64,000 bases of DNA, from contig CAZQLY010000005.1 of the NCBI GenBank assembly GCA_964594455.1, positions 1,682-65,681 on the forward strand, given 5' to 3'. How positions within the stretch are numbered: position 1 is the stretch's first letter; the number at the start of each line of letters is the position of its first letter. This DNA is from an uncultured Gammaproteobacteria bacterium. GTDB taxonomy: Bacteria; Patescibacteriota; Patescibacteriia; JAHIZJ01. Position numbers and translations under genes: made by a program. This document shows positions 1 through 64,000 of this stretch, one piece after another. The notes beneath the pieces were generated by a model that saw nothing but the letters and a program-made list of their open reading frames with translations, had not been told where the DNA came from and ran no database searches.

Positions 1-1407
1 GAGAAATTCCTGCCCCAGCTGCCGACCTTTCAGAAAATCATGAACAACGGTGTCTATGGAAAACTAAAGACTACTATTCCTCCTCTCACTCCATGTGCCT
101 GGTCGTCTTTTATGACTGGCAAGAATCCGGGTCAACATGGTATCTACGATTTTGCCTTTCTGCAAGAGGACAAAAAACTGGGCTTGTTTGATTCGACTCA
201 GCGTAAAGATGAAGATATCTGGCAAATATTATCAGCTCAGGGATACAAATGCATAGTGTTTAATGTACCAATGACTTTCCCGGCCTATCCGATCAACGGC
301 CAAATGATAACAGATTTTACAACCCCCACCCTGGACAGCGACTTCACTTATCCCGATTCATTGAAGGGTGAGCTACTGCGAGAATTTCCTAACTATAGAA
401 TCTCAGAAAATTCAAAATATTCAGAGAACGCCAGCGATCAGCGGGAATTCCTGGATGATATTTTTGATTTGTTAGAGTTACGAACCAAGGTTTTTGATTG
501 GCTATTAACCAACAATGAGTGGCATGTTTCTATGGTGGTTTTTGGTGCTAATGATCATATCAACCATTGGTACAGAAAATATATGAACCAAGATGATTCA
601 GAATACAAAGACGCTCTGCTCAACGGTTATAAACGGACCGACGAAAAGATCAAGCAGATTATGGAAAAATATCCTGATGCTAATTTCATGTTCATGTCGG
701 ATCATGGAACAGGACCATACAATAAAGACGTTAACCTTAATCAGTGGCTGCTGGAAAACAAATATATCTATTTGAATAAAAGCCAGGGTGTCATCAAAAG
801 CCTCTTACAGAAACTGGGCTTATCCCCTTCTCGATTGATAAAAATAGCTCTCAATCTAAAGCTGTGGAAACTAATAAAGAGGCTAGGCATCAAAGATACT
901 CTGGTTAAACATACTAGCGTCACGTTTGAAGACGTTGATTGGGAAAAGACTAAAGCCTATTCGTTTGGATATTACGGTCCGATCTATATTGTTGATAATG
1001 AAAACCGAAAAAAACTGGTGACTGAATTAAAAGAAAAACTTCTCAAGATAAAGGCTCTTGATGGAAAGCCTTTGATATCAGATATTTGGACCAAGGATCA
1101 ACTTTACCACGGCCGACACGCATCAAGAATGCCAGACTTAATATTCGCCATGCAAAACTTTACTTATGGCTGTTCTAGTAGCTTCGCTTTTGGCGGCAAT
1201 CAGCTATTCACGGATCCTAAGACTTTTAAAAACGGCGATCACAGCATTTACGGAATCTTTGCCGCCTATGGACCGGACATCAAAAAAACTGGTGCCAAAT
1301 TAGAAGGGTTGAAAATAACTGATATCGCTCCTACGGTTTTGAAGATTTTTGATACTAAAATACCCGAAGACTTTGATGGACGCCCCCTAGACGAAATATT
1401 CAATTAG
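1..1407 (+). CDS. Alkaline-phosphatase-superfamily protein (type I phosphodiesterase/nucleotide pyrophosphatase-like); 5' end probably outside window
   Basis: The ORF is open in frame back to base 1 with no stop upstream of the listed Met. N-terminal motif TPCAWSSFMTGKNPGQHGI and overall pattern match AlkP/ENPP-like metalloenzymes. Confidence 0.5.
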   Translation, partial: EKFLPQLPTFQKIMNNGVYGKLKTTIPPLTPCAWSSFMTGKNPGQHGIYDFAFLQEDKKLGLFDSTQRKDEDIWQILSAQGYKCIVFNVPMTFPAYPINGQMITDFTTPTLDSDFTYPDSLKGELLREFPNYRISENSKYSENASDQREFLDDIFDLLELRTKVFDWLLTNNEWHVSMVVFGANDHINHWYRKYMNQDDSEYKDALLNGYKRTDEKIKQIMEKYPDANFMFMSDHGTGPYNKDVNLNQWLLENKYIYLNKSQGVIKSLLQKLGLSPSRLIKIALNLKLWKLIKRLGIKDTLVKHTSVTFEDVDWEKTKAYSFGYYGPIYIVDNENRKKLVTELKEKLLKIKALDGKPLISDIWTKDQLYHGRHASRMPDLIFAMQNFTYGCSSSFAFGGNQLFTDPKTFKNGDHSIYGIFAAYGPDIKKTGAKLEGLKITDIAPTVLKIFDTKIPEDFDGRPLDEIFN

Positions 1408-1424
1408 AATAAAAAAACACTTAG

Positions 1425-2486
1425 TTATACGTTACCTAGGTGTTTTTTTATTTCCTCAAGATATAAATGACTAATATATTTCCAGTTATAGTATTTCTTG
1501 GTATAAGCAGCTACCTCTTCAGATATGTTCTTTAAATTACTGCTGCCTTTCAATTCATTTATTTTGGAAATGAATTCCTCAGCTCGACCTGACTCGACTA
1601 AGAAGCCGTTTTTGCCATCAACAATCGCATCCTGTATGCCTTCAATGGACGAAGCCACGGCCGGTAATCCTCTAACTGCCGCCTCAATCAAAACAATACC
1701 AAACCCCTCAATATCTCCAGCCACTTTGATATTGGGCATAATAAACAAGTCACAGACACTGAACAACATTTCACGTGTTTCATCTGGTACTCGACCCAGT
1801 AATTTAACTTTTGAATGAAGATGTAACTCTTCTATTTTTAAACTTATTGTTTCGGCCTCAGATCCATCGCCGGCGATTAGATACAAAAAATCATCTGATA
1901 AATTCGGCATAACGTTTTCTACAAACCAGGCAGTTCCCTTTCTTTTCACTAAACGACCCAGAGAGAGCAAGATAAATTTTCCTTCAACACTTTGTTGCAA
2001 ATATCCTTCGAGATCTTTTCTGTAATATTTTTTTATCAAAGTAGGAATTTCCGTACCATTGGGTATAAAAGTACATTGGTCTCCCCTGATACCTCTTTTT
2101 ACACACTCATCAATAGTGGCCCGCCCCACAGTAAATACATGATCCATCTTTCTGATAAAAGGAACCACTGCCTTCTGATACAGCTTGTTCTGGTATGTAA
2201 TATCCAGACCGTGAACTGTAATATAAACTGGTTTTCGTGTTATTAATTTAAGTAGATAGCCAACCGGAGCCAATAAACCATCCGTTAAATAAATACAGTT
2301 AACTCCCCATGACAAAAAAAACCCTGCAACCAAGGAATAGGGCAAGAACCAAATCAGATTATATTGCTTGCCCTTTAGAGCGATAAGTCTTCGTCGGCAA
2401 GCTATATTATTGATAAGTCCATAACTGTAATTTTCCATCCCTCCAACCTGAGGTGGATATTTTCTAGTTATGAAAAGTATTTTCAT
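1425..2486 (-). CDS. Glycosyltransferase family 4 (GT-B, GT4)
   Basis: N-terminus MKILFITRKYPPQVGGMENY and C-terminal GT4-like segment (EGFGIVLIEA... GLP... S..G). Head of a co-directional glycosylation operon. Confidence 0.7.
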   Translation of the reverse strand: MKILFITRKYPPQVGGMENYSYGLINNIACRRRLIALKGKQYNLIWFLPYSLVAGFFLSWGVNCIYLTDGLLAPVGYLLKLITRKPVYITVHGLDITYQNKLYQKAVVPFIRKMDHVFTVGRATIDECVKRGIRGDQCTFIPNGTEIPTLIKKYYRKDLEGYLQQSVEGKFILLSLGRLVKRKGTAWFVENVMPNLSDDFLYLIAGDGSEAETISLKIEELHLHSKVKLLGRVPDETREMLFSVCDLFIMPNIKVAGDIEGFGIVLIEAAVRGLPAVASSIEGIQDAIVDGKNGFLVESGRAEEFISKINELKGSSNLKNISEEVAAYTKKYYNWKYISHLYLEEIKKHLGNV

Positions 2487-3433
2487 TTTTTCAATGCTTC
2501 TTTCTTTTGTCGGTATAATATCTCTTCCTGCATTTTTCTATTCCAGCCAATGGCTGAAGCTATCAGGCCCAAGATAAACACCTGGAATCCTAATAGTATC
2601 AATATAGCTGCAATCACCAGTGACTGAATATGACCTTTGCCCTCATCAGCGGTAAAAAAGTAAAAATAGAGAAAACGTAATATCAGAAAAAAACCAGGCA
2701 GAAAAATCACCAAACCCAACCCCGACATCACTCTGAGCGGTTTATAGATGGTGAAGACTCGGGAAATAACTATCAAAGATTTAACCAGGTGCTTTGGTAT
2801 GCTAGAAATAAGCCGAGACTTACGAGTAACCTTGCGGGCTTTGATAGGTACCGAGGTTATTTTCATGTTATGGTCCAGGGCTTGAATCAGGGTTTCGTGA
2901 GTATAAGTATGTTTAGACAAAATTGAAATACGCAGGGCTGCTTCACGGTTGTATGCCCGAAAACCGCTTGATACGTCCAGGGTCTTTTTTAAACCGATTA
3001 ATCTAGAAACGCAGTAACTGCCAAACAGGTTTAAATATTTATTGGCCGCTGGCATATATTCTAAGTTTTTTACTTCCCTATCTCCGATTACCACGTCAGC
3101 CTTCTTTCCCAACAACGGCTGGATCAAATCCGGAATACGGGATTGATTATAATGATTATCGCCATCAGTGTTTACAATAATATCAGCCCCACGCTGCAAG
3201 GCTTCCTGAATCAGGCGTTGAAAGGTATAGGCCAGTTTCTTATTAGTACCATTTGATAAAACATAATCAGCCCCAGCCGAACGAGCCAGATCCATTGTAT
3301 TGTCTGTGGAGCCGTCGTCCAATACCATAACTTCAACCTTTTCAATACCAGGTATTTGGCGCGGGATTTCCCGAATCACAGTCTCAATATTTTCTGCCTC
3401 GTTATAGGCAGGGATGGTGACTATTAACTTCAT
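2483..3433 (-). CDS. Glycosyltransferase family 2, polyprenol-phosphate mannosyl/glucosyl-transferase-like (DPM1/GtrB-like) with C-terminal TM segment
   Basis: TIPAYNEAENI...VLDDGSTD... DGD motif. Hydrophobic C-terminal helices. 4-nt overlap with the next gene. Confidence 0.7.
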   Translation of the reverse strand: MKLIVTIPAYNEAENIETVIREIPRQIPGIEKVEVMVLDDGSTDNTMDLARSAGADYVLSNGTNKKLAYTFQRLIQEALQRGADIIVNTDGDNHYNQSRIPDLIQPLLGKKADVVIGDREVKNLEYMPAANKYLNLFGSYCVSRLIGLKKTLDVSSGFRAYNREAALRISILSKHTYTHETLIQALDHNMKITSVPIKARKVTRKSRLISSIPKHLVKSLIVISRVFTIYKPLRVMSGLGLVIFLPGFFLILRFLYFYFFTADEGKGHIQSLVIAAILILLGFQVFILGLIASAIGWNRKMQEEILYRQKKEALKK

Positions 3434-3443
3434 AAAATTGGGC

Positions 3444-4727
<1,284 letters not shown>

Positions 4728-4792
4728 AAATTATGTTTTTTATTAATTATCATCCCAATACCAACAAACTTAACCCAGCTAATTATACAGAG

Positions 4793-5971
4793 TTAACGCT
4801 TGTTCTTGCCAATATACTTCTTTAATACCGGGACCATATCAGTTTTTTCCCAGGTAAATCCAGCTTCATTGCGGCCGAAATGCCCATAGGCAGCAGTCTG
4901 TTTATAGATTGGTCTTTTTAAGTTAAGCTTCTTGATGATTCCAGCTGGTGTCAGATCAAAGTGTCGGCGAACAATCTTCTCTAGCTTAGAATTTGATAGC
5001 TGGCTGGTACCGAACGAATTAATCAATATACTAATCGGGTCAGCATAACCAATAACATAGGCGATCTGGACCTCACACTTCTTAGCTAAACCAGCAGCTA
5101 CTAGATTTTTGGCAACATAACGGGCCATATATGAAGCGGAGCGATCAACTTTGGAGGGATCCTTGCCAGAAAAGCATCCGCCGCCGTGGCTGCCATGACC
5201 GCCGTAGGTATCGACAATGATTTTACGACCGGTTAAACCGGCGTCAGCTGGAGGTCCGCCTTTGACGAATTTGCCGGTAGCATTGACAAATACTCTGGTT
5301 TTGGAATCAAAATATTTTCTAGCAACTGGTTTAATAACCTTTTGAGTAATGTCTCGTTCCAGCTTTTTCATATTAACCCCTTCGTCATGCTGGGTAGCCA
5401 GTACTACAGTATCAATTCGCTTAGGCTTGCCATCAACATATTCAACTGCTACTGCTGTTTTGCCATCAGGACCTAGGTAGGGCAGTGTTTTGTTTTTACG
5501 CACCTGGGCTAGACGGCGGGCCATCTTATGGGATAAGACAATCGGCAAAGGCATATATTCCGGAGTTTCGTCAGTAGCAAAGCCAAACATTAAGCCTTGA
5601 TCGCCCGCGCCCTGCTTCTTAAACTTACCCTTGCCTGCATCAACTCCTTGAGCAATATCGGGGCTTTGTTCGTCGATGGCTAAAACCACGCCGCAGTCTT
5701 CCCAATGAAAACCATATTCATGATTATCATATCCGATATCTCGAATTGTTTCTCTAACTATTTTCTGGACATCTACATAGCCCTTGGTTCTTATTTCACC
5801 AGCTACAACGACTAAGCCAGTGGTGGCCAAAACCTCACAACCGGAATGGCTTTCCGCGTCTTGGCGTAATAATTCGTCTAAAATAGCATCAGATATTTGA
5901 TCACATACTTTATCCGGATGCCCCTCAGTAACAGATTCTGAGGTAAAAATGTAACGTTCTTTGCTTTTCAT
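4793..5971 (-). CDS. metK: S-adenosylmethionine synthetase
   Basis: [24 protein letters not shown] and [16 protein letters not shown] MetK signature motifs. Confidence 0.95.
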
Positions 5972-5990
5972 TTTTACTCCTGTTTATTTA

Positions 5991-7016
5991 TTATATTTTT
6001 ACGTCGTTTAATCCAATGACTCGACTTCCTTTCATGTCATCGATGGTGAGTTTTAAGCCCTCCTCTAAGGGAACCACTGGGAACCAGCCAAGCTTATTCT
6101 TTGCCAAGTCAATGTCAGGTACTCCCCTGTGATGAGTATAGGGTGATTCTTCTTCGTAAATTATTTCGGAATTAGATTCTGACACGGTCTTAACTTTTTC
6201 GGCAATCTCACTTAAACGCACTGGTGATGAGTTTCCAATATTTATCGGGCCACCTAATTCTGATCCCATCATTCTATGGATTGCTTCAATTACATCTGTG
6301 ATATAACAAATGGCTGTCACGTCATCTGGTTGGGCATAGACTACCATTTTCTCACCAGTTAAAGCTTTTGAGACCAATCTTGGTATCATACGGTTGTCAC
6401 TCAAGCTCATTCTAGGGCCGTAGGTTTGAAAGAGCCTTATTATTCGAGTATCAACCTTGAATTTTTCGCAATATATTTTTATTAATGTCTCAGCGTACCT
6501 TTTTCCTTCATCGTAACAGCTACGTTCACCCAGATGATCGACAAAACCCCAATAGTCCTCTTTAAAAACTTTACCGTTTTTTTCTATTGGCCAGCCATAG
6601 ACTGCTGAGCTGGAGGTAAAAATAAACCGAGCATGGTACTTCACCGCTAAGTCAAGGGCATTGCGCGTCCCTACCCCATTGGTAAGTATGGTGGCTACCT
6701 GATGCTCATGTTTTTCATAATGTGAAGTAGGGCAAGCCAAATGGTAAATATCTTGAATTCCGTGAAATGGAATTTTAAACTTTTTCAAGCCTGGTGAAGA
6801 TTCAAGATCTATCGGGTCTACTAAATCGTGTTTTACAAATTCAAAATTAGGCAAGTGGAGAAGGTGTTCAATATTATTGATGTTACCACTAATGAAATTA
6901 TCAATACATATAACATTGGCATTCTTTACCAAAGAATCACAAAGATGACTACCAATAAATCCGGCCCCGCCGGTAACTATAATATTTTTCTTTTGGACAA
7001 GGTCAGCTATAGACAT
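5991..7016 (-). CDS. NAD-dependent epimerase/dehydratase, UDP-glucuronate decarboxylase (UDP-xylose synthase)-like
   Basis: GGAGFIGSH Rossmann motif plus YHLACPTS, SCYDEGKRYAETL and RLFQTYGPRM, which resemble UXS. Adjacent to ugd, which supplies its substrate. Confidence 0.65.
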   Translation of the reverse strand: MSIADLVQKKNIIVTGGAGFIGSHLCDSLVKNANVICIDNFISGNINNIEHLLHLPNFEFVKHDLVDPIDLESSPGLKKFKIPFHGIQDIYHLACPTSHYEKHEHQVATILTNGVGTRNALDLAVKYHARFIFTSSSAVYGWPIEKNGKVFKEDYWGFVDHLGERSCYDEGKRYAETLIKIYCEKFKVDTRIIRLFQTYGPRMSLSDNRMIPRLVSKALTGEKMVVYAQPDDVTAICYITDVIEAIHRMMGSELGGPINIGNSSPVRLSEIAEKVKTVSESNSEIIYEEESPYTHHRGVPDIDLAKNKLGWFPVVPLEEGLKLTIDDMKGSRVIGLNDVKI

Positions 7017-7017
7017 A

Positions 7018-7740
7018 TTATTTAAATAAATGATGAAATCTAACTTTGATAAGCGATAAAAACATATTGAGACTGGTTTTAATCAATTTTCCAGTTGAGC
7101 CAAGCATTTCAGAGCTCGATTGGTCAACCCAAATAGTTGGAACCTCTTTTAACTTATACCCAGCCTGTTTGACAAGTAATAGTAATTCCACATCAAAAGC
7201 CATATTTTTTACTTTTAATTTTGGCACAATTTTTTCTATCACCTCGCGTTTAAACAGTTTCGCTCCACACTGTGTGTCCCGAACCGGCAGCCAAAATAAT
7301 AATTTATTGATAATATAAAAACCTTGGCTTACTATAGTCCTGAGTGGGGATGTCCGACCAACCACTTGAGCTCCTTTGAGCCAGCGTGAAGCTATCGCAC
7401 AATCATATTCATCGTGGAGTATGGTTTCAACCAACTTTCGAAATTCAGCTGGGCTGGTAGCGCCATCAGCATCGACAAATCCTACTAATTCGCCTTTGGC
7501 AATCTTGAAGCCTTCTTGAACGGCTAATCCTTTTCCGCCCTCCTTAATATTATGGATAACAATTTCATCTTCCAATTCCTCCTGGGCTTGTTGCACTACT
7601 CCTAGAGTATTGTCAGTACAACCGTTAGGTACAATTATCAACTCCTTATTCCCCGGATAGAAATCCTTTACGTATTGATCCAACGTGCGCCGTATCCTTT
7701 TTTCTTCGTTGTAGGCTGGGATTATTAGTGAGACTAACAT
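7018..7740 (-). CDS. Glycosyltransferase family 2
   Basis: LIIPAYNEEKRI... VDADG GT2 DxD signature. Confidence 0.7.
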   Translation of the reverse strand: MLVSLIIPAYNEEKRIRRTLDQYVKDFYPGNKELIIVPNGCTDNTLGVVQQAQEELEDEIVIHNIKEGGKGLAVQEGFKIAKGELVGFVDADGATSPAEFRKLVETILHDEYDCAIASRWLKGAQVVGRTSPLRTIVSQGFYIINKLLFWLPVRDTQCGAKLFKREVIEKIVPKLKVKNMAFDVELLLLVKQAGYKLKEVPTIWVDQSSSEMLGSTGKLIKTSLNMFLSLIKVRFHHLFK

Positions 7741-7746
7741 GGTAAT

Positions 7747-8982
7747 TTATTTTAAGGCGTTAAGCTCGGATTCTATAATGACTGTTTCGGAGTCACGAAC
7801 AATTTCCAGCTTAATTTTTGCTCCAGGGGTTTGATCCTGAACAAGGTCAGTCAATGTGTTTGACCGGTCTATATTAATTCCATTTACCTTCAATATTACA
7901 TCATTCTTGGTTAATCCGGCTTCAGCCGCAGCGCTATTATCCGCCACCGTAGGAAATCCAGCTTCTAGATCTCCATACAATAAAGCTCCCTGCTTTTTAC
8001 CTTGGGAATAAAGAGTAGAAATATTTGCGACAGTCGTTAAATCAATATAATGAACCCCCAATGAAGAGCGAATAACTTCACCATTTTTTAATAAGCTTGT
8101 TAAGCCACCACGTATTTGAAAGGCCGGCACCAGCTCGCTGGTAGGCCAATCCGCTGAAGCTACCAAGCCTACAACCCTCCCAGATAGATCAACTGCTACT
8201 GCCCCTTGATAGTCCTCTGACACTTCGTTGGAAACTAAAGTACGCCTCTGATAGCTGTCACTTGATTCTAGATAATCAGCCTCGGACGACAATACTATGT
8301 GCTGTTGTTGTATTATAGATGAAGGCAATATCATGGGTAGTGTGCCTTCATTTCTAGTCAACAGATAAATAGACTGAGTGAGTATGCTTTCTTCCCGATC
8401 AACAAATTCTACCACTGGAAGATTTTCGGCTCCTATTTTCACGAAGTAAATTGGGGTAACGGCATCGGCCATTATTTTTTCAATCTTATAAACCTCGTTA
8501 TCAGAAGTCACTGCAACATAAGATTGAGATAAATCTGGAGTGGCCCAACGCGGGATAGCTATCCAGCCATCGCTGGTTACTGCCAAACCGGTTGATAGTT
8601 GATCCCAGGGATTATATAGGCTACTGCGAGGATCGTTCACAGCAGTCGGCTCTTCGTTTTCCAAGAATATCCCCACAATAGCTGAAGATAATGAATCAAT
8701 AATCTTTGCTGAGTCAGTTGTCTGCTGGGCGTTATTTCTCTGACCTACTTGTACAGAAGTAATGCCGGTCGACTGACCACTATCACCAAAATAGTTATAA
8801 AAGAAGTAACCACCGAAAAAACCCGAAAAAATACCAATTACTATAGCTAGGATGATTATAAAAACCCGGCCGTTGCGAAACGACGGTTTATGTATTTCTT
8901 GGAGGCTTTTATCATTATAAAGCTTTTCAATGTCTTTCATTTTTTTTGCTTTGGGTGAGGTCGGTGAAGGTTTTACTTCCAT
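7747..8982 (-). CDS. Membrane-anchored HtrA-like (trypsin-fold) protein with C-terminal PDZ domain; catalytic triad apparently degenerate
   Basis: N-terminal TM helix, S1C-like middle region and a C-terminal PDZ-like segment (GALLYGDLEAGFPTVADNSAAAEAGLTKNDVILKVNG). The canonical GNSGGP serine motif reads DYQGAVAV, and no TNNHV-type histidine was found. Confidence 0.45.
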   Translation of the reverse strand: MEVKPSPTSPKAKKMKDIEKLYNDKSLQEIHKPSFRNGRVFIIILAIVIGIFSGFFGGYFFYNYFGDSGQSTGITSVQVGQRNNAQQTTDSAKIIDSLSSAIVGIFLENEEPTAVNDPRSSLYNPWDQLSTGLAVTSDGWIAIPRWATPDLSQSYVAVTSDNEVYKIEKIMADAVTPIYFVKIGAENLPVVEFVDREESILTQSIYLLTRNEGTLPMILPSSIIQQQHIVLSSEADYLESSDSYQRRTLVSNEVSEDYQGAVAVDLSGRVVGLVASADWPTSELVPAFQIRGGLTSLLKNGEVIRSSLGVHYIDLTTVANISTLYSQGKKQGALLYGDLEAGFPTVADNSAAAEAGLTKNDVILKVNGINIDRSNTLTDLVQDQTPGAKIKLEIVRDSETVIIESELNALK

Positions 8983-8998
8983 GGTTTTACAAAAATTG

Positions 8999-9760
8999 TT
9001 ATATCCATCTGGCTGTAACTACAGTTAATAATAACACACTTACACTAATAACTAAATAGCGTATTACTACCGATTTATATAGTTTTTCCAGATAAAAATA
9101 CCGACCTAAATTCACCATTGCATAGTAAACCACAGTGACAATCAACGCATTAACCAAGAAGCTTGAGGGTAAAAAACTAATTGCCCAAAATACTTCAAAT
9201 CCCACCAGACCGGTAATAGCCGAGAAGCCCCAGGCTTGGGCAGCTAGTATTTTGTTTACCCATAAAGTCTGTAGAGAAAGCACTGTGATTACAACAAACA
9301 TAAAAATACTCAAGAGCCAATTTGGCCAGGCTAAATAAAGTATCAAGCTGTAAAAGGTGCCCGCTAGTGTAAATACTGACACTAAGTTCAAATAACTGGA
9401 AATGTTTTGCAAAGCATTAACCTGATATTTTTCTGTCCGGAAATGATAATAATATATTTGCGTTAAAGTAATAGTATTTAATATCAATGTGGTGACAATA
9501 ATAGATTGCCTGATCAATTCACCCGAGATGAAGAAAATAAAAAAGTAGGCTCCACTGTTAAAAAATATCAGACTAATGAGTAGGGCTAGGCGCACCATCC
9601 CCAATCCTCTTTTGGAAATTATTATTACACTACCGACAATTATCACCAAGGCCGCGATCCAAATATAAAAAATGTAGTCAGTATACTTTAATAACGCCTC
9701 GTAAACCAAAGCTAAACAAATTGGGGCAACAATCGGTATTGGTCTTTTTAATATCAACAT
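8999..9760 (-). CDS. Polytopic membrane protein (about 8 TM), unknown function
   Basis: Long hydrophobic segments throughout. No recognisable motif. Confidence 0.4.
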   Translation of the reverse strand: MLILKRPIPIVAPICLALVYEALLKYTDYIFYIWIAALVIIVGSVIIISKRGLGMVRLALLISLIFFNSGAYFFIFFISGELIRQSIIVTTLILNTITLTQIYYYHFRTEKYQVNALQNISSYLNLVSVFTLAGTFYSLILYLAWPNWLLSIFMFVVITVLSLQTLWVNKILAAQAWGFSAITGLVGFEVFWAISFLPSSFLVNALIVTVVYYAMVNLGRYFYLEKLYKSVVIRYLVISVSVLLLTVVTARWI

Positions 9761-9763
9761 ATT

Positions 9764-10462
9764 TTATAAAGGTAATACGGAATTTACTATTCGGCCCACA
9801 AAAATAACTTCTTGCGGACGTAATTCCACAGCATTTAATAATATATATTCCTGTAATGCATCATTGAACTTCTGCCAGGGGTCACCAATCACATCAGAGA
9901 TTATATATTCTACCATACTTGAAGGCATTGTTAATCGTTCAAATTTCGACTTGACCACCTTGAGTTGTAATTCACCGAGTTCTATCTCGGGTACTACGTT
10001 CATTGAAAACAAGTAAGTACGCTTATCAGTCACTACTTCACCAAAAAACTCAATTGAGTCATTTGCGATCGCGGCCTGCACATTCCTGAAAGGTAGGTCT
10101 CTATTGGCCTCAAGGGCTTGAGCGATCAGGGCTGTTAACTCCCCCTCACTCAGGGCAACTGATCCTTCAAGTCCGGTGGAGAGTTCCATTCTTCCGGAAA
10201 CCCTATCTCCTATATCCCCCACTTCAGCTTCCACTTTTCTAATCGGCTGGATTGGTCTGTAAAAAATCTGGGTAAAAACCGGGACTTCAATTAAGCCAAG
10301 ATAACATAGCCAAGCCACTAAACTACCTAACAGTAATACCAGAAAAAACAATATTCTTGTTAAACAACTTTTCGGGAATAATATTTTTTTGAAGATACTG
10401 GCCGTTTTTCTCTTTTTTGATAAAGACTCTTTAGTTGGATCGGGTCGTTCTACTCTCGCCAT
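9764..10462 (-). CDS. Membrane-anchored hypothetical protein
   Basis: Basic N-terminus followed by one TM helix, then a soluble domain. In-operon spacing. Confidence 0.4.
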   Translation of the reverse strand: MARVERPDPTKESLSKKRKTASIFKKILFPKSCLTRILFFLVLLLGSLVAWLCYLGLIEVPVFTQIFYRPIQPIRKVEAEVGDIGDRVSGRMELSTGLEGSVALSEGELTALIAQALEANRDLPFRNVQAAIANDSIEFFGEVVTDKRTYLFSMNVVPEIELGELQLKVVKSKFERLTMPSSMVEYIISDVIGDPWQKFNDALQEYILLNAVELRPQEVIFVGRIVNSVLPL

Positions 10463-10480
10463 ATCATTAATTAAGCAGCA

Positions 10481-11575
10481 TTATTGGATTGAAGAATTTT
10501 TTGGCAACGCCAGCCAGTTGTTGCCTGATCGAGTAAGCGCCTCTCGATAATTACCTTTTGAATTCATTTTCCAAATTTGCACTTTACGATTACCGCTGGA
10601 TAAATCCAAAGTGTTATACAAAATATCGCCGTTCTCAGTCCGTGACCATCTAGCTGATATGCCGTTGTTGATTAATTGTTCCCACTGACTGCCGTCGACT
10701 CTAACGTGGCCGATATTTCCTAGAAGAGCATCTTGATCTATTACTTGAGTATAGAGAATAATCTGACTGTCAGCTGACAGGTCCAGAGTCCAGTCTCCTA
10801 CATCAGCTATTTTTGGCATTTCAATAATGACCGACTCGTTCTGTCCACGCAAGTCATTGGCTTTGATCCTAAAATTGTTTTCTTCTTCAACTATATAATA
10901 AACTTTTTCGCCTGCGATAGAAAAGATCGGGGCATATGTAACACCCGATACGATCAGTAAAGGGTCAGTTGTCACCCCAGTACGCAGAATCTCCGAATAA
11001 TATGTCCCTGACCTAGTATTGTATACCATTCTCCGGCTGTCGGGTGATATTTGTATTGATAAAACACCGTCACTTATGGGCCGCACCTCATGACTGTCCA
11101 AATGAACCAAAAAACTTCTCAGGCTTCCATCCATACTCTTAGTATCAGAAACCGAATAGACTGCATAGTGGCCGTTGGGAGCCGCCGTTAACTGCTTGGG
11201 TATATCTCTGAGAGCTAGGACAAAATCTTTCTCATTAGAATCAATAGTATACTTCCAAAGTTTAAAAAACTCTTCCTCTCTTGAGAAATACAAAAGAGTA
11301 TTATCACCTATCATCACGGGTAGCAACTGATCGCTGCTATTTGGAACTACAGCTACTGACCGATCACGATACTCTTGATAAGTATAAATATTCCATAGGC
11401 CTGTTTGGTCCGAAATAAAAGGCTGTATCGGCTCTGAGGTCAGTAAATCAACTGTTTCTCTTTGAACAATATGGCCTTTTACTTCCCCTGTCTCCCCTTC
11501 TGACTCCAACCACCAATAAACCAGGCCGGCCAGGCTTATTACTGCGATAACTAATATCAATATCCGTTTAACCAT
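10481..11575 (-). CDS. Membrane-anchored hypothetical protein, possible beta-propeller ectodomain
   Basis: N-terminal TM helix. Repetitive beta-rich segments with recurring aromatic/Ser/Asp pattern. Weak call. Confidence 0.35.
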   Translation of the reverse strand: MVKRILILVIAVISLAGLVYWWLESEGETGEVKGHIVQRETVDLLTSEPIQPFISDQTGLWNIYTYQEYRDRSVAVVPNSSDQLLPVMIGDNTLLYFSREEEFFKLWKYTIDSNEKDFVLALRDIPKQLTAAPNGHYAVYSVSDTKSMDGSLRSFLVHLDSHEVRPISDGVLSIQISPDSRRMVYNTRSGTYYSEILRTGVTTDPLLIVSGVTYAPIFSIAGEKVYYIVEEENNFRIKANDLRGQNESVIIEMPKIADVGDWTLDLSADSQIILYTQVIDQDALLGNIGHVRVDGSQWEQLINNGISARWSRTENGDILYNTLDLSSGNRKVQIWKMNSKGNYREALTRSGNNWLALPKNSSIQ

Positions 11576-11629
11576 AATTATATTTCTAACCTAATGCTGT
11601 TTTTTGTCAATATACGAAATACCCTCTTT

Positions 11630-12451
11630 TTATTTATTTCCTTTTTCCAAAAAACATTTATCAAAATTAGGGTTATCTTTCCATTTACATTGTCCACTAA
11701 CACAGCCACAGGAAGTGTACTGATAGCATTCATAATAAGGCCGAGCCAGGCAAGGACTGACTACTGACTCCACTAGCCCCTTGACCCCACATACTTCGCT
11801 GGAACACCCACCGATCGCACAATCTGAATCTGAGTTACATTCGTCTCTGGCTTTAGAAATAATAGTAAACTTCTCTTTGGTAACTTGTCCGTCAGCGTCA
11901 GTTATTAATACATGGTAAGTTCCAGACGGCACTAAGCTAGATTCTTCATGAGAAATAGTTTTACCCTGGCACTCCTCTTGGATAGACCAAAATATATTCT
12001 GGTCCCAGCTAAACGTGCCTGATACTTTTTTGACCCCGCAGTCAATCGCATCACTGCAGCGATCATCAGTGTTTTCAACAATAATCTCTCCGGCCTGACA
12101 ATACAGATCCACGCCGCGTCCCACTATTCCTGCGCAGGAGTGTTTTATATTTAAACTTTCACCTTCACTATCGGTAATTTGATAAGGTAAGAAATCAGAA
12201 CAATACTCTACTAGGTAATTACTTAATGTGAATTCCACCGTTTCTCCAGATACATAGGTTTTTTTAGTCAGCTCAATACTGCCCTCACCCGACTCGGTAT
12301 TGGAATCGCTGTCAGTGGTTGTTTCATTATCAACCGTACTATTTGATGTATCACCACTTTCAGACTCTTGATTAAAGACTAAAGCAACAACAACCCCAAC
12401 CCAACCTAGGAATAAAATTGTTATTACCGTATATAATACTTTTTTATTCAT
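11630..12451 (-). CDS. Secreted Thr/Ser/Asp-rich, cysteine-rich protein
   Basis: Signal/TM N-terminus, a low-complexity TTDSDSNTESGEG linker and more than 20 Cys, including a C-terminal cluster CNSDSDCAIGGCSSEVCG...CGCVSGQCKWK. Confidence 0.4.
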   Translation of the reverse strand: MNKKVLYTVITILFLGWVGVVVALVFNQESESGDTSNSTVDNETTTDSDSNTESGEGSIELTKKTYVSGETVEFTLSNYLVEYCSDFLPYQITDSEGESLNIKHSCAGIVGRGVDLYCQAGEIIVENTDDRCSDAIDCGVKKVSGTFSWDQNIFWSIQEECQGKTISHEESSLVPSGTYHVLITDADGQVTKEKFTIISKARDECNSDSDCAIGGCSSEVCGVKGLVESVVSPCLARPYYECYQYTSCGCVSGQCKWKDNPNFDKCFLEKGNK

Positions 12452-12460
12452 TTGTTGATC

Positions 12461-14239
12461 TTATAAATCGCCTATGCAATACACAGGATCATCGCAACTA
12501 ATGTTTGGTGTCGTCTCAAATGACCCACCATCGCTAGTTATACAATCTGTTGCTTCATCATAACTAACCTCAGGACCATCTAAATCCCTAGCAATGTCTT
12601 GGTTGGTCTCTAGTTCAGCTGCTAATAAATAATCTTCTCCATTCTCGCAATAAACATAGCAATTTCCTTGGATTTCACCATCTACTATCTGGCATTCCGC
12701 GCCTCCGGGAGGAAATATAACATCACTACTGGAGTAATACCCATCAATTTCTGCAAGAAACACTTCCCAGGTGGGAGTGCTGTCATTCAACGGCACGACT
12801 CCATTTTCATTCTTATAAAGCTCAATAGCACTCTGAAGCAATCTGAGGTCGGCTTGCCTAGTTTCATCGCGGGCAACCAACTCGCTATCACTTTCAGTCT
12901 CAGTTTCGGTCTCAGTCTCAACACTAAATATCTGATCAATTGATGTTTTGCGTTGCAAATCCGCTTCACTCATCTCACCTTCGCCATTTGGGTTATAACC
13001 ATTTTCTACCTCTTCTCCGTCTAAGTATCCGTCACCATCAGTGTCTGAATCATCAGGATCGGTTCCAAATAATTCTTCCCAATAATCAGCCAGGTCATCC
13101 TCGTCGGTGTCTGTTATATAATCAGTGTAATCATCATCTGGGTCTGTTGGCATCATTGAGTTTATATCAAACATGCTCATTATGTACTCAACAATATTTT
13201 CAGAATCAGCGGGCGCTTCAACGGAGACTGGTTGGTTGAACTCGCTTGATTTAACGGCAACTGACACTCTCCCGCTGTACACTTCTGCATAGTCCAAAGC
13301 CAGAGCCATTGTTAATTGATACGTGTACATGTCTTTCTTGCCTACCCAGATCTCGCCACTTATTTCCCCCAAATCCTGAAGTGCCATATCAACTGTTTCC
13401 TCAAGATCAACTTCTGATGGGATTAATTCAAGAAATGAATCTTCATTCACATCTGAAGTCATTGAATTATTAGTTAGATCCATAAGCTCAACCATCAAAG
13501 ATTTTAGTTCATCTTTATCTATGTGGTAGGTATAGTGATAAGTTTTGATACCATTTATTTCCTCATCAGGCAGGCGTTTATCGACAACCAAGATATCTGA
13601 GCCATAAACTAACGCCTGAACCTGTTTACTAAGCTCCTCCGCTTCCTCCTCTGAAGGCATCATGCTATTAACATTTTCAACCCCCTCACCTAGCCCAAAC
13701 AGTAGCCCAAACAGGTCGCCTGTCGAAATGACATCATCTAGACCATCTATTACTTCAGTCGAGTCAAACCGGAACCAAACATTTTGAAATTGACTCAGAT
13801 CAATAAATTCATCCAACCCGGGAATACTAGGGATGCTTGGTATTCTGAGATAGGTAACCTCATCAACTGTTTTAATGTCCAATCCCAAATCCACATCAAA
13901 TCCACTATATCCAAAAGAAATGCTGGCTGAACCATCCATATTATTGTTGGTCAGATCGGTGCTGGCTCTATAGGTTATTTTTGTGTTAACTGGTTCAGTA
14001 ACGGTAGTAGTGGTTTCCGAAACAGACTCTACAATAATATTAGCTAACATTTCCGTTTTTACGGAATCAAGCGCCGCCATGTTTTCCATGGTGGCAGCAA
14101 TAACTTTATCTGGAGACTTTTCTAAAAAAGGCACGGTAAAGATAGTGTCGGTGAAAGGAACCCTGCCTGATGCCACAATAGCAATGCCAGCACCGACTAC
14201 TATCACTATTGCCGCGTAGATAATAAGATTTTTTCTCAT
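12461..14239 (-). CDS. Large acidic membrane-anchored protein with (TE)4 repeat, TSP3-like Asp-rich Ca-binding-type motif and Cys-rich C-terminus
   Basis: N-terminal TM helix. Motifs DPDDSDTDGDGYLDGEEVENGYNP and SVETETETETESDSE. C-terminal Cys cluster. Confidence 0.4.
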   Translation of the reverse strand: MRKNLIIYAAIVIVVGAGIAIVASGRVPFTDTIFTVPFLEKSPDKVIAATMENMAALDSVKTEMLANIIVESVSETTTTVTEPVNTKITYRASTDLTNNNMDGSASISFGYSGFDVDLGLDIKTVDEVTYLRIPSIPSIPGLDEFIDLSQFQNVWFRFDSTEVIDGLDDVISTGDLFGLLFGLGEGVENVNSMMPSEEEAEELSKQVQALVYGSDILVVDKRLPDEEINGIKTYHYTYHIDKDELKSLMVELMDLTNNSMTSDVNEDSFLELIPSEVDLEETVDMALQDLGEISGEIWVGKKDMYTYQLTMALALDYAEVYSGRVSVAVKSSEFNQPVSVEAPADSENIVEYIMSMFDINSMMPTDPDDDYTDYITDTDEDDLADYWEELFGTDPDDSDTDGDGYLDGEEVENGYNPNGEGEMSEADLQRKTSIDQIFSVETETETETESDSELVARDETRQADLRLLQSAIELYKNENGVVPLNDSTPTWEVFLAEIDGYYSSSDVIFPPGGAECQIVDGEIQGNCYVYCENGEDYLLAAELETNQDIARDLDGPEVSYDEATDCITSDGGSFETTPNISCDDPVYCIGDL

Positions 14240-14269
14240 ACTATATAACTTAGTCTAATAAATTTAAGA

Positions 14270-16225
14270 CTAGCCTGCACTGACGCTACCGCCGCCTCCA
14301 CCTCCTCCTGAAAATCCTCCAGAAAAACCAGACGACGATGAGCTGGATGACGAACGAGGAGACCCGATAGAGCCATTAGCCACCGTACTAAAACTAGATA
14401 AACTCTTTGACAAAGAAGATATATTAAACTTGCCCGGAGTATAACCGTAAGCCGGCACATACCAGTCAGGCGGTTCAGTATACAAATCTTTAAAATGCTT
14501 GGCCCATTTTTTTTCTACCCCGAGGATCATGGCGTAGGGAAAATAACTTTCAAAAGTTTCCTGAGTCATTTTGGCAATACGGTATTTCTCGGCTTTTTCT
14601 AAAAACATCTTAAACCCTTCTGACCACCATTTGTATTCAGAACCTAAGGCTGTCTTGCGCGGCATGACTGAGCCAAATATCATTCCCACAATCCCAACCA
14701 ATATGAAGGGCGCTGTCAGAACGGCCAACCAATTAACAAACGCTGACAAAACGAAAGATAATATTATACTGATCAAGAATAAGATAAATGGCTTGGTCAT
14801 ATACTTCTTTCTCACCTGGGACGGCGAGTTATCAAAGTAGCTCTTATTAGTCACTGACTGGTATATGAGCTTCTTGATCTTGGGCAGTTTTCTATAAAAC
14901 TTGTTGCGCAAATCAGAAAGCTTGACCTCTCTCTTGCTACCAAACAACCCTCTGAGCATTTCTTTTTCATATTCCTGGAACTGTTCTGGCTGCTTATCGG
15001 TTCTAAGCAGTTTGAAATTTTTGGTTTTTTGAAGACGCGATGTCTTCTTCATTTCTTTGATAACTAAATAACCCCGGACAGCAAAATCTATTATCATCGG
15101 AGTGATATCTTTTTGTTGAACTTTCTCATCTAGCAATGTTCCCATTTCACTCGGGCGCATGCCCTTAGGCGGTTCATACTGAGGAATGATGGTGCTTTTC
15201 TGCTCCGGGTCTTTACCAAATCTTTGCCAACGCCGGTAATAATAGACAAAGGCCCAAATCGGTGATATCCAAACCAAAATAGCTAAAATGGATATTAAAT
15301 AACGGCCGATTCTGTGCCACCATAATTCCTGAAGTTGGAAACGATAAACGTTTGTTTCACCCTTTCTGATTGTTAAATCTATTGGATCAGCTGTATAGCC
15401 GAAAGACTCTGCCGAAAACTTATAGGTCTCCTGATCATTTTCCGGATTGCTCATTTGATAGGCCTGAGGCGTAGTGTGGCTACTGTCCTCATCATTGATG
15501 ATGATGGTTGCTCCCTCAAACTCCTTAGAATCAACCTCAGCTTCAATTCTCAGAGTACCAGGATCATTTACTATACCCTTGGGCCAGCTGGATACAATAG
15601 TTACTCCCTCAGAGCCTCCAATATACCTTTCCCAGAACTTAATGGTTCGTCCGTCCGCTATCTGGTAATTGTAAGATTCCACGGTTGAACCGTAAGAACC
15701 AACATACATTAACTGGGAATAGTCGGATAAGCTATTGCTTGCTTCGGGTAAAATAACGGCAGCGCTGACTGTTTCAATAATTGCTTCGTGATCAGTTGGA
15801 ATAATATCCCAATAAAGCTCATCATGATCTTCAAAGAAGCCCACCCCTCCTAAAACCTTATACTCAAATATCCAGGTCTTTGACTCATTGTAAGCAGAAA
15901 AATTTATCCGAGTGGAAATTGAATAGGCTGTATCGGTGATTTCAACATCAGGCCATGAAAGCAAGATATTGTTTTCATCATATACTTTAAAATTGACAAT
16001 ATTTTCAACACGCTCTTTATACAACTCAGTTTCTACCCACGAAAAAGAGCCTTCAAAATCAAAGGTCCTCGTTTCTCGAACACTGAAGCTGCCGTCCTCC
16101 TGTATCCTCATCTGCACATCCCAGTCTGTAATAGTCCAGGATTTAGCTTCTGTTTTTGCAGGTATCAGGGCAACCGTAACAATAACACCCAATAATATTA
16201 AAAGTTTATACGTTAGCCTTGGCAT
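14270..16225 (-). CDS. DUF2207-like membrane protein with Gly/Ser-rich C-terminal tail
   Basis: Architecture matches DUF2207: signal peptide, large ectodomain, TM helices, cytoplasmic segment, then a terminal tail (SSSSSSSSGFSGGFSGGGGGGGSVSAG). Confidence 0.5.
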   Translation of the reverse strand: MPRLTYKLLILLGVIVTVALIPAKTEAKSWTITDWDVQMRIQEDGSFSVRETRTFDFEGSFSWVETELYKERVENIVNFKVYDENNILLSWPDVEITDTAYSISTRINFSAYNESKTWIFEYKVLGGVGFFEDHDELYWDIIPTDHEAIIETVSAAVILPEASNSLSDYSQLMYVGSYGSTVESYNYQIADGRTIKFWERYIGGSEGVTIVSSWPKGIVNDPGTLRIEAEVDSKEFEGATIIINDEDSSHTTPQAYQMSNPENDQETYKFSAESFGYTADPIDLTIRKGETNVYRFQLQELWWHRIGRYLISILAILVWISPIWAFVYYYRRWQRFGKDPEQKSTIIPQYEPPKGMRPSEMGTLLDEKVQQKDITPMIIDFAVRGYLVIKEMKKTSRLQKTKNFKLLRTDKQPEQFQEYEKEMLRGLFGSKREVKLSDLRNKFYRKLPKIKKLIYQSVTNKSYFDNSPSQVRKKYMTKPFILFLISIILSFVLSAFVNWLAVLTAPFILVGIVGMIFGSVMPRKTALGSEYKWWSEGFKMFLEKAEKYRIAKMTQETFESYFPYAMILGVEKKWAKHFKDLYTEPPDWYVPAYGYTPGKFNISSLSKSLSSFSTVANGSIGSPRSSSSSSSSGFSGGFSGGGGGGGSVSAG

Positions 16226-16330
16226 AAAAATCTGATTTATTTTAACATTTTTGAGCTATTACCGCAAATAAGCTTTTAGGCATTACAAAACAGCCAGCCT
16301 TAATATACTCGCCTGATTTTTTCTGACCGA

Positions 16331-17254
16331 TTATTTCAATTTGTTAATGTAGTTTTGAGCTGTCAAAAAAGCGGTAGTACCTTGCCCGGCCGCAATAACA
16401 ATCTGATTATATGGCAGGTTGGTTACATCTCCAGCCGCAAACAAGCCCGGTACTTTTGTCTCCATTAACAGATTCACTTCGGCAAAACCCACTTTGTCCG
16501 TCACCCCCAAATCTTTGATCATATCGGAATTGGGTATCACGCCAATATGGATAAACACTCCATTAACTTTAATGTTTTTGGTCTCACCAGCAGGGTCCTG
16601 ATAATCTACGCCGCTGACCGTTGGATCACCCACAATCTTAGTGGTATTAGCCTCTGAGATTAATTCTACGTTTTTAAGTTGTTTAACTTTGTCTATGTAT
16701 ACTTGCTCTCCGCGCAATTCAGCGTTTTTGTTTATCAAATATACTTTCTCGGCAATACCAGCCAACATCAGAACCGACTCCAAGGCTGAATTTCCCCCAC
16801 CGATAGTAGCCACAGTCTTATTACGGAAGAGCGGCCCATCACAGGTGGAACAATATGACACGCCTTTTTGATATAATTCTTTTTCTCCTGGTACATTCAA
16901 ATGCCTGGGTCGGACCCCAGTGGCAACAATAACTGATTTAGCTTCGAAGCTTTTATCCTGGCCATTTAAATCTTTTCCCGCTACCAAAAAACCGTCACCT
17001 TGCTTTTTGATCTTGATAATCTCAACATCATTTTCAACGTCAACATTATTGAATTTCAACTGATCGTTAAATTTCTGAGATAGGTCAATGCCTGTGGTTT
17101 CGTTAAAACCAGGATAATTACCAATCTCACCTGAGGTAGCCACTTCCCCGCCCAGTTCTTTGGCTACTAATTTGAAATTCATTTTGGCTCGAGCGGCATA
17201 GACAGCCGCAGCGGTTCCAGCAGCCGAGCCACCGATTATTAATATATCCAACAT
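16331..17254 (-). CDS. trxB: Thioredoxin-disulfide reductase
   Basis: FAD motif IIGGSAAGTAAAVYAARA, redox-active CSTCDG, and NADPH motif GGGNSA. Confidence 0.9.
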   Translation of the reverse strand: MLDILIIGGSAAGTAAAVYAARAKMNFKLVAKELGGEVATSGEIGNYPGFNETTGIDLSQKFNDQLKFNNVDVENDVEIIKIKKQGDGFLVAGKDLNGQDKSFEAKSVIVATGVRPRHLNVPGEKELYQKGVSYCSTCDGPLFRNKTVATIGGGNSALESVLMLAGIAEKVYLINKNAELRGEQVYIDKVKQLKNVELISEANTTKIVGDPTVSGVDYQDPAGETKNIKVNGVFIHIGVIPNSDMIKDLGVTDKVGFAEVNLLMETKVPGLFAAGDVTNLPYNQIVIAAGQGTTAFLTAQNYINKLK

Positions 17255-17370
17255 ATTACTTTTTTTTTAGTTGTCTTCAATGCTGCCGGACTAGGATTCG
17301 AACCTAGATTACCAGGGCCAGCCCGCCCCGCCAGCTTCGCTAATTATAAGTTTTATATTCTCAAGTAGAT

Positions 17371-17443
17371 TGCTCCGGGGCCTGGACTCGAACCAGGATT
17401 ACCAGGGCCAGAACCTAGCGTCCTACCATTAGACGACCCCGGA
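17371..17443 (-). tRNA. tRNA-Gln (anticodon CUG), intact, lying inside the intervening sequence of the outer copy
   Basis: Minus-strand sequence TCCGGGGTCGTCTAATGGTAGGACGCTAGGTTCTGGCCCTGGTAATCCTGGTTCGAGTCCAGGCCCCGGAGCA. 7-bp acceptor stem with U1:A72; D, anticodon (loop TTCTGGC) and T arms all pair. Confidence 0.85.
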
Positions 17444-17513
17444 ACAATTCACTCGAGATATTTTTTAACCTGCAGACGCAGCGGGCCGGGGAACCTGGCG
17501 TCCTACCATTAGA

Positions 17514-17546
17514 CCCGCCTCGACTTGCCGGTCTCGGCGAGGCGGG
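17514..17546 (-). repeat. GC-rich hairpin element (CCCGCCTCG-N15-CGAGGCGGG) inserted in the D-stem of the outer tRNA-Gln copy
   Basis: Perfect 9-bp inverted repeat. Same family as 40578-40648, 56798-56829 and degenerate copies at 32676-32700 and 34933-34959. Confidence 0.7.
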
Positions 17547-17570
17547 CGATCCGGCAGCAATGCAGGCAAC

Positions 17571-19112
17571 TTATCCGACCACCTTCCCACCAAAGGCTTC
17601 TAAAACCGGATCAATACTATCCTCAGTATCGGTTTCCGATTCAGTTTGCCCTTCTATTAAGACCGTGTCAACCTTCATCGCTTGGCCATATACATTTTTC
17701 AACACCTTTTCAATCCGACTGCTTAGCTTGGCTTGTTTAATTTGGTCCGCGTGAAAAGCATAATTACAACCCAGTATTAAGGTATCCCCCTCTATTTTTT
17801 CAGGTGTAACTACTTGGAATATAAGTGCCAAGGAATGATTTTCTTTCTGCATTCCTTTTAGTACCTCGCCCCACTGCGCCTTGACGTCTTCCAGGCTCAT
17901 CTTCAAATTAGCCGATTTCGATTTGCTAACAGATGTAGATTTTGGACTAATTGTATTCTGGCTGATTTTTGGGGTTGTTGACTCGGATGGCTCATCGGGC
18001 TCATTACTATCATCTCCAGTTTCACAAATTTCCACGATGGCAAGTTCTATGGGCAGCTGGGTAATATCAGAATATTTTATCTCTCTCTCTTTGTTGAGAA
18101 AGAGATTAATCGCTTTTGTCAAACGATCGAGTTCGATATTCTTCGCTTGATCAATGGCCGATTTTTCCAACTCTTGAGTAAGCTCCATGGAAGTGAAGAT
18201 GTCTAACCGACCGTTGACCTTGATCAGCAAAATCTTGCGCAAAAATTCAACTAGCTCTTTTGTAAACTGGATAAAGTTGATCCCCTCTTGTGCCAAGTTG
18301 TTAACCAAATCCAGAGCTTCTCCAGTTTTGCGTCCAGCCAAGAAATCAAAAAGCTTAACAATAGATTCTATGTTGGATCGCGGTAAAACCAAATCAGCCA
18401 TTTCTGCGGTGATCTTTTTATCTCCCAGGGTTAAAATTTGCCCCAATAGACTTTCAGCGTCACGGGCTGAGCCCTCGGCCATGCGGGCAACATTCTTCAG
18501 TATGCTTTCGTCTATTTTAATCTTCTCCTTGCTAACGATTGAGCTTAAGCGTTTAACTAGATCCGCTTGGTTTATTTTTTTGAAATCAAATCTCTGGCAT
18601 CGGGAAACGATAGTATCAGGTAAACGATGGATTTCTGTAGTGCATAAAATAAATATCGCGTACTCAGGAGGTTCTTCTAGAGTTTTCAGAAGCGCGTTAA
18701 ACGCAGCTAAGGACAACATGTGCGCTTCATCAATTATAAATACTTTATATTGCCAGCGGGACGGAGTGAAACGAGCGTTTTCTATAATATTGTCTCGGAC
18801 ATTGTCTACTCCAGTATGAGAAGCCGCGTCCATTTCAATCAAGTCCAGGGATCTGGCTGACAATATATCCTGGCAAGACTCGCAGGTACCACAAGGTTCA
18901 CTTTGATTATCTTTTCTTTTCTGACAATTGATGGCTCGAGCCAAAAGCCGGGCCGTGGTAGTCTTGCCCACTCCCCGGGGGCCAGCAAATAAATAAGCAT
19001 GGGCCAGTCTTTGACTGGTAATTTCATTTTCTAGAGTAATCTTAACGTGATTCTGGCCCAGCAGGTCGGAAAATGTCTGGGGTCTATATTTTCGATATAA
19101 TGTTTGAGACAT
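17571..19112 (-). CDS. dnaX: DNA polymerase III subunit gamma/tau
   Basis: YRPQTFSDLLGQNHV...AYLFAGPRGVGKTTTARLLA Walker A, CxxC zinc module, and SRC motif. Confidence 0.9.
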   Translation of the reverse strand: MSQTLYRKYRPQTFSDLLGQNHVKITLENEITSQRLAHAYLFAGPRGVGKTTTARLLARAINCQKRKDNQSEPCGTCESCQDILSARSLDLIEMDAASHTGVDNVRDNIIENARFTPSRWQYKVFIIDEAHMLSLAAFNALLKTLEEPPEYAIFILCTTEIHRLPDTIVSRCQRFDFKKINQADLVKRLSSIVSKEKIKIDESILKNVARMAEGSARDAESLLGQILTLGDKKITAEMADLVLPRSNIESIVKLFDFLAGRKTGEALDLVNNLAQEGINFIQFTKELVEFLRKILLIKVNGRLDIFTSMELTQELEKSAIDQAKNIELDRLTKAINLFLNKEREIKYSDITQLPIELAIVEICETGDDSNEPDEPSESTTPKISQNTISPKSTSVSKSKSANLKMSLEDVKAQWGEVLKGMQKENHSLALIFQVVTPEKIEGDTLILGCNYAFHADQIKQAKLSSRIEKVLKNVYGQAMKVDTVLIEGQTESETDTEDSIDPVLEAFGGKVVG

Positions 19113-19225
19113 AAGCGTTGTACCTCCTTATGATTTTAACAACTCCTGCGATATAGTGCAAAAAACCATCTAAATAGCGCACCTCCCTAACAAGGTGCCT
19201 ATTCTTAATATTTCTTTATTTATAT

Positions 19226-19837
19226 TTATTCGTCTATTTTTTCAATTTCTGAAGACGCCTCTTCAGTTGGTTCGTCGGCTGACAGGCCGTTTTTATTTAT
19301 TTCAGCTTTCTTAATAATATTTTCCACAGCCGCCCATTTACTATCTTTTTCTTTGGGTACCAGTATAACGGCCTCGTCCCCGGATTCACCTTTGAAATAA
19401 GTTATGCTTGCCAGCAACACTCGGTAGCTTTTATTGTTTGCCAATACCCGAAATTCGCTTGTCTGTTCATCTCGGGTCAGGGTGCCGATTAAGCGCTGTC
19501 TCTCAGCTGGGCCGATTTGTTTATAGACAAACGATCCGTCAGGGGTAATGGTCAACTTAAGAGTGTCCCCTTCAACGAGTTTTGATTTTGACGCATAATT
19601 GGCCGGTACAGAATATTGCTTTCCATCCGGTCCAATCATATTCTGTCCGTCAAACATTCCTTCTATTATTTTTCCTTCAGCGCCTTCTTCTATCTTACCT
19701 TCTATCTTTTCTATCTCCGGCTCGTCAGACAAATCATCTCCACCTAATTCAGCCAGCAGCTGTCTGGCAACTTGGATGTTTGTTTGGGCGTTTTCTAGGG
19801 CATCTTTTATTTTAGAAATTTTTTTTGGTTCGGACAT
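19226..19837 (-). CDS. Hypothetical acidic protein
   Basis: ORF with good coding periodicity. No recognisable family. Confidence 0.4.
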   Translation of the reverse strand: MSEPKKISKIKDALENAQTNIQVARQLLAELGGDDLSDEPEIEKIEGKIEEGAEGKIIEGMFDGQNMIGPDGKQYSVPANYASKSKLVEGDTLKLTITPDGSFVYKQIGPAERQRLIGTLTRDEQTSEFRVLANNKSYRVLLASITYFKGESGDEAVILVPKEKDSKWAAVENIIKKAEINKNGLSADEPTEEASSEIEKIDE

Positions 19838-19929
19838 TTTCTTTTCAGATTTATTTCTAAATTTGAGGTTTTATTATACTTTTGTGTTGCTTTAGCTCAA
19901 AATTTAGTATATCATATATTGCCGGTTCG

Positions 19930-20463
19930 TCAATTTTTTTCATACATATAAATTGGTATGTTAGTGGAGGCGGGGCGGCTTATTTGTGTCGCTTTCAGAT
20001 CAGGGAAAGAAAAACTGTATGAGGCAAATCTACAGCCTGAACGCATCTCGGCTGCAACCTTTGGCTGTAGTTTTTTCATTGCTTTGGGAGTTAAGAAACA
20101 AACAATTGCATCAGCTGATCCAAAATCTGCATTAAAGAAGTTTTGATATTTGATAACAACTTGCTTATTGGTGCCAGAAAGCCTGACTCTTAGCAGCGAC
20201 CACAAATAATGGAACAATGATAATTCATATCCTACACCTTTGACATTATATTTTTTGGCAGCTGAAATAAGCAGCCGCGCATCACCACAACCCAGGTCAA
20301 TCAATAATTCCCCCGGCTGCAGACGCACGGTATTCAATAAACGTTCGACGTCCTGGCGTCTAGTCGGTAGCCAAGGTGCGGCCGACAAGCTGGCTAACAT
20401 GGCCATACCGAAAACCACGACCACAATAACCAAATAAACTATTAAAAAAGGAGTAGTCAACAT
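19930..20463 (-). CDS. Class I SAM-dependent methyltransferase with N-terminal TM helix
   Basis: LIDLGCGDARLLISAA SAM-binding motif I. N-terminal hydrophobic helix. Confidence 0.6.
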   Translation of the reverse strand: MLTTPFLIVYLVIVVVVFGMAMLASLSAAPWLPTRRQDVERLLNTVRLQPGELLIDLGCGDARLLISAAKKYNVKGVGYELSLFHYLWSLLRVRLSGTNKQVVIKYQNFFNADFGSADAIVCFLTPKAMKKLQPKVAAEMRSGCRFASYSFSFPDLKATQISRPASTNIPIYMYEKN

Positions 20464-20492
20464 ACTCCCATTATAGCAGATATTATTATGAC

Positions 20493-23030
20493 TTACATTT
20501 TTGATTCGGAGCCCATAGCCGTATCAGCTGACGTGCTCGGAGCACCTAGTTTGCTTCGTTCGCTTATTTCCGTTTCAACGATGCTTTTTTTTTGGCCATA
20601 CTTCATACGTGACATCTCTCTTAACCGAACAGCCAACTCTTTGTCACCTGGTACTGGCGGCAATGTCTGCATATTGAAGGCTCGAGCCGGCTGATTGTCG
20701 ATCAGCAGCTTAACATACGCGTTGTATTTTTCGATATTTTGGGCATCGTATTCATTAAATACCGGCGCAAATATCTTTCCGACGGTTTGAGCGTCTTCAA
20801 CTCCCACCTTGAACGATATAATTGTTCCGGCATTACCCAGAACCGCATCGCGTATTTTGGTATCACTCCCCTGAACCAGCTGGCCGATGTATTGATGACC
20901 AAAAATAAGATTTAGCCGATACTTCCTGGCCTCGGACAATATTGTAGCAATGCTGTCAGTAATAAAATTCTGAAACTCGTCTATATAAAGATAGAAATCG
21001 GGTCGTTGCTCTTCAGGTAGTCCGGCTCGGGCCAAAGCAGCCATTTGTAACTTTGAAACAATTATCAGCCCCAGAAGCTGGCTATTGACTTCTCCGGTTT
21101 TGCCCTTAGACAAATTCACCAACAAGATCTTGCGTTTGTTCATTATATCTTTAAAACTAAAGCCCGAGTGAGACTGCCCGATGATATTTCTCATCATTTC
21201 GTTTTCTACGAATCGCCCTACTTTTGAAATCAGATAACCCAGCATTTCTGATTTATGAAAATCAGTGGTCTTAGCCATTTCTTTTTCCCAGAAGTTTCGC
21301 ACCACCGGGTCTGTGACTTTGGCTAGCCGCTGTCGCTGATAGGCCGGGTCGGTAAACATCCGCGGTATTTCAACGATCGTACCGGGCCGCTCTCGATCCG
21401 CCATCAAGGTTAGCATGACGTTTCTCATATTATGTTCAAACATCGGCCCGATCATTTCTGGCGGGAATAATTTATAGAAAATCGCGATCATTTCCTGAAC
21501 CGCGAAATCTCTTTCTTCTGGCGTTTCAGCTTCAAGCATATTCAAACCAATCGGACGCTCCAGGTCAGAAGGGTTGAATAATATTAGGTCTTCCATTCTC
21601 TCTTTTGGAATATGGCTTAGTATGTCTTCAATTAAATCACCGTGCGGGTCAACTACACATACGCCTTCGCCGTTCTGAATATCCTGAATGGCCATATTGT
21701 TTAACAAGACTGACTTACCCACCCCGGACTTACCGAGCATATAGACGTGTCGGCGCCGATCATCTTTTTTTATCTTTACCAAGACCTCTCGACCACGATA
21801 TTCACTTTTACCTAAAACAATACCCTCAGTAGGAAGACTTACGGGTGGAGCCGAACGCTTGGCTAAAGACCAGCGGATATTTGGGGTTTCTGTTTCAGCT
21901 AGAGGTAAATGGAAGATGCTAGTTAATTCTTCGCTATTTAAAATAAATCTGTTTCGATTATTAAAGTTCCGGTAGATAAAATCGTGCAAAAATCTTTCTT
22001 TTCGTAAAAGCCTGACTTTGCGAAAACCATTGCCTACCTCCTGGGCAGTATATTGGGAAAAAGTATTCACAATATTATCCAAATACACCTGGGCCCGATC
22101 TGAATCTTGGGCTGAGACTACGATCCTGATATTAGTTTCAAAGGCAAATTTGCTGGCTTTTTCCCCTACCGATTTTATTTTTTCTTCTTCCATCGGCGAC
22201 ATACGATACATGCGTTCTTTTTCCAATTCTTTCTGCTCTTGATCCTGGCTGGGGAAAGCTGACTTCATGACTTCGTTCATCACCCCACCGCTATCACCCT
22301 TGCCTCTGATAATCTTCCTAGCATAGGCCTGGGCTTTGGATTGCCAGCCAGCCGGAGCGGGCCTAATCAAAATCTGTATGGCCGCACCTTCTGGTTCGCT
22401 AATCTTACTTAAGACATTTGTCAGAGCGCTCATTGGATCAGCTTCCATCTTGGCATATGTACGAATGGGAAATAAATTTGACTTAGTCAGCTTCAAATAA
22501 CAACCTTGGATAATTCCCTGAGGTGAAAAGATGTTATAATCCTCAGCTTCATCTATTTCTGCTTCCGGGTAGATCGCATGTATTTGCTGTTCCACAAACT
22601 GCTGATGCTTGCGCGGTACGGCAAAGAAAAAAGAAACAAATCCTTGATAGGCTACAATTTCTACCCCGATATGATCCTGCCTGCCATAAAACAATCGATA
22701 ATACCATTTCTGCCTGATGATACCTCCGAGATTGGCATAGAGAGATTCGGCCACTGACATCATTTCTTTTATTCCGCCTTGAGAACGTTGGGTCTGTTCT
22801 TCTAATTCTAAATGTTCTTTGGGTACTGTGACCAACAACACTACGCGCTGAAAAGCATCGGGCAGCTTACCCGAAGAGATCAATATCTTTCGTAAGATGT
22901 AAACCAGTCCACCCAAAGCCACTAGAACCCCTAAGCCGATGAGTAGGCCAAACATAATATTATTGCCGGCTTCAGAATCAACACCGGCAGCATTTGTAAC
23001 ATTGGGTAGGGTAACTAAGAGAGTTAGCAT
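20493..23030 (-). CDS. Membrane-anchored P-loop NTPase of the FtsK/HerA/TraD-VirD4 (type IV coupling protein-like) superfamily
   Basis: N-terminal TM helices. Walker A GKSGVGKS, Walker B FYLYIDEF, and ARKYRLNLIFGHQ (Arg-finger/sensor region typical of VirD4/HerA-type ATPases). No other secretion components nearby. Confidence 0.5.
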   Translation of the reverse strand: MLTLLVTLPNVTNAAGVDSEAGNNIMFGLLIGLGVLVALGGLVYILRKILISSGKLPDAFQRVVLLVTVPKEHLELEEQTQRSQGGIKEMMSVAESLYANLGGIIRQKWYYRLFYGRQDHIGVEIVAYQGFVSFFFAVPRKHQQFVEQQIHAIYPEAEIDEAEDYNIFSPQGIIQGCYLKLTKSNLFPIRTYAKMEADPMSALTNVLSKISEPEGAAIQILIRPAPAGWQSKAQAYARKIIRGKGDSGGVMNEVMKSAFPSQDQEQKELEKERMYRMSPMEEEKIKSVGEKASKFAFETNIRIVVSAQDSDRAQVYLDNIVNTFSQYTAQEVGNGFRKVRLLRKERFLHDFIYRNFNNRNRFILNSEELTSIFHLPLAETETPNIRWSLAKRSAPPVSLPTEGIVLGKSEYRGREVLVKIKKDDRRRHVYMLGKSGVGKSVLLNNMAIQDIQNGEGVCVVDPHGDLIEDILSHIPKERMEDLILFNPSDLERPIGLNMLEAETPEERDFAVQEMIAIFYKLFPPEMIGPMFEHNMRNVMLTLMADRERPGTIVEIPRMFTDPAYQRQRLAKVTDPVVRNFWEKEMAKTTDFHKSEMLGYLISKVGRFVENEMMRNIIGQSHSGFSFKDIMNKRKILLVNLSKGKTGEVNSQLLGLIIVSKLQMAALARAGLPEEQRPDFYLYIDEFQNFITDSIATILSEARKYRLNLIFGHQYIGQLVQGSDTKIRDAVLGNAGTIISFKVGVEDAQTVGKIFAPVFNEYDAQNIEKYNAYVKLLIDNQPARAFNMQTLPPVPGDKELAVRLREMSRMKYGQKKSIVETEISERSKLGAPSTSADTAMGSESKM

Positions 23031-23032
23031 GA

Positions 23033-23566
23033 TTAATCTTTATGCTGCTTGATAGCAATGATTTTATCAGTTTTGATTTTGGCTTCCTGTTCTAAGAAAT
23101 ACTTATTCATTCCGGGGATCAACCTTAACCAATTTTTGATAACCGATAAAATATTTTTTACTCTTATCTTAGTTTCTTGAAGTAAGGTTTCAATTTTGCC
23201 TGCAGCCTCTTCACCAGCTTTTTTAAATCTTTCTCTCTCCTCTTCGCTCATTTGCAAATATATGTCTTTAAGATCCTCCTCCAATATGGTTTCCACCTGT
23301 TGGTAGGTTTCTGATTTGGCGGGAGATTGAACTGGTGTTTGGGCTGGGGTGGGCGTCGTCTGACTGGGAGCTTCTTTAGACTCTTCAATTTTTTCGGCTG
23401 TGCGTTCTGGCTCGGGTTCTTGTTCAGTTTTCGTTTCAACAGGCTTTTCTATTTCAACATGCCGGGGCTGTTCACTGGGTTGCTCCGGCCGCTTTCCTGC
23501 TTCACCAAAAATATCTTCTACTTTTGGTTTATTTTCTTTTTCTTTATTGGGATCCATTTTTTTCAT
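23033..23566 (-). CDS. Hypothetical Pro/Glu/Lys-rich protein
   Basis: Low-complexity acidic/proline-rich N-terminal two-thirds with a structured C-terminal about 50 aa. 2-nt gap to the upstream ATPase gene. Confidence 0.35.
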   Translation of the reverse strand: MKKMDPNKEKENKPKVEDIFGEAGKRPEQPSEQPRHVEIEKPVETKTEQEPEPERTAEKIEESKEAPSQTTPTPAQTPVQSPAKSETYQQVETILEEDLKDIYLQMSEEERERFKKAGEEAAGKIETLLQETKIRVKNILSVIKNWLRLIPGMNKYFLEQEAKIKTDKIIAIKQHKD

Positions 23567-23623
23567 TTATAGTATATCACAATATCGCCATTTTTACAAG
23601 TTAGATGTTTATCAGCTTTGGTA

Positions 23624-23652
23624 TTGACAAAACGGTTTCCTTGTGATATTAT
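23624..23652 (+). promoter_or_regulatory. Sigma70-like promoter (TTGACA-N17-TATTAT) ahead of the GC-rich lipoprotein gene
   Basis: Consensus -35 at 23624-23629 and -10 at 23647-23652. Strong SD GGAAGGAGGG before the ATG at 23710. Confidence 0.4.
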
Positions 23653-23709
23653 GCTTGGTTACTGTGGGCTAGATGCATTGATTTCAACTCCCGGAAGGAG
23701 GGATTCAAA

Positions 23710-24288
23710 ATGTACCGGAAGAATCATTTTTCGTTCTTTGTTTTCGTCTTCGGCGCAGCCCTTCTTCTACAGGGTTGCGCTGGTGGCATTCGTGGTTTCG
23801 CCGCAATCGGAATCAATCCAGTTGGCCTCTTCTGTGGCACCACCCTGACCATCAAAGACGGGCAGTACTATCGGTATCTGTCCGACGAGCAGATCAGCGA
23901 GGAAGGTAACCTTACCACCTACGCGGTCAAGCCGATCGGCACGATCCGGAGACGACTGGACTTTGGTGTTCGACCTGATCCTCCGCATGGCATGTTCGTT
24001 TACCGCGTCGAATGGCGCAACTCACAACATGATCATTGGCGTGAGATCGGCCATCAGCGTCACGGAGACAATCCTTACCAATTCAGCATGGGGCGTCGAG
24101 CCATTGGCTCAATCCAAGCTGAGGTCAGGGTGATCTACCGTTACGCTACTGTGGCGCCATCTACATCAGGAGATATGGTCATCGTCAACTCGACTCCAGA
24201 AGACCGGAACACGATCAATCCGGACGACAAAATCGTCCACTACTTGATCCCGATCACATTCGCTCACAGCTATTGCGACCTCAACTAG
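23710..24288 (+). CDS. Lipoprotein (lipobox LLQGC), unknown function, on a GC-rich compositional island
   Basis: Signal peptide plus LLLQGC lipobox. Local GC is clearly higher than the flanks. Own promoter and terminator. Confidence 0.5.
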   Translation: MYRKNHFSFFVFVFGAALLLQGCAGGIRGFAAIGINPVGLFCGTTLTIKDGQYYRYLSDEQISEEGNLTTYAVKPIGTIRRRLDFGVRPDPPHGMFVYRVEWRNSQHDHWREIGHQRHGDNPYQFSMGRRAIGSIQAEVRVIYRYATVAPSTSGDMVIVNSTPEDRNTINPDDKIVHYLIPITFAHSYCDLN

Positions 24289-24305
24289 GCCGCCTAGCCT
24301 GACTC

Positions 24306-24348
24306 GGGCGCTGAAGAATTCATTCTTTAGCGCCCTTTCTCTTTATTT
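24306..24348 (+). terminator. Rho-independent terminator
   Basis: GGGCGCTGAAGAA-TTCA-TTCTTTAGCGCCC 13-bp stem (one G:U) followed by TTTCTCTTTATTT. Confidence 0.6.
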
Positions 24349-24356
24349 AAAAGGCC

Positions 24357-24385
24357 TTGATTTTTTTGACAAAATGTGCTACAAT
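24357..24385 (+). promoter_or_regulatory. Putative promoter TTGATT-N17-TGcTACAAT (extended -10) for corA
   Basis: Spacing and extended -10 TG. Upstream of the corA start at 24441. Confidence 0.3.
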
Positions 24386-24440
24386 ATAGTTATGAAGGTA
24401 AAAAAACCTTCATAGATAAAACAAAAAAGAAAAACAAAAA

Positions 24441-25367
24441 ATGAACGTAAAAACAGTCAAATACAAAGGGCTGCGTTGGGTCAGTGTTGTTAAGCCTACT
24501 AACGAAGAAATAGAGTATCTGCGCCAGAATTATAAATTCCACCCCCTAGACCTCAAGGACTGCCTTTCCCCCGCCCAACGACCCAATCTGGATAAATATC
24601 CGGATTATATGTTTATGATCCTCCTCTTTCCGGTCTTCAATAAGAAGACGCGCGAGATTAATCCTTCTGAGGTGGATTTTTTTATCGGAGAAGATTATTT
24701 AATTACTGTCCATCACAACGACTTGCCCCCTTTGGTTGACCTCTTTGACCTGTGCTCTGTTAATGATCAGGCTTTAGAAAAATATTTTCATGAAGGCATA
24801 GAAAAACTTCTTTACACTATTCTGAATTCACTGTTTCTTTATTGTTACCCCATGCTTAACCACATTAGCATGGATATCAATCAACTGGAAAAAAAGATCT
24901 TTGCTGGAGCCGAAAAAAAGATGGTCAAAGAAATTCTCGTTGTTCACCGCAATATCACAAATTTCCGCAAGATCATGCAGACTCACAAAAACGTTCTGAA
25001 GAAACTAATTGACCGCAAAGATGATAATAAATTCCGTCTTAACGGATTACTGGTTTATTTCCAGGAGCTTATTGAGGATACAAAGGATATCTGGGACACC
25101 CTGCAAGGATTCAAAGAAGCCATCGAGTCACTTCAGCAAACCAACGAGTCCTTAATTTCTTTCAGAATTAATGATATTATTAAAACACTCACGGTCATCT
25201 CAGTTGTCGCTCTGCCTATTACCCTAGTAGCTTCTATTTTTGGAATGAATGCCCAGCACATGCCTTTTATCGGGCAAGGTAATGACTTCTTGATTCTCTT
25301 AGCAATCTGTGGTGCTGCCGGAGCCAGTATGTTTCTCTTCTTCTACTATAAAAAAATGTTGAAATAA
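24441..25367 (+). CDS. corA: CorA-family Mg2+/Co2+ transporter
   Basis: C-terminal two TM helices carrying the FGMN motif (FGMNAQHMP). Length and layout typical of CorA. Confidence 0.75.
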   Translation: MNVKTVKYKGLRWVSVVKPTNEEIEYLRQNYKFHPLDLKDCLSPAQRPNLDKYPDYMFMILLFPVFNKKTREINPSEVDFFIGEDYLITVHHNDLPPLVDLFDLCSVNDQALEKYFHEGIEKLLYTILNSLFLYCYPMLNHISMDINQLEKKIFAGAEKKMVKEILVVHRNITNFRKIMQTHKNVLKKLIDRKDDNKFRLNGLLVYFQELIEDTKDIWDTLQGFKEAIESLQQTNESLISFRINDIIKTLTVISVVALPITLVASIFGMNAQHMPFIGQGNDFLILLAICGAAGASMFLFFYYKKMLK

Positions 25368-25368
25368 C

Positions 25369-26361
25369 ATGGCTGAACTATTTCCCTACCTAGTAATATT
25401 CATTTTTTTAGCCGGTATTGCTTATTGGTATATCCAAAACCGCAGCACTTCATTTCCGGTTCATGCCGGCAAGACTCCTTTGTTAAACTTATACTCTCGT
25501 GATTTAACCCAACTGGCCTTGGATGACAAACTAGACCCTGTCATTGGAAGACGTCATGAGATAAAACGTGTTATACAAATACTTTCTCGGCGTACAAAGA
25601 ATAACCCAGTTCTGATTGGTGAATCTGGAGTCGGTAAAACTGCTATAGTGGAAGAATTGGCCCATGAAATAGCTACCGGCAATGTACCAGGACCTCTAAA
25701 AAGTAAGCGCGTTCTGCAACTAGATTTATCTGGATTAGTGGCAGGAACCAAGTACCGTGGTGAATTTGAAAAAAGATTAAAAGGCATCCTCGATGAAATA
25801 ATTGCTTCTCAAAGACTTATCATTCTTTTCATTGATGAGCTGCATACCCTAGCTGAAGCTGGAGAAGCAACTGGAGCAATCAATGCCGCTGACATACTCA
25901 AGCCGGCTCTGGCCCGAGGAGACCTGCAGGTAGTTGGGGCTTCAACCGGAAGGGACTACCAAAAATATATCGAGCATGATCAAACGCTAGAACGCCGCTT
26001 CCAACCCGTGCACGTCGAAGAGGCTACTCCCGAACAAACTATCGAAATCCTCAAAGGTATCCGCAGCCGCTACGAACAACACCACCAAGTTGGAATAACT
26101 AATGAGGCAATAGAGGAAGCGGTGGAAATGGCCAAGAATGTTTTACCAACCCGTACCTTCCCGGACAAAGCTATTGATATCGTTGACGAAGCCGCGGCCA
26201 AAGTTAGGCTGGAAGCAATCTCCCATCCAGAAAAATACAAAGGCGGGATATATCCTCAAATAACTCGTGAGGATATCGGTGAGGTGGTGAGAGAATGGAA
26301 AGAAGATAGCCAGGCCGTCCATGAAAACGATAAATCAAAAGCTCAAAAGAAAGACCAGTAA
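25369..26361 (+). CDS. Membrane-anchored Clp/Hsp100 D1 AAA+ module only (no N-domain, M-domain or D2)
   Basis: N-terminal TM helix followed by near-canonical ClpA/B/C D1 sequence: [54 protein letters not shown], sensor-1 and Arg finger (ALERRFQPV). Ends after the D1 small domain. Start is 1 nt after the corA stop. Confidence 0.7.
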
Positions 26362-26405
26362 AGTCCTTACCCAGAAGCAAATCCATAAATATCATATTAA
26401 TAAAT

Positions 26406-26433
26406 AAGAGCTAGTAAGAGCTCTTTTTTATTT
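26406..26433 (+). terminator. Rho-independent terminator
   Basis: AAGAGCT-AGTAAG-AGCTCTT stem followed by TTTTATTT. Confidence 0.55.
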
Positions 26434-26461
26434 ACTAAAAAACTGATACACTAAAAGTGTT

Positions 26462-27997
26462 ATGAAATTGAAGATTTATAATACTTTAAGCCGTAAAAAA
26501 GAGGAATTCAAACCGTTAAAAAAAACAACGGTTGGTTATTATACTTGCGGACCCACAGTCTATAACTACGCCCATATTGGAAATTTCAGAACCTATATCT
26601 TTGAAGATATTCTGAAGCGCACCTTGCAATTTAATGGCTATGAAGTAAAACATGTCATGAATATTACTGATGTCGGCCATTTAACCGATGATGCAGACGA
26701 AGGTGAAGACAAGATTGAAATGGGCGCCCAGCGTGAAGGCAAAACGGCTCAGGAAATTGCCAAACATTATGCTGACGAATTCAAGTACAACCTTAAAGAA
26801 TTAAATATCTTACCGCCTGATCTCTGGCCAAAAGCCACCGAGCATATAAAAGAGCAGATAGCCTTAATCCAAAAATTGGAAAACAAGGGCTTTACTTACA
26901 AAACCAGCGATGGAATTTACTTTGATAGTTCAAAGTTCAAAGGCTATGAAAAACTGGCCAAGTTGGACGTCAAAGGCCTCCAAGAAGGTGCACGGGTCCA
27001 AAAAAACAAGGAGAAAAGAAACAGCACGGACTTTGCTCTCTGGAAGTTTTCACCCAAAGGTAAAAAGAGGCAGATGGAATGGAATTCTCCTTGGGGTATC
27101 GGCTTCCCGGGCTGGCACATAGAATGTTCAGCCATGAGCATGAAATATCTAGGCAATACTATAGACATCCACGCCGGTGGCATAGATCACCTACCGGTCC
27201 ATCATACTAACGAAATTGCCCAGTCTGAAGCCGCTACTGGCCAACAGTTTGTCAAATTCTGGGTACACGGTGATTTTTTACTAATGGAACCCACTTCACA
27301 AGTTAACCTCAACAATGCATCACTAACTTGTTTAAAGTGTGGTTATAAAAACAATATTAAAAACAGTAAAGAATTTTCAACAAAAAAGGAGTACGGGAAA
27401 GTAGTATATTCACTCAAATGCAAAAAATGCGGAAATCTAATGTCTTTGGGAGTCAAAATGGCAAAATCAGAAGGCAATTTTATCACCTTGAAAACCCTTA
27501 TTGATAAAGGTTATAATCCATTAGCTTATCGATATTTCGTTCTCCAGGCCCATTATCGTTCCAAGCTGCACTTCTCCTGGAAAGCCTTGGACGCTGCTCA
27601 GACCGCCCTGGATAAGCTTTATGACAGGGTTGCAGAATTGAAAAGCTCTAAAACGGATAAAACGCCTTTTGAGAAAAAATTCCAAGATGCCATTAATGAC
27701 GACTTAAACACTCCCCAAGCCTTAGCTGTGGTCTGGGATCTATTAAAATCAAAAACGCCAGAGGCGGTAAAAAAGAATACTCTAATTAAGTTCGATCAAA
27801 TACTGGGGCTGGGGTTAAGCAAGATTACCAAAAAGAAAGTTGTCATACCGGAAAACATAAAGAAGCTGGCCGAGCAGCGCGAGCAAGCCCGTTCCAGCAA
27901 AGACTGGCCTAAGGCTGATGATCTCAGAATAGAAATAGAAAAACTTGGCTATACTGTTGAGGATACCGCCCAAGGACCAAAGTTGTTACCAAAATAG
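26462..27997 (+). CDS. cysS: Cysteinyl-tRNA synthetase with an about 55-aa CxxC...CxxC zinc-ribbon insertion ahead of a KMAKS (KMSKS-variant) motif
   Basis: [17 protein letters not shown] (HIGH-type), WHIECSAM zinc-site motif, and anticodon-binding C-terminus. The insertion [12 protein letters not shown]...[23 protein letters not shown] sits ahead of the KMAKS motif. Confidence 0.85.
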
Positions 27998-28157
27998 TAT
28001 CCGTTGTCACCCTGAATTTATTTCAGGGTCTCCAGAGCCGAAGTGGTTGTTGGAGATGCCGAAACAAGTTCGGCATGACAACCAAGAGTGGTTATAAAAA
28101 TCAAACCAAAAAAGACCTCAACCATGAGCGTCTATTTTTTATTAATTCTTAATTGAA

Positions 28158-28724
28158 TTATATATCGTATTTGAACTTTTTGTCTTTGTCCTTACCCTTG
28201 AATAAGATCATCAAAATAATCGGAGCTACGATCCAGATAAAACGGCCCAACTCACTAGTAAAGATTGTTTGGGTCAACGCAGACAGCGACTCCTCAGATG
28301 CTTCAGGTAAAAATGATAACGTGATACTGATTAGTAAACCAACGTGTAAAACGCTAAACAACATTATTTGAAAGAAGTTACCTTTAGTTTCAGACGAAGC
28401 AATTGTTTGCAGCAAGGCTGAACGTGATAAAAGGAAGAACAACAGTATGAATACACCCAAGAACAAAGAAATCTTCATGACAAAAAAGTCGTTGATGCCT
28501 ATCTCAGTGGAAAAGCTGCCTATGTAAGGCGCTGTACTAACCACTGCCAGCGACATATAGATGCTGACCAGTATTACCACGATACGGTCCCGGCCCAGGG
28601 AAATGCCATACAAAAAGGCTGAGATGATAAAAAACAGAATAATAAATAAATCCCAGGTTGGTTGGGACCAGTCTATGTTGGCAATAAAAGATGAATCTGC
28701 CGCAGCAGTGGCTGTTAAAAACAT
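28158..28724 (-). CDS. Integral membrane protein, unknown function
   Basis: Five to six hydrophobic helices. No recognisable motif. Confidence 0.4.
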   Translation of the reverse strand: MFLTATAAADSSFIANIDWSQPTWDLFIILFFIISAFLYGISLGRDRIVVILVSIYMSLAVVSTAPYIGSFSTEIGINDFFVMKISLFLGVFILLFFLLSRSALLQTIASSETKGNFFQIMLFSVLHVGLLISITLSFLPEASEESLSALTQTIFTSELGRFIWIVAPIILMILFKGKDKDKKFKYDI

Positions 28725-28855
28725 TGGTTTTTATTTGAATATTAACAGTACTTTTGTATTACCTTTCTATTATAGCATAAAAACGAAAAAGAATCAACCT
28801 AAGGCAAATTAATATAATAAAAACACCTCCCAGGTGTTTTATTTTGTTAGAATAA

Positions 28856-29317
28856 TTATTTATTTGTATTCTTGGCTCGTTGAATCCCCTGCTCTTCTAA
28901 CTCCGAAGGGGTTAGTGTAGCCTGTGTTTCTTGGCCCAATACTTCACCCTCTGCATCTAAATCACGTTCCGTAACATTTATTGAATTACGATTTGGTTCT
29001 ATATCGGCTGCTTCCAGCTCAGAGGGCGGTAGCATAGGGCCGGTTGTTTCACCTAATACCCGAGCTTCTGATTCTGAAGAATCTTCCCGACTAGTAACCG
29101 GCTGACCATTAGCCTGCTGAGTCCTAATACCAAGTATTTGCCCTTGGGGGCCATTCTCAACTGGAGACAGATCAGTGGGTAAAGCTCCTAAAAAAACCAA
29201 AGCGGCTGGCCAAGCCAAGGCACCAAAAATCAACCAATTTACCTGAGTGTGATAGGGAAACTTTTTCCAGCGCTGATACCAGTTCTGTGGCTGTTTTTTC
29301 TTCTTAGCTTCTGCCAT
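28856..29317 (-). CDS. Membrane-anchored hypothetical protein with internal tandem repeat
   Basis: Basic N-terminus followed by a TM helix. Duplicated segment VLGETTGPMLPPSELEAADIE / VLGQETQATLTPSELEEQGIQ. Confidence 0.4.
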   Translation of the reverse strand: MAEAKKKKQPQNWYQRWKKFPYHTQVNWLIFGALAWPAALVFLGALPTDLSPVENGPQGQILGIRTQQANGQPVTSREDSSESEARVLGETTGPMLPPSELEAADIEPNRNSINVTERDLDAEGEVLGQETQATLTPSELEEQGIQRAKNTNK

Positions 29318-29397
29318 ATCAACTTAGTATAGGCTCAAATATGTTTAATTGTCAAGGATAAAAAAAGACTCCCTGAGAGCGGAGCCTTGATAGACTA

Positions 29398-29769
29398 TCA
29401 ATCGTCTTCATCGTCAACATCGATATCTGGTTCAGGTCGGGTGAGCTCGTAGGAGCTGAGGTGATCAATGATGGTGATGAAGAAGTTGGGCGCAGCAGTA
29501 CCCCTACCATAAAGAAGCCAAGTTCCATCATTACGATTGAGTAGAAAATCGTGGAAATACGATGGACCATCACTGTTGGTTACGATATGACAGCGCGAGC
29601 CTGGTGCCAAATGAGTCATCGTAACCACGAGACGCAAGACATGTCCTGGCCCATAATCGAGCCACTTCTTCTGTGCCAGGCAAACAGCTTCAATGACATC
29701 ACCTGGCGTTGGAACCGTCACCTGACCAACTTCGGTGTCTTCGACTCGTCTTTGGGGTTTATCCGTCAT
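29398..29769 (-). CDS. Hypothetical protein with acidic C-terminus on a GC-rich island; start probably at the ATG preceded by GGAGG rather than the upstream ATG at 29853
   Basis: GGAGGTAATG-ATG places the SD before MTDKP. GC is higher than the flanks. Confidence 0.4.
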   Translation of the reverse strand: MTDKPQRRVEDTEVGQVTVPTPGDVIEAVCLAQKKWLDYGPGHVLRLVVTMTHLAPGSRCHIVTNSDGPSYFHDFLLNRNDGTWLLYGRGTAAPNFFITIIDHLSSYELTRPEPDIDVDDEDD

Positions 29770-30002
29770 CATTACCTCCATAGGAAAGTGGTGTGCGACC
29801 GACAACACAAAGAACGATAGGGTATATCTTATAATATTTTTGCTTTTTGTCAATGTTTAAAAAGGTGTAAACCAATATCAACGATAGGTACTATGATATC
29901 GAAATACAGCTCGCTGGGCTTCCATGTCCAGCGATGAGATTCAAAGGTGTCGGAGCGTGGAAGCTCCGACAGCTATGATAATTGAGATAAAACACTAACA
30001 GC

Positions 30003-31103
30003 CTACTCTCCTTCTTCAGCCAACTCTTCTAATAGTTTTTTTATCTTCTTGGATGGCTTGGATGGCACCCTTACCTTTACAGTAACCAGGTGGTCGCCCC
30101 GACCTCGGGTTTTCAGATATGGGACACCCTTGTCTCGTATTCTAAATACTTTGCCCGAGGGAGTGCCTGATGGAATCTTCAGAATTACTTCGCCATCAAC
30201 AGTGTTAACTGGCACTTTTCCACCTAGCGTAGCTACTGAAAAAGGTATTTCAATTGTTGATACTATATCGTTGCCTTCACGTTCGAAATCCTTATCCTCT
30301 TTCACTCTGATTCGAATATATAAATCTCCAGCCGGGGAACCTTTTAAACCCGCTTCACCGCGGCCAGCCAAACGAATTGATTGCCCGTCTGAAATGCCAG
30401 CTGGTATCCTCACCTGCATTTCATCGTGGTCTTTTACTGCACCTTGGCCTTTACATTTCTTACAGTTCTGGGAATATTTCTTGCCTTCGCCTTTGCAATC
30501 CGGACAAGCCCCAACTGTGCGCATCTGGCCCAGAATGGTATTTTGGACTCTTTCCACCTGGCCATTACCACCGCAAGTGGAGCAAGTTTCTATCTTGGTG
30601 CCGGGTTCAGCGCCATTGCCAGAACAGTGCGGGCAGGTTACTGTCTTATACAATTTCAATGGCTTAGTAGCCCCAAAAACCGCTTCGTTAAAATCAACTT
30701 GGAGTTCGACTTCTATGTCGTTACCCCGATTGGAGCGTCCTCGGGTCCGAGTCCGGCGTCCCATGCCAAACATGTCACCAAAGATATCACCTAGATCTCC
30801 AAACCCCATATCTTCAAAATTAACATTGGTTCTGTAACCGCCATTCGCACCGGCCTGCTGAGCAAAATCCTGCCAATTAAAACCCTGTGAACCATCAAAG
30901 GTTCTTCCGAATTGATCGTACTGGGCTCGTTTTTCGGGTTTGGATAACGTCTGATAGGCTTCGTTCAGTTCCTTGAACTTGGCTTCATCTCCGCCCTGCT
31001 TATCTGGGTGGTATTTATGAGCCAATTTGCGGTAAGCCGCCTTGATCTCAGCGTCAGACGCTCCCCGAGCCACTCCTAAAATATCGTAATAATCTTTTGA
31101 CAT
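30003..31103 (-). CDS. dnaJ: Chaperone DnaJ
   Basis: J-domain with HPD (KYHPDKQ), a Gly/Phe-rich region, and four CxxCxGxG zinc-finger repeats. Confidence 0.9.
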   Translation of the reverse strand: MSKDYYDILGVARGASDAEIKAAYRKLAHKYHPDKQGGDEAKFKELNEAYQTLSKPEKRAQYDQFGRTFDGSQGFNWQDFAQQAGANGGYRTNVNFEDMGFGDLGDIFGDMFGMGRRTRTRGRSNRGNDIEVELQVDFNEAVFGATKPLKLYKTVTCPHCSGNGAEPGTKIETCSTCGGNGQVERVQNTILGQMRTVGACPDCKGEGKKYSQNCKKCKGQGAVKDHDEMQVRIPAGISDGQSIRLAGRGEAGLKGSPAGDLYIRIRVKEDKDFEREGNDIVSTIEIPFSVATLGGKVPVNTVDGEVILKIPSGTPSGKVFRIRDKGVPYLKTRGRGDHLVTVKVRVPSKPSKKIKKLLEELAEEGE

Positions 31104-31107
31104 AAGT

Positions 31108-32235
31108 TTAGACTAGCTTTATCACCTGGGCTTTTTTTACTTCTTCTTCAATCTTAAACATCTTGGCCATTTTCAAAATTCCAAACACGATTATGGCCAG
31201 CAACCGCGCAATCCAAACATAGAGAAAACCGAAAATCTGCAAAGCAAAATATAGAGTCAGGGCTAATATCGGCGGGATCAAATATTTAAACGGTGAAAAG
31301 ATATCATCCAGTTGGACATGAACGGCTTTTTCCACCACACTGCCGACTGAATCAGTGCCTTCAGCTTCTATGTTTAAAGTCTTCAGAAGTTCATCCCGCA
31401 CTTCAGCTAATTGCATAATAATTAATTCATTCTTAATCTGTTCGTAAACATCAGTAATATACTCTGGATTATCTTTTACTTTTTCTTCAAAATCTGGCGG
31501 CAACAAGGCTTTTAAATCTTCCGTGGATATATCATCGGCATTCTCCATAACGCCGGACAAATCCACTCCAAAAAAACTATCGCTTTGCGTTGAATTATCC
31601 TCAGCTGCTTTGGTTTCATTGAGCTTAGTGGCAAACAGCAACAGCATGAACTCATCCAGGGACATATTTGGATCATAGCCAGGAACCTGGATAGCCAGAG
31701 CCTGATTAGCGCCATTGGATGCTACCCGAGACAAAACGTCTATTGGATCCATCTTCTCGGTTCCTTGATCCACTACTGTGCCATAAAAGCTTATAGATAT
31801 CGCCAGAATAGTCGCGCTGATAGCCAAGCCCAATCCATGTCTCAAGTATTTATTAATCGAAACCTTCAGCCTTTCTTGTCGCTCTTCCCTCACCTTATAG
31901 CCAAACTGGATCAATCCAGCCAGCCAGATCACCGCACCGATTAAGGTATAAATAGAAACGCCCAGCATAGCCATCAGAGACAGCGGCAAGATTATTCCCA
32001 AAGCCAGCTTGAACCAGTTTCTGGACTCCAGGGCTGATACAACGCCATACAAAGCTAATACCAGCAATAGAATCAGCAGAGATAGGATGAAGTTAATTAA
32101 GACGCCCCAGCCGGGAATAGCTAAAGATAACTGTAAGTCTGAAAAGACCGAGCGCAGCATCCACCAGCCAAATACACTGACCAGTAGAATAACCGCGCCA
32201 AGTCCGACCAGTTTTTTTATTTCTTTTTGATTCAT
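31108..32235 (-). CDS. Integral membrane protein, unknown function, within the heat-shock cluster
   Basis: Multiple TM helices at both ends and a central soluble acidic region. Confidence 0.45.
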   Translation of the reverse strand: MNQKEIKKLVGLGAVILLVSVFGWWMLRSVFSDLQLSLAIPGWGVLINFILSLLILLLVLALYGVVSALESRNWFKLALGIILPLSLMAMLGVSIYTLIGAVIWLAGLIQFGYKVREERQERLKVSINKYLRHGLGLAISATILAISISFYGTVVDQGTEKMDPIDVLSRVASNGANQALAIQVPGYDPNMSLDEFMLLLFATKLNETKAAEDNSTQSDSFFGVDLSGVMENADDISTEDLKALLPPDFEEKVKDNPEYITDVYEQIKNELIIMQLAEVRDELLKTLNIEAEGTDSVGSVVEKAVHVQLDDIFSPFKYLIPPILALTLYFALQIFGFLYVWIARLLAIIVFGILKMAKMFKIEEEVKKAQVIKLV

Positions 32236-32252
32236 ATAGCTTGAAACTATTT

Positions 32253-32561
32253 TTATGCGGTGTTGAATCCGATCGGCTCAGGCGCCTTAGCTTCTTCAAC
32301 TTTGCCAAACTGGTTCTCGTATTTCTTCAGATTGTCCTGCAAGGCGGAAATAATCCGTTTCATGTGTCCTGGGGAAATTATAATACGTCCGTTGACAATT
32401 CCCGCACCCTGATGCGGATAAATGTTCATAAAGTCCAGAGTAAATTCCTCTTTGGAATGAACGACTGACATGGCATTGGCATACACGCCTTTCATGGTCT
32501 CATCCGGAATCTTGATCTGGATTTGACGTTTTTGTTGGTTGGGTTGGGGTTGGTTGTTCAT
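32253..32561 (-). CDS. DUF3467-family protein
   Basis: KIPDETMKGVYANAMSVVHSKEEFTLDFMNIYP...GRIIISPGHMKRIISALQDNLKKYENQFG matches the DUF3467 pattern. Confidence 0.55.
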   Translation of the reverse strand: MNNQPQPNQQKRQIQIKIPDETMKGVYANAMSVVHSKEEFTLDFMNIYPHQGAGIVNGRIIISPGHMKRIISALQDNLKKYENQFGKVEEAKAPEPIGFNTA

Positions 32562-32597
32562 GTGAATATTTTAGTGTATGAAGCATGGGAACAATTC

Positions 32598-32625
32598 ACG
32601 TAGGCGAACAAGCGCTTGTTCGCCT
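32598..32625. repeat. Perfect 28-nt palindrome GTAGGCGAACAAGCGCTTGTTCGCCTAC between dnaK and the DUF3467 gene
   Basis: Exact dyad symmetry. No flanking T-run on either strand. Confidence 0.5.
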
Positions 32626-32675
32626 ACGGTTATATTTCAATTTATTTTCGTATATTGTACCTCTCCACAAGCCTG

Positions 32676-32700
32676 CCCCGCCGCATGGCGGGAGTCGAGG
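32676..32700. repeat. Degenerate member of the GC hairpin family (CCCCGCC-GCAT-GGCGGG followed by AGTCGAGG)
   Basis: Shares the CCCGCC/GGCGGG arms and the GTCGAGG motif with the tRNA-associated hairpins. Confidence 0.35.
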
Positions 32701-32779
32701 AATATTTATTTTAATATCTCTCGACTGACTATGAACCTGAACGAAGTGAATGGTTCATGGGAATGGAGAGACACCTCTA

Positions 32780-34702
32780 TTACTTTTTAGGATCTTCTAC
32801 TTCGCCTTCGACCGGGCCTTCATCCTTTTTGTCCTTTTTTTCATCCTTCGATGGCTCAGCTGGACCGGCTCCTGGCGGAGGTGGAGTTTGACCGGGTTGG
32901 CCCTGCTGGCCATACATAGCTTGACCGATCTTCTGAGCGGCCTGGCTCAATTCTTCCGTGGCCTTCTTGATTGCTGCCAAGTCACTGCCGTCTTTCACCT
33001 TTTTCAGGGCTTCAACTTTTGTTTCTATTTCTTTCTTGTCATTATCCTTGATCTTGTCTTTGGCATCTTTGACCGCTTTTTCTGCAGTGTATATTAACGT
33101 ATCAGCCATGTTTCGAGCATCAATCATTTCTTTTTTCTTCTTATCCTCGTCAGCATGAGCTTCAGCGTCTTTTTTCATCTTTTCTACTTCATCTTCTGAC
33201 AAGCTAGTTGAGGCTTGGATAGTGATATTCTGTGACTTACCGGTAGCTTTATCTTTGGCTGTTACTTTCAGGATACCATTGGCGTCAATGTCAAAGGTTA
33301 CTTCGATCTGCGGTACGCCTCTGGGTGCTGGCGGTATGCCATCCAGGATGAACCGGCCTAGGGTTTTATTGTCACTGGCCATTTCGCGCTCACCCTGCAA
33401 TACGTGAATTTCAACTGTGGACTGACTGTCAGCAGCAGTTGAGAATACCTGACTCTTGGAGGTCGGGATAGTGGTGTTGCGTTCAATTAATGGCGTACGC
33501 ACTCCACCCAGAGTCTCTAATCCAAATGTCAGCGGCGTGACATCTAACAGCAATACATCTTTGACATCACCCTGTAATACACCAGCTTGAACAGCCGCGC
33601 CAATGGCTACAACTTCATCCGGATTAACGCCTAAGTGAGGCTTCTTGCCAAAGAATTTTTCAACTGTTGACTGAACCAGAGGCATTCTAGTTTGTCCGCC
33701 AACTAAGATCACTTCCTCAATATCTTCCGGCTTCATCTTGGCATCATTCAAAGCTTTTTTGACCGGATCCAGAGTAGCTTCAACCAAATCACCTACTAGT
33801 TCTTCCAGCTTGGCTCGAGACATCTTTAAGACCAAATGTTTTGGTCCGGAAGCGTCCTGGGTGATAAACGGCTGGTTTATCTCAGTCTCAGAAGAGGTTG
33901 AGAGCTCAGTTTTGGCCTTCTCAGCCGCTTCTTTCAGCCGCTGGAGGGCTAATTGGTCATTGGACAGATCTATGCCCTGATCCTTCTTAAATTCCTCAAT
34001 TATCCAATCGATTATCTTCTTATCAAAGTCATCACCTCCCAAGTGTGTATCGCCGTTGGTTGATTTCACTTCCACGGTATCTTCAGAAACATCCAAAATA
34101 GAAATGTCAAAAGTACCGCCCCCCAAGTCGTAGACTGCGATCTGTTGACCTTTCTTTTTTTCAAAACCATAGGCCAAGGCGGCGGCGGTCGGCTCGTTGA
34201 TAATGCGTTTGACGTTCAAGCCGGCGATCTTACCCGCGTCCTTGGTGGCTTGACGCTGGGAATCATCGAAATAAGCCGGAACAGTAATAACTACGTCCTC
34301 AATCTTTTCGCCCAGCTTCTCTTCAGCATCCGCCTTTAGCTTCTGCAAAATCATGGCTGAGACTTCCTGCGGCGTATGGTCTTTGCCATTCATGGCCACA
34401 GCTACGCCTTCGCCTGATTGTTTAATCTTGTAGGGTAACGTTTTTACGTCTTGTTGAACTTCTTCATCCTCAAACCGGCGTCCGATCAAACGCTTAATTG
34501 AAAAGATGGTGTTCTCCGGATTGGTTACGGCTTGGCGCTTGGCTGTCGTACCGACCAGTCGTTCACCGCTTTTGGAAATAGCTACTACAGAAGGGGTGGT
34601 TCTAGCACCTTCCTTGTTTTCTAATACTTTAGGCTTTCCCCCTTCTATCACTGCCATAGCGGAGTTAGTCGTACCCAAATCAATTCCTAAAATTTTCGGC
34701 AT
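32780..34702 (-). CDS. dnaK: Chaperone DnaK (Hsp70)
   Basis: [34 protein letters not shown], and an EEVD-like acidic C-terminus. Confidence 0.95.
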
Positions 34703-34715
34703 TTTTTATTCTCCT

Positions 34716-34898
34716 TAATTTATCTAATTTACTTTTTATAATTTGGATTCTTGCGCCAGTGGCCGGCTATCTTCTGACCTTTTCTTATGTAGGCTCCGAC
34801 CCAGTATTTCTTGCGCGTGCCGGCTGCTGGCGATTTATGGACATCTGACTTGGAATACTTGCGGCCAGTCGCCCTTTCTTTTTTCCAAATTCCAAGTG
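34716..34898 (-). CDS. Small basic protein (60 aa), unannotated in the ORF track
   Basis: ATG preceded by the strong SD AGGGGGAAAGT. Translates to MKKSLGIWKKERATGRKYSKSDVHKSPAAGTRKKYWVGAYIRKGQKIAGHWRKNPNYKK. Lies between hsp20 and dnaK on the same strand. Confidence 0.35.
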
Positions 34899-34932
34899 AC
34901 TTTTTCATACTTTCCCCCTGAGGATTTAATAA

Positions 34933-34959
34933 TCAACCCATGCCCCGCCTCGATTCAGA
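34933..34959. repeat. GC hairpin family member (CCCCGCCT-N12-AGGCGGG) between hsp20 and the small ORF
   Basis: 7-bp GC arms identical to the tRNA-associated hairpin arms. Conspicuously GC-rich against AT-rich surroundings. Confidence 0.4.
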
Positions 34960-34981
34960 TCAAGGCGGGAATATTGACCGA

Positions 34982-35416
34982 TTATTTCTTCTGGGCTTTT
35001 GATTTTACCTGGACCTTGATGCTCTTAGGTTTTACGCGCTCTTCTTTCGGCACCGTGATCTTCAGGACGCCATTTTCAAATACTGCTTGCGCCTTATCAC
35101 CTTTTACCGAAGTAGGCAGAGCTATCGCCCGATGAAAAGAACCGGAGCGGATTTCTTTGCGGTAATACTCTTTGTCTTCCACTTCGCTCTTTTTTTCCGA
35201 CTTTCCTTCAATCGTCATAACGTCGTTTTCTATGGAGATATTGACGTCATTGGGATCAACACCCGCTAGGGTGGTTTCAACCACTACGTTGTCTTTGTCT
35301 TGATAAACGTCTATCGCGGGTACAAACCCCCGGCCGGAATTGGGCATGAGTTCTTCCATCATTCTGTCCATATCTTCCCAGGGCTCCATTAATGGTTTCC
35401 ATTTGATCATTCTCAT
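34982..35416 (-). CDS. Hsp20/alpha-crystallin family small heat-shock protein
   Basis: Alpha-crystallin domain pattern (AIDVYQDKDNVVVETTLAGV...GVLKITVPK). Confidence 0.8.
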   Translation of the reverse strand: MRMIKWKPLMEPWEDMDRMMEELMPNSGRGFVPAIDVYQDKDNVVVETTLAGVDPNDVNISIENDVMTIEGKSEKKSEVEDKEYYRKEIRSGSFHRAIALPTSVKGDKAQAVFENGVLKITVPKEERVKPKSIKVQVKSKAQKK

Positions 35417-35437
35417 GGTTTGTCTCCTCCTTTTTAA

Positions 35438-35926
35438 TTATTTAGATACTTTGACCCGGGCTGGTTGAATGACCTTGCCATTCAGTGTAAAGCCCGATTT
35501 TAATTCTTCAATGATTGAGCCAGATGGCTGATCGCTTTCCACTTGTTCTACTGCCTCGTGTAATTCTGGGTTAAATTTCTCATTTTCGGTTTCAATCTCT
35601 TTTACCCCGTTGTAGGCTAAGGTTTTATCCAGGCTTGACTGGATATGCCTGATTCCTTCCACCCAGTCATTGCTCTTCAAATCATCTGGAATATGCTTGA
35701 AGGCTTGTTTGAAATGATCAATGATCGGCAATAATTCTCTGATTAAATCTTCGTTGGCATATTTGGCAAAATCCAGCTGCCGCTTCTCTACTTCTTTCTG
35801 AAGGTTCAGATAATCAGCCTTGGCTCGCTTCCAGCCATCCAGATACTCTTCAGTTTTTTTCTTTAAATTTTCTATTTCGCTGGTTTTATTATCTTTGGGA
35901 GCTGGCTGCTTCGTCTTTTCACTCAT
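35438..35926 (-). CDS. grpE: Nucleotide exchange factor GrpE
   Basis: Coiled-coil N-terminus followed by a GrpE core (DYLNLQKEVEKRQLDFAKYANEDLIRELLPIIDHF...). Confidence 0.85.
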   Translation of the reverse strand: MSEKTKQPAPKDNKTSEIENLKKKTEEYLDGWKRAKADYLNLQKEVEKRQLDFAKYANEDLIRELLPIIDHFKQAFKHIPDDLKSNDWVEGIRHIQSSLDKTLAYNGVKEIETENEKFNPELHEAVEQVESDQPSGSIIEELKSGFTLNGKVIQPARVKVSK

Positions 35927-35931
35927 CTGTC

Positions 35932-36627
35932 TTATTTACTTAATAAATCTTTAGCAAATTTCAAAAGGGCTCTATTTTCTGCGTAAGGCATTCGCACCGG
36001 CCCCAAAATCCCAAACATCCCTGTCTGATCCTGGTTTTGGTATTTTGTAAGCAGTACGCCGCACAGCTGACCAAAAGGATTATCTCGCCCTACTAGTATC
36101 CGAACATCGCTATCAACTTGCGGGAATAATACTTCCATCACCTCATCCAGTTTATCAATAACCTCAGAGAAATTGTGTATCAGATCCATCTCGACAAATT
36201 CCGGTTGACGAAACAAATTAGACAGGCCGGTATAATAAACATCCCGCGGTGAAAAACCAACTATGACTGCTTCGTTAGAAAGCTCGGCCACGCCTTTCGC
36301 TAATTCTCGAATCAACTGGCTAGACTGATCAGCGTGAGTTTTCTTTATCTTTTCTAAGAGTTGCCGACCAGGTTGCCCTAAATGGATATCTTTCAAAAAA
36401 TTCTTGACGTAAAACTCATATGCCTTAGTCGTAGGGATACGGCCAGCAGAGGTATGCGGCTGTTCAATTAGTCCTTCCTTCTCCAGTTTATTCATCTCAC
36501 TTCTTACAGTGGCCGAGCTAACCGCTTTTAAATACTTATCAACAATAACCTTTGACCCAACTGGGCGTGAATATCTGATATGTTCGTTAATAATAGCCAG
36601 TAATAGTTCTTTTTCCCTATCTGTCAT
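35932..36627 (-). CDS. hrcA: Heat-inducible transcription repressor HrcA (short form)
   Basis: N-terminal wHTH (LLLAIINEHIRYSRPVGSKVI...SSATVRSEMNKLEKEGLIEQPHTSAGRIPT). Sits upstream of grpE and is preceded by CIRCE. At 231 aa it is shorter than the roughly 340 aa typical of HrcA. Confidence 0.7.
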   Translation of the reverse strand: MTDREKELLLAIINEHIRYSRPVGSKVIVDKYLKAVSSATVRSEMNKLEKEGLIEQPHTSAGRIPTTKAYEFYVKNFLKDIHLGQPGRQLLEKIKKTHADQSSQLIRELAKGVAELSNEAVIVGFSPRDVYYTGLSNLFRQPEFVEMDLIHNFSEVIDKLDEVMEVLFPQVDSDVRILVGRDNPFGQLCGVLLTKYQNQDQTGMFGILGPVRMPYAENRALLKFAKDLLSK

Positions 36628-36647
36628 GTTTTTATTCAGTCAATCTG

Positions 36648-36674
36648 TTAGCACTCCCCTTATTTGAGTGCTAA
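36648..36674. promoter_or_regulatory. CIRCE operator (TTAGCACTC-N9-GAGTGCTAA), perfect consensus
   Basis: Exact match to the HrcA-binding inverted repeat, 21 nt upstream of the hrcA start codon. Confidence 0.85.
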
Positions 36675-36752
36675 ATGTATTCTACAACGCACCAAAATGG
36701 CTGTCAAGAATCAGGCAGCCGATTGTGACCCCCTCCCCTTTTTGGTGTTATC

Positions 36753-37904
36753 CTAGCGCTTTTTTCTTTTCTTCTTTCTTTTTTTGGGCTGTTTGGCTAA
36801 TACTTCTTTATAAAACTTCTCTATCTGTGCGGTTATTCTAGGCCAAGAATATTGCATGGCTGTGGCTCGGCCCTTTTTACTCAGCCTTTGTCTTAAGCTT
36901 TTATTGCCTATTAACTCGATGAGTTTTTCGGCTATCTTCATGGGGTATTCTTTGGGCACCAATATCCCATCTGCTCCATTTTTCACTACTGCGCTATAGC
37001 CTTGGATATCTGAAGCCAGGACAGGCGTGCCAGTAGCCATAGCCTCTATTAAGACGATACCAAAGCTTTCACCTCCAGTGGCCGGTGAAACGTAAACATC
37101 AGCTGTACGGTAATATTGCGGTAATTCTTCGGCAGTAACAAATCCCGTAAATATAATCCGATCGCGGATTTCCCGCTTGATATAGTTTTTATAATATTCC
37201 TGTAATGCTCCCCCACCTACCACAATTAATCTTGTTTTGGGCACAGCTGCTAAAACAGTAGGCATGGCCTGAAGCAAATACCTTAAGCCTTTTCGAGGAT
37301 CTAAACGACCGACAAACAAGAGGTTGTTATAACCATCTTTAAATTTCTTGATCGGTTTGACCCTGGGATTGAAACGATCCGTATCAACTCCGTTGGGAAT
37401 TATCCGATATTCACCAGGAAAATATCTCAGAATAAATTCTTTCGCCGCTGGTGACACCGCTATGCGGCCATCCAACATATCAATATACTTTTTGATCGGC
37501 TTGCTAAACAAATCCAGAGCTAAACACTTGTCCATATAAGTATGAAAAGTGCCCACTTTCGGACAATCAAAAACCCGGTTGGCCAATATCGGCAAAACCG
37601 GGTCAGTCGGCTGATGGATATGGATGATGTCAAAATTCTTTTCCTTCTTAATCTTTTTTAGCTGAGAGACTATCCTCGTACCCACTGTCACATTTACAAA
37701 AGCCCGGTTAGACGGAATGGTTACGTCAAAGCCCACCCGGCAAACTCTCGGATGGTCATAGTGCTTATCCTTCTTGTTGAAGTTGGCCGTAATGATTGTC
37801 ACCTTATGGCCTAGTTTTTCCAGCTCAAGTGCGGTGTGATGGACATGTTCCGTCACCCCTCCATGGATAGGAAAATATGCTTGAGTCACTATTCCAATAC
37901 GCAT
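36753..37904 (-). CDS. Glycosyltransferase family 4 with Lys-rich C-terminal tail
   Basis: GT-B/GT4 pattern (MRIGIVTQAYFPIHGGVTEHV... EGFGIVLIEAMATGTPVLASD). Terminal KKRKKKRKKR tail. Confidence 0.7.
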   Translation of the reverse strand: MRIGIVTQAYFPIHGGVTEHVHHTALELEKLGHKVTIITANFNKKDKHYDHPRVCRVGFDVTIPSNRAFVNVTVGTRIVSQLKKIKKEKNFDIIHIHQPTDPVLPILANRVFDCPKVGTFHTYMDKCLALDLFSKPIKKYIDMLDGRIAVSPAAKEFILRYFPGEYRIIPNGVDTDRFNPRVKPIKKFKDGYNNLLFVGRLDPRKGLRYLLQAMPTVLAAVPKTRLIVVGGGALQEYYKNYIKREIRDRIIFTGFVTAEELPQYYRTADVYVSPATGGESFGIVLIEAMATGTPVLASDIQGYSAVVKNGADGILVPKEYPMKIAEKLIELIGNKSLRQRLSKKGRATAMQYSWPRITAQIEKFYKEVLAKQPKKRKKKRKKR

Positions 37905-38065
37905 GTTCTAAATAAAAAAATTGACCACGTTCACAGGATAATTCTACTATATTTACTGTTTTTGGTAAATAAACTAATTGCTTCAATGCAAATTTGTTGA
38001 TAAACTACTGTCAGCACATTGTGATATAGTATTGACCCAAAAACCATACAGTAGGAGCGCCGTTA

Positions 38066-38220
38066 TGGAATTTCTCTACCTGTCCGATGTGGAGTTCGTC
38101 GCTCTAATCATCTGCGTTATACTGCTGAGCGGTCTGGTGCAATTCAGCAATTACTTCAGTACCTACCTCAGAAGCATCAACGAGCGGTTGAAGCAGCATT
38201 TCGCCAAACTCAAGGGTTAA
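38066..38220 (+). CDS. Small membrane protein (51 aa from the internal Met; the upstream start at 37978 is possible)
   Basis: A single TM helix. Followed immediately by a strong terminator. Confidence 0.3.
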
Positions 38221-38223
38221 TAG

Positions 38224-38248
38224 CCTACCAACTTTGGTAGGTTTTTTT
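38224..38248 (+). terminator. Rho-independent terminator
   Basis: CCTACC-AACTTT-GGTAGG hairpin followed by TTTTTTT. Confidence 0.6.
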
Positions 38249-38325
38249 ATACACAGATTAGGGTATTGACAAATATTAGTTATGGGTATATATTCATTAT
38301 GTATAATAATTAATCACCTAATATT

Positions 38326-38625
38326 ATGCCAAGATTAGACGGAACCGGTCCCCAAGGCATGGGTCCTGGCACTGGCCGGGGCCTGGGTCCTTGCGAGAGC
38401 GGTAATCGCCCAGGGAGAGGCCAGGGACGCGGTCGAGGTTTTGGCCGAGGGATGGGCATGGGTCGCGGTTTTGGCCGCACACCAGCCCAGGGCCAATACA
38501 ACGCCTCAAGCCAACCGTTATCCAAAGAGGAAGAAGTCAGCCAATTAAACCAAGAGGCTGAAGATCTAAAGGCAGAACTCCAGGATGTGGAACAGCGTCT
38601 CAAGCAACTCAAGGGCAAAAAGTAA
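38326..38625 (+). CDS. DUF5320-family Gly/Arg-rich small protein
   Basis: MPRLDGTGPQGMGPGTGRGLGPC...GRGFGRG repeats with a C-terminal coiled-coil. The minus-strand ORF at 38310-38648 reads the same GC-rich repeats and is treated as an artefact. Confidence 0.5.
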   Translation: MPRLDGTGPQGMGPGTGRGLGPCESGNRPGRGQGRGRGFGRGMGMGRGFGRTPAQGQYNASSQPLSKEEEVSQLNQEAEDLKAELQDVEQRLKQLKGKK

Positions 38626-38696
38626 ACCTTAAAGACCCCCTTCCCCAAGGGGGTCTTAGGGTTTATCCCAATTCAAATTTATCCTATAATACCTTT

Positions 38697-39854
38697 ATGC
38701 GAAATTCGAAACAATTCATGGCTACCTTATCTCTCATTCTACTGGGTGTTTTTTATATACTGCCGAATGTTGTCCAGGCTCAGGAGAACACCGATAATAT
38801 ATTCGAAGCCAAAGTAATAGAGATAGTGAAGGAAAAAGAGCTAACACGTGAAGACGGTTCTACTAATCTGCAGCAAAATTTGAAACTAGAAGGCCTGACT
38901 GGACGCTGGGAAGGTAAAGAATTTAATTTCTACGGCATTGATGAACTAGATGTTATTAACTCCAATATCTACCAGGTTGGTGACAGAGTAATGGTCAATT
39001 ATTTACAGGATGCAGAAGGTAAAGACGTATATTATGTGGTTGATTATGTCAGGCGCGGTAACTTATATTTATTGGCTATTATTTTTGCAGTCCTGGTTAT
39101 TGCTATAGGCGAATGGAAGGGCCTGAGAGCCGTTATTAGTCTGGTTGGCAGCTTTGCCGTAATAATGGGTTTCATCATTCCAAATATACTAAACGGTCAC
39201 AGTCCTCTGATGATTGGATTAATTGGCGCACTGGTGATTTTAATCTTTATCATATACATTACGGAGGGATTTAATAAAAAATCCCATATTTCTATTTTGA
39301 GTATTTTTGTCTGCCTGGTTTTAACCTACATCCTAGCCTCCATGTTCAGCTCGTTGGCACGCCTAACCGGAATGGCTCAAGAGGAAACAATGTTTCTCAT
39401 AGGAATTGGGGAAACCGCTATAGATTTCAAAGGTCTGCTGCTAACAGCGATAATAATAGGCACTTTAGGCGTTTTGGATGACGTAGTGATCAGCCAAGTT
39501 AGCTCAGTAGAACAAATAGTCAAAGCTAACCCCAACCTGTCCAGGATGAAGGTTTTCTCAATGGCTTTTGATGTGGGTAAAAGCCACTTGGCCTCAATGG
39601 TTAATACTTTATTCTTAGCCTATGCTGGTGCTTCTCTCCCCTTGCTAATATTATTCAGCGTCAATGAACCACCTTTCTTGACCTTTGGACAAGTAATAAA
39701 CAACGAGATGATAGCCACTGAAATAGTTAGAACTCTAGTCGGCAGCATTGGAATTGCCTTGGCCGTACCAATATCAACAATTTTAGCAGCCAAATATTAT
39801 ACTCAAAAAAATCATGGACCTAAACCAAACCCGATCCATAATCAAACCTCCTAA
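38697..39854 (+). CDS. YibE/F-family membrane protein
   Basis: Signal peptide, soluble N-domain, then about 7 TM helices with a GVLDDVVISQVSSVEQ motif typical of YibE/F. Confidence 0.55.
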   Translation: MRNSKQFMATLSLILLGVFYILPNVVQAQENTDNIFEAKVIEIVKEKELTREDGSTNLQQNLKLEGLTGRWEGKEFNFYGIDELDVINSNIYQVGDRVMVNYLQDAEGKDVYYVVDYVRRGNLYLLAIIFAVLVIAIGEWKGLRAVISLVGSFAVIMGFIIPNILNGHSPLMIGLIGALVILIFIIYITEGFNKKSHISILSIFVCLVLTYILASMFSSLARLTGMAQEETMFLIGIGETAIDFKGLLLTAIIIGTLGVLDDVVISQVSSVEQIVKANPNLSRMKVFSMAFDVGKSHLASMVNTLFLAYAGASLPLLILFSVNEPPFLTFGQVINNEMIATEIVRTLVGSIGIALAVPISTILAAKYYTQKNHGPKPNPIHNQTS

Positions 39855-40098
39855 ATCAGAAAAGATAAAAGCCGGTCTGGTTGTCTTGCAACCTGGTGAA
39901 GAAGTGGGCAAACACCGCACGGAAAATTGTGAAGAAATTATTGTAGTGATCGAAGGAACGGCAGTGGCTCTGGTCAACGACCAAGAGACAACAATTTCAC
40001 AACACGAAACCCACTATGTCCCAAAAAATATTCCGCACAACATTTTTAACAGGACCGACAAGATCTTAAAATATTACTATATAGTATCATTACACTAA
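39814..40098 (+). CDS. Cupin-domain protein
   Basis: Small beta-barrel pattern with His/Glu (GKHRTENCEEIIVVIEGTA...HYVPKNIPHNI). Overlaps the YibE/F gene end. Confidence 0.5.
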   Translation: MDLNQTRSIIKPPKSEKIKAGLVVLQPGEEVGKHRTENCEEIIVVIEGTAVALVNDQETTISQHETHYVPKNIPHNIFNRTDKILKYYYIVSLH

Positions 40099-40099
40099 C

Positions 40100-40435
40100 A
40101 TGTCACCACGACCATACAAATTAAGGCATGTTCGCCATCAACCAGGCGCCACCTATTATAAACCTCGTGGCATACCCATGCGCCAGTTGGAAGAGGTGAT
40201 CCTAACTATTGATGAAAACGAGGCCATCAGGCTGAAAAACTTGGAAGGTCTGGACCAAACAGATTGTGCGGCAAAGATGAAAGTCTCTCAGAGTACTTTT
40301 CAGCGAATCTTGGTTTCTGCCAACAAAAAAATCGCTGATGCGCTAACAAACGGCAAAGCGATAAAAATAGAGGGTGGAAACATTAAATTACCGAGAGGCT
40401 TTGGGCGCCGACATCGGCACCGTGGCTGGCAATAA
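40100..40435 (+). CDS. DUF134 (UPF0251) predicted DNA-binding protein
   Basis: PRGIPMRQLEEVILTIDENEAIRLKNLEGLDQTDCAAKMKVSQSTFQRILVSANKKIADALTNGKAIKIEGG matches the DUF134 consensus. Confidence 0.6.
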   Translation: MSPRPYKLRHVRHQPGATYYKPRGIPMRQLEEVILTIDENEAIRLKNLEGLDQTDCAAKMKVSQSTFQRILVSANKKIADALTNGKAIKIEGGNIKLPRGFGRRHRHRGWQ

Positions 40436-40443
40436 ACAGTCTC

Positions 40444-40518
40444 TGGTGACCCCACGGGGAGTCGAACCCCGATTGCCAGGTTGAGAACCTGGTGTCCTAA
40501 CCATTAGACGATGGGGCC
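40444..40518 (-). tRNA. tRNA-Glu (anticodon CUC), intact
   Basis: Minus-strand GGCCCCATCGTCTAATGGTTAGGACACCAGGTTCTCAACCTGGCAATCGGGGTTCGACTCCCCGTGGGGTCACCA. All stems pair and CCA is encoded. Confidence 0.85.
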
Positions 40519-40569
40519 ATGATTAGGGCTTTAATATTCTCTATATCTTTGTGTTTCTAAATCCAAGCG

Positions 40570-40666
40570 TGTCCTAACCCGCCTCGCCCGACTTGCGCGA
40601 GCGAGTCGAGGCGGGCCCAGCCTCGACTTGCCGTCTTGGCGAGGCAGGCCATTAGACGATGGGGCC
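40570..40666 (-). pseudogene. 5' fragment of tRNA-Glu (positions about 1-26), duplicated 51 nt upstream of the intact gene and interrupted in the D-loop by two tandem GC hairpin elements
   Basis: GGCCCCATCGTCTAATGG-[33-nt hairpin][38-nt hairpin]-TTAGGACA, then diverges (CGCTTGG instead of CCAGGTT). Confidence 0.55.
40578..40648 (-). repeat. Two tandem GC hairpin elements (40578-40615: CCCGCCTCG-N20-CGAGGCGGG; 40616-40648: CCTGCCTCG-N15-CGAGGCTGG, a degenerate copy)
   Basis: Same arms and loop core (GACGGCAAGT) as the copies at 17514-17546 and 56798-56829. Confidence 0.65.
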
Positions 40667-40715
40667 ATGAATAACTTGACTCAGTGTATTGTAATTTGGG
40701 CTAAACGTCAATACT

Positions 40716-41744
40716 CTATTTCTTGGCTTTTAACTTTCTTCCTACATAAGCCGTCATATCGGCCAGACGGACTGAATAAGCCCACTCATTATCATACCAG
40801 GCTACCACTTTTACCAAATCGCCATCAATTACTTTGGTCAGCTCTAGATCAACAATACCGGAAAAAGAATTGCCAATATAGTCTGAGGAAACCAATGGTT
40901 CATCTGAGACGCCCATAATGCCTTTGTATTTGGGATTCTTTGAGGCATTAACTATGGTTTTATTCACTTCTTCTACTGTAACCTTTTTCTTTAACAGCAT
41001 GGTGAAATCTGATATGGAAACAACGGGCGTTGGAACACGGATTGCCATACCGTCAAAATGGTTTTTTAATTCTGGAATAGCTTCGGTCACGGCTATAGCT
41101 GCACCTGTACTGGTTGGCACAATACTCTCGGCTGCTCCCCTAGCCCGACGTAAATCCTTGTGCGGTCCGTCCTGAAGGTTCTGATCAGCCGTATATGAGT
41201 GCACTGTGGTCATGAAAGATTTCTTAACACCATATTTATCATTTAGCACTTGGATCACCGGCGCTATACAATTTGTGGTGCATGAACCCATATTGATCAC
41301 CGGCTCGCCTTTGTATTTTTTTTCATTAACTCCCAACAAAAGTGTGGGGACTCCTTGGCCTTTGGCTGGAGCTGAAATAATTACTTGCTTGGCGCCAGCC
41401 TTAATGTGCTGGGCTGCTTCTTCTTTGGTCCTGAACCTTCCAGTACATTCCAGCACTACATCTACTCTCAAGCGTTTCCAGGGCAGCTTAGCCGGTTCTT
41501 TGATGGCATACACTCTAATCGACTTACCATCTATTACTAAATTGTCTTTTCTGGCCTTGACTGTCTTGTTATACAAACGATAACTGGTATCGTGCTGTAA
41601 TAAATGAGCCAAGGTGGCTGGATCTGTTAAATCATTGATAGCAACAACTTGAACATTGTTCTTTTCCATCAAGGCTTTAAAGGTGGTGCGGCCAATCCGG
41701 CCAAAGCCATTGATGGCTACTCTGACTGGTTGTGTTTTTTTCAT
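40716..41744 (-). CDS. gap: Glyceraldehyde-3-phosphate dehydrogenase
   Basis: VAINGFGRIGR N-terminal motif, catalytic SCTTNC, and length consistent with GAPDH. Confidence 0.9.
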   Translation of the reverse strand: MKKTQPVRVAINGFGRIGRTTFKALMEKNNVQVVAINDLTDPATLAHLLQHDTSYRLYNKTVKARKDNLVIDGKSIRVYAIKEPAKLPWKRLRVDVVLECTGRFRTKEEAAQHIKAGAKQVIISAPAKGQGVPTLLLGVNEKKYKGEPVINMGSCTTNCIAPVIQVLNDKYGVKKSFMTTVHSYTADQNLQDGPHKDLRRARGAAESIVPTSTGAAIAVTEAIPELKNHFDGMAIRVPTPVVSISDFTMLLKKKVTVEEVNKTIVNASKNPKYKGIMGVSDEPLVSSDYIGNSFSGIVDLELTKVIDGDLVKVVAWYDNEWAYSVRLADMTAYVGRKLKAKK

Positions 41745-41782
41745 ATCAATTCGTCAATTATTATTTAGTCGATATTTCATAA

Positions 41783-42298
41783 TTAATCTGGACAGCGCGT
41801 GGACCACACGTATGTAGCATCTCCCAAGCCAAAGTTTACCAAACCCATATTGCAATTATCCTCTTGGGGAATTCCCTCTTCCATATTTTCCTCTAACAAG
41901 AAAAAAAGTACATAATCGTGGTGCTGGCCTCCTTGGTCATTAATATCATCGGCATAGATATAAACATCATAATCCTCGTGATAGTGTCCTCTGGGATCTT
42001 CGGGCAGTGGTGTAATAAAATCTGATAAGGGTCTAACCGGTAAGCCCCAGGATGGATCGGCAGTAACACATACTGAGTAGCCATTGTAGTCATCACAACC
42101 GTCAAATGGATATAGTCCTGTCTGGTCAAAATATAAATATAGTGCCGTTTGAAGAGTGGCAATATCTGCTCTTCTCTTGGCGTCCCTGGCTTCACGACGG
42201 CTATTATTCAACATTATTAGAGCTAAGGTGGATAACAAACTTATAATGGCTATGACTACCAGCAGTTCTATCAATGTGAAGCCTTTATCTCTTTTCAT
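41783..42298 (-). CDS. Type IV pilin / pseudopilin-like protein (class III signal peptide)
   Basis: N-terminal KGFTLIELLVVIAIISLL prepilin cleavage/methylation motif. C-terminal Cys pair. Confidence 0.65.
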   Translation of the reverse strand: MKRDKGFTLIELLVVIAIISLLSTLALIMLNNSRREARDAKRRADIATLQTALYLYFDQTGLYPFDGCDDYNGYSVCVTADPSWGLPVRPLSDFITPLPEDPRGHYHEDYDVYIYADDINDQGGQHHDYVLFFLLEENMEEGIPQEDNCNMGLVNFGLGDATYVWSTRCPD

Positions 42299-42309
42299 AT
42301 TTATTACTA

Positions 42310-42810
42310 CTAATTACATCTGGTAGACCAAATTCTTGGCGGATCCGGCGGAAACAGGTCTTGAGGCCCTTCACCACATTTATCATCCTGGGGCGGCACT
42401 TCTAATCTGAAAAAGACTGTATAATGTTGGTACTCCGGTGCATCAGAATAATATATATATTGGTCAAAATTCTCATTGGAATGTCCACCTGGATCTTCGG
42501 GCGGAGGCGAGGTATAGCCCTCCAGGTGGGGTATCCAATAGGGATCGCCGGCGGCAGTACTGGAAAGACAAACCCATTTACCGTTCTGCTGCTGGCAATT
42601 GCTGGGAGGGTAATTTCCATTTTGATCATAAAACAATTCAAAAACAGTTTGCATTATTGCCACGTCAGCCATGCGCTTACCATCGCGTGCCTTCTTTCGC
42701 GTATCTGTTAACGCGATTATTGCCAAAGTGGATAATAATCCAATTATCGCAATAACTACCAGCAGCTCTATCAGGGTGAAGCCAAATATGTTTTTTTTGC
42801 TCAGAGCCAT
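42310..42810 (-). CDS. Type IV pilin / pseudopilin-like protein, paralog of the upstream gene
   Basis: N-terminal FGFTLIELLVVIAIIGLL prepilin motif. Same layout as 41783-42298. Confidence 0.65.
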   Translation of the reverse strand: MALSKKNIFGFTLIELLVVIAIIGLLSTLAIIALTDTRKKARDGKRMADVAIMQTVFELFYDQNGNYPPSNCQQQNGKWVCLSSTAAGDPYWIPHLEGYTSPPPEDPGGHSNENFDQYIYYSDAPEYQHYTVFFRLEVPPQDDKCGEGPQDLFPPDPPRIWSTRCN

Positions 42811-42812
42811 AG

Positions 42813-43667
42813 TTATATTTTATTAGCAGAGCCTAATACTTTTATTTTTTCTTTAGCCATTTCTTTGATGGCCTCTATTGTCGGTGTCATGAGAGCCCGA
42901 GGTCCGGTTATTTTTTTACTCGTTTTCAGAGTCTTCTTTATCGAATCTACAAAAGTTGTCTTAGTCTCGGTACCAATATTGACTTTAGTCATACCGGCTT
43001 TTATTGCCTTCCCTATTTCAGCATCAGGCAGGCCAGAAGCTCCGTGTAAAACTAATGGAATATCTACTTTTTCCCGAACTTTTTTCAGCAGATCAAAGTG
43101 TATTTTCTCATTTTTAAACTTCCCATGTACGGTGCCCAATGCCGCTGCCAGCATATCAACATCAGTCTGTTCAACGAATTCTTCAACCTCTTCCGGTTGA
43201 ACCAAAGGAATTTTGCCCTTGAAAACTCCGGTCTCTCCGTGACCACCATAGATGGCACCTAATTCACCCTCTACCCATATCTTTTTCTGATGGGCGTAAC
43301 GAACTACCTTTCTGCTAAGCTCGACATTTTTTTCAAACGGAAAAGAAGATCCATCGATTTGAATCGAAGAAAAGCCTTCGTCAATACAGGTCTTGGCCGA
43401 CTCAAAACTACGGCCGTGATCTAGATGCAAGGCTATAGGTACACTTACAGCCTGGTTTTCCGCTATTGTCTTTATGATTTCAGAAATGGTCTGCCGTCCA
43501 GCAAAAGAAATAGTAAATTCGGACACCCCGATAATAACTGGGGAACGCATTTCTACGGCCGCTTGAGCTACCGCTAAAGCTGTTTCCAGATTATAGACAA
43601 TAAAACAACCAATACCGTATCCCTCTTTATAGGCTTTTTGGATAATGAAGTCTGTCTTAATCAGCAT
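42813..43667 (-). CDS. fba: Class II fructose/tagatose-bisphosphate aldolase
   Basis: Class II FBA pattern (ALHLDHG, GELG, HGASG). Confidence 0.85.
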   Translation of the reverse strand: MLIKTDFIIQKAYKEGYGIGCFIVYNLETALAVAQAAVEMRSPVIIGVSEFTISFAGRQTISEIIKTIAENQAVSVPIALHLDHGRSFESAKTCIDEGFSSIQIDGSSFPFEKNVELSRKVVRYAHQKKIWVEGELGAIYGGHGETGVFKGKIPLVQPEEVEEFVEQTDVDMLAAALGTVHGKFKNEKIHFDLLKKVREKVDIPLVLHGASGLPDAEIGKAIKAGMTKVNIGTETKTTFVDSIKKTLKTSKKITGPRALMTPTIEAIKEMAKEKIKVLGSANKI

Positions 43668-43669
43668 GT

Positions 43670-44431
43670 TTAAGTTGATGATTTTATTATTTTGGTAAAT
43701 TTTTCTACATCTAGACTGGCCGCTCCGACTAAGGCGCCTTCAACTCTGGGTATTTTTAAATAGTCCTTCACATTGCCGCCATCAACGCTACCGCCGTATA
43801 TGATGCGAATATTTTCTTCCACCAGGTTCTGGGGCAGCATGTCTATTAACGCCTGATATATCAAATCAACCATCGGGGCTACTTGCTCAGGAGTAGCTGG
43901 ACCGTTCGGGCTGATTGCCCAAACTGGCTCATACGTAACAATTATGGGAATTTCTCCGGACACCTGTTTGAGAGCTGTTTTTAACTGATTCAAGACCACT
44001 AATTCACTTTTGCCACTGGATCGCTGATCATAAGTTTCTCCTATGCACAAAATGGGCGTCACTCCTTCAATAAGAAGATTGTGAAGTTTTTTGTTGACCA
44101 TGTCATCAGTCTCTTTTAGGCTACGGCGTCTTTCAGAATGACCAATGATACAATATTCAGCTCCGGCTTCTTTGATCATCATGGCCGACACCTCACCAGT
44201 TAGAGCGCCCTGTTTTTCTACAGCCACATCCTGGGCCCCAAGTTTTACTGGGAATTTTCTTAACTGTTCGTCCACCTGACAAAGACCAACATGACTGGGG
44301 CACAATACAACGTCAACTTTGTTAGAATATTTTCCCTGCGCTTTAACAACCTGTCTAGCCAAACCAGCCTCTTCCTCGGGCAGCAGGTTCATCTTCCAGT
44401 TAGCTATAATTATGTTGTTTCTTTTTATCAT
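43670..44431 (-). CDS. tpiA: Triosephosphate isomerase
   Basis: ANWKMN, IGHSERR and YGGS motifs. Confidence 0.9.
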   Translation of the reverse strand: MIKRNNIIIANWKMNLLPEEEAGLARQVVKAQGKYSNKVDVVLCPSHVGLCQVDEQLRKFPVKLGAQDVAVEKQGALTGEVSAMMIKEAGAEYCIIGHSERRRSLKETDDMVNKKLHNLLIEGVTPILCIGETYDQRSSGKSELVVLNQLKTALKQVSGEIPIIVTYEPVWAISPNGPATPEQVAPMVDLIYQALIDMLPQNLVEENIRIIYGGSVDGGNVKDYLKIPRVEGALVGAASLDVEKFTKIIKSST

Positions 44432-44926
44432 TTAAAAAATGTTACTTACTCCTAAAGTTATTATCGTCATTATCAGGCCGGCAATAACTACTCCAATTGA
44501 TATTAACGGTAGGGATTTCTTGGGTGGTATACCAAACACAAAGGCCGCTACGCTTCCAGTCCATCCTCCAGTGATCGGCAAAGGTATGGCCACAAAGGAT
44601 ATCAGGGCCAGGGCACCATATTTTTCAAACTTTCTGGAATGCTGACGTCTGGTTCTTTCGAACAGCCAGGTGAAAAACCGGTTAAAAAAATAGAATCGTT
44701 TCATCAACCAACGAGAACCTGAATTCAGGCCCCAAACCAATATCACTACTGGAATCATGTTTCCGATAACTGCATAAACAAAGGTGGTGACAACTGACAG
44801 GTCAAACACTGTTAAACCCACTGGGATAGCAGCACGTAGTTCAGCTATTGGTAATGTGGAAATGAGCAAAACCGCTAATTCGGGCGAAAGGCCGCTAAAA
44901 ACTTGTGCCCAATCTATATCAAACAT
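44432..44926 (-). CDS. Small-multidrug-export-like membrane protein family (Sm_multidrug_ex-like)
   Basis: LPIAELRAAIPVG motif and four TM helices. Weak family call. Confidence 0.4.
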   Translation of the reverse strand: MFDIDWAQVFSGLSPELAVLLISTLPIAELRAAIPVGLTVFDLSVVTTFVYAVIGNMIPVVILVWGLNSGSRWLMKRFYFFNRFFTWLFERTRRQHSRKFEKYGALALISFVAIPLPITGGWTGSVAAFVFGIPPKKSLPLISIGVVIAGLIMTIITLGVSNIF

Positions 44927-44946
44927 ACCATATTTTCCTAATATTT

Positions 44947-45879
44947 TTAATCATTATCCCAACTCCAGTTCTCAAATCCCCAGGTTAATAAGCCCTTAGT
45001 TTCTTGGAACCGGTCTTCGGCACTGGATGCTCCCAATACAACAGAAACTATTTGGTGACCCCGTCCATCATCAGTCCTAACCACTAAGCAGTTACCCGCT
45101 TCATTGGTGAAACCGGTCTTGCTGCCTGTTATTTTGATGAATGAATCAAACAACTGGTTGGTGTTGTCAATGTTGATTTTTCTTTGTCGACCAATAGTTT
45201 GAAAAGTATAATCAGCCTGTCTGGAGACTTCTTCAATAAATGAATTGTTAAACGCAAAACTGGCCAGACGGGCAATTTCATAAGCTGTAGAAACATTGTT
45301 CGTGCTTAATCCGGTAACATCATCAAATGAAGTTTGGGTTAGCCCTAGATCCTTAGCTCGCTGGTTCATTTCTGACAAAAAATCCTCCCGTGATAGGCCA
45401 GATAATCTAGCCAAAGCTTCTGTGGCATTGTTAGCAGAGCCTACCAAGCTGGCATTAAATAAATCCCAGACCGTCAGACGTTCCCCTTCCCGTAAATCTA
45501 AATTACCGCCCGGAACCTGGTCAGCCTCAATAATTTCTGCTTCCGAATTGAACCCCGGGTTATGATCCAAAAAAACCAGCGCCGTCATCAGCTTGGTGAT
45601 GCTGGCAATCGGTCTGACTTCATTAGGGTTTTTTTGAAATAAAATCGTTAGACTGTCGGGATCATATAACACTGTAGAGCCCGCAGTGGTTTCAATGCCT
45701 AGACTGTCAGTAATTTTCTGAGGTGCTGATGACTGGTATATCAGCGAGGAAGTTCGTTGCTCAACCACCACACTCACTTGGTTATCGCTGGAAATCTCAT
45801 AGGTCAAAGGGTTAACAATCCAGGCTGATGGAATCAGCTGAGATAAGACTAATATTCCAATGATAAGTGAGTGGTTCAT
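44947..45879 (-). CDS. D-alanyl-D-alanine carboxypeptidase (peptidase S11, PBP5-like)
   Basis: Signal peptide. SITK (SxxK), SxN-like and KTG motifs (FIKITGSKTG). Confidence 0.65.
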   Translation of the reverse strand: MNHSLIIGILVLSQLIPSAWIVNPLTYEISSDNQVSVVVEQRTSSLIYQSSAPQKITDSLGIETTAGSTVLYDPDSLTILFQKNPNEVRPIASITKLMTALVFLDHNPGFNSEAEIIEADQVPGGNLDLREGERLTVWDLFNASLVGSANNATEALARLSGLSREDFLSEMNQRAKDLGLTQTSFDDVTGLSTNNVSTAYEIARLASFAFNNSFIEEVSRQADYTFQTIGRQRKINIDNTNQLFDSFIKITGSKTGFTNEAGNCLVVRTDDGRGHQIVSVVLGASSAEDRFQETKGLLTWGFENWSWDND

Positions 45880-46457
45880 TGTTGCTCTTTTGTTTCCTCT
45901 CCCTCTTCCTCGGGATTAAGTTCTAATACTTTTTCCAAGGTCACGTGCTGAGAAAGTTTTTCATAATCTGGAAGCTCATTGACGCTATTGACTCCCAAGT
46001 AACGGACGAAATCAAAAGTCGCGCTGTAAAAAGTCTGCATTTTTTCTTTGTCCTCTTGCATTTCTACTAATCCTTTAATCATGAGATTGCGCAAAATCAA
46101 GCTACAGTTTACGCCCCTGATCTGCTCTAAATCACTCTTGGTGATGGGTCCACGATAAACAATGATAGTCAGCGTCTCTAGAGCGGGCTTGGTCAGATCA
46201 CCAAATTGTTCGTCCTTAAGATAGCTTTCAACCACCTTGCGGCAATCCGGATGACTCATGAACTGGATCTTTGAGTTGTGGGTAACTAGCTGGATTCCCC
46301 TGTTTTGATCGTTATAATCTTTGCGCAAATCGGCTACCGCGTCTTTGACGGCTTCCGTTTCCGCCTGGAGAAGTTCAGCGATTTTGCTGTAGCTGAGCGG
46401 TTTGGTAGCTACAAATAGTAAGCCCTCCAGTTTATTCTTCAGTGACTGGTTCGTCAT
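45876..46457 (-). CDS. scpB: Segregation and condensation protein B
   Basis: LEGLLFVATKPLSYSKIAELL wHTH pattern. Sits downstream of scpA. Confidence 0.75.
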   Translation of the reverse strand: MTNQSLKNKLEGLLFVATKPLSYSKIAELLQAETEAVKDAVADLRKDYNDQNRGIQLVTHNSKIQFMSHPDCRKVVESYLKDEQFGDLTKPALETLTIIVYRGPITKSDLEQIRGVNCSLILRNLMIKGLVEMQEDKEKMQTFYSATFDFVRYLGVNSVNELPDYEKLSQHVTLEKVLELNPEEEGEETKEQQ

Positions 46458-47142
46458 ACACTTTGATAGTTATATCTTTAAAAATATTCTCTTGGACTAC
46501 CACAATGCTTTCTTGCTTGATTAATTCCAGCAATGCCAGAAAAGTCACGATAATATCAGTCTTTGATTCAGCAGCATCAAGCAAAGTGCGAAAATTGGTT
46601 TGGGGGTTGGCATAAATCAAATTGCGTATCTGGTCAATTTTTTCCTGGATAGAAACCGTACGTTCAATCACATCTTCCGGCACACTGACTAGAGGCTCCA
46701 ATTTCTGGAGTAGAGACAGCATCATCTTGTGCAAGTCCTTCATGTCAAGATTGGGCGGTGGGCTGAAAATCGGTTCCATAAACGACCGACTGGCTTCCCG
46801 AACGTAAGAAAACCTTCTTTTTCTGATCATTTTATGGATATTTTTTGAAGCTTCTAAATACTCTTTGTAAATCTTGAGCTGCTTCTCTAGATCTATTTCC
46901 TCTTCTTCCGGTCCTAGCATTGGTAAGAGAGCTTTTGATTTAATCAAAAGCAGTTTGGCAGCTACAACCAAGAAATCTGCCAGCTCTTCGGCATTTATAT
47001 TCCGCAACGTATCTAAGTAAACTAAGTATTGATCCGTTACTTTTGCTAGAGAAACCGTAGTAATGTCTAGTTTTTCTTCCTCAATCAGTCTGAGTAAGAG
47101 GTCTAATGGTCCTTCAAATTGCTCAAGTTTTATCTTATACAT
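46432..47142 (-). CDS. scpA: Segregation and condensation protein A
   Basis: KLEQFEGPLDLLLRLIEEEKLDIT N-terminal ScpA signature. Confidence 0.8.
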   Translation of the reverse strand: MYKIKLEQFEGPLDLLLRLIEEEKLDITTVSLAKVTDQYLVYLDTLRNINAEELADFLVVAAKLLLIKSKALLPMLGPEEEEIDLEKQLKIYKEYLEASKNIHKMIRKRRFSYVREASRSFMEPIFSPPPNLDMKDLHKMMLSLLQKLEPLVSVPEDVIERTVSIQEKIDQIRNLIYANPQTNFRTLLDAAESKTDIIVTFLALLELIKQESIVVVQENIFKDITIKVYDEPVTEE

Positions 47143-47159
47143 CCGATGTTTTTTTATAT

Positions 47160-47627
47160 TTACTTTTTCTTAGAAATTGAACCCACAATTGGTGATTCGA
47201 CTTTTATCAAGCTGGCAGGAGTTATTTTAATCGATTCTTCAAAACTGCCCGAACCAACTAGAATCTTTTTTTGTTTTTTCAGGGCAGCATCCAAATAAAC
47301 TGGAAGTTTGTAGAGCTGGCCAAAGGGAGTAATAGCACCAGGTTTTATCTTCAATTTTGTTTTCATCACATTTTCTTTGAGGATAGATATTTTTTTAGCT
47401 TTAGCTAATTTTTTTAATTTTCCAAAATCTAGCTTAGCAGAAGCGGGCAGAACCGTTAAAGCCAATCCAGTGTCTACTTTGACTAACAAAGTTTTGGCAA
47501 TCTCTGGCAGTTTCATTTTAAGAGTCTGGGCCAGGTCATAAGCCGTAAAAACAGTCTTGTGCTCAACCGTTTCATATTTAACTTTGTTTTTGTCTAAATA
47601 ACTTAGAGTTTTTTTAGGAATGGCCAT
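47160..47627 (-). CDS. YbaK/ProX-family aminoacyl-tRNA deacylase domain protein
   Basis: ETVEH..VFTAYDLA...EIAKTLLVK.D.GLALTVLPA...ITPFG pattern. Confidence 0.55.
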   Translation of the reverse strand: MAIPKKTLSYLDKNKVKYETVEHKTVFTAYDLAQTLKMKLPEIAKTLLVKVDTGLALTVLPASAKLDFGKLKKLAKAKKISILKENVMKTKLKIKPGAITPFGQLYKLPVYLDAALKKQKKILVGSGSFEESIKITPASLIKVESPIVGSISKKK

Positions 47628-47645
47628 GGGTTTATATTTAAATTA

Positions 47646-47993
47646 TTATTTTTTGCGCGTTGTTTTACTAGTGGCTGTCTTGACTGCTTCAGCTATTTGA
47701 TAAATATCCATTTTTATCCCACCGACCCAATCAGACCAAAGGTTGTAAATTAGGGCCACTAATCCGCCGATGACAAAACCCATGATAAATCCGCCACCAG
47801 CCATGAAGGGAATCATCACCAGAAAAGCACCCGCACTACTAGACACGCTAAAGGGCATTAAGTCATTTATGGCTAAGCCCGTCGGTACAATAATAAACAT
47901 GAAAAACAGCAGCATGATTAAATAAATAGAACCGACAATAAATCCCGTCATCAGAGCCAGTGGCATTACGTGGAGTTTTTTGATCTCGTACAT
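47646..47993 (-). CDS. Small integral membrane protein
   Basis: Three hydrophobic helices. Unknown function. Confidence 0.35.
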   Translation of the reverse strand: MYEIKKLHVMPLALMTGFIVGSIYLIMLLFFMFIIVPTGLAINDLMPFSVSSSAGAFLVMIPFMAGGGFIMGFVIGGLVALIYNLWSDWVGGIKMDIYQIAEAVKTATSKTTRKK

Positions 47994-48005
47994 AATTATT
48001 TTGTA

Positions 48006-48554
48006 TTACTGATCTGTTAGTTGTTTTTTCTTTTGTAGGAATAATACCAGTCCGGTCAAAACCACAACCAAAGCGAAAAACACAATGTAAATGCCGAGCG
48101 TCTTCTGCTGCACTACCAAGAAGGATCCTAGCTCGATCACTAGATGTAGCAAAATCCAGAAAGCGAATATCAGATAAGCCCAGGTTAAGCCTCGATAATA
48201 TGATTGGGGACTTTTCTTCAAATGAGTAAAAAAGTAAAGGATCACTGCACCCAGCAACACCGGCAGAGTAAAGGCCGTGTGGAGCAATAGCTCATATAAA
48301 CGATAGCTACCCGAATCACACTGCGTACCGGAATACAAACTCTGAAGATTGTCATACATTAATAATGGCTCGTAATAACTGCCACGACAGCTGCCATATT
48401 CTGGGTTAAACGATTTGTTCAAATCGGTAAATACTCTTTCGCCAAACAATACTAAGACTATAGTAAGAATTACAATTAATAATACCACTATGGGTAAGGT
48501 GTGGCGTTTTTTTGAAGACGCGATAGGAGCGTTTGCTAATACGTTATTGGCCAT
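48006..48554 (-). CDS. Integral membrane protein
   Basis: Four to five TM helices. Overlaps the upstream gene by 11 nt. Confidence 0.35.
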   Translation of the reverse strand: MANNVLANAPIASSKKRHTLPIVVLLIVILTIVLVLFGERVFTDLNKSFNPEYGSCRGSYYEPLLMYDNLQSLYSGTQCDSGSYRLYELLLHTAFTLPVLLGAVILYFFTHLKKSPQSYYRGLTWAYLIFAFWILLHLVIELGSFLVVQQKTLGIYIVFFALVVVLTGLVLFLQKKKQLTDQ

Positions 48555-50355
48555 TGTTTTTCTTCTTATTGTTTCTTGATTTATTTGAAGGTTTTTTGCG
48601 GTCCTTTTTATTCATCAGGTAAACAATCATTACCAGCAAGGCGGCGCTCAGAAATAAACCCGTAGCGAGCACTAGATAAAACCCAAGCCGATTAGCCTCT
48701 GAGTTATCTGGAGCGTTGACAGGTTCATTATTGTCAGCCTTACGCAATACCAAATCACTATCCATCTCGCTAACAGACATATAGCGCGTGAGTTTGGTCA
48801 AAAAGTACTTATTTTTTGTTACATCTATCCAGGATTGTAATTTTTCGTCAAAAGCTAAGTCCCTGACTTCATCGGCTGTCAACCAGCCTGCATAGGAGGT
48901 ATCAAAGCCCGGCAGAGTATATTTATTGTCTGTAATAACATACAAAACCAGATACATGGAAGTCGGAATAGAGATGCTGTGTTCATAATCAGCTTTTGTT
49001 GTTTGCGAGATATATGTGAATAATCCTGTCTCTCCGCCCAACCTGGTATATTGAAGGTTTTTTTCAAAAGACGCTGACCACAGCAAAGAATCATAAAGAG
49101 CATAGGACCCCTGGCTATAGCTTTCAGCTATTTGAGCGGCAGTCAATGGCTCCTGGAAAACGGCCAGCTCATCAATGGAACCATTCAAGGAGCTAAGAGT
49201 TAAATTAAGACCATCTTGACCGATATATATAATTCCATCACTCAATGGACTGATTGCACCCGTGGCTTGAGCCTCATTTAAGCTAGATTGATCCGTTGTT
49301 GTTAATACACCACCATCAAAATAAAACTGCGGAGCCGAACCTTCGCTCCAGGTAACAGCTATATGATGCCAGCCATCGCTTCCAGATTCTTCAATATTCG
49401 CATCCCAACGAACTGTGGTGCTATCAACAGCTACTGTCTTGAATTGAAGGGTTGGGCCCCAAGAATTTATTGATAGGGCCTCTTGGCCATCAGCCCCGAC
49501 TACACTGAAATAATTACTAGGCTCAGCATAACTGTCTAGCTCGACATCTTTTACCCAAAAAGCTACGGTGCCTTTTTGGGCATTGAAATTGTTGGTCAAA
49601 GGCAACGAAACGATATCAGACTTGCTCAAAGACGCCGCATATCCAGAATGCCCGGTGATATATTTGGGTGCGCTTTTTACTGATTTCTCACTGGGGTCAT
49701 AATAACTCATCGCACCAGTAAGCTTCATGGGATAAACTATCTGATCAGTCTCAAACGCTATCTCTACTGGCGTGGCATGACCACTCTTCAGATCTTCAGA
49801 AACCATATCAGTCAACTCATCTGTCGCTATTTTCATAGCCACAAAGTACCAGTCGTTTTCCGTATAACTTTCCAGCAATCTATCAGCAGCGCTGGGATAG
49901 TTATAATCGTTCTGAGTGAGCCAATCTGACAGTGCAGTGGCGCTTCCAGCTTGAAGGGTCGTAACTTCATAATAATCTATTTTTTGCGTTTCGATGACTG
50001 ATACGCCTTGGTAATCCACTTCTGTCTTTTCTAAACGACCAGCTGAGTCATTCAAATCATAATAATAATCAGAAGTTAATTCCTCTAAAGAAGTAAAAAG
50101 CTCCTCAGATGATTTTGCCACTTCTGGCTGGCTAGGTACTGGAACCAGCCAACCAAAGTCTTCGGCATCACCTTCAAAACCGATGGAAATAACCAATGTT
50201 TCAACACCGTTCTCATAAAAAATAACAGCCTCCTGCCCTGTCTCATACATATTGTAGTCATACGGCGGCACTATCAACCCATCTGCTAAAACAGCAGTCG
50301 GAATGACTACCAAAGAAATTGCTACCACTAAGGCAAATCTTCTAAATAGTTTCAT
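48544..50355 (-). CDS. Secreted, C-terminally membrane-anchored protein with central LamG/concanavalin-A-like domain
   Basis: Signal peptide. LamG-like segment (GTVAFWVKDVELDS...GWHHIAVTWSEG...FYFDGG...IDELAVF). C-terminal TM helix followed by a Lys/Asn-rich tail. Confidence 0.4.
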   Translation of the reverse strand: MKLFRRFALVVAISLVVIPTAVLADGLIVPPYDYNMYETGQEAVIFYENGVETLVISIGFEGDAEDFGWLVPVPSQPEVAKSSEELFTSLEELTSDYYYDLNDSAGRLEKTEVDYQGVSVIETQKIDYYEVTTLQAGSATALSDWLTQNDYNYPSAADRLLESYTENDWYFVAMKIATDELTDMVSEDLKSGHATPVEIAFETDQIVYPMKLTGAMSYYDPSEKSVKSAPKYITGHSGYAASLSKSDIVSLPLTNNFNAQKGTVAFWVKDVELDSYAEPSNYFSVVGADGQEALSINSWGPTLQFKTVAVDSTTVRWDANIEESGSDGWHHIAVTWSEGSAPQFYFDGGVLTTTDQSSLNEAQATGAISPLSDGIIYIGQDGLNLTLSSLNGSIDELAVFQEPLTAAQIAESYSQGSYALYDSLLWSASFEKNLQYTRLGGETGLFTYISQTTKADYEHSISIPTSMYLVLYVITDNKYTLPGFDTSYAGWLTADEVRDLAFDEKLQSWIDVTKNKYFLTKLTRYMSVSEMDSDLVLRKADNNEPVNAPDNSEANRLGFYLVLATGLFLSAALLVMIVYLMNKKDRKKPSNKSRNNKKKNNGQ

Positions 50356-50675
50356 TTTTTATTCCTCCGTTCTTTAATATGCAAGGGCAATAATTGTTGC
50401 TGACCTTGTAATTTTTTGGCCAAACGACGACCCATAGGTGTCAGCTTTACTTCTCTGATAAACCACTTATGAGGCGTCCGCCGGCCAAACCCGATCATTA
50501 ATTCTTTATCTATTAAACGTTCCAAACTTTTTGTAATGATGTTTTGCTGGTCCCCTTTTTTTGGTTTTTTTGATTGGGAATTATAAAACCTGTTGATTCC
50601 CTGGCGTGAATATACTTTTTCCTTACTAGTATAAACCTCTACTAGGATAAATTTTTGAAGCGGCGAAAGCCTCAT
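50352..50675 (-). CDS. Small basic hypothetical protein (possibly a wHTH-type DNA binder)
   Basis: 107 aa, Lys/Arg-rich. Overlaps its neighbours by 4 nt on each side. Confidence 0.3.
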   Translation of the reverse strand: MRLSPLQKFILVEVYTSKEKVYSRQGINRFYNSQSKKPKKGDQQNIITKSLERLIDKELMIGFGRRTPHKWFIREVKLTPMGRRLAKKLQGQQQLLPLHIKERRNKK

Positions 50676-52090
50676 TCTGGTTTATCAATTTTGATGCCTA
50701 ACTCCCTGAGCTGAGCTGGTTTTACTTTTGAGGGAGCTCCCATCATCGGGTCACGAGCCTCGCTGGTCATAGGAAAGGCGATCATTTCTTTTACACTTGG
50801 TTCATTCAAGATTGCCATCAGCAAACGCTCTATACCTGGTGCGATTCCACCGTGGGGAGGAACTCCATAAGTAAAGGCGGTTAAAAGATGGCGAAACTGC
50901 TTTTTCTGATCTTTGTCAAAACCGATTATGTCAAAAACTTTTTCTTGAACCTCTGGCTGATGAATTCTGATGCTGCCGCCGCCCACTTCTAAGCCGTTAA
51001 GAACCAAATCGTGCTGATAGGAGCGAACTTTGGCTGGATCGCTGTCTAACAAAGGAATATCTTCCTCTTTTGGAGCAGTAAACATATGATGGCTCGGCGC
51101 CAGTTGGGATTCACCTGCCCCGTGGAAATAATCATCTTTGGTTTGCTTGACGAACAGTGGGAAATCTATCACCCAAGCAAAAGCTAATTCATTTTTATCG
51201 TTTTTATTCTTTCTTAAGTCAGGCTTATCTGAATTATGCTTCTTCATCGCTTCAGTATGAGTCAACCGCGGCCAAGGTATCTGGGTAATCTTTTTTTCAG
51301 GAAAAATCTGCTTGACCATTTCCGTAAACATTTGTTCGACCAGCTGCAAGATATCTTCTTGGGTCACAAAAGCCATTTCAATATCCAGCTGATAAAACTC
51401 ACCGGGACTGCGATCAGCTCGCGCCGCCTCATCTCTAAAGCACGGTGCTATTTGAAAATACCTTTCAAAACCAGCTACCATTAATAACTGCTTGTACTGT
51501 TGAGGTGATTGAGGTAAGGCAAAGAACTTTCCTTTGTGAACCCGTGATGGCACTAAAAAGTCACGCGCACCTTCAGGTGTTGATTTAGACAAAATCGGAG
51601 TTTGGATTTCGACAAACCCTTGCTGGCTCAGCTGATCCCGAAAGAATTGCGTCATCTGATGGCGCTTGGTAATATTATTCTTCATCCTTTCGTGACGGAG
51701 ATCCAAGTAGCGATGTTTCAATCTTAATTCTTCTGAGGCTTGGCGCTCTTCGTTGACTATTTCAAACGGCGGTGTTTTTGATTCGCTGATAATTGATAAT
51801 TCTTCAGCATTAACTTCAACCTTGCCGGTCAGCAAATTGGAATTAACATTCTTTTTATCGCGTTCGACAACTTTGCCCGTGACAGTAATAACAAACTCTG
51901 GCCTGACTTTTCTGGCCTGTTCATAAGCTCCCTTGGTATCAGGTGAGCACACTACCTGGAGTAAACCATCTTTATCTCTTAAATCTATAAAGACTATCTT
52001 ACCCAACCGGCGCACGGTATGAGCCCAACCGGAAAAAACGGCTGACTTACCGACTAACTTATTGGCTTCACTGGAAAATACTCTTTTCAT
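50672..52090 (-). CDS. aspS: Aspartyl-tRNA synthetase, short form lacking the GAD insertion domain
   Basis: Class IIb motifs: QSPQQYKQLLMVAGFERYFQIAPCFRDEAARADRSPGEFYQLDIEMAF (motif 2) and a GGGSIRIH-type motif 3. At 472 aa there is no room for a GAD domain. Confidence 0.8.
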   Translation of the reverse strand: MKRVFSSEANKLVGKSAVFSGWAHTVRRLGKIVFIDLRDKDGLLQVVCSPDTKGAYEQARKVRPEFVITVTGKVVERDKKNVNSNLLTGKVEVNAEELSIISESKTPPFEIVNEERQASEELRLKHRYLDLRHERMKNNITKRHQMTQFFRDQLSQQGFVEIQTPILSKSTPEGARDFLVPSRVHKGKFFALPQSPQQYKQLLMVAGFERYFQIAPCFRDEAARADRSPGEFYQLDIEMAFVTQEDILQLVEQMFTEMVKQIFPEKKITQIPWPRLTHTEAMKKHNSDKPDLRKNKNDKNELAFAWVIDFPLFVKQTKDDYFHGAGESQLAPSHHMFTAPKEEDIPLLDSDPAKVRSYQHDLVLNGLEVGGGSIRIHQPEVQEKVFDIIGFDKDQKKQFRHLLTAFTYGVPPHGGIAPGIERLLMAILNEPSVKEMIAFPMTSEARDPMMGAPSKVKPAQLRELGIKIDKPE

Positions 52091-53382
52091 TATGGATGAA
52101 TTCGATTTATTAATCGTGGAAAAGGAATGGTTTCTCTAACGTGGTCAAGGCCGCAAATCCAGGCTACGGTTCTTTCAATGCCTATTCCAAATCCTGAATG
52201 CGGGAATGAGCCATAGCGCCGAAGGTCTAAATACCACTCGAAATCTTGGCGCGGAAGCTTGTGCTCTTTGATCCTTTTTTCTAATAATTCTAAATTATCT
52301 ATTCGCTGAGAACCACCAATTATCTCGCCATATCCTTCAGGAGCTATCATGTCGTCATTCAGAACCAAATCTGGGTTTTCAGGGTCTGGTTGCATATAAA
52401 AAGCTTTTATCTTGGCCGGATAGTTGGTTATGAAAACTGGCTTGTCATATTGCTTGGACAGTACTGTTTCTTCGTCACCACCGAAATCATCCCCCATTTT
52501 TACTTTCATCCCGGCTTTTTGTAATTTTTCTATCGCTCCTTTATAAGTTATGCGGTTAAATGGGGCTTTGATTTTTTGCAATGGTTTAATATCACGTTCT
52601 AATGTTTCTAAATCATTCTGGCTTTCTTTTAAGACATTCTGGATTACATAGCTGATCATATCTTCTTGAATTTTCAGATTGCCTTCGTGATCCACAAAAG
52701 CCGCTTCAGCATCCAACATCCAGAATTCAGTCAGATGACGCCTAGTCTTTGACTTCTCAGAACGAAATGTCGGACCGAAATCGTATACCCTGCCCAAAGC
52801 TGCGGCCGTAGCTTCAATATACAACTGTCCGGATTGGGCTAGATACGCTTGAGTATTAAAATAATCTGTTTGAAAAAGCGTGGTCGTACCCTCACAAGAA
52901 GTCGGAGTTAGAATCGGCGAATCGGTTAAGACAAACCCATTCTCCTTAAAAAACTTGCGCAGCTGCCAGATTACTTCATCGCGAATACGCAAAATAGCTG
53001 TTTGACGCTTGGAGCGCAGCCAGAGATGACGATTATCCATCAAAAACTCAGTTCCGTGCGATTTTTTGGAGATGGGATAATCTTCGGCTATCTGAACGAC
53101 TTTAACCTCTTTGGCGTCCATTTCATAGCCAAAAGGCGAGCGTTTATCAGCCCGCGCCTGGCCCGTGATCTCGACTGAACTCTCCATAGTCATTTTTTGA
53201 CAAGCTTCCCAGGCTCCCCCTGAAACTTCTTTTTTTGAAACCACTACTTGAATCCGGCCAGTACCATCTCGAAATTGTAAAAAAAAGATACTGCCCGAGG
53301 AGCGTATGTTAAATACCCAACCTTTAAGCAGTACCTCCTTTTTTAAATTCTGCGCTATATCTGAAACTGGAATATATGACAT
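52090..53382 (-). CDS. asnS: Asparaginyl-tRNA synthetase
   Basis: GPTFRSEKSKTRRHLTEFWMLDAE (AsnRS-type motif 2) and a GFGIGIERTV-type motif 3. 430 aa. Confidence 0.8.
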   Translation of the reverse strand: MSYIPVSDIAQNLKKEVLLKGWVFNIRSSGSIFFLQFRDGTGRIQVVVSKKEVSGGAWEACQKMTMESSVEITGQARADKRSPFGYEMDAKEVKVVQIAEDYPISKKSHGTEFLMDNRHLWLRSKRQTAILRIRDEVIWQLRKFFKENGFVLTDSPILTPTSCEGTTTLFQTDYFNTQAYLAQSGQLYIEATAAALGRVYDFGPTFRSEKSKTRRHLTEFWMLDAEAAFVDHEGNLKIQEDMISYVIQNVLKESQNDLETLERDIKPLQKIKAPFNRITYKGAIEKLQKAGMKVKMGDDFGGDEETVLSKQYDKPVFITNYPAKIKAFYMQPDPENPDLVLNDDMIAPEGYGEIIGGSQRIDNLELLEKRIKEHKLPRQDFEWYLDLRRYGSFPHSGFGIGIERTVAWICGLDHVRETIPFPRLINRIHP

Positions 53383-53418
53383 TTATAGTATGTGTTAATC
53401 CACCCAATTATAGCGATT

Positions 53419-54051
53419 TTACGACTGTTTGTCAAAATCAACCCGGTGTCTATTCTTTTTCCAAAGAACGGCTATTATTACCCCAATTATAGTACCTAGT
53501 AAATTCCACATTAAGTCATCAGCTGTATCAAAAAGGTCTGTAACTCGGTGGGTTGGGAAAAAGCTATCGCCAACAAACTCTGAAATCTCATAAAGAACCG
53601 ATAAAAGCACCACTAGAGCTACCGTGACTAAGTGCCTTAACCAAACTGGCATAAATATTAATCCTCTTTTATCTAATTCATACAGAATTATCCAAACTAC
53701 AACCGCCGGAGCAATGGAACTAACACCATGAGCTAATTTGTCCCACCAAAGAATGTCACCAAATAAATGCAAGAAATTACCCATGGCATCAGCCCAAATA
53801 CTCATAGCCACCAGCCAAGATGCGATCCAGGGAAGAATGATGCCCCTTTTTTTCAGTTTCAAAAATACAATCAGATATACTCCCCCTCCCACGATGTTGG
53901 TGACCGACAAAGCTACTTGCCTGGAATAACTATCATAATGCGTAGCCAGCTCAATAACTAACAATACTACCAGAGACAAAAAAGCTACAAAAGTTAAAAT
54001 ATTATTTCTTTTCATGAGGGGCATGTGTATACCTATATTTGATAATTTCAA
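53419..54051 (-). CDS. Integral membrane protein
   Basis: Six hydrophobic helices. Overlaps the P-type ATPase gene end by 50 nt. Confidence 0.35.
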   Translation of the reverse strand: MKLSNIGIHMPLMKRNNILTFVAFLSLVVLLVIELATHYDSYSRQVALSVTNIVGGGVYLIVFLKLKKRGIILPWIASWLVAMSIWADAMGNFLHLFGDILWWDKLAHGVSSIAPAVVVWIILYELDKRGLIFMPVWLRHLVTVALVVLLSVLYEISEFVGDSFFPTHRVTDLFDTADDLMWNLLGTIIGVIIAVLWKKNRHRVDFDKQS

Positions 54052-56683
54052 TAAAGAAGATAACTATGAACACCCCAATTCCTATTACACCCCAATGACC
54101 CAGGTTTAATGGAACCGTTTTTAAAATGTTCTGTAGGAATGGTGTGTAAATAGCAGCTAACTGCAGAAAAGCGGCTGCTACGACCGCAATGATCAGCCAT
54201 GGGTTGGTAAGTGGGTTACTTTTCAATATTGAGGTCTTAAGTGATCGACAGCTGTAGACATAAAAAAGTGAGTCTATAGCAACCAACGTAAATGTCATAG
54301 TACGCGCCAATTCTAGATCACCTTGATAATGCCAATAATAATAAAAAATAGCTAAACCCATCAAGCCAGAAATTAGACTCGTTGCAATTATTAAGGTTTT
54401 TATCTCTGAATTAATGATAGGGGCCTTACGATGAATCGGCGGTCTAGACATAACATTTTTCTCACCCGGATCAACGGTAAGTGCAATATCAGGAAATCCA
54501 TCAGTAACAAGATTTACCCAAAGAATCTGGGCAGCCAGTAACGGCAAGGGCATACCTACAATTAATGCTCCGACTATTATAACTACTTCCGAAAAGCTGT
54601 CAGAAAGTAAATATAAAACAACCTTACGGATATTTTCAAAAACCACCCTGCCTTGCCGAACAGCTGAAACTATCGTATTGAAATTATCATCCAAAATGAC
54701 AAGACTGGCGGTTTCTTTCGTAATATCAGTGCCAGAACCAATCGCTACTCCGATATCAGCCGAGCGTAAAGCCGGAGCATCGTTAACTCCGTCCCCTGTC
54801 ATGGCTACGACTTCTCCATTAGCTTGCCAGGCGTCTACTATTCTCAATTTATCTTTAGGAGTAACCCGCGCATAAACCGAAATATCTTTTACCTTTTTCT
54901 GTAGCTGTGTATTATTCAAATTTTCCAAATCGCTACCCTCAATAATATTTTCTGACTTGGCTGGCAGGCCTAATTCCTGGGCAATCGCCTGGGCAGTTAA
55001 TTTATGATCACCGGTTATCATGACAGTTTTTATGCCGGCTTTGTTACACAGTGATATAGTCTCCTTAGCTTCCTTACGAAGCGGGTCTTTAATACCCATT
55101 AAACCAACAAAAACAAAATCCTCATACAAACTTGGTTTCTCTTCAAGTTTTTTCATGTCGGCGGCCGCCGGCTTATAGGCTAGAGCAATAATTCTTAACC
55201 CCTTGTTGCTCAGATATTCATAACGTTTTTGCAATTTTTTTCGACGCTGCGAACTTAGGCTCTCAATCTTGCCGTCAATATCCACCCGATCTGACATTTC
55301 CAACACTTTCTCCGGCGCTCCTTTCATTAAAACTATATTATGGGTTTTTGTGTCCTTATGCAGTGTCATCATAAACTTGCGCTCAGAATTAAACTGTATC
55401 GTATCTATTCTGGGTTTAACTTTTTCCAAATTGCTCCGGTTAAGACCAAAAGTACTGCCCGCTAGAATTAACGCTTTTTCCGTTGGGTTGCCAAAAATTA
55501 CCCAGTTTTTCAAATCACTGTATTCATTTTCGATATGTGCGTCATTGCACAATACACCAATCTCCAATGCACGCATATAACTAGCGTGCTGGCTGATCTC
55601 TTTTATATGCGTTTTAAACTTGTCCGAATCTGTATCAAAATCCTGGTTATTAGTTATGATCCGAGCAACTCTCATAGAGCCTTCAGTCAACGTCCCTGTT
55701 TTATCGGTACAGATGACTGTGGTCGAACCCAGTGTTTCAGCCGCCACTAATTTTCTAACTAGCCCCTTGCGTTTTAGTATCCGTTGCATACCAATAGCTA
55801 AAATAACAGTAACGCCCACGGCTAAACCTTCAGGTATCGCAGCAACTGCAATGGCCACAGATGTGGTGAACATTTCAGTGAATCCATGATTAGTTAACAT
55901 TCCGACACCAAAAATAACCAGGCTGATTAATAAAATAAAACCGCCCAGAAACTTACTCATAGATGACAAGCGCTTCTGTAAGGGGGTTTGCTCCTCCTTA
56001 GTTTCTTTGATTAATTGGGCAATCTTACCCAGCTCAGTTTCAATGCCAATATGGCAAACAACTCCCCTAGCCTGACCGCTTACCACGGTGGTACCCATAA
56101 AAGCCATGTTTACCCGATCAGCTAAAACTAATTCATCGGTGAGTGTTTTAGCGTCTTTGGAAACAGGGTGCGACTCTCCTGTTAGCCTAGCTTCATTAAT
56201 CTGCAGATTTGCGGATTCTAATAAACGAACATCAGCGGGCACCTTATCACCCGGCTCTAATGATATAACATCTCCTGGAACCAGGCCTTTGATATTAACG
56301 GATTTTTCTTCACCATCACGGATAACAAGTGCATTAAAATGCACTATTTTTTTTAGTTTTTCCATGGCTCGCATTGCCCGGTTTTCCTGAATAAAGCCAA
56401 CTATTATATTAATTACCACCGCAGCTAATATTACATACATGTCAACGTGGTCATCTAGCAATAAACTTATTCCAGCTGCAAAAAGTAAAATATAAACTAG
56501 AGGGCTGTTAAACTGCCTTAAAAACAAAATAATCCGGGAAGCCTTTTGCTTCTCTGGCAATGAGTTCGGTCCATACTTTTCCTGTCGAGCTTTTACTTCC
56601 TTTTCGGTCAAGCCAGTTTTTCTGGTCTTAAGAAGCTCAAAGACTTTTGTTTGATTTAGGTTGTACCAGGCCTGGGTTGTCAT
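54002..56683 (-). CDS. Cation-transporting P-type ATPase (P2-type, Ca2+-ATPase-like)
   Basis: DKTGTLT phosphorylation motif, TGES-like actuator motif, MITGDH, GDGVNDAPAL, and 10 TM helices. 893 aa. Confidence 0.8.
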   Translation of the reverse strand: MTTQAWYNLNQTKVFELLKTRKTGLTEKEVKARQEKYGPNSLPEKQKASRIILFLRQFNSPLVYILLFAAGISLLLDDHVDMYVILAAVVINIIVGFIQENRAMRAMEKLKKIVHFNALVIRDGEEKSVNIKGLVPGDVISLEPGDKVPADVRLLESANLQINEARLTGESHPVSKDAKTLTDELVLADRVNMAFMGTTVVSGQARGVVCHIGIETELGKIAQLIKETKEEQTPLQKRLSSMSKFLGGFILLISLVIFGVGMLTNHGFTEMFTTSVAIAVAAIPEGLAVGVTVILAIGMQRILKRKGLVRKLVAAETLGSTTVICTDKTGTLTEGSMRVARIITNNQDFDTDSDKFKTHIKEISQHASYMRALEIGVLCNDAHIENEYSDLKNWVIFGNPTEKALILAGSTFGLNRSNLEKVKPRIDTIQFNSERKFMMTLHKDTKTHNIVLMKGAPEKVLEMSDRVDIDGKIESLSSQRRKKLQKRYEYLSNKGLRIIALAYKPAAADMKKLEEKPSLYEDFVFVGLMGIKDPLRKEAKETISLCNKAGIKTVMITGDHKLTAQAIAQELGLPAKSENIIEGSDLENLNNTQLQKKVKDISVYARVTPKDKLRIVDAWQANGEVVAMTGDGVNDAPALRSADIGVAIGSGTDITKETASLVILDDNFNTIVSAVRQGRVVFENIRKVVLYLLSDSFSEVVIIVGALIVGMPLPLLAAQILWVNLVTDGFPDIALTVDPGEKNVMSRPPIHRKAPIINSEIKTLIIATSLISGLMGLAIFYYYWHYQGDLELARTMTFTLVAIDSLFYVYSCRSLKTSILKSNPLTNPWLIIAVVAAAFLQLAAIYTPFLQNILKTVPLNLGHWGVIGIGVFIVIFFIEIIKYRYTHAPHEKK

Positions 56684-56778
56684 AGCTTTTTTATTATACC
56701 AAAATATTGCCTTTCTTTCAATTATAGGCTCTTGCCAAATAATATTTATTCTGCTAGTATAGGAAAAGTTTCAAACAC

Positions 56779-56838
56779 GCGCCGTTAGCTCAGTTGGCCC
56801 GCCTCGCCGAGACGGCAAGTCGAGGCGGGTAGAGCAGT
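56779..56838 (+). pseudogene. 5' fragment of tRNA-Lys (positions about 1-26), duplicated 254 nt upstream of the intact gene, with a 32-nt GC hairpin inserted in the D-loop after G18G19
   Basis: GCGCCGTTAGCTCAGTTGG-[hairpin]-TAGAGCAGT is identical to 57093-57119 apart from the insert. Similarity also extends about 5 nt upstream (CAACACGC). Confidence 0.55.
56798..56829 (+). repeat. GC hairpin element CCCGCCTCG-CCGAGACGGCAAGT-CGAGGCGGG
   Basis: Perfect 9-bp inverted repeat. Family member. Confidence 0.7.
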
Positions 56839-56844
56839 TATTAA

Positions 56845-57102
56845 ATGATTGCTACTTACATACTGTTTAGCCAAAAAGACAGAAAAACATACGTCGGGTA
56901 TTCTTGTAATTTAACAGATAGGTTAAGAAATCATAGACTGGGACTAGTCTCAGCAACTAGAAATAGACGACCGTTGTCGCTTATAGCTTATCGACCTGCT
57001 AGTAATATCGAAGACGCAAGAAAAATAGAAAAATATTGGAAAACAGCGTCAGGGCGCAGATTCCTTAAAAAAATACTTATAGATATCAACACGCGCCGTT
57101 AG
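56845..57102 (+). CDS. Small GIY-YIG domain nuclease (85 aa, catalytic domain only)
   Basis: TYILFSQKDRKTYVGYSCNLTDRLRNH matches GIY...YIG...R..H. A downstream Glu (IEKYWK) is present. The last four codons and the stop (AAC ACG CGC CGT TAG) are the 5' end of the tRNA-Lys gene. Confidence 0.6.
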   Translation: MIATYILFSQKDRKTYVGYSCNLTDRLRNHRLGLVSATRNRRPLSLIAYRPASNIEDARKIEKYWKTASGRRFLKKILIDINTRR

Positions 57103-57168
57103 CTCAGTTGGTAGAGCAGTGGCCTTTTAAGCCAACGGTCGGGGGTTCGAATCCCTCACGGCGCACCA
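57093..57168 (+). tRNA. tRNA-Lys (anticodon UUU), intact
   Basis: GCGCCGTTAGCTCAGTTGGTAGAGCAGTGGCCTTTTAAGCCAACGGTCGGGGGTTCGAATCCCTCACGGCGCACCA. Cloverleaf pairs and CCA is encoded. Confidence 0.9.
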
Positions 57169-57172
57169 GTAA

Positions 57173-57198
57173 AAAACGCCATTGGGGCGTGTTTTTAT
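57173..57198 (+). terminator. Rho-independent terminator after tRNA-Lys
   Basis: AAACGCC-ATTG-GGGCGTG hairpin followed by TTTTTATTT. Confidence 0.5.
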
Positions 57199-57233
57199 TT
57201 GACTAGAATCCCCATCTAAGTCATCATTAAAGT

Positions 57234-57731
57234 ATGGAAGAAATAACCATAAAACAGCTAGAAGAAAAAGCTCAAGAATTGCAGAACGCTGAAAAACGCT
57301 GGCATTTTCATATGCTGACTCCAGACTGTTTGTTTAACGAAAGTAATGACAAACATGCACTTGTAATAGAAGATACTACCGATGACCAGCAATATGTTGC
57401 TTATTCCAAAAACAGAGAGTTTGCGCTTGGTAAAAAGCTGCTCAAACTTCTTCATGGCGGCAAAGTTTTAACTAAATCAAAAAAACCATCCACTATAGAA
57501 AACCCGAACTTGCAGAAATTGATTGACCGAGCAAAGGATATAAATAAAAAGGGCCTACCCTGGCACCATCACGTTTTGTTCCCTGATTGTCAGTATAACG
57601 ACCGAGTAGGTCAATGGAATATAGTCATGGAGGATAAGGAGAAAGGCGAGCTGCTTGAGGCTTCATATGATTTAGAGCCAACCAACGATCAGAATATCAT
57701 CGAACAACTTTTCTACGATCAAAAAGAATAA
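57234..57731 (+). CDS. Hypothetical protein with tandem WHxH-hLxPDC repeat
   Basis: Two copies of an approximately 37-aa module (RWHFHMLTPDCLFNESNDKHALVIEDTTDDQQYVAY / PWHHHVLFPDCQYNDRVGQWNIVMEDKEKGELLEASY). Confidence 0.4.
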   Translation: MEEITIKQLEEKAQELQNAEKRWHFHMLTPDCLFNESNDKHALVIEDTTDDQQYVAYSKNREFALGKKLLKLLHGGKVLTKSKKPSTIENPNLQKLIDRAKDINKKGLPWHHHVLFPDCQYNDRVGQWNIVMEDKEKGELLEASYDLEPTNDQNIIEQLFYDQKE

Positions 57732-58253
57732 ATGAAAAAAAATCAGATTCTAAAAAAACTAACCGGAGGGGATCTGCGCTCGATCGGACGAGCTGACGAA
57801 GTTGCCCAGGATGTTTTGGATAATCCTGAGTTGTTTTCTAATGTTTTTGAAGGTATGAATAATGACGATCCTAGGATCCGGATGCGCAGCGCTGACGCTC
57901 TGCAGAAAGTGGCAGAAAAGCACCCGGAATATTTACAACCCCACAAGAAACAACTGCTTGACGAAATATCAAAGATTGATCAGCAAGAGGTGCAGTGGCA
58001 CGTAGCTCAAATGCTGAGCTATCTTGATTATCAATCTGAAGAGATACCAAAAGCGGTTGATATTCTGATGGAATATATTAATAAATCAGATAGCAATATA
58101 GTCATTGTCAATTCACTTCAGGCTTTAGCAGATCTGGTGGAAAAAGATCAATCACTTAAGCCAAAGGTGAAAACAATAATTGAAGACAAGATGAAATCCG
58201 GGGGACCGGCTATCTTCAGTCGAGGCAAGAAACTGCTGGAAAAAATGAATTAA
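57732..58253 (+). CDS. Hypothetical alpha-helical (HEAT/ARM-like) protein
   Basis: Repetitive helical pattern. Start codon abuts the stop of the preceding ORF. Confidence 0.35.
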   Translation: MKKNQILKKLTGGDLRSIGRADEVAQDVLDNPELFSNVFEGMNNDDPRIRMRSADALQKVAEKHPEYLQPHKKQLLDEISKIDQQEVQWHVAQMLSYLDYQSEEIPKAVDILMEYINKSDSNIVIVNSLQALADLVEKDQSLKPKVKTIIEDKMKSGGPAIFSRGKKLLEKMN

Positions 58254-58292
58254 AAAAGCTCCCTATTGAATTGAGAGCTATAGGCAGGCTGA

Positions 58293-58658
58293 TTATTCGG
58301 CCGGTTTTGAGATACGGATCCGGTGGAATTCACCGTGCCTGGTTCGAAGGTCATATATACCTTCATAGTAGACCATACCAACACGCTCAACCGGCATCTC
58401 AAAACCAATCCAATAAGAGGTTTTTATATTACCAAGACTAGTCAGGCCCAGAAAAACAACTCGGCAAGCACACAAATTGAACTCACAACCAGGTGCAGTA
58501 AAACACACTGTGTGCTGCCTAGAGAGCGAGCATAGAATGTCGAGCTCACCCGGCCCCCCAGTAACACCAATCTTGTCTGCATCACGTTCAACAACCACTT
58601 TCCCCGAAACTGTGTTGTACGAATGCCAGGGAAAAATGGTTTCGTTTCGTTCGGCCAT
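58293..58658 (-). CDS. Hypothetical Cys-containing small protein on a GC-rich island
   Basis: ORF in a region of clearly raised GC. No recognisable family. Confidence 0.35.
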   Translation of the reverse strand: MAERNETIFPWHSYNTVSGKVVVERDADKIGVTGGPGELDILCSLSRQHTVCFTAPGCEFNLCACRVVFLGLTSLGNIKTSYWIGFEMPVERVGMVYYEGIYDLRTRHGEFHRIRISKPAE

Positions 58659-58792
58659 ATCGGCACCTCCTGGTCAAAGAACTTTGCCAGAGCATATCGC
58701 TCAGACTACCCACTCAGGATGAGCAAGCTGTTTACTGTATATCGAATTTATATAGATGTCAATAAAAAACCCACACCTATGTAAGGCTGGGT

Positions 58793-59497
58793 TTAGAACC
58801 ATCTGCCCGTAACGTGATACGGATGGTTAGGAATGGCCGGAGCACTGATCAGACAGCCCAGGCAATCGAACACGTCTGATTTGGCTTTTACGACGATCTG
58901 ATTCTGCTCAAAACAGACTTTGACTTCGTATCTGGGCCGACCTACGATCGTCAGAAATATCTCCAAATCTTCCGGGTCGTTGAAGTCAGCTACGGCCAGA
59001 AATTCCGGCGATAGCTCGATGTGGCCACGCCCGTCTATCAGACAAACTTGGGTGACTTCCTCAACCCTGGGCTTCAGAGTAACCACGTTACTGTCAGCAA
59101 AGACGTAACCGATATCTCCCCAGCACAGGTGTTTTGGCGCTAGAACCATGAAGTTGGCCCAGCCGTTGTAGGTCGAGTCAGCGTGAAAGATAATCGACTC
59201 GCTGGTATACTCGAACCAAATCTGCCCAGAGCCGGGCTGGCATGAAGTCAAAGAAATGGTTGGCGTGTAGCCTGGATCGACTTCCTGGAGAAAAACGGGA
59301 TCGAACCGAAATTCAGCCAACCCGTTTTGAAACTCCACGTCGCCATAACGCCGAATCACTGGCGCAGTCGTGACTACGAAGTAGATCCGGTCTAAACCTG
59401 CCGAGTAACTCAGTGAATCAACAGAACTATCTTGAGCTGACGACTCGACTGGGGCGCATATCGCCATCAGGCACAGAAGTAATGATAATCGAATCAT
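58793..59497 (-). CDS. Secreted hypothetical protein on a GC-rich island
   Basis: Signal peptide (MIRLSLLLCLMAICAPVESSA). Raised GC. Several Cys. Confidence 0.4.
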   Translation of the reverse strand: MIRLSLLLCLMAICAPVESSAQDSSVDSLSYSAGLDRIYFVVTTAPVIRRYGDVEFQNGLAEFRFDPVFLQEVDPGYTPTISLTSCQPGSGQIWFEYTSESIIFHADSTYNGWANFMVLAPKHLCWGDIGYVFADSNVVTLKPRVEEVTQVCLIDGRGHIELSPEFLAVADFNDPEDLEIFLTIVGRPRYEVKVCFEQNQIVVKAKSDVFDCLGCLISAPAIPNHPYHVTGRWF

Positions 59498-59584
59498 CCT
59501 GACCCCCCCTATCGGAAACCATAGCCTATAAAAAAAGGAACCTATATCTTATTACCAGTATAGGACCTAATTGTCAAGCCATGC

Positions 59585-60247
59585 TTAAAAAAGTTTCTGC
59601 GTTGAGGGCGTCGATGGTGCTGCTGGCTTTTTGTTTATTGGACCACTGGAGGCGCCGTTGTCTTTGGCTATGTCTATAGCCCTGCCCCTCGCTTGAGCTC
59701 TTTCGTTTAACTTGATGAAAACCTGCCGGGTAACTTCAACATCAACCTGAGCTCGATGGGCAGAGGGTTGCGGCACTTTTAGATAAGCCGCTACTTTTTC
59801 CAAACTATAGCTGGGGATTATCAAATACTTGCGGGCTAATTCAATTGTATCAATCGTTTTATTCTTTAAAGAAGGTTGACCCAAACGATCCAGATGGGCG
59901 TTCAAAAAAGCCAAATCAAATCCGATATTATGACCGATCAAGGGCAGGTCTTCAATAAACTGTACAAATTCTGGGATAACCATTTCAGCTGGCTTACCCT
60001 CTTTGGTCAATAATTCGTTTGATATGCCGTGGATTGATTGCGACTCCTCATCAATGTGTCGGTCTGTCATTACTAGGGAATGGTAAGAATTAACCACCTC
60101 AAGATCACGGATTCGTTCACCCGCCACTTCAATGATACTGTGGCCTTCATGTGGTTTAAAACCCGTGGTTTCTACGTCTAATACTATGTAGTCACTTTTT
60201 GCCATAATACCAAGCATTGTACTCGATATCATCATTTTTGACAACAC
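59585..60247 (-). CDS. DnaQ-family 3'-5' exonuclease (DNA polymerase III epsilon-like)
   Basis: Exo I motif YIVLDVETTG, Exo II IGHNIGFDLAFL, Exo III H....D near the C-terminus. Confidence 0.7.
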   Translation of the reverse strand: MLSKMMISSTMLGIMAKSDYIVLDVETTGFKPHEGHSIIEVAGERIRDLEVVNSYHSLVMTDRHIDEESQSIHGISNELLTKEGKPAEMVIPEFVQFIEDLPLIGHNIGFDLAFLNAHLDRLGQPSLKNKTIDTIELARKYLIIPSYSLEKVAAYLKVPQPSAHRAQVDVEVTRQVFIKLNERAQARGRAIDIAKDNGASSGPINKKPAAPSTPSTQKLF

Positions 60248-60352
60248 TTAACCTTTATTGTGTGGGGATAATCCGTTAACAAACTGTGTGCTTTGGCGCC
60301 TTGATTCTTTCTTGGCGATCAGCTAAGATAATAGGACTGAAAGTGGTTTAAT

Positions 60353-61762
60353 ATGATGGCGGAAAACAAACCAGAGGACAAAAAAACTATTACCAAAATG
60401 CCACCGCACAACCTAGAGGCTGAGCAGGCTCTTTTGGGTTCTCTTTTGATTGATAAAGACGCCATTACAAAAATTGCCGATATCGTTTCTCCTTATGACT
60501 TTTATAAAGACGCTCATAGATTTATCTTTGAATCAATGCTGGATCTGTACGAGAAGCGTGAACCAATAGATATGTTAAGCTTGGCTAACAGGTTAGAAGA
60601 AGTTCAGAAACTGGAAAACGTCGGTGGACGCACTTACCTCACCAATCTGGCGAATATAGTACCCACAGCCAGTCACGTAGTTTATTACGCGAATATAATT
60701 CAGAAAAAAGCTACTTTACGCCGTTTGATAGACTCGGCTACCGAAATAGCCGGCATGGGCTATAACGAAGAAGACGAGGTTGACTCTCTTTTGGATCGGG
60801 CCGAACGCTCTCTTTTTCAGGTATCACAAAAATTCTTAAAGCAAAACTTTTACCCCATTAAGGGCTTGTTGACTGATGCCTTTGATCGAATGGATGAGCT
60901 TCATCGAGAAAGCGGCAAGCTGCGAGGTTTGCCTAGCGGTTTTCCCGACTTGGATAATTATTTAGCTGGATTTCAAAAATCTGATTTGATAATTTTAGCC
61001 GCCCGTCCTTCAGTGGGTAAAACATCTTTGGCCTTGGACTTCATTCGTCAGGCTGCAATTAAGCACAAGGCAGCCATTGCCATGTTCAGCTTGGAAATGT
61101 CTAAGGAGCAGCTGATTGATCGCCTACTCTGTGCTGAAGCCAGAGTCAGCTTGTGGAAGTTTCGCACTGGGAAATTGTCGGATCAGGGCGAAGAAAATGA
61201 TTTTACTAGCATTGCCCACGCCATGGGTAAATTATCTGAAGCAAAAATTTATATTGACGACACTGCGACATTAAATCTAATGGAGATCCGGACTAAGGCC
61301 CGACGTTTGAAATCTGAAAACGGACTGGATCTTTTACTCGTTGATTACCTTCAGCTGATGGAGGGTCGTGGCAATAAAGACAATAGGGTGCAAGAGATAG
61401 CTGAAATCACTCGGGGCTTAAAAGCTATAGCCAGAGAAATAAACGTACCGGTTATAGGGCTATCGCAGCTATCACGGGCAGTTGAGATGAGTAAACCAGC
61501 TATTCCTAAACTGGCTCATTTACGTGAGTCCGGTTCTATTGAGCAAGACGCTGACGTGGTTATGTTTATTTATCGTAAGCTGATGGATCGAAATTTTCGC
61601 AAAGAAGATATTAAACCAGAAGAATTAAATCTAGCTGAAGTACATATTGCCAAACATAGAAATGGGCCCACCGGGACAGTCAAACTAAGGTTTAATGAAA
61701 ACAGCGTAAATTTTGAAAGCGACGTCGGAGAACGTTTTTTAGAAAACGAAAGCCCCTTCTAA
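60353..61762 (+). CDS. dnaB: Replicative DNA helicase
   Basis: PPHNLEAEQALLGSLL N-terminal motif. Walker A ARPSVGKTSLA. RecA-like C-terminal domain. Confidence 0.9.
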   Translation: MMAENKPEDKKTITKMPPHNLEAEQALLGSLLIDKDAITKIADIVSPYDFYKDAHRFIFESMLDLYEKREPIDMLSLANRLEEVQKLENVGGRTYLTNLANIVPTASHVVYYANIIQKKATLRRLIDSATEIAGMGYNEEDEVDSLLDRAERSLFQVSQKFLKQNFYPIKGLLTDAFDRMDELHRESGKLRGLPSGFPDLDNYLAGFQKSDLIILAARPSVGKTSLALDFIRQAAIKHKAAIAMFSLEMSKEQLIDRLLCAEARVSLWKFRTGKLSDQGEENDFTSIAHAMGKLSEAKIYIDDTATLNLMEIRTKARRLKSENGLDLLLVDYLQLMEGRGNKDNRVQEIAEITRGLKAIAREINVPVIGLSQLSRAVEMSKPAIPKLAHLRESGSIEQDADVVMFIYRKLMDRNFRKEDIKPEELNLAEVHIAKHRNGPTGTVKLRFNENSVNFESDVGERFLENESPF

Positions 61763-61810
61763 AGAATTAAAAAGTAACAATTAAAAATTAACAAAATTGT
61801 TATTTATTAA

Positions 61811-62128
61811 TTGTTAATTCTTAATTTAAACGTTGTGTTTCAAAAACTAAAACAGTACAAAGACCTTCGCGATAAGGCAAAAAATATCCAAAGCGAGCTG
61901 GCCCAAGAATCAGTGGTAGTTGAGGAAAACGGCGTCAGCCTTGTCATGGACGGAAATCAAGAGATATTGAAAGTTGAAATCCAAGATGAGTTACTGGCTC
62001 CCGAAAAAAAAGATAAGCTGGAACAAGCTATCAAGGGTGCGGTTAACCAAGCTCATAAGAAGATCCAGCGAGTAATGGTAGAAAAAATGCGTTCCAGTGG
62101 TGATTTTAATATTCCCGGACTCTCCTAA
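61811..62128 (+). CDS. ybaB: Nucleoid-associated protein YbaB/EbfC
   Basis: Pattern ...KLKQYKDLRDKAKNIQSELAQESVVVEENGVSLVMDGNQEILKVEIQDELL. The true start may be the in-frame GTG at 61835. Immediately upstream of recR, as is typical. Confidence 0.75.
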   Translation: MLILNLNVVFQKLKQYKDLRDKAKNIQSELAQESVVVEENGVSLVMDGNQEILKVEIQDELLAPEKKDKLEQAIKGAVNQAHKKIQRVMVEKMRSSGDFNIPGLS

Positions 62129-62133
62129 TTTAT

Positions 62134-62733
62134 ATGTCTCAATTACCAAAACCGATCCAGGATTTGATAGAAGAATTCAATAAGCTACCCGGAGTTGGAC
62201 CCAAAACATCCGAGCGCTTTGCTTATTATCTAATTCAGCAGCCGGATAGCGATATAAAAAAATTGATCCAGTCATTACAGAACCTGCAAACCAAAGTAAA
62301 AAAATGCTCTCGTTGCCTGACCTTTTCGGAAATGGATCCCTGCAACCTGTGTAAGGATTCTCAAAGAGACCAAACAACGCTCTGTATAGTCGCCCACCCG
62401 CCGCAAATCCAGCTGATAGAAAAGACCGGCGAGTATCAGGGACTTTACTTTGTCCTCGGAGGAGTTCTGAATCCAGTCGAAGGAATTACGCCCGATCACT
62501 TGAATATTAAAATGTTGCTTCAAAGAATTAAGAACAGCCAGCCTAAAATCAAAGAAATCATATTGGCTCTAAATCCAGATGTTGAAGGTGAATCGACTGC
62601 CTTGTATCTCAAAAAATATTTACAATCAGAAGTACCAAAAATAACCAAGCTGGCCCGAGGCCTACCTATGGGTGGTGATCTTGATTACGCCGACGAGATA
62701 ACTCTCCAGAACGCCCTCAAAGGAAGAATGTAA
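62134..62733 (+). CDS. recR: Recombination protein RecR
   Basis: HhH motif LPGVGPKTSERFAYYL, C4 zinc finger CSRCLTFSEMDPCNLC, and Toprim domain. Confidence 0.9.
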   Translation: MSQLPKPIQDLIEEFNKLPGVGPKTSERFAYYLIQQPDSDIKKLIQSLQNLQTKVKKCSRCLTFSEMDPCNLCKDSQRDQTTLCIVAHPPQIQLIEKTGEYQGLYFVLGGVLNPVEGITPDHLNIKMLLQRIKNSQPKIKEIILALNPDVEGESTALYLKKYLQSEVPKITKLARGLPMGGDLDYADEITLQNALKGRM

Positions 62734-62744
62734 TATAACAAAAA

Positions 62745-62777
62745 ACGTGTTGAGTTAATGACAACACGTTTTTTTAT
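62745..62777. terminator. Bidirectional rho-independent terminator between recR (+) and rplU (-)
   Basis: AACGTGTTG-N9-CAACACGTT hairpin flanked by TTTTTT on the plus strand and by a T-rich run on the minus strand. Confidence 0.6.
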
Positions 62778-62781
62778 ATCT

Positions 62782-63102
62782 TTAGGCGTTAGGAATCTTT
62801 GTTATCTCCACCAAAGTATAAGGCTGGCGGTGACCTCGATTGCGCAGGTAACGGGTCTTATTCTTGTACTTTACAACTTTTACCTTCTTAGCTCGGCCAT
62901 GCTCTATGGCCTTTCCTTCGACTTTGGCCTGACTGACCTTGGGCTTCCCTACCTTAACCTGCTTACCTGTTTTATCAGCAATTAATAAAACATTATCGAA
63001 GGCAATGCTACTGCCTTCTTTTTTGGCAATTTTTTCCACCTTGATCTTATTCTTTTCTTCAACGGTGTATTGCTTTCCACCTGTTTTAATTACTGCAATC
63101 AT
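62782..63102 (-). CDS. rplU: 50S ribosomal protein L21
   Basis: MIAVIKTGGKQYTVEEKNKIKVEKI... canonical L21 N-terminus. About 105 aa. Confidence 0.85.
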   Translation of the reverse strand: MIAVIKTGGKQYTVEEKNKIKVEKIAKKEGSSIAFDNVLLIADKTGKQVKVGKPKVSQAKVEGKAIEHGRAKKVKVVKYKNKTRYLRNRGHRQPYTLVEITKIPNA

Positions 63103-63149
63103 TAATATCGGTTAAATTTTTAACAGTTAGTAGTATACCTCGTGTCCTA

Positions 63150-64000
63150 TTAGCTGTCAATCCTTGGTGTAAGCCGAGCGTTTCTTTTGTATAAAATAAC
63201 CACAATAACCCCCAGGATCAGCATTACTCCAGCTAATATGACAAGGCTCCAGACTTTGGCTTTTCCGGTCAGAAGTAGACTAACGATGCCAAAAGTAGCT
63301 GTAGCCAGATAGAGAAATAAGACGGCTTGCTTGTGCGACATTCCTACATCTAAAAGCCTGAAGTGGAGATGTTTTTTGTCGCCTAGAACCGGAGATTTTT
63401 TCTCAAAGAATAGCCTGCGTATTAGCACCCAAACCACATCTAATATTGGAATACCCATAATGAGAAGTGCCGTAGCCACTTTGGCACCTGAAATGATAGC
63501 TAGAACGCCCAGAATAAACCCGACCAAAACACTTCCACCTTCGCCTAAAAATATCTTGGCGGGATGGAAATTAAAGATCAAAAATCCGGCCCCGGCTCCA
63601 GCGAATATCAAAGCCAATAAAGCAGTTTCCGGCTGACCGACTTCAAAAGTCATACTCAAGAAAAATATTATCAGAGCACCGATGGTTGTCACGCCGCTGG
63701 CCAACCCATCCAATCCATCAAGAAACTTTGTCGTATACATCATACCCATTAGCCAGATAAAAATAAATATATCGCTAAAAAGAGTAAGAGTATAGGGCAG
63801 GCCACTCCAGCGAAATAATTCAATATTTATATTATCTAAGCGTATGGCTTCACCAAAAGGATTGGAAATATATTCAACCTGAATACCGCAGGCAATAATC
63901 GTTGCCGCAGCCAATATGGGAAAAATTATTTGCTGGCTGGGCTTCAAACGATAACGGTCATCTAAGTAACCTCCAAACATCAATATTGCGCTGCCGATCA
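63150..64000 (-). CDS. MraY/WecA-family polyprenyl-phosphate sugar-1-phosphate transferase (GT4 family), N-terminus probably beyond the window edge
   Basis: Multiple TM helices with Asp-rich cytoplasmic loops (YLDDRYRLKP; DGLDGLASG). Listed start is at 63983, but the frame is open to the window edge. Confidence 0.55.
   Translation of the reverse strand, partial: IGSAILMFGGYLDDRYRLKPSQQIIFPILAAATIIACGIQVEYISNPFGEAIRLDNINIELFRWSGLPYTLTLFSDIFIFIWLMGMMYTTKFLDGLDGLASGVTTIGALIIFFLSMTFEVGQPETALLALIFAGAGAGFLIFNFHPAKIFLGEGGSVLVGFILGVLAIISGAKVATALLIMGIPILDVVWVLIRRLFFEKKSPVLGDKKHLHFRLLDVGMSHKQAVLFLYLATATFGIVSLLLTGKAKVWSLVILAGVMLILGVIVVILYKRNARLTPRIDS

Follow-up and report, generated by a model that had tools for sequence, protein, structure and literature searches.

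A tRNA-Gln gene nested within an interrupted tRNA-Gln gene, and hairpin-marked tRNA copies beside tRNA genes, in a CPR bacterium

Structure of the nested tRNA-Gln locus

The window, that is, the whole stretch of 64,000 nucleotides analysed here, from an ultra-small CPR (Patescibacteria) bacterium (contig CAZQLY010000005.1 of assembly GCA_964594455.1), yielded three tRNAs only in a whole-window Rfam scan at the gathering threshold. One of them is an intact tRNA-Gln(CUG) gene on the minus strand between dnaX and trxB, and it lies in the anticodon loop of a second tRNA-Gln(CUG) gene that is interrupted twice (Table 1), by a 33-nt GC hairpin at position 9/10 and by a 170-nt cassette at position 33/34. 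Joining 17556-17548, 17514-17492 and 17321-17281 of the minus strand restores a perfect outer tRNA, and ARAGORN calls a tRNA-Gln(ctg) of 72/73 nt when the hairpin (17547-17515) and the 170-nt insert (17491-17322) are deleted. On the native locus, ARAGORN and Rfam leave the outer gene undetected and report the inner gene only (17443-17372, 57.3 bits). The intron mode of ARAGORN likewise finds the inner tRNA alone, and the outer one becomes detectable only after manual removal of the inserts. Of 72 positions, 12 differ between the two alleles, and most of these are in stems, while the inner allele and the resident gene of a relative (L012) differ at 5 of 72.

All coordinates of the nested arrangement in the original prediction hold, and we agree with its ambiguity of one C in the split point (33/34 or 34/35). 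Its description of the insert ends as GC-rich can be extended, as the ends CCCGGCCCGC and GCGGGGCGGG are complementary arms (9 of 10 positions) that are also paired in the minimum-energy fold. For the 304-nt whole transcript this fold is fully nested at -150 kcal/mol, and the outer helices and the GC-arm helix all form. The acceptor helix of the outer gene is lengthened by its flanks, and comparable extended helices flank tRNA-Gln in L010 and L012, as well as the inner gene. The complementary GC arms are found at this locus and at none of the others, and a promoter and terminator scan of the Gln locus gave nothing.

Table 1. Features at the three tRNA loci of the window and one further hairpin
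Feature	Position	Strand	Observation
Outer tRNA-Gln 5' flank, GTTGCCTGCATTGC	17557..17570	-	pairs with 3' flank 17270-17283 at 11/14 positions; lengthens acceptor helix
Outer (resident) tRNA-Gln(CUG), positions 1-9, TGCCGGATC	17548..17556	-	identical to L010
33-nt GC hairpin in outer D-arm, position 9/10 (or 10/11); stem CCCGCCTCG/CGAGGCGGG, loop CCGAGACCGGCAAGT	17515..17547	-	fold -21.4 kcal/mol; absent from ortholog
Outer tRNA-Gln, positions 10-33	17492..17514	-	reconstruction and ortholog comparison
170-nt cassette in anticodon loop (33/34) of resident gene	17322..17491	-	absent from all relatives compared
Cassette 5' GC arm, CCCCGGCCCGC	17481..17491	-	pairs with 17322-17332 at 9/10 positions
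Spacer upstream of inner tRNA, 37 nt	17444..17480	-	in-frame stop 5 nt before tRNA; GGTTAAAAAATATC motif like GIY-YIG gene 3' ends
Inner intact tRNA-Gln(CUG), presumed functional gene	17372..17443	-	ARAGORN and Rfam, 57.3 bits
Cassette 3' GC arm, GGCGGGGCGGG	17322..17332	-	pairing with 5' arm in fold
Outer tRNA-Gln, position 34 to 3' end	17281..17321	-	reconstruction, repeat D1, ortholog comparison
Related hairpin CCCGCCTCG...CAAGGCGGG, intergenic, 3' of hsp20 gene	34944..34969	+	family not limited to tRNA fragments
Orphan tRNA-Glu(CUC) 5' fragment, positions 1-18	40649..40666	-	equals intact gene including 4 nt of upstream flank; 22/22 nt, E = 4e-7
Two tandem family hairpins, 32 nt and 39 nt, in D-loop of orphan tRNA-Glu	40578..40648 (40617-40648, 40578-40616)	-	near-identical copies
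Orphan tRNA-Glu continued, positions 19-27, TTAGGACAC	40569..40577	-	homology stops at 27/28
Intact tRNA-Glu(CUC)	40444..40518	-	50 nt downstream of orphan fragment
Orphan tRNA-Lys(UUU) 5' fragment, 5 nt upstream of gene through position 19	56774..56797	+	repeat D5, 24/24; E = 2.5e-8
32-nt family hairpin in D-loop of orphan tRNA-Lys	56798..56829	+	one base (1-nt indel) from Gln copy
Orphan tRNA-Lys continued, positions 20-27/28, TAGAGCAGT	56830..56838	+	directly after hairpin
85-aa GIY-YIG nuclease gene, catalytic domain only, UPF0213/Slx1-like	56845..57102	+	PF01541, E = 1.8e-11; stop codon inside intact tRNA-Lys
Intact tRNA-Lys(UUU)	57093..57168	+	tRNA gene call

The dnaX-trxB spacer is 168-179 nt long in relatives and contains exactly one uninterrupted tRNA-Gln, versus 316 nt in the window. 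The joined outer sequence is identical at 72 of 72 positions to the sole tRNA-Gln in the syntenic spacer of L010/L011 (DnaX 67% identical), which scores 62.5 bits with the Rfam tRNA model. The flanking parts had been predicted to join into a second tRNA-Gln(CUG), and both the ARAGORN call on the joined sequence and this identity bear that out. Since the joined halves equal the syntenic ortholog, a coincidental match of the flanking parts is excluded. The hairpin in its D-stem, also noted in the original prediction, is absent from the orthologous gene.

The cassette, present in the window, is absent at the syntenic site in L009, L010/L011 and L012-14. The dnaX loci of the relatives contain neither hairpins nor tRNA fragments, and the cassette flanks have no homology with the relatives' spacers beyond the tRNA body. 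Two further contigs reach the locus in part: that of the 78% relative (L008) ends directly after TGCCGGA and is uninformative, and the 2.3-kb contig from the only other assembly of the strain (L001, found by exact TrxB look-up) begins 3 nt inside the 3' half. Moreover, tRNA-Gln alleles do not track DnaX/TrxB distances, with 0 differences at 67% DnaX identity and 20 at 68%.

Among the readings first offered, an insertion event that split one tRNA-Gln copy agrees with the relatives, which have a single uninterrupted gene that in L010 equals the joined halves. The outer tRNA-Gln(CUG) is thus very probably the ancestral dnaX-trxB resident, inactivated by two insertions, namely a mobile 33-nt GC hairpin in the D-arm and a 170-nt cassette with a tRNA-Gln(CUG) of another allele in the anticodon loop. 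Just as probably, the inner gene is now the working gene and the outer halves are a very young pseudogene.

GC hairpins, orphan tRNA copies and mini GIY-YIG genes

Beside each of the three window tRNA genes (Gln, Glu, Lys) lies an orphan 5' copy, the D-arm of which is interrupted by a family hairpin. The orphans of Lys and Glu are both cut precisely at 27/28, and these 5' fragments cannot become tRNAs because they have no 3' partner. The original prediction had missed this lesion at the other two tRNA genes, and also the GIY-YIG gene at one of them.

The hairpin family that it had proposed for the window is real, with three near-identical copies at the Glu and Lys loci and a related one after the hsp20 gene (Table 1). 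Copies differ by 0-3 positions, and empty sites are provided by L010 for Gln and by the adjacent intact genes for Lys and Glu. The tRNA fragments amount to about 100-130 nt and contain four of the six family hairpins (P ~1e-5 to 3e-6, even with non-coding DNA alone as the background), all four in the same, tRNA-sense orientation. Around the three tRNA hairpin insertions, the sequence agrees no further than a loose TNG^T, which is missing from other copies.

In pattern scans of genomes and metagenomes, the 26-27-nt hairpin core was found in five other contigs. One match came from a genome collection that did not include the window's own genome (a MAG labelled Pirellulales) and four from metagenomes, none of these in a tRNA; the viral contigs gave 0 matches. 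The hairpin in L004 lies in-frame within the tail of a TraG-like protein, and those in L002 and L006 are intergenic. When the non-tRNA hairpins were deleted in silico, no cryptic tRNA appeared. No transposase able to move the hairpins (Y1, RAYT, IS200/IS605) was found in the 64-kb window. In view of the near-identical copies, the precise insertion relative to empty sites and the occurrence in several genomes, the GC hairpins are mobile GC-rich repeats, which is meant as a functional class and not as a homologous family.

At the Lys locus, the gap between the orphan and the intact tRNA gene is filled by the GIY-YIG gene. Its protein contains all of the conserved residues Y5, Y16, G18, R26, H30 and E62 (Lys locus only) and no extra DNA-binding domain. 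The family profile matches best the PDB entries 1zg2/1ywl (UPF0213; 1zg2 at 1.6e-13), then Slx1, and I-TevI more weakly (7e-4). The protein reaches 17.6 bits with the NCBIfam model of group I intron endonucleases (cut-off 56), has no PHROG match and is not on record by exact look-up.

Similar arrangements exist in other CPR genomes. The mini GIY-YIG family comprises about 8,100 clusters at 50% identity, and seven contexts were examined. In several of them a homologous mini-nuclease gene separates an intact tRNA from a copy that a hairpin has disrupted (two cases of Ser, one of Cys and possibly one of Tyr). For example, L020 contains tRNA-Ser positions 1-13, a GC double hairpin, the GIY-YIG gene and an intact tRNA-Ser, and L024 has the same order with tRNA-Ser positions 1-9 and the double hairpin at 9/10, the position used at Gln. 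In L015, an intact tRNA-Cys and the GIY-YIG gene have hairpin-bearing tRNA-Cys copies on either side (E = 1e-15 to 1e-17). The GIY-YIG gene of L007 ends 6 nt upstream of tRNA-Tyr; the candidate tRNA-Tyr fragment upstream of this nuclease (blocks of 14/17 and 9/10) is no better than shuffles and is counted as possible only. Two of the seven contexts have no tRNA fragment: in L021 the gene lies between two tRNAs, and L016 is without any tRNA.

The spacing in these loci is regular. A GC hairpin lies 9-21 nt upstream of the ATG in five of seven independent loci, and at five loci 6-9 nt separate it from the left end of the insert. The nuclease stop codon is located 5-7 nt before the tRNA in three loci, and in the Gln cassette an in-frame stop occurs 5 nt ahead of the inner tRNA. 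In addition, L031 and L033 contain an identical nuclease gene and tRNA-Ser positions 1-44 joined to different 3' parts. This pair was left out of the evidence for mobility, as a recombinase-like ORF abuts the tRNA in L031 and a classical integrative element is possible there.

No GIY-YIG gene or significant remnant of one exists at the Gln or Glu loci, where tblastn detected no ORF remnant in the spacers and nucleotide alignments were not significant. The 37-nt spacer of the Gln cassette has its best matches at the 3' ends of three family ORFs, with p only ~0.03-0.18, and may be a remnant of a lost ORF.

Origin of the nested locus and alternative explanations

Taken as a whole, the observations are probably best explained by an invaded resident gene and a selfish cassette that supplies a tRNA. 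The origin of the cassette is a narrower matter. Judged from sequence, it is close to an even call that the Gln cassette is an ORF-less derivative of CPR selfish cassettes in which a mini GIY-YIG gene sits beside a tRNA gene, and that a homing-like nuclease mechanism was involved. In this process, the nuclease, or host recombination at the hairpins, would break a resident tRNA gene between the D-arm and the anticodon region, and repair from a cassette-bearing donor would install the nuclease gene together with a complete tRNA, restoring the essential function. The resident 5' part, and at Gln also the 3' part, would remain as an orphan, and the nuclease gene would then decay, as may have happened at the Glu and Gln loci; such decay would fit the usual life cycle of homing elements. 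The GC hairpins would be a co-travelling mobile repeat that ends up in the D-arm of the orphan copy, where, in the reading we prefer, they would destroy the nuclease target and/or shorten the direct repeat. They may also serve as a 5'-UTR stem of the nuclease mRNA.

Because the protein has 85 aa, is without a DNA-binding domain and is closest to UPF0213/Slx1 (structure-specific nucleases), sequence-specific homing is at most a candidate mechanism. The intact tRNA beside the nuclease gene has an unmodified D-arm, an observation that counts against the cassette model in that carrier immunity is left unaccounted for. The GC arms peculiar to the Gln cassette, the lack of a nuclease gene or significant remnant at Gln and Glu, and the two contexts free of tRNA fragments count against it as well.

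In its widest form the proposal is tentative, and we hold it somewhat less likely than its negation. The UPF0213/Slx1-like mini GIY-YIG proteins of CPR might be the nucleases of an undescribed class of selfish elements that, together with the GC hairpin, invade tRNA genes by homing and carry replacement tRNA sequence with them. In the long run they would overwrite and horizontally exchange tRNA alleles and leave hairpin-marked orphans behind, and the tRNA-within-tRNA locus would be an ORF-less fossil. We found no description of the arrangement in searches of the literature on GIY-YIG with tRNA in CPR/Patescibacteria, on hairpin insertions in bacterial tRNA genes or on UPF0213/YhbQ.

An explanation that starts from the hairpins is unlikely. 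MITE-like GC hairpins would prefer tRNA-gene DNA (D-arm, anticodon loop) and kill the gene, survival would need a second copy, either already there or gained by local duplication or gene transfer, and the GIY-YIG gene would be an unrelated passenger favouring tRNA-adjacent sites. Hairpins do occur away from tRNAs and without a nuclease gene (34944-34969 after hsp20, L004, L002 and L006), the same 26-27-nt core is present in unrelated contigs, and the Gln and Glu loci have hairpins and no ORF. Insertion could also be survived there, as tRNA-Gln(CUG) and tRNA-Glu(CUC) are maybe dispensable if UUG and UUC isoacceptors exist. However, tRNA-Lys(UUU) is not dispensable, no transposase able to move hairpins was found in the window, and neither the fixed hairpin spacing at five loci (6-9 nt from the left junction, 9-21 nt from the start codon) nor the precise 27/28 truncation of the Lys and Glu orphans is accounted for.

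The fold of the locus raises the question of whether the outer halves have a role as RNA. Both genes would be transcribed in one nested precursor, from which RNase P and RNase Z would free the inner tRNA, and the two outer halves would, according to the predicted fold, stay joined by about 30 base pairs (acceptor helix, anticodon stem, GC-arm helix) as a stable split-tRNA-like or half RNA with a regulatory or decoy role. The perfectly nested 304-nt fold with all of its outer helices, the preserved extended flanking helix and the zero substitutions in the halves relative to the ortholog are in line with this. Yet a recent insertion explains the zero substitutions equally well, a long helix would close off the internal loop that holds the anticodon, which makes decoding implausible, the D-arm carries the 33-nt hairpin, and nothing comparable exists at Glu and Lys, where the 3' half is absent. 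Nothing indicates that such halves, which the original prediction had offered as one reading, have a function, and we regard such a by-product as improbable.

That the outer tRNA still functions, both inserts being removed from the RNA by a bacterial excision-ligation pathway as novel non-canonical tRNA introns, is very improbable. CPR bacteria do remove insertions from rRNA, both inserts are predicted to be self-contained helices projecting from the cloverleaf, and zero substitutions in the exons are equally expected under continued function. Against this, a permissive cmscan of 17150-17700 (E up to 5) found the inner tRNA only and no intron or ribozyme, and the two Gln junctions do not form a bulge-helix-bulge (two 3-nt bulges with a 4-bp helix between them), lying instead on opposite sides of a single internal loop that separates the anticodon stem from the GC-arm helix in the fold. 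Same-family hairpins interrupt the partnerless Glu and Lys fragments, which cannot be tRNAs, and the intact isoacceptor within the insert makes the outer gene redundant. No tRNA splicing endonuclease or RNA ligase was found among 66/70 window ORFs at E <= 1e-8, a weak point as the window is 64 kb of a genome. The suggestion of a tRNA that needs two non-canonical excisions is not supported, and the analogy with bacterial tRNA group I introns fails: a group I intron was rejected for want of a P3-P9 core by the Rfam model, and the gene is uninterrupted in relatives while the insert holds an intact isoacceptor.

Scars of integrase-mediated genomic islands that duplicate part of a tRNA have a similarly faint chance and are largely refuted for the window. 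tRNA genes are classic integration sites and partial tRNA direct repeats the classic scar, and in L031 the recombinase-like ORF abuts a chimeric tRNA-Ser. In the window, however, no integrase or recombinase was found, only 50-260 nt separate the repeats, these are 5' parts of tRNAs where 3' parts are usual, and the Gln anticodon loop holds a whole foreign tRNA with no direct repeat. Finally, an artefact of this MAG contig, such as two strain alleles stitched together, is hardly credible: short-read assemblies of the strain and of the 78% relative do both end no more than 3 nt from the insertion junctions, but a strain bubble would not make 98 nt of unique spacer plus complementary GC arms, and the architecture repeats at three window loci and in independent assemblies of other projects.

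The invaded-gene explanation with a tRNA-supplying cassette has consequences beyond this locus. tRNA finders report the inner gene alone and miss both the disrupted resident gene and the orphan fragments, and short-read assemblies break at such loci, so CPR tRNA complements and synteny are open to misreading. It suggests that mobile cassettes invade and replace essential tRNA genes even where these are single-copy, in genomes of about 1 Mb, and such replacement, if true, would account for tRNA-Gln alleles that depart from the species tree. A GIY-YIG family of about 85 aa with no established function would obtain a testable role as a tRNA-gene-associated selfish nuclease. If the mechanisms were worked out, a very small nuclease recognising tRNA-gene or hairpin DNA and a precisely inserting 32-nt hairpin would be potential tools.

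Comparison with known systems

SegB of phage T4 is a GIY-YIG homing endonuclease encoded among tRNA genes; it has a tRNA-gene motif as its recognition site, and co-conversion extends to the tRNA genes nearby (PMC2330249). It also drives recombination-dependent duplication of a unit of tRNA plus segB, with microhomology between the segB 3' end and the tRNA 5' end (PMC13096335). The Lys locus resembles SegB of T4/T6 in that a free-standing GIY-YIG gene lies directly beside tRNA genes, its 3' end overlaps the 5' end of tRNA-Lys and the segment is duplicated upstream. However, SegB comes from a phage and has a DNA-binding region, whereas the window encodes a catalytic-only, UPF0213/Slx1-like protein of 85 aa, a putative nuclease, in a cellular CPR genome, and neither GC hairpins in orphan tRNA copies nor a nested tRNA are described for SegB loci. 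Among the features of Seg-like elements, the window has the catalytic domain with its residues (Lys) and a presence/absence polymorphism (Gln), while the DNA-binding domain is lacking.

In organelles, homing endonuclease genes can replace gene fragments, e.g. fungal mitochondrial genes with a foreign end, a GIY-YIG ORF and the displaced resident fragment. The likeness is that a nuclease cassette invades together with a copy of part or all of the target gene, function is kept and the resident part is left as a pseudogene fragment; the difference is that those are mitochondrial protein-coding genes and these are bacterial tRNA genes, and that in the Gln case a whole gene has entered the middle of the resident.

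The hairpins resemble several groups of GC-hairpin repeats (yeast mitochondrial GC clusters, double-hairpin elements, sponge repeats, Rickettsia palindromic elements and REPs), which are likewise about 30-40 nt long, near-identical, GC-rich and scattered in an AT-rich genome. The repetitive hairpin-forming elements of sponges, for example, are mobile hairpin repeats (PMC2800124). The two also share their locations, which are intergenic, in RNA genes or in-frame in proteins (L004), and sometimes tandem (Glu locus). In contrast, the window family is unrelated in sequence and is distinguished by its strong D-arm bias in orphan tRNAs, its fixed orientation and its association with mini GIY-YIG genes.

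Integrative elements that target tRNA genes likewise interrupt their host gene, rebuild a complete tRNA with element-borne sequence and leave a partial tRNA repeat, but the window inserts are 50-260 nt long and without an integrase, duplicate the 5' part and have no direct repeat at Gln. With the split and intron-containing tRNAs of archaea (Nanoarchaeum, bulge-helix-bulge) and bacterial group I introns, the Gln locus shares an interruption beside the anticodon and complementary GC-rich sequences that could hold halves together. Unlike them, it belongs to a bacterial host, has no bulge-helix-bulge or group I core, and has the gene of the same tRNA as its intervening DNA, and the comparison with relatives shows a recent DNA insertion and not a conserved structure.

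In summary, the association of SegB with tRNA genes in T4 and mobile GC hairpins are already known in kind, while a cassette that invades a tRNA gene and supplies a working copy of it is apparently a recurring, undescribed type of selfish DNA.

The interrupted tRNA-Gln gene and its relatives

The minus strand of 17100-17800 was read for the order of its parts (table below). In the native locus, the sole gene detected by ARAGORN and Rfam is the inner tRNA-Gln(CTG) (57.3 bits), and deletion of both inserts in silico gives a product called tRNA-Gln(ctg) by ARAGORN. The order of parts and the call on the joined halves confirm the description and coordinates of the original prediction, in which a tRNA-Gln is interrupted by a GC hairpin and by a 170-nt segment carrying a second, intact tRNA-Gln. 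The GC arms bounding this segment are complementary, and their counterpart is absent at other loci.

Positions and arrangement of features in the window and in fetched loci (L numbers); parts of the tRNA-Gln locus are listed in order from sequence reading
Locus	Feature	Position	Strand	Sequence or arrangement
tRNA-Gln	dnaX stop codon, then 14-nt flank	5' of outer tRNA-Gln	minus	
tRNA-Gln	outer tRNA-Gln positions 1-9		minus	TGCCGGATC
tRNA-Gln	33-nt GC hairpin	between outer positions 9 and 10	minus	GCCCGCCTCGCCGAGACCGGCAAGTCGAGGCGG
tRNA-Gln	outer tRNA-Gln positions 10-33		minus	GTCTAATGGTAGGACGCCAGGTT
tRNA-Gln	170-nt insert		minus	start CCCCGGCCCGC, end GGCGGGGCGGG
tRNA-Gln	inner tRNA-Gln(CTG)	17443-17372	minus	
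tRNA-Gln	outer tRNA-Gln position 34 to 3' end		minus	CTGGCCCTGGTAATCTAGGTTCGAATCCTAGTCCGGCAGCA
tRNA-Gln	26-nt flank, then trxB start codon	3' of outer tRNA-Gln	minus	
tRNA-Gln	acceptor-extending flanks, outer	17557-17570 with 17270-17283		also in L010 and L012 dnaX-trxB spacers
tRNA-Gln	acceptor-extending flanks, inner	17444-17465 with 17350-17371		
tRNA-Gln	short-read breaks	17318 (start of L001, this strain)		L008 (78% relative) ends after TGCCGGA
tRNA-Glu	intact tRNA-Glu(CTC)	40518-40444	minus	
tRNA-Glu	orphan copy	40569-40666	minus	first 27 nt and 4 nt of flank
tRNA-Lys	intact tRNA-Lys(TTT)	57093-57168	plus	
tRNA-Lys	orphan copy	56774-56797	plus	exact first 19 nt and 5 nt of flank
tRNA-Lys	85-codon ORF	56845-57102	plus	
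hsp20, dnaK	intergenic family hairpins	34944-34969 and 32672-32692	plus	just 3' of these minus-strand genes
L020	tRNA-Ser(GGA)			GGAGAGGTCGCAT (positions 1-13), 29-nt GC double hairpin, ~7 more tRNA nt, nuclease gene, 7 nt, intact tRNA-Ser beginning with same 13 nt
L020	GC-rich hairpin repeat cluster	5357-5450		TTCGCCTCGCCGAAGCCCG...CGGGCTTCGC...
L024	tRNA-Ser(TGA)			GGAGGCGTG (positions 1-9), 30-nt double hairpin at 9/10, CCAGAG, 15 nt, nuclease gene, 5 nt, intact tRNA-Ser
L015	tRNA-Cys	4730-5334		intact gene and nuclease gene, hairpin-bearing tRNA-Cys copies on both sides
L007	tRNA-Tyr			nuclease gene ends 6 nt before tRNA
L021-23	tRNA-Ile / tRNA-Val			nuclease gene between both; GC hairpin 9 nt before ATG
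L016-19	no tRNA nearby			nuclease gene in glycosyltransferase operon
L031, L033	nuclease gene and tRNA-Ser(TGA) positions 1-44	302-391 (L031)		
L004	in-frame hairpin core	11498-11523	minus	encodes ...PPASPRRQVEAG...; identical in L005
L002	27-nt hairpin core	811-837		within AACACGAGC...GCTCGTGTT; identical in L003

The reading of a tRNA that needs two non-canonical excisions is unsupported, with a source of tRNA halves as a further candidate reading. The inserts were rejected as introns: scanned permissively against Rfam (E up to 5), the locus yields the inner tRNA only, and the bulge-helix-bulge motif is absent from the predicted fold, in which the junctions are opposed across one internal loop. 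Analysis of 66 of the 70 window ORFs, which represent part of the genome, gave no sign of an RNA ligase, a splicing endonuclease, an integrase or a transposase. The 304-nt transcript is predicted to fold fully nested (-150 kcal/mol), with the extended flanking helix, acceptor stem, D-arm hairpin, anticodon stem and T-arm as outer parts, and the GC-arm helix (9/10 pairs) and an extended helix round the inner tRNA as inner parts, which suggests that the tRNA-in-tRNA nesting is real at the RNA level too. The flanks of tRNA-Gln in this clade extend the acceptor helix by 5-14 bp, and their sequences vary among genomes with pairing kept; they may signal pre-tRNA processing, serve as a terminator for dnaX or mark where a mobile unit ends.

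The window belongs to a Patescibacteria (CPR) MAG. A protein on a 121.6-kb NCBI contig matches its DnaX at 100% identity, and the good homologues of DnaX are all from Patescibacteria. The dnaX regions of relatives with DnaX identities of 78, 68, 67 and 61% were compared. The gene order (TraG-like gene, methyltransferase, hypothetical gene, dnaX, trxB, DUF2207) is conserved, and the dnaX-trxB spacer is 168-179 nt in L009, L010/L011 and L012-14, compared with 316 nt in the window. Each of these spacers contains exactly one uninterrupted tRNA-Gln(CTG), and neither a family hairpin nor a tRNA fragment was found in the relatives' dnaX loci. The joined outer halves are identical to the L010/L011 tRNA-Gln (72 of 72 positions; 62.5 bits on the Rfam tRNA model). 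On this sequence comparison, the outer gene is indicated to be the ancestral resident of the locus, into which the hairpin and the 170-nt segment were inserted, and the earlier proposal that an insertion split one tRNA-Gln copy is borne out. The absence of any substitution in the outer halves fits a very recent event and is compatible with retained function. Both short-read contigs reaching the locus end within 3 nt of the outer insertion points, which could reflect polymorphism, hairpin-linked coverage loss or chance.

Between the inner and outer tRNA-Gln, 12 of 72 positions are different, most of them in the acceptor stem and the T stem; the inner gene differs from the L012 resident at only 5 and shares its acceptor stem (TCCGGGG/CCCCGGA). 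These differences indicate that the inner gene is a different allele, of a kind found in related lineages, rather than a local duplicate of the outer one. The outer gene shows 0 differences to L010 (67% DnaX identity), 20 to L009 (68%) and 11 to L012 (61%), so among the four taxa compared in this clade tRNA-Gln alleles do not track protein divergence. Such discordance is expected from repeated tRNA-Gln replacement, for which four taxa are too few as proof.

Hairpin-bearing tRNA copies in the window and in other CPR genomes

The tRNA-Gln locus is one of three alike in the window. Upstream of the intact tRNA-Glu, two hairpins in tandem, CCTGCCTCGCCAAGACGGCAAGTCGAGGCTGG and GCCCGCCTCGACTCGCTCGCGCAAGTCGGGCGAGGCGGG, break the D-loop of the orphan copy after G18-G19; homology of this copy ends at 27/28 and the intact gene begins 50 nt further. 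The orphan copy upstream of the intact tRNA-Lys is followed by hairpin CCCGCCTCGCCGAGACGGCAAGTCGAGGCGGG and then by positions 20-27, and the ORF starts 6 nt past it, with its stop codon within the intact tRNA-Lys. Only seven GC-rich hairpins were counted in the 64 kb; six belong to this family (weaker copy included), and four of the six lie in D-arms of orphan tRNA copies, all in the same orientation relative to the tRNA. The P value of this clustering is ~1e-5 to 3e-6, even with only 4.5 kb of non-coding DNA available. The other two, with CCCGCC/GGCGGG-type stems, may act as transcript-end stems of hsp20 and dnaK, and show the family to extend beyond tRNA fragments.

The same hairpin core also occurs beyond the window. 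In L004 it forms part of a 564-aa TraG/VirD4-like protein, within whose C-terminal tail it closely follows a CxxC...CxxC zinc-ribbon motif; since it is in frame, the hairpin can be tolerated inside coding sequence. In L002, from a MAG labelled Pirellulales, the core is nested in a longer inverted repeat in AT-rich intergenic DNA; either the hairpin has spread widely by horizontal transfer or the contig is mis-binned. Separately, G+C is elevated at window 58250-58750 (0.46 for the 58-60 kb bin), where the only ORFs, on both strands, are short, overlap and lack Pfam matches, and nothing in this stretch reaches the Rfam gathering threshold; it could be an unrecognised structured RNA gene.

The nuclease family encoded by the tRNA-Lys ORF was followed in seven independent genomic contexts, window included. 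A hairpin-disrupted tRNA copy, the nuclease gene and an intact tRNA of the same kind occur together in four of them (five with L007, where a possible 5' piece of tRNA-Tyr upstream, diverged and carrying a GC insert, is not a significant match). No tRNA fragment is detectable at L021-23. In five of the seven contexts, the nuclease start codon is preceded by a GC hairpin at a distance of 9-21 nt. In L024, the hairpin interrupts the tRNA at the same position as in the outer tRNA-Gln. Three tRNA-Cys-related copies lie within 600 nt in L015: the anticodon-to-T-loop segment of the flanking copies is replaced by hairpin CCCGCCTTTGTTTTCGGCGGG (E = 1e-15 to 1e-17), and the downstream copy also duplicates 21 nt of 3' flank. 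This layout looks like a single-crossover (Campbell-type) or repeated-invasion product.

Two further observations concern tRNA-Ser. The GC-rich repeat cluster of L020 lies directly 3' of the intact tRNA-Ser after the GIY-YIG gene. L031 and L033 have an identical nuclease gene (0 differences in 249 nt), and from sample to sample this gene plus tRNA-Ser(TGA) positions 1-44 continues into different 3' tRNA parts and flanks, three in all. Two mismatches in its acceptor stem mark the L031 tRNA as chimeric, and it is abutted by a recombinase-like coiled-coil ORF; the 3' half of this tRNA-Ser is probably the target of a second, integrase-type element.

The mini GIY-YIG nuclease and a proposed mechanism

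The tRNA-Lys ORF encodes a GIY-YIG nuclease domain (Pfam PF01541, E = 1.8e-11) with the family-conserved residues present and without a DNA-binding domain. Because the 29-member family profile matches the UPF0213 structures 1zg2 (1.6e-13) and 1ywl best and Slx1 structure-specific nucleases next, with I-TevI at only 7e-4, and the protein has no PHROG match, it is classified by sequence as an Slx1-like mini-nuclease that consists of the catalytic domain only, unlike the typical homing endonuclease with its two domains. At E <= 1e-10 the family numbers 8,144 representatives of clusters at 50% identity, almost all of them 80-125 aa long. A superfamily survey in 2006 reported a single fusion between a GIY-YIG domain of Slx1-like type and a TrmH-type tRNA Gm18 (D-loop) methyltransferase, and cautioned that it might merely mirror the mobility of the domain (PMC1564403); we take this as a lead only.

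The two insertions inactivated the resident tRNA-Gln, and an intact foreign-type copy lies within one of them. The Gln and Lys loci share their order of parts (resident 5' piece with D-arm hairpin, inserted DNA, intact tRNA), but the Gln locus is without the ORF and its incoming tRNA is complete and divergent, so the resident 3' half persists downstream. Within the 37-nt spacer that precedes the inner tRNA, an in-frame stop lies 5 nt ahead of this tRNA (5-7 nt in three ORF-bearing loci), and the spacer motif GGTTAAAAAATATC resembles the conserved ...RRFLKNI/KYLLKN 3' ends of the nuclease family. The best alignments of the spacer are at the 3' ends of three family genes, but since p is only 0.03-0.18, an ORF remnant is no more than possible. 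We infer that the cassette is a member of a nuclease-plus-tRNA element family that invades tRNA genes and restores the function destroyed, and that the nuclease gene was lost afterwards. Such loss is usual for homing elements. A weak point of this model is that the intact tRNA beside the nuclease gene keeps a normal D-arm.

As for the hairpins in the orphan copies, we favour that they would disrupt the nuclease target and/or the direct repeat. Alternatively, they could stabilise the nuclease mRNA as a stem at its 5' end, or simply be tolerated there. Being Slx1-like, the nuclease may instead have extruded hairpins or cloverleaf-like DNA as its target.

The literature searched does not describe mini-GIY-YIG genes embedded in duplicated tRNA genes for CPR bacteria, GC hairpins in the D-arms of bacterial tRNAs, or one tRNA gene nested inside a second. 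The arrangement is not categorically new, because relatives of every component are known: homing endonucleases that stand free beside tRNA genes, homing elements that replace gene fragments, GC hairpins that are mobile in AT-rich genomes, and integrative elements that regenerate the tRNA. For the proposed mechanism, the best precedent from experiment is SegB of phages T4/T6, a GIY-YIG homing endonuclease among tRNA genes, which recognises a tRNA-gene motif and carries neighbouring tRNA genes along (PMC2330249). SegB drives recombination-dependent duplication of tRNA plus segB via microhomology of the segB 3' end to the 5' end of the tRNA (PMC13096335). Similarly, the Lys-locus nuclease gene runs with its last codons into the 5' end of the tRNA, and upstream there is a repeat of exactly this segment.

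Follow-up and report, generated by a model that had tools for sequence, protein, structure and literature searches.

GC-rich palindromes interrupt relics of tRNA genes in a Patescibacterium and recur beside genes for a minimal GIY-YIG nuclease

The present study describes a family of short GC-rich palindromes (32-38 nt), four copies of which are found in a window of 64 kb (the whole stretch of DNA that was analysed, with a GC content of ~42%). All four copies lie in the D-arm of partial 5' copies of tRNA genes, upstream of intact tRNA-Gln, tRNA-Glu and tRNA-Lys. We hold with moderate confidence that these hairpins are RPE/REP-like non-autonomous selfish palindromes, which survive here in the relics of tRNA genes that were invaded by small cassettes. 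This reading builds on what was observed of the anatomy of the loci, the identity of the nuclease encoded at one of them, the recurrence of the layout, and the distribution and contexts of the palindrome. The closest named matches of the DnaK encoded in the window come from Patescibacteria, which places the organism in that group; its DnaK shares 89% identity with that of relatives. Identity of the hairpin with the Coxiella QMITE, a candidate prompted by the GC content, was dropped on this ground and because the GAPDH of the window was recorded on just one Logan contig. The four copies are as follows.

17514-17546, minus strand: 33-nt hairpin, arms perfect, interrupting the old tRNA-Gln after position 10
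40578-40615, minus strand: 38-nt hairpin variant in the D-loop of the tRNA-Glu relic, all 9 bp of the arms paired
40616-40648, minus strand: hairpin copy of 33 nt with 8 of 9 arm pairs, first of a tandem pair in the D-loop of the Glu relic
56798-56829, plus strand: 32-nt hairpin in the D-loop of the tRNA-Lys relic, all 9 bp of the arms paired

Hairpins with exact CCCGCCTCG...CGAGGCGGG arms occur at 17514-17546, 40578-40615 and 56798-56829, and no match was found in 100 shuffles of the window; the family reported by the first-pass annotation is thus real. Perfect 9-bp arms, which had been claimed for every copy, are present in three of the four, but the copy at 40616-40648 carries one mismatch per arm with respect to the consensus. 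Similarly, the loop core GACGGCAAGT is found in the Lys copy and the 33-nt Glu copy, but the Gln copy has one extra C and the 38-nt copy is without the core. When a covariance model was run with its filters off, the only significant matches in the window were these four hairpins, with 56.6 bits for the Lys copy, 54.8 for the Gln copy, 51.6 for the 33-nt Glu copy and 27.6 (E 7e-4) for the 38-nt Glu variant. The interior of the latter is longer and more symmetric, and it resembles the 39-42-nt relatives of the palindrome found in other genomes, namely low-GC Patescibacteria MAGs. Folded as DNA, the four copies give -12.2 kcal/mol (z -3.2) for the Lys copy, -12.9 (z -3.95) for the Gln copy, -13.4 (z -2.6) for the 38-nt Glu variant and -7.3 (z -1.8) for the imperfect copy. 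It was also borne out that the Lys and Glu inserts follow G18G19, that the Gln insert lies in the D-arm after position 10, and that none of the intact tRNAs of the window carries an insert. Two hairpins of the heat-shock cluster, previously listed as degenerate relatives, are not demonstrable members of the family.

34944-34969, no strand assigned: small GC hairpin CCCGCCTCG-ATTCAGAT-CAAGGCGGG just downstream of hsp20, with the left arm in common (covariance E=0.27)
32677-32692, no strand assigned: small GC hairpin downstream of dnaK, with only CCCGCC/GGCGGG in common (covariance E=1.7), probably unrelated to the family

That the elements are GC hairpins arisen by chance, ordinary terminators or an artefact of assembly is effectively refuted. 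The bare arm pattern does turn up by chance, and a search with it over genome contigs was unspecific and gave mostly chance matches in high-GC genomes. However, besides the shuffling result, near-invariant 32-nt cores are present at 96 metagenome loci, on contigs of 34-53% GC. A role as intrinsic terminators is not supported, as the hairpins lack a following T-run and none of the four was flagged by the terminator scan. A Logan contig of run SRR7048224, possibly from the same data set as the window, repeats the Glu relic with identical hairpin sequence and ends inside the second hairpin, which speaks against an artefact of assembly.

The tRNA-Lys locus is the most complete of the three.

56732-56760, plus strand: promoter-like site (TTGCCA-17-TAGTAT, TG present) immediately 5' of the tRNA-Lys relic
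56774-56797, plus strand: tRNA-Lys relic part 1, from -5 to position 19, ending in G18G19
56830-56838, plus strand: tRNA-Lys relic part 2, TAGAGCAGT, positions 20-28
56845-57102, plus strand: intact gene of 85 aa for a GIY-YIG nuclease (PF01541, E 1.8e-11), in the gap between relic and tRNA-Lys
57093-57168, plus strand: intact tRNA-Lys(UUU), 72.6 bits
57176-57190, plus strand: terminator-like hairpin and T-run at the end of the Lys unit

Without the hairpin the Lys relic is identical to the intact gene at 33 of 33 positions (-5 to +28), and the stop codon TAG of the nuclease gene overlaps positions 8-10 of tRNA-Lys. Scanning of 56600-57300 on the plus strand gave one further promoter-like site upstream of the intact tRNA-Lys, at 56911-56939 within the nuclease ORF; immediately before the tRNA there was none. 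The site at 56732-56760 is presumably the original tRNA-Lys promoter, which would now drive the relic, the nuclease gene and the tRNA; judging from this arrangement, relic, hairpin, nuclease gene and tRNA-Lys are probably transcribed as one unit. The tRNA-Glu locus has a tandem pair of hairpins and, between relic and intact tRNA, only a short spacer.

40683-40711, minus strand: promoter-like site (TTGACG-17-TACACT) ahead of the tRNA-Glu relic, the sole such site in 40350-40800
40649-40673, minus strand: tRNA-Glu relic part 1, from -7 to position 18, ending in TAATGG
40569-40577, minus strand: tRNA-Glu relic part 2, TTAGGACAC, positions 19-27
40519-40568, minus strand: spacer of ~50 nt without ORF, between the relic and the intact tRNA-Glu
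40444-40518, minus strand: intact tRNA-Glu(CUC), from the tRNA search

Here 33 of 34 positions (-7 to +27) are identical between the relic, minus its hairpins, and the intact gene. Removal of the hairpins thus restores the Lys and Glu relic sequences cleanly, and there is no target-site duplication. At both loci the promoter-like site stands directly upstream of the relic, and none stands directly before an intact tRNA. The tRNA-Gln locus is built differently.

17547-17556, minus strand: old tRNA-Gln positions 1-10, TGCCGGATCG, from sequence comparison
17491-17513, minus strand: old tRNA-Gln from position 11 to ~33, up to the anticodon loop
17321-17490, minus strand: inserted segment of ~170 bp with GC-rich imperfect inverted repeats (CCCGGCCCGC... 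/ ...GCGGGGCGGG) at its ends, its boundary being ambiguous by 1-2 nt
17372-17443, minus strand: intact tRNA-Gln(CUG), inside the ~170-bp insert
17281-17320, minus strand: 3' half of the old tRNA-Gln, starting in the anticodon loop and reaching the 3' end

The insert splits the old gene in its anticodon loop and brings a whole new tRNA-Gln, which differs from the old one in the acceptor and T stems. The acceptor strand TCCGGCA of the 3' half pairs with TGCCGGA at the 5' end of the relic, and when the old halves are joined minus hairpin and minus insert, ARAGORN calls a tRNA-Gln(ctg) of 72 nt. The matching 3' half, downstream of the Gln fragment, had been missed by the first-pass annotation. The hairpin at this locus lies at the edge of the shared sequence and not in its middle, which counts against the preferred reading.

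The ORF at 56845-57102 is, as judged from its sequence, a minimal Slx1/UPF0213-type GIY-YIG nuclease whose activity is predicted. Among PDB entries its best match by sequence was UPF0213 1zg2 (E 2.8e-14), with SLX1 at about 1e-5, and the modelled protein (pLDDT 92.9) is one compact GIY-YIG fold whose best fold matches are again UPF0213 1zg2 and Slx1. Among 43 homologs, Y5, Y16, G18, R26 and H30 are invariant and E62 is near-invariant. The protein is a single domain (residues 3-71 of 85) nearer to the structure-specific Slx1 than to I-TevI, and it has neither a DNA-binding domain nor the module that would recognise a long site. It found no match in libraries of defence systems and phages. The family comprises about 31,000 sequence clusters, and we know of no settled bacterial function for this minimal Slx1-like group. 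In addition, the N-terminal extensions of called homologs are translated pieces of tRNA; gene callers turn relics and hairpins into false N-terminal extensions of the nucleases.

The layout of the Lys locus is not unique to the window. Ten distinct GIY-YIG homolog loci, including that of the window, were picked by protein identity alone; eight of them lie within ~80 nt of a tRNA, and seven have a partial or pseudo tRNA interrupted by a GC hairpin. The order of relic, nuclease and the same intact tRNA was found at six of these seven, belonging to tRNA-Lys, Tyr, Leu, Ser-tga, Ser-gct and Ser-gga; the proteins are 29-51% identical and the hairpin sequences differ. In the literature that was searched, no prior description of this layout or of the hairpin family was found, and the names UPF0213, YhbQ and YazA returned almost only unrelated papers. 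The first-pass annotation had noted neither that the partial tRNA copies can be read as cassette relics nor that the Lys locus encodes a GIY-YIG nuclease.

We propose that a small cassette inserts in a tRNA gene and brings its own copy of the displaced segment, so that the gene would stay functional and the old 5' piece, together with its promoter, would be left upstream as a relic. The tRNA-Lys cassette would still be 'alive', its 85-aa nuclease gene exactly filling the space between relic and tRNA. The Glu cassette could have been reduced to the ~50-nt spacer, which we infer to be a decayed cassette, and at Gln the ~170-bp segment with its complete new tRNA-Gln would be the counterpart. The nuclease cassette may spread by homing-like break repair, and the hairpin in the relic D-arm could disrupt the duplicated target or homology and thereby protect the relic from renewed cutting and the cassette from deletion through recombination of the repeats. 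The palindrome, for its part, would insert cleanly in either orientation without target duplication, and would be seen only where it is tolerated, in relics, at in-frame positions of proteins and in other palindromes; its absence from functional tRNAs would follow from this. Some observations count against the cassette reading. At L213, L205 and L170 the relics have spacers of only 13-75 nt and are, on our assumption, decayed cassettes, and a few relics are uninterrupted (the 3' relics of Phe at L207 and Ile at L218, and the extension of P0278).

Duplicated tRNA segments around inserted DNA are a hallmark of tRNA-targeting integrative elements, and the inserts at Gln and at L207 are bounded by inverted repeats. 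The partial tRNAs could accordingly be attL-type scars of deleted integrative elements, with the hairpins as the element ends. We consider this very improbable. The inserts measure 50-260 bp (~50, 170 and 255 bp at Glu, Gln and Lys, where the sole ORF is the GIY-YIG gene), no integrase or recombinase was found among the genes scanned at the three sites, the 5' end is duplicated and not the usual 3' end, and the hairpin sits inside the duplicated segment without target duplication. The Pfam scan of these neighbours, 18 ORFs of the window in all, gave no transposase either.

The wider census shows how the palindrome is distributed. In an alignment of 32 variants the element begins with CCCGCC and closes with GGCGGG; a hairpin scan of viral contigs returned nothing. 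A strict association with tRNA D-arms, as originally claimed, holds only as enrichment. All four window copies are in D-arms, and 19 of the 96 metagenome copies lie at most 150 nt from an intact tRNA, compared with 7.3% of random positions (p=7e-5). However, further copies sit in the T-loops of 3' relics and in the interiors of other palindromes, and 34 of the 96 lie where the frame stays open for 40 codons or more to either side. Insertion in frame was confirmed by reading for DnaK (L149, L150 and L210; 33 nt, 11 aa) and for a FemAB-like gene (L165); no such DnaK or FemAB-like insertion is present within the window, and none of the 120 closest DnaK homologs contains a hairpin-encoded peptide. 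tRNA-like matches spanning the hairpin-deleted junction were found for 8 of 88 as against 5 of 780, and deletion of the hairpin in silico gave a callable tRNA at none of the 96 copies. A GIY-YIG gene is nearby at about 8 of the 96 hairpin loci, so the palindrome is not an obligatory part of a nuclease cassette. These data uphold the description of the hairpins as mobile palindromes of a REP/MITE-like kind, rich in GC within an AT-richer genome. In the collected low-GC contigs, roughly 15 of 95 distinct tRNAs have relics of an earlier copy, a tally made by eye from 22 automated candidates that included false positives, on contigs chosen for the hairpin or the nuclease gene, so that it is not a genome-wide rate.

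It could be argued that the hairpin is a functional RNA leader, selected as a stabiliser, a processing site, a regulator of the nuclease mRNA or a block to competition by the relic. The promoter-like sites directly upstream of the relics imply that the hairpin is probably transcribed; in the predicted Lys RNA the stable hairpin precedes a further stem, in which the AUG of the nuclease is sequestered; and the nuclease loci, six in number, have a hairpin in the same place with different sequences. The variation within the stem points the other way. There are no compensatory pairs, and in 20 of 31 variants the third pair (3-31) does not form, the inner stem having been fixed by the retrieval pattern; such uncompensated mismatches indicate a copied DNA palindrome and not a conserved RNA fold. 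Moreover, both orientations relative to the tRNA occur, many copies of the element lie in coding regions and other unrelated settings, it is not terminator-like, and an Rfam search at the hairpins gave no family even at E up to 10. A leader function therefore appears quite improbable to us.

The order of events could also be the reverse, with the palindrome entering the D- or T-loop of a functional tRNA, followed by rescue through duplication, conversion or uptake, and with the GIY-YIG gene being incidental. Several observations favour this sequence. The nuclease gene is absent at most hairpin-bearing relics, and very short spacers without it are known (13-15 nt at L213; 35 nt at L205, which has two tandem relic units). 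At L229 both loops of a full-length pseudo-tRNA carry inserts, and the differences of the new tRNA-Gln in its acceptor and T stems are as expected of an imported copy. On the other hand, a hit in an essential, probably single-copy tRNA gene must be survived until rescue, some relics are without a hairpin and duplication thus needs none, and coincidence fails to account for six loci in which a nuclease ORF exactly fills the gap beside hairpins of different families. On balance we regard a hairpin-first history as unlikely.

The intact tRNA-Lys keeps the -5 to +28 sequence of its relic, and a purely sequence-specific homing enzyme would thus still cut its own locus; this counts against the cassette reading, as does the lack of a DNA-binding domain in the 85-aa protein. 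In a stronger version of the cassette reading, relic and hairpin would be a working part of a tRNA-gene homing system, and the Slx1-like nuclease would read structure and mobilise the RPE-like palindromes. The structure read would be the D-arm, the cloverleaf or a DNA cruciform near G18-G19, and the hairpin would be an immunity mark that makes the relic uncuttable. Recognition of structure would explain how one enzyme family is found in Lys, Tyr, Leu, three Ser and Cys tRNA genes, and also how GC palindromes could have entered, or been captured, at the cut site. Fusions of a prokaryotic Slx1-like domain to a TrmH-like tRNA Gm18 methyltransferase have been described (PMC1564403), which fits this version. 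With regard to the palindrome itself, the first-pass annotation had put forward a site-specific or structure-recognising insertion. A duplex-energy test of insertion into the loops of existing hairpins was modestly positive (p=0.001), but in a stricter count, limited to perfect nested stems, those of 4-5 bp were not enriched and those of at least 6 bp only weakly so (8% vs 3%, p=0.03), which argues weakly for a structure-recognising process. The working homing system is a speculative extension, and we doubt it.

The genomes of Patescibacteria are tiny and probably leave few tRNA genes to spare. If the preferred reading of selfish palindromes in cassette-invaded tRNA genes is true, very small selfish cassettes would have invaded and rebuilt the tRNA genes of these bacteria time and again, the bare 85-aa Slx1-like nuclease family would gain a concrete genomic role, and a compact palindromic element would be tolerated in frame by essential proteins such as DnaK.

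Several known systems share parts of this picture. Integrative elements that target tRNA genes carry the displaced segment, keep the gene intact and leave a partial copy, usually of the 3' end. The loci described here similarly have an insert in a tRNA gene, a copy of the displaced segment and a partial copy left behind, but they differ in size, in having no integrase, in duplicating the 5' segment and in the palindrome that interrupts the relic. SegB of phage T4 is a free-standing GIY-YIG homing endonuclease beside tRNA genes; as with enzymes of this type, the GIY-YIG gene adjoins a tRNA and the proposed spread is by break repair that would co-convert the flanks, whereas the present protein is a bare Slx1/UPF0213 domain without a DNA-binding domain, chromosomal, and encoded between a relic and a restored tRNA. 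The mobile GC clusters of yeast mitochondria are short GC-rich palindromes that spread in an AT-rich genome, sometimes within genes. The likeness is in that spread; the setting there is organellar and eukaryotic, the sequence is unrelated, and we know of no association of those clusters with tRNA relics. Like MITEs, the hairpins have inverted repeats, here their arms, yet no target-site duplication.

REP/BIME elements are reportedly mobilised by RAYT transposases. REP elements lie outside genes and bear a GTAG or CGTC tag at one end. The hairpins resemble REP/BIME in being GC-rich imperfect palindromes of 20-40 nt with many copies, tandem pairs and clean insertion without target duplication. 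They differ in starting with CCCGCC, with no GTAG or CGTC tag in the alignment ends or the flank composition, and in their location, as about one third lie in open frames, with in-frame insertion confirmed for several; no RAYT gene was among the 18 window ORFs scanned against Pfam. The Rickettsia palindromic elements are said to be short palindromic selfish DNA that is found in frame in protein genes, to which it adds a short peptide. They are about 100-150 nt long, have no known transposase and occur also in RNA-gene sequence. The present family is similar in being short palindromic selfish DNA of a small, AT-richer genome with no known transposase, placed in frame in proteins (the metagenome DnaK and FemAB-like genes) and in RNA-gene sequence, a likeness of kind, with no similarity of sequence expected. 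What sets it apart is the length of 32-42 nt, the lineage, Patescibacteria, and the concentration of the hairpins in the D-loops and T-loops of tRNA relics, repeatedly beside small GIY-YIG genes.

The window has a GC content of about 42%; the closest named relatives of its DnaK share 83-89% identity with it and carry the label Patescibacteria group bacterium. Its three tRNA genes, and the small ORF that accompanies one of them, are as follows.

17372-17443, minus strand: intact tRNA-Gln
40444-40518, minus strand: intact tRNA-Glu
56845-57102, plus strand: intact GIY-YIG nuclease ORF of 85 codons, between the Lys fragment and tRNA-Lys
57093-57168, plus strand: intact tRNA-Lys

Exact CCCGCCTCG...CGAGGCGGG hairpins occur at 17514-17546, 40578-40615 and 56798-56829, and shuffled window sequences gave zero matches to this pattern. 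The first-pass annotation had described perfect 9-bp arms in four copies; this holds for three, as the fourth (40616-40648) has one mismatch in each arm. The loop core GACGGCAAGT, ascribed to each copy, is missing from the 38-nt copy (40578-40615), which is a longer variant. Folded as DNA, the two best copies reach about -12 to -13 kcal/mol (z -3.2 and -4.0), the longer 38-nt one -13.4 kcal/mol (z -2.6) and the imperfect one -7.3 kcal/mol (z -1.8). When a covariance model built on 32 variants was run over the window without filters, these four copies were significant and no others, and the two supposed degenerate relatives in the heat-shock cluster score too poorly (E=0.27 and E=1.7) to count as demonstrated members of the family. 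A perfect 15+15 nt palindrome, CGTAGGCGAACAAGC/GCTTGTTCGCCTACG, is present in the dnaK-dnaJ spacer (32599-32628); it starts with GTAG on both strands, which is REP-like, but its sequence has no relation to that of the hairpin family. The Glu site was reproduced base for base on a Logan contig of run SRR7048224, possibly the same data source as the window. This contig stops inside the hairpin, as assemblies tend to do at repeats.

All three tRNA fragments lie upstream of their intact genes. After in silico removal of the hairpins, the Lys fragment agrees with its intact gene at 33/33 nt (-5 to +28) and the Glu fragment at 33/34 nt (-7 to +27), with no target-site duplication and no bases lost. 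Promoter-like sites stand directly before the Lys and Glu fragments, and the scan of both loci found none directly before the intact tRNAs; the sole other plus-strand site at the Lys locus is within the nuclease ORF, and a terminator-like site lies 3' of tRNA-Lys. Nothing but a spacer of about 50 nt separates the Glu relic from tRNA-Glu. At the Gln locus, a 3' tRNA-Gln half downstream of the intact gene is the partner of the upstream fragment, its acceptor strand pairing with the 5' strand of the latter. Deletion of the hairpin and the roughly 170 bp between the halves yields a 72-nt tRNA-Gln(CUG) called by ARAGORN. Thus an old tRNA-Gln was split in the anticodon loop by a tRNA-carrying segment, which has imperfect GC-rich inverted repeats at its ends and holds a different, intact tRNA-Gln. 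It is highly improbable that the relics are integrase scars, since the wrong tRNA end is duplicated and neither an integrase nor a transposase was found among the 18 neighbouring genes scanned.

The nuclease ORF starts 16 nt past the hairpin and matches GIY-YIG (Pfam E 1.8e-11). A profile of 43 homologs matched UPF0213 proteins best and eukaryotic SLX1 next, both ahead of I-TevI and UvrC, and a confidently predicted structure (pLDDT 92.9) ranked these proteins in the same way by fold. The protein is a GIY-YIG superfamily member of the Slx1/UPF0213 branch, and its family comprises 30,986 clusters at E<=0.001. The ORF overlaps tRNA-Lys by 10 nt (57093-57102) and its TAG stop forms tRNA positions 8-10; an RNase P cut at +1 would therefore strip the stop codon from the nuclease mRNA. 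At the loci of the homologs the stop codon precedes the tRNA by 3-7 nt. Immediately after the GC hairpin, the relic end and ORF start are predicted to form a 9-bp RNA stem (56832-56856) with the nuclease AUG (56845) in its 3' side. Downstream of tRNA-Lys, a HEAT-repeat protein (57732-58253) has a weak PADLOC match to OloA (E 8e-5), and the neighbouring 165-aa ORF (57234-57731) has no family match.

A profile search for small GIY-YIG homologs returned 51, mainly from Patescibacteria MAGs. For nine of these the surrounding DNA was retrieved through an exact match of the protein, so that sampling was independent of hairpins, giving ten loci with the window. It was found that a tRNA lies within about 80 nt of the nuclease gene at 8/10 loci (window counted), and that six of the ten have, in order, a partial 5' tRNA with one or more GC hairpins in the D-arm, the nuclease ORF and an intact tRNA of the same type.

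Loci with the relic-nuclease-tRNA layout and their tRNA
Window: tRNA Lys
L121: tRNA Tyr
L131: tRNA Leu
L230: tRNA Ser-tga
L234: tRNA Ser-gct
L235: tRNA Ser-gga

The nucleases of the other layout loci are just 29-51% identical to that of the window, and the hairpins fall into different sequence families, with one of 52 nt at L131 and paired 13-19-nt hairpins, such as CCAGCCCAAGGCTGG and TCCGCCCTGGGCGGA, at the Ser loci. Another locus, L122, has the mirror order of intact tRNA-Cys, nuclease and 3' relic with hairpin. In this protein-based sample all seven relics or pseudo copies adjoining nuclease genes were interrupted, by unrelated hairpins that often stand two in tandem. Two of the ten loci are without a tRNA; in one, L236 (640-1000), inverted repeats CCCCCACACCAATTA / TAATTGGTGTGGGGG flank the nuclease gene, an arrangement resembling the repeat-bounded, tRNA-carrying inserts at the window Gln site and at L207. 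It is unlikely that the hairpin came first and rescue of the tRNA later: this order suits the very short spacers but not the six loci at which the ORF takes up precisely the whole gap. Many database nuclease entries are extended at the N-terminus by what is clearly translated tRNA sequence; of 59 extensions, 18 contained three or more tRNA-derived 4-mers, against a shuffle mean of 8.9, and of 200 shuffles just the top one attained that count. The ORF calls of P0004, P0009, P0013, P0182, P0278 and others begin in tRNA relics or upstream tRNAs and run through hairpins. Such extensions, e.g. MAELAPARHASQASLSCWRCGQGRAQ, are spurious.

An 11-mer scan of 893 kb of low-GC loci flagged 22 of 95 distinct tRNAs, about 15 being real-looking relics by eye, a rate biased upward as the loci were selected for hairpin or nuclease. 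In most of these relics the D- or T-loop is broken by a palindrome of one kind or another, and a few have no interruption. At L205 (2593-2717) two tandem near-identical units of partial 5' tRNA-Arg, hairpin and 35-nt spacer precede an intact tRNA-Arg, which points to several events, or to amplification, at a single site. At L224 (708-1106) two relics accompany a single intact tRNA-Ala: a 5' relic upstream, with a 15-nt hairpin, TCCGCCATAGGCGGA, in the D-loop, and a 3' relic downstream, with the 32-nt hairpin in the T-loop (GGTT/CGATTCC, the slash marking the insertion).

A specific pattern search for the hairpin itself revealed 96 metagenome loci (34-53% GC) with a near-invariant 32-nt core, CCCGCCTCGCC-NN-GACGGCGAGTCGAGGCGGG. 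Chance hairpins or an artefact, a possibility of negligible probability, are ruled out by the zero shuffle matches, these 96 loci and the Logan contig. Related variants of 39-42 nt, mostly within long open frames, are present in Moranbacteria, Parcubacteria, Gottesmanbacteria and Saccharibacteria MAGs, and in single MAGs labelled Spirochaetia and Phycisphaerae. Of the 96 copies, 19 have an intact tRNA no more than 150 nt away, as do 7.3% of positions drawn at random from the same loci (p=7e-5), and a tRNA match across the hairpin-deleted junction was seen in 8/88 versus 5/780 controls, the junctions falling after position 18-19 or 21-22, or in the T-loop. Deleting the hairpin restored a callable tRNA at 0/96 copies, in agreement with the first-pass annotation that no intact tRNA carries the insert. 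The association with D-arms is not strict, contrary to what had been claimed, since some junctions are in the T-loop and 34/96 copies sit in frames that stay open for 40 codons or more to either side. In three contigs an insertion of 33 nt adds 11 residues to DnaK (AFTKEG-PPRLDGESRLG-ELLVG), and there is another insertion in a FemAB-like gene. The DnaK insertions (L149 3421-3452, L150 644-675, L210 2114-2145) are the 32-nt palindrome plus one base, in frame, adding PPRLDGESRLG at the same conserved AFTKEG/ELLVG turn in three diverged contigs. To the left of the hairpin A is avoided, G or C being last in 55/62 distinct contexts, and a GIY-YIG gene is found at just about 8/96 loci. In L147 (two copies), L155, L200 and L216 the 32-nt hairpin forms the centre of a larger palindromic element, about 150 nt long and ending in inverted repeats GCCCCGTCACTTC. 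This element has entered relics that flank intact tRNA-Ile or tRNA-Val, at the D-loop where the relic is 5' and at the T-arm where it is 3'. In L195, L197, L220 and L221 it stands amid sequence of the form gtcatcctgaRcgaagtgc / aaggatctc, similar to a widespread repeat that in other bacteria frequently precedes GIY-YIG genes.

No compensated stem mismatches were found, and the third pair is unpaired in 20/31 variants. In the alignment of 32 variants pair 3-31 is a mismatch hotspot, CCAGCC...GGCGGG and CCCGCC...GGCTGG both being common; the compensated CCAGCC...GGCTGG is absent among them. A functional RNA leader would fit putative transcription from the relic promoter and the predicted sequestering of the nuclease AUG, but this lack of covariation, the occurrence of both orientations relative to the tRNA and the many unrelated contexts make it quite doubtful.

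What is clear, and recurs, is the anatomy; the mechanism is a proposal. We give about an even chance to a combined picture of two layers, tRNA-gene cassettes and a palindromic element. Small cassettes would enter tRNA genes together with a copy of the segment that they displace, so that the gene survives and a promoter-bearing relic is left behind. The Lys cassette is a minimal Slx1-like nuclease gene, which would spread by break repair, by analogy with free-standing homing endonucleases, and the Glu and Gln inserts may be older, decayed or different versions. The second layer would be a short mobile palindrome found only at sites tolerating insertion, hence in relics and in-frame protein sites and not in working tRNAs. 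A plausible function is that of a plug: by interrupting either the duplicated target or the direct repeat of 33 bp, the hairpin could keep the relic from being re-cut and the cassette from being lost by recombination. The interruption of 7/7 nuclease-adjoining relics or pseudo copies by unrelated hairpins counts against a mere passenger. Against a plug stand the many hairpin loci without nuclease, the few uninterrupted relics and the Gln hairpin at the edge of the shared sequence, and our confidence is much higher in the descriptive core than in this function.

A literature search found no description of the hairpin family or of the relic-nuclease-tRNA layout. Classical homing endonucleases have a DNA-binding module, unlike the window nuclease. 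G18 is a position of the D-loop. A 2006 survey described prokaryotic Slx1-like proteins as minimal standalone domains, one being fused to a TrmH-like tRNA Gm18 methyltransferase (PMC1564403). The site shared by this fusion and the D-loop hairpins is a lead, not evidence. As for the REP/MITE-like character attributed to the element, it is indeed a many-copy short GC palindrome. However, REP sequences have a terminal GTAG/CGTC tag, which it lacks, and are extragenic, in contrast to the 34/96 copies in open frames; MITEs duplicate their target, and it does not. REP sequences are less close, and the closest kind is the Rickettsia palindromic elements.

Follow-up and report, generated by a model that had tools for sequence, protein, structure and literature searches.

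A hairpin-interrupted 5′ fragment upstream of a tRNA-Glu gene and its possible origin from a GIY-YIG nuclease cassette

The tRNA-Glu(CUC) locus and two sister loci are summarized in Table 1; the tRNAs concerned, Gln(CUG), Glu(CUC) and Lys(UUU), are the three encoded in the 64,000-nucleotide stretch of DNA that was analysed (the window), and all three are accompanied by a 5′ tRNA fragment. A preliminary description had placed a 5′ fragment with two tandem hairpins upstream of the intact tRNA-Glu(CUC) gene and on the same strand, and this arrangement is confirmed, on the minus strand, with slight adjustments: the fragment ends at tRNA position 27 rather than at about 26, and the spacer between fragment and gene is 50 nt rather than 51 nt. 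The two hairpins are separated by a single G and lie directly after the conserved D-loop GG; hairpin 2 has unchanged arms (CCCGCCTCG/CGAGGCGGG) and a longer loop in which GCAAGTCG is retained. Positions 1-27 are thus duplicated, and only the downstream copy is recognised as a tRNA by ARAGORN and Rfam. Four leader bases, TCAT, are also duplicated, and are found both before the fragment and as the last 4 nt of the spacer. At both the Glu and Lys loci the fragment is 100% identical to the intact gene, so there is no sign of foreign origin at these two loci; lineage-specific bases, e.g. C6, are common to both Glu copies. The Glu fragment with its two hairpins has a predicted folding energy of -50.7 kcal/mol (z = -3.0).

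Table 1. Coordinates of the features at the three tRNA loci of the window.
Feature	Position	Strand	Remarks
tRNA-Glu(CUC), intact	40444-40518	(-)	ARAGORN + Rfam
Glu spacer, 50 nt	40519-40568	(-)	between fragment and intact gene
Glu 5′ fragment part 2, TTAGGACAC	40569-40577	(-)	positions 19-27, 9/9 vs intact gene
Glu hairpin 2, GC-rich, 38 nt, CCCGCCTCGACTCGCTCGCGCAAGTCGGGCGAGGCGGG	40578-40615	(-)	
Glu hairpin 1, GC-rich, CCTGCCTCGCCAAGACGGCAAGTCGAGGCTGG	40617-40648	(-)	3 mismatches vs Lys-locus hairpin
Glu 5′ fragment part 1, GGCCCCATCGTCTAATGG	40649-40666	(-)	tRNA positions 1-18, 18/18 vs intact gene
Sigma-70-like promoter TTGACG-17-TACACT, Glu locus	40683-40711	(-)	ends 17 nt 5′ of fragment
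Promoter-like TTGCCA-17-TAGTAT, Lys locus	56732-56760	(+)	upstream of fragment
Lys 5′ fragment	56779-56838	(+)	positions 1-19, hairpin 56798-56829, positions 20-28
GIY-YIG ORF, 85 aa, Lys locus	56845-57102	(+)	Pfam PF01541, E = 1.8e-11
tRNA-Lys(UUU), intact	57093-57168	(+)	ARAGORN + Rfam
Old tRNA-Gln 3′ half	17281-17320	(-)	downstream of insert
Gln insert, 170 nt, in old anticodon loop	17321-17490	(-)	GC-rich inverted ends CCCGGCCCGC...GCGGGGCGGG
tRNA-Gln(CUG), intact, sequence-divergent	17372-17443	(-)	inside 170-nt insert; ARAGORN call
Old tRNA-Gln 5′ half	17491-17556	(-)	positions 1-10, hairpin 17514-17546, positions 11-33

Two simple readings of the Glu fragment and its hairpins were rejected. 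The fragment is not part of an archaeal-type intron-containing or split tRNA, as its tRNA sequence breaks off after position 27 and the window nowhere contains a 3′ part to go with it; and the hairpins are not terminators, as no T-run follows them and a terminator scan of the locus reports none.

The GAPDH gene adjoining the Glu locus identifies relatives at graded identity. In L024 (GCA_016294925.1), whose GAPDH is 86% identical to that of the window, the gene order is the same (YibE_F, cupin, DUF134, tRNA-Glu, GAPDH, pilins), and behind the promoter TTGACG-17-TACACT come a 16-nt leader and the tRNA-Glu gene, with neither fragment nor hairpin. The site is thus polymorphic between related genomes, with L024 naive and the window having ~148 nt extra. 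Because the naive genome has the same promoter, the window fragment sits at the native 5′ end of the gene, and the hairpins, the spacer and the second 5′ copy, together ~148 nt, are derived. The fragment had earlier been taken for an extra copy put upstream of the gene; it instead holds the native promoter-proximal position, and it is the working gene that lies 3′ of the insertion. In a more distant relative (L028, 80% identity), GGGCGGG occurs in the leader and precedes degenerate tRNA-Glu positions 17-35, matching at 15/19 bases (59/3000 shuffles score equally well), and the sequence resembles the decayed outcome of a comparable event. The contig of the nearest relative (L030, GAPDH 89% identity) stops 29 nt beyond the GAPDH gene.

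The Lys locus has the same plan as the Glu locus, with a hairpin of the same family following the D-loop GG, a fragment ending at position 27-28, and a promoter-like site before the fragment and not before the intact gene. Its fragment-to-gene gap is 254 nt and is occupied by a GIY-YIG ORF, whose TAG stop (57100-57102) falls within tRNA-Lys; the gap at the Glu locus has no ORF. The Lys ORF was missed in the preliminary description, and is the best clue to the agent. The Gln locus is built differently: a complete old tRNA-Gln, with an acceptor stem unlike that of the second tRNA-Gln and a hairpin at position 10/11, is split by an insert that carries this second gene, and the old pieces form a perfect cloverleaf when joined without both inserts. 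The ends of the 170-nt insert are inverted, with 9/10 bases complementary, and resemble hairpin arms; its termini are fixed independently, by the old tRNA halves. The claim that the same architecture occurs three times is therefore valid for Glu and Lys alone, and the absence of a downstream 3′ fragment likewise holds at these two loci and fails at Gln, where the 3′ half is present (17320-17281).

Displaced tRNA fragments are familiar from genomic islands that use tyrosine integrases. tRNA and tmRNA genes are the classic targets of these, the target is split, the element restores the gene, and a displaced fragment marks the event (PMC4383910), so that the window loci could be imagined as scars of island or prophage integration and excision, with the fragment as a displaced piece of an att site. 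However, the inserts are merely 50-254 nt and not kilobases, the displaced pieces are 5′ parts adjoining the gene, and they are interrupted by hairpins, which integration models do not predict. Moreover, no integrase is located near the three window loci, the neighbours of which are all conserved housekeeping genes, and those at Glu (GAPDH, DUF134, the cupin protein and YibE_F) are the same as in the naive relative. Integrase-mediated origin is largely refuted by these observations, and we regard it as very improbable.

The spacer of the Glu locus gives no indication of a former nuclease gene. A hidden Markov model of the GIY-YIG family (52 members) scores below 0 in all frames of the Glu and Gln spacers, and nucleotide alignments also detect no remnant in either, the Glu spacer showing no similarity to the Lys cassette (461/500 shuffles score equally well). 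A resemblance to GIY-YIG proteins noted by eye (GPLRLQVKKYLE*) was discarded, being unsupported by either of these comparisons. The 3′ 31 nt of the spacer are weakly similar to the native DNA upstream of the fragment, with 39/2000 shuffles and 17/2000 random window segments scoring equally well, so that the duplicated unit may extend as far as about -50, or a simple duplication in place may account for the locus. This likeness fits a local tandem duplication as well as it does a decayed nuclease cassette; together with the absence of an ORF remnant, it is the main weakness of a cassette reading at Glu itself.

Searching with the window nuclease as the query yielded 51 small homologs, nearly all in Patescibacteria assemblies. 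Nine distinct loci of the GIY-YIG family were inspected and a tRNA gene adjoins in eight, although this sample is biased, as the loci with a nuclease ORF were retrieved using the nuclease itself. A common plan is seen in seven loci, with a hairpin-interrupted 5′ fragment, 10-20 nt, the nuclease ATG and ORF, and then, after 0-8 nt or with an overlap, the intact tRNA; these are the window Lys locus, L012 (Tyr), L013 (Ser-GGA), L019 (Ser-GCU), L021 (Ser-UGA), L023a (Ser-UGA) and L023b (Ser-GCU). L014 is the mirror image, with an intact tRNA-Cys, a nuclease ORF, and a 3′ fragment in which a hairpin has taken the place of the anticodon-stem 3′ strand, the variable region and the first (5′) half of the T-arm, and in L015 the family member is in an operon without a tRNA. 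One further locus (L009), found via the hairpin pattern alone, has a tRNA-Leu fragment upstream of tRNA-Leu, with a reversed window-type hairpin and no ORF. The fragment differs from the intact gene at the window Gln locus, where the insert brings in a foreign tRNA copy, and in L012, L013 and L021, and in L013 the 3′ end of the old gene is located 560 nt downstream, beyond a glyoxalase gene, indicating that cassettes can carry a whole tRNA together with cargo. Upstream of the first L023 cassette is a remnant that aligns to both cassette ends with an internal deletion of ~250 nt; ORF-less derivatives consisting of a hairpin, a ~45-nt spacer and a tRNA therefore do arise. The earlier argument that the process is recurrent and not a one-off accident is thus borne out, by all three of the window tRNAs, by the other Patescibacteria assemblies, and by the naive L024 allele.

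The same observations bear on whether the structure was created during assembly. The window is apparently derived from a metagenome, and the L030 contig ends beside the orthologous locus. However, assemblers collapse repeats and do not make hairpin-interrupted partial copies, and the plan is present in more than eight independent assemblies, from different projects and with different tRNAs. An artefact of this kind is scarcely credible.

We favor the interpretation, to which we assign a probability of about 0.58, that the Glu locus is the ORF-less footprint of the invasion of a tRNA gene by a free-standing GIY-YIG cassette of Patescibacteria. It draws on what is directly observed: the anatomy of the locus, its recurrence and derived state, the nuclease ORF at Lys, and the ORF-deleted derivatives elsewhere. 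The complete insertion would consist of a minimal free-standing GIY-YIG gene encoding ~85 aa of catalytic domain only, which would land in the 5′ third of a tRNA gene, and bring or regenerate a copy of the leader and 5′ part such that an intact tRNA is rebuilt downstream; the original promoter-proximal 5′ end would remain as a dead fragment. The dead fragment always bears one or two GC-rich hairpins in a former tRNA loop, and at every invaded locus one tRNA is left intact, while a single dead fragment with its hairpins follows the native promoter. By analogy with the phage nuclease SegB, the cassette-encoded protein may cut the tRNA gene, with the break being repaired from a cassette-bearing allele (homing); alternatively, break-induced recombination between short tRNA homologies could copy the ORF and the adjacent tRNA part. 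Transcription of the intact tRNA would start at the old promoter and run on across the fragment with its hairpins. The hairpins may either abolish whatever nuclease target or repeat homology is left in the dead copy, or make the nuclease mRNA more stable at its 5′ end. The Glu locus is a secondary, ORF-less example, from which the ORF would since have been lost. There is no obvious means by which an 85-aa protein with only a catalytic domain achieves site-specific recognition; moreover, the intact tRNA retains any target within the tRNA, so that invaded alleles would be expected to be cut again.

In the window nuclease the Pfam match spans residues 3-71 of the 85 aa, corresponding to the catalytic domain alone with no DNA-binding domain. 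The closest solved structure is that of a single-domain UPF0213 protein (PDB 1ZG2); there are only weak N-terminal matches to group I intron endonucleases, and no match among the PHROG families. The phage protein SegB is ~220 aa and includes a DNA-binding part. A full HMMER scan identified 7,827 cluster representatives at E <= 1e-10, and the best 150 family members are mostly 80-125 aa. Many family entries have false N- or C-terminal extensions that are translations of a tRNA T-arm (RFES, WFES, VRIP, GSNP and GSIP), and others have extensions that translate the first hairpin (PKAG and PARGW), indicating that adjacency to tRNA genes is widespread in the family; for genome annotation, this means that fragments and hairpins are being translated into false N-terminal extensions of called proteins. 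The window nuclease retains Y5, Y16, G18, R26, H30 and E62, deviates at four of ten nearly invariant family positions, and may be decaying. Its ORF is apparently uncalled as a gene in the protein collection.

The hairpins themselves show several patterns. First, the pattern GCCTCG-N8-30-CGAGGC has four matches in 64 kb compared to 0.01 expected, and all four are inside tRNA 5′ fragments, which is not attributable to chance; a looser scan adds one related variant (34944-34969) at an ordinary intergenic site. Secondly, hairpin sites are always in loop-type parts of the tRNA, within the D-loop (12/13, 13/14, 17/18 and 18-19), in the D-stem (10/11), in the anticodon loop (35/36) and in the T-arm, and the distance from hairpin to insert junction is 5-23 nt. 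Thirdly, the module of the other genomes is a 30-nt double hairpin, present in five cassettes from four genomes, in which 60/60 scored positions are paired (12 base pairs x 5 sequences) and 4/12 base pairs are changed on both sides. Its loops are fixed on the sense strand (CAA, then TCG, CTG or TAG), its stems swap places between cassettes, and its covariance model matches only six fragments among 216 kb, each upstream of a GIY-YIG ORF. This model gives no match in the window, and we therefore rejected membership of the window hairpin in the CAA/TNG double-hairpin family; it belongs to a different sequence family at an equivalent position. Rfam has no family for either hairpin type, the gathering threshold yielding tRNA only, with nothing further at E <= 10. 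Near base-for-base copies of the window-type hairpin are found in other Patescibacteria at non-tRNA sites (L004/L010, L005/L011, L001/L006 and L007/L008), one of them within a coding region; no GIY-YIG gene is located at these sites (L004, L005, L001, L007), and the hairpin occurs in both orientations, as seen from the reversed copy in L009.

The wider distribution of the window-type hairpin raises the alternative that the hairpins come first, as autonomous MITE- or REP-like palindromes (with arms CCCGCC...GGCGGG) that insert into loop-coding parts of tRNA genes and whose copies persist only where a duplication or second copy keeps one tRNA intact, with the GIY-YIG ORF either riding along occasionally or having settled in the gap later. 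The occurrence at non-tRNA sites, within a coding region and in either orientation agrees with this, as does the lack of an ORF in three of the four loci with a window-type hairpin (Glu, Gln and the L009 Leu locus), the hairpin-like inverted GC ends and tRNA cargo of the Gln insert, and the similarity of the Glu spacer to native upstream DNA. However, an essential tRNA gene present in one copy could not be disrupted without killing the cell, so that a prior duplication is required at each locus, and two independent rare events would have to have occurred thrice in 64 kb. Furthermore, 64 kb contains only four copies and one variant, with 4/4 copies in tRNA fragments and none at other intergenic sites, there is no evident target-site duplication and no transposase seen near the loci, and the double-hairpin module of the other genomes is restricted to positions upstream of GIY-YIG ORFs. 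We consider this order of events unlikely, although fungal mitochondria provide an analogue, as Allomyces mitochondrial DNA contains double-hairpin elements that are short and GC-rich, are present in some relatives but not in others, and are regarded as mobile (Paquin 2000, cited in PMC7218506). The resemblance to REP, BIME and MITE elements is that of short GC-rich imperfect palindromes recurring across related genomes; unlike these, the hairpins described here are at low copy number, have no visible GTAG or CGTC tag, and in the window are confined to tRNA fragments. Yeast mitochondrial DNA contains GC clusters, which are short GC-rich hairpin elements in an AT-rich genome. Both the Allomyces and yeast elements differ from those described here in being in eukaryotic organelles, with tens of copies in many contexts, whereas the window has few copies, all in tRNA fragments; a relationship in sequence would not be expected.

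It is also conceivable, but doubtful, that the GC hairpins and the minimal GIY-YIG protein together constitute a new kind of DNA mobile element, in which a structure-specific nuclease, made up of a catalytic domain only, acts on hairpin or cruciform DNA. If so, the hairpin module and the loop-coding tRNA parts would be substrates of the nuclease, and the element would insert into tRNA loops, always bringing or rebuilding a working tRNA; the inverted GC ends of the Gln insert would be true termini, and the small hairpins a cargo-less minimal form.

As regards the role of the hairpins within the cassette interpretation, we favor disruption of the leftover nuclease target or of repeat homology in the dead copy, on the grounds of their strict placement in conserved tRNA loops, including L014 in which GGTTCG is replaced. 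If the hairpins instead acted in the 5′ leader of the nuclease mRNA, this would fit the fixed loops, the covarying stems and the constant distance to the ATG. A separate reading is that the fragment and hairpins are more than a scar and are kept by selection as a structured, cis-acting 5′ leader of the downstream tRNA or nuclease transcript, for instance to stabilise it, to direct its processing or to yield a small RNA, and this is compatible with invasion by a cassette. The promoter precedes the fragment with no convincing one before the intact gene, the hairpins are 10-20 nt before the nuclease ATG in 7/7 cassettes, and on the sense strand the loops keep their sequence and order with covariation in the stems, all of which are as expected of such an RNA. 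However, the naive L024 locus works without a fragment or hairpin and that of L028 shows decay, the window-type hairpin is found in both orientations and has no Rfam match, and the Glu locus has no ORF to regulate. Selection for a leader RNA is thus improbable, in our view.

The closest analogues of the Glu locus are phage SegB and the mobile ORFs that form hybrid genes in fungal mitochondria. SegB is a free-standing GIY-YIG homing endonuclease of phages T4 and T6, encoded in a tRNA cluster, that cuts in tRNA genes at a T-loop-like motif (PMC13096335; PMC2330249). It is statistically enriched near tRNAs, and its breaks together with homologous recombination give rise to segmental duplications, for which catalytic residues and recombination proteins are needed (PMC13096335). 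The Lys cassette of the window is similar in that a GIY-YIG gene adjoins a tRNA; unlike phage SegB, the window protein is an 85-aa catalytic domain encoded on a bacterial chromosome, is closest to UPF0213, and is known here from its sequence. No mention was seen in the two SegB papers (PMC13096335, PMC2330249) of a partial copy serving to rebuild a gene, or of a displaced fragment bearing GC hairpins. The mobile ORFs of fungal mitochondria, of the LAGLIDADG and GIY-YIG families, form hybrid genes in Allomyces (atp6) and Glomus (atp6, atp9, cox2 and nad3), with the ORF traveling together with a duplicated end of the target gene, such that a working hybrid and a dead, displaced native fragment result (PMC3630166). 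As in the loci described here, a partial duplication of the target flanks the insert, and the insertion point is visible against a naive relative. However, the fungal ORFs target the 3′ ends of organelle protein genes, whereas here bacterial tRNA genes are affected, mostly at the 5′ end but at the 3′ end in L014, and the word hairpin does not appear in PMC3630166. The fungal ORFs also insert a foreign gene part, whereas the copies at Glu and Lys are identical, those at Gln, L012, L013 and L021 being divergent.

We found no description in the literature of GIY-YIG cassettes at tRNA genes in Patescibacteria or other bacteria. The ingredients are known, namely free-standing GIY-YIG genes at tRNAs, the formation of hybrid genes, and GC hairpin elements in AT-rich genomes; the joint occurrence, on a bacterial chromosome, of a minimal nuclease with 5′ tRNA fragments and an obligatory hairpin module appears to be new. 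The Patescibacteria have tiny genomes with mostly single-copy tRNA genes. A selfish element that resides inside essential tRNA genes without killing them would be a neat solution, and the cassette may mark gene flow among these uncultured bacteria. The link to tRNA genes and double hairpins provides testable biology for a family now annotated only as ‘GIY-YIG nuclease family protein’, and an 85-aa nuclease with a defined DNA context is a possible minimal targeting system, if it is specific. A scan of viral contigs identified only two distant homologs; one is without a tRNA, and the other (L031) lies between duplicated tRNA 3′ parts with a hairpin.

The insert that splits an older tRNA-Gln gene in the window has inverted GC-rich ends that are complementary at 9/10 bases and similar to the arms of the small hairpins. 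A second, complete tRNA-Gln lies inside it, and the insert is possibly an element of the hairpin type that carries cargo. In L013, a comparison locus with a tRNA-Ser cassette, the structured stretch includes GCCTCGCCGA, which is common to the window hairpin, and a glyoxalase-family gene, a possible cargo gene, is located between this stretch and the 3′ end of the old tRNA.

Because a degenerate remnant and spacer precede an intact cassette at the same gene, the organization of L023 points to two successive invasions of its tRNA-Ser(UGA) gene. In L021 a second tRNA 3′-end copy is situated about 170 nt downstream of tRNA-Ser(GCU) and its terminator, with no nuclease gene between the two, and this region is a further partial tRNA duplication in these genomes.

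Several of the nuclease genes are themselves closely associated with tRNA sequences. The stop codon of the GIY-YIG ORF at the Lys locus falls within tRNA-Lys, and thus RNase P processing would yield a stop-less message; its protein has no exact match in the protein collection, and the ORF therefore has apparently been missed in gene calling. For two family members found in the search of cluster representatives, P0172 and P0173, the predicted protein contains two GIY-YIG domains in tandem, and because the T-arm-encoded peptide RFESLHPS precedes each GIY-YIG domain, this suggests that they reflect tandem tRNA-nuclease repeats, which would resemble the amplifications driven by the phage homing endonuclease SegB. 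A distant homolog is also present in a viral contig (L031), in which ARAGORN called zero tRNAs; the downstream pseudo-tRNA has its anticodon arm replaced by TCCGCC-TCA-GGCGGA.

GC hairpins also lie outside tRNA fragments. The fifth window hairpin is outside any tRNA fragment, with one flanking ORF (34982–35416) ending immediately upstream of it, and the other, a short ORF starting near 34896, stopping just before ORF 32780–34702. In L007 and L008 the window-type hairpin is positioned directly after a zinc-ribbon-like CKDCF motif, which is reminiscent of palindromic elements whose insertion into a gene preserves the reading frame. Lastly, we note that the GC hairpin near the GAPDH gene of L025, L026 and L027 (GGCAGGCGAGCC-TTAA-GGCTCGCCTGCC and variants) varies among strains of one species, and that the tRNA-Glu genes of these loci are without a fragment.

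Coordinates and context of the features in the window and comparison loci
Feature	Location	Strand	Context
170-nt insert splitting older tRNA-Gln	window 17321-17490	-	ends CCCGGCCCGC...GCGGGGCGGG
Degenerate hairpin remnant, ~45-nt spacer	L023 4919-5000		upstream of intact cassette
GC-rich structured stretch	L013 10357-10932		after new tRNA-Ser
tRNA-Ser(GCU) and terminator, then second 3′-end copy	L021 1540-1860	-	copy has own terminator
Distant GIY-YIG homolog	L031 1440-1820		IMG/VR contig, 55% GC; flanked by two tRNA 3′-part copies
GIY-YIG ORF, 85 aa	window 56845-57102	+	10-nt overlap with tRNA-Lys
Fifth window hairpin	window 34944-34969		same arms (CCCGCCT...AGGCGGG), other loop; between two minus-strand ORFs
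Window-type hairpin	L007 11498-11522; L008 965-989		apparent coding region
GC hairpin	L025/L026/L027 ~3555-3590		3′ of GAPDH gene
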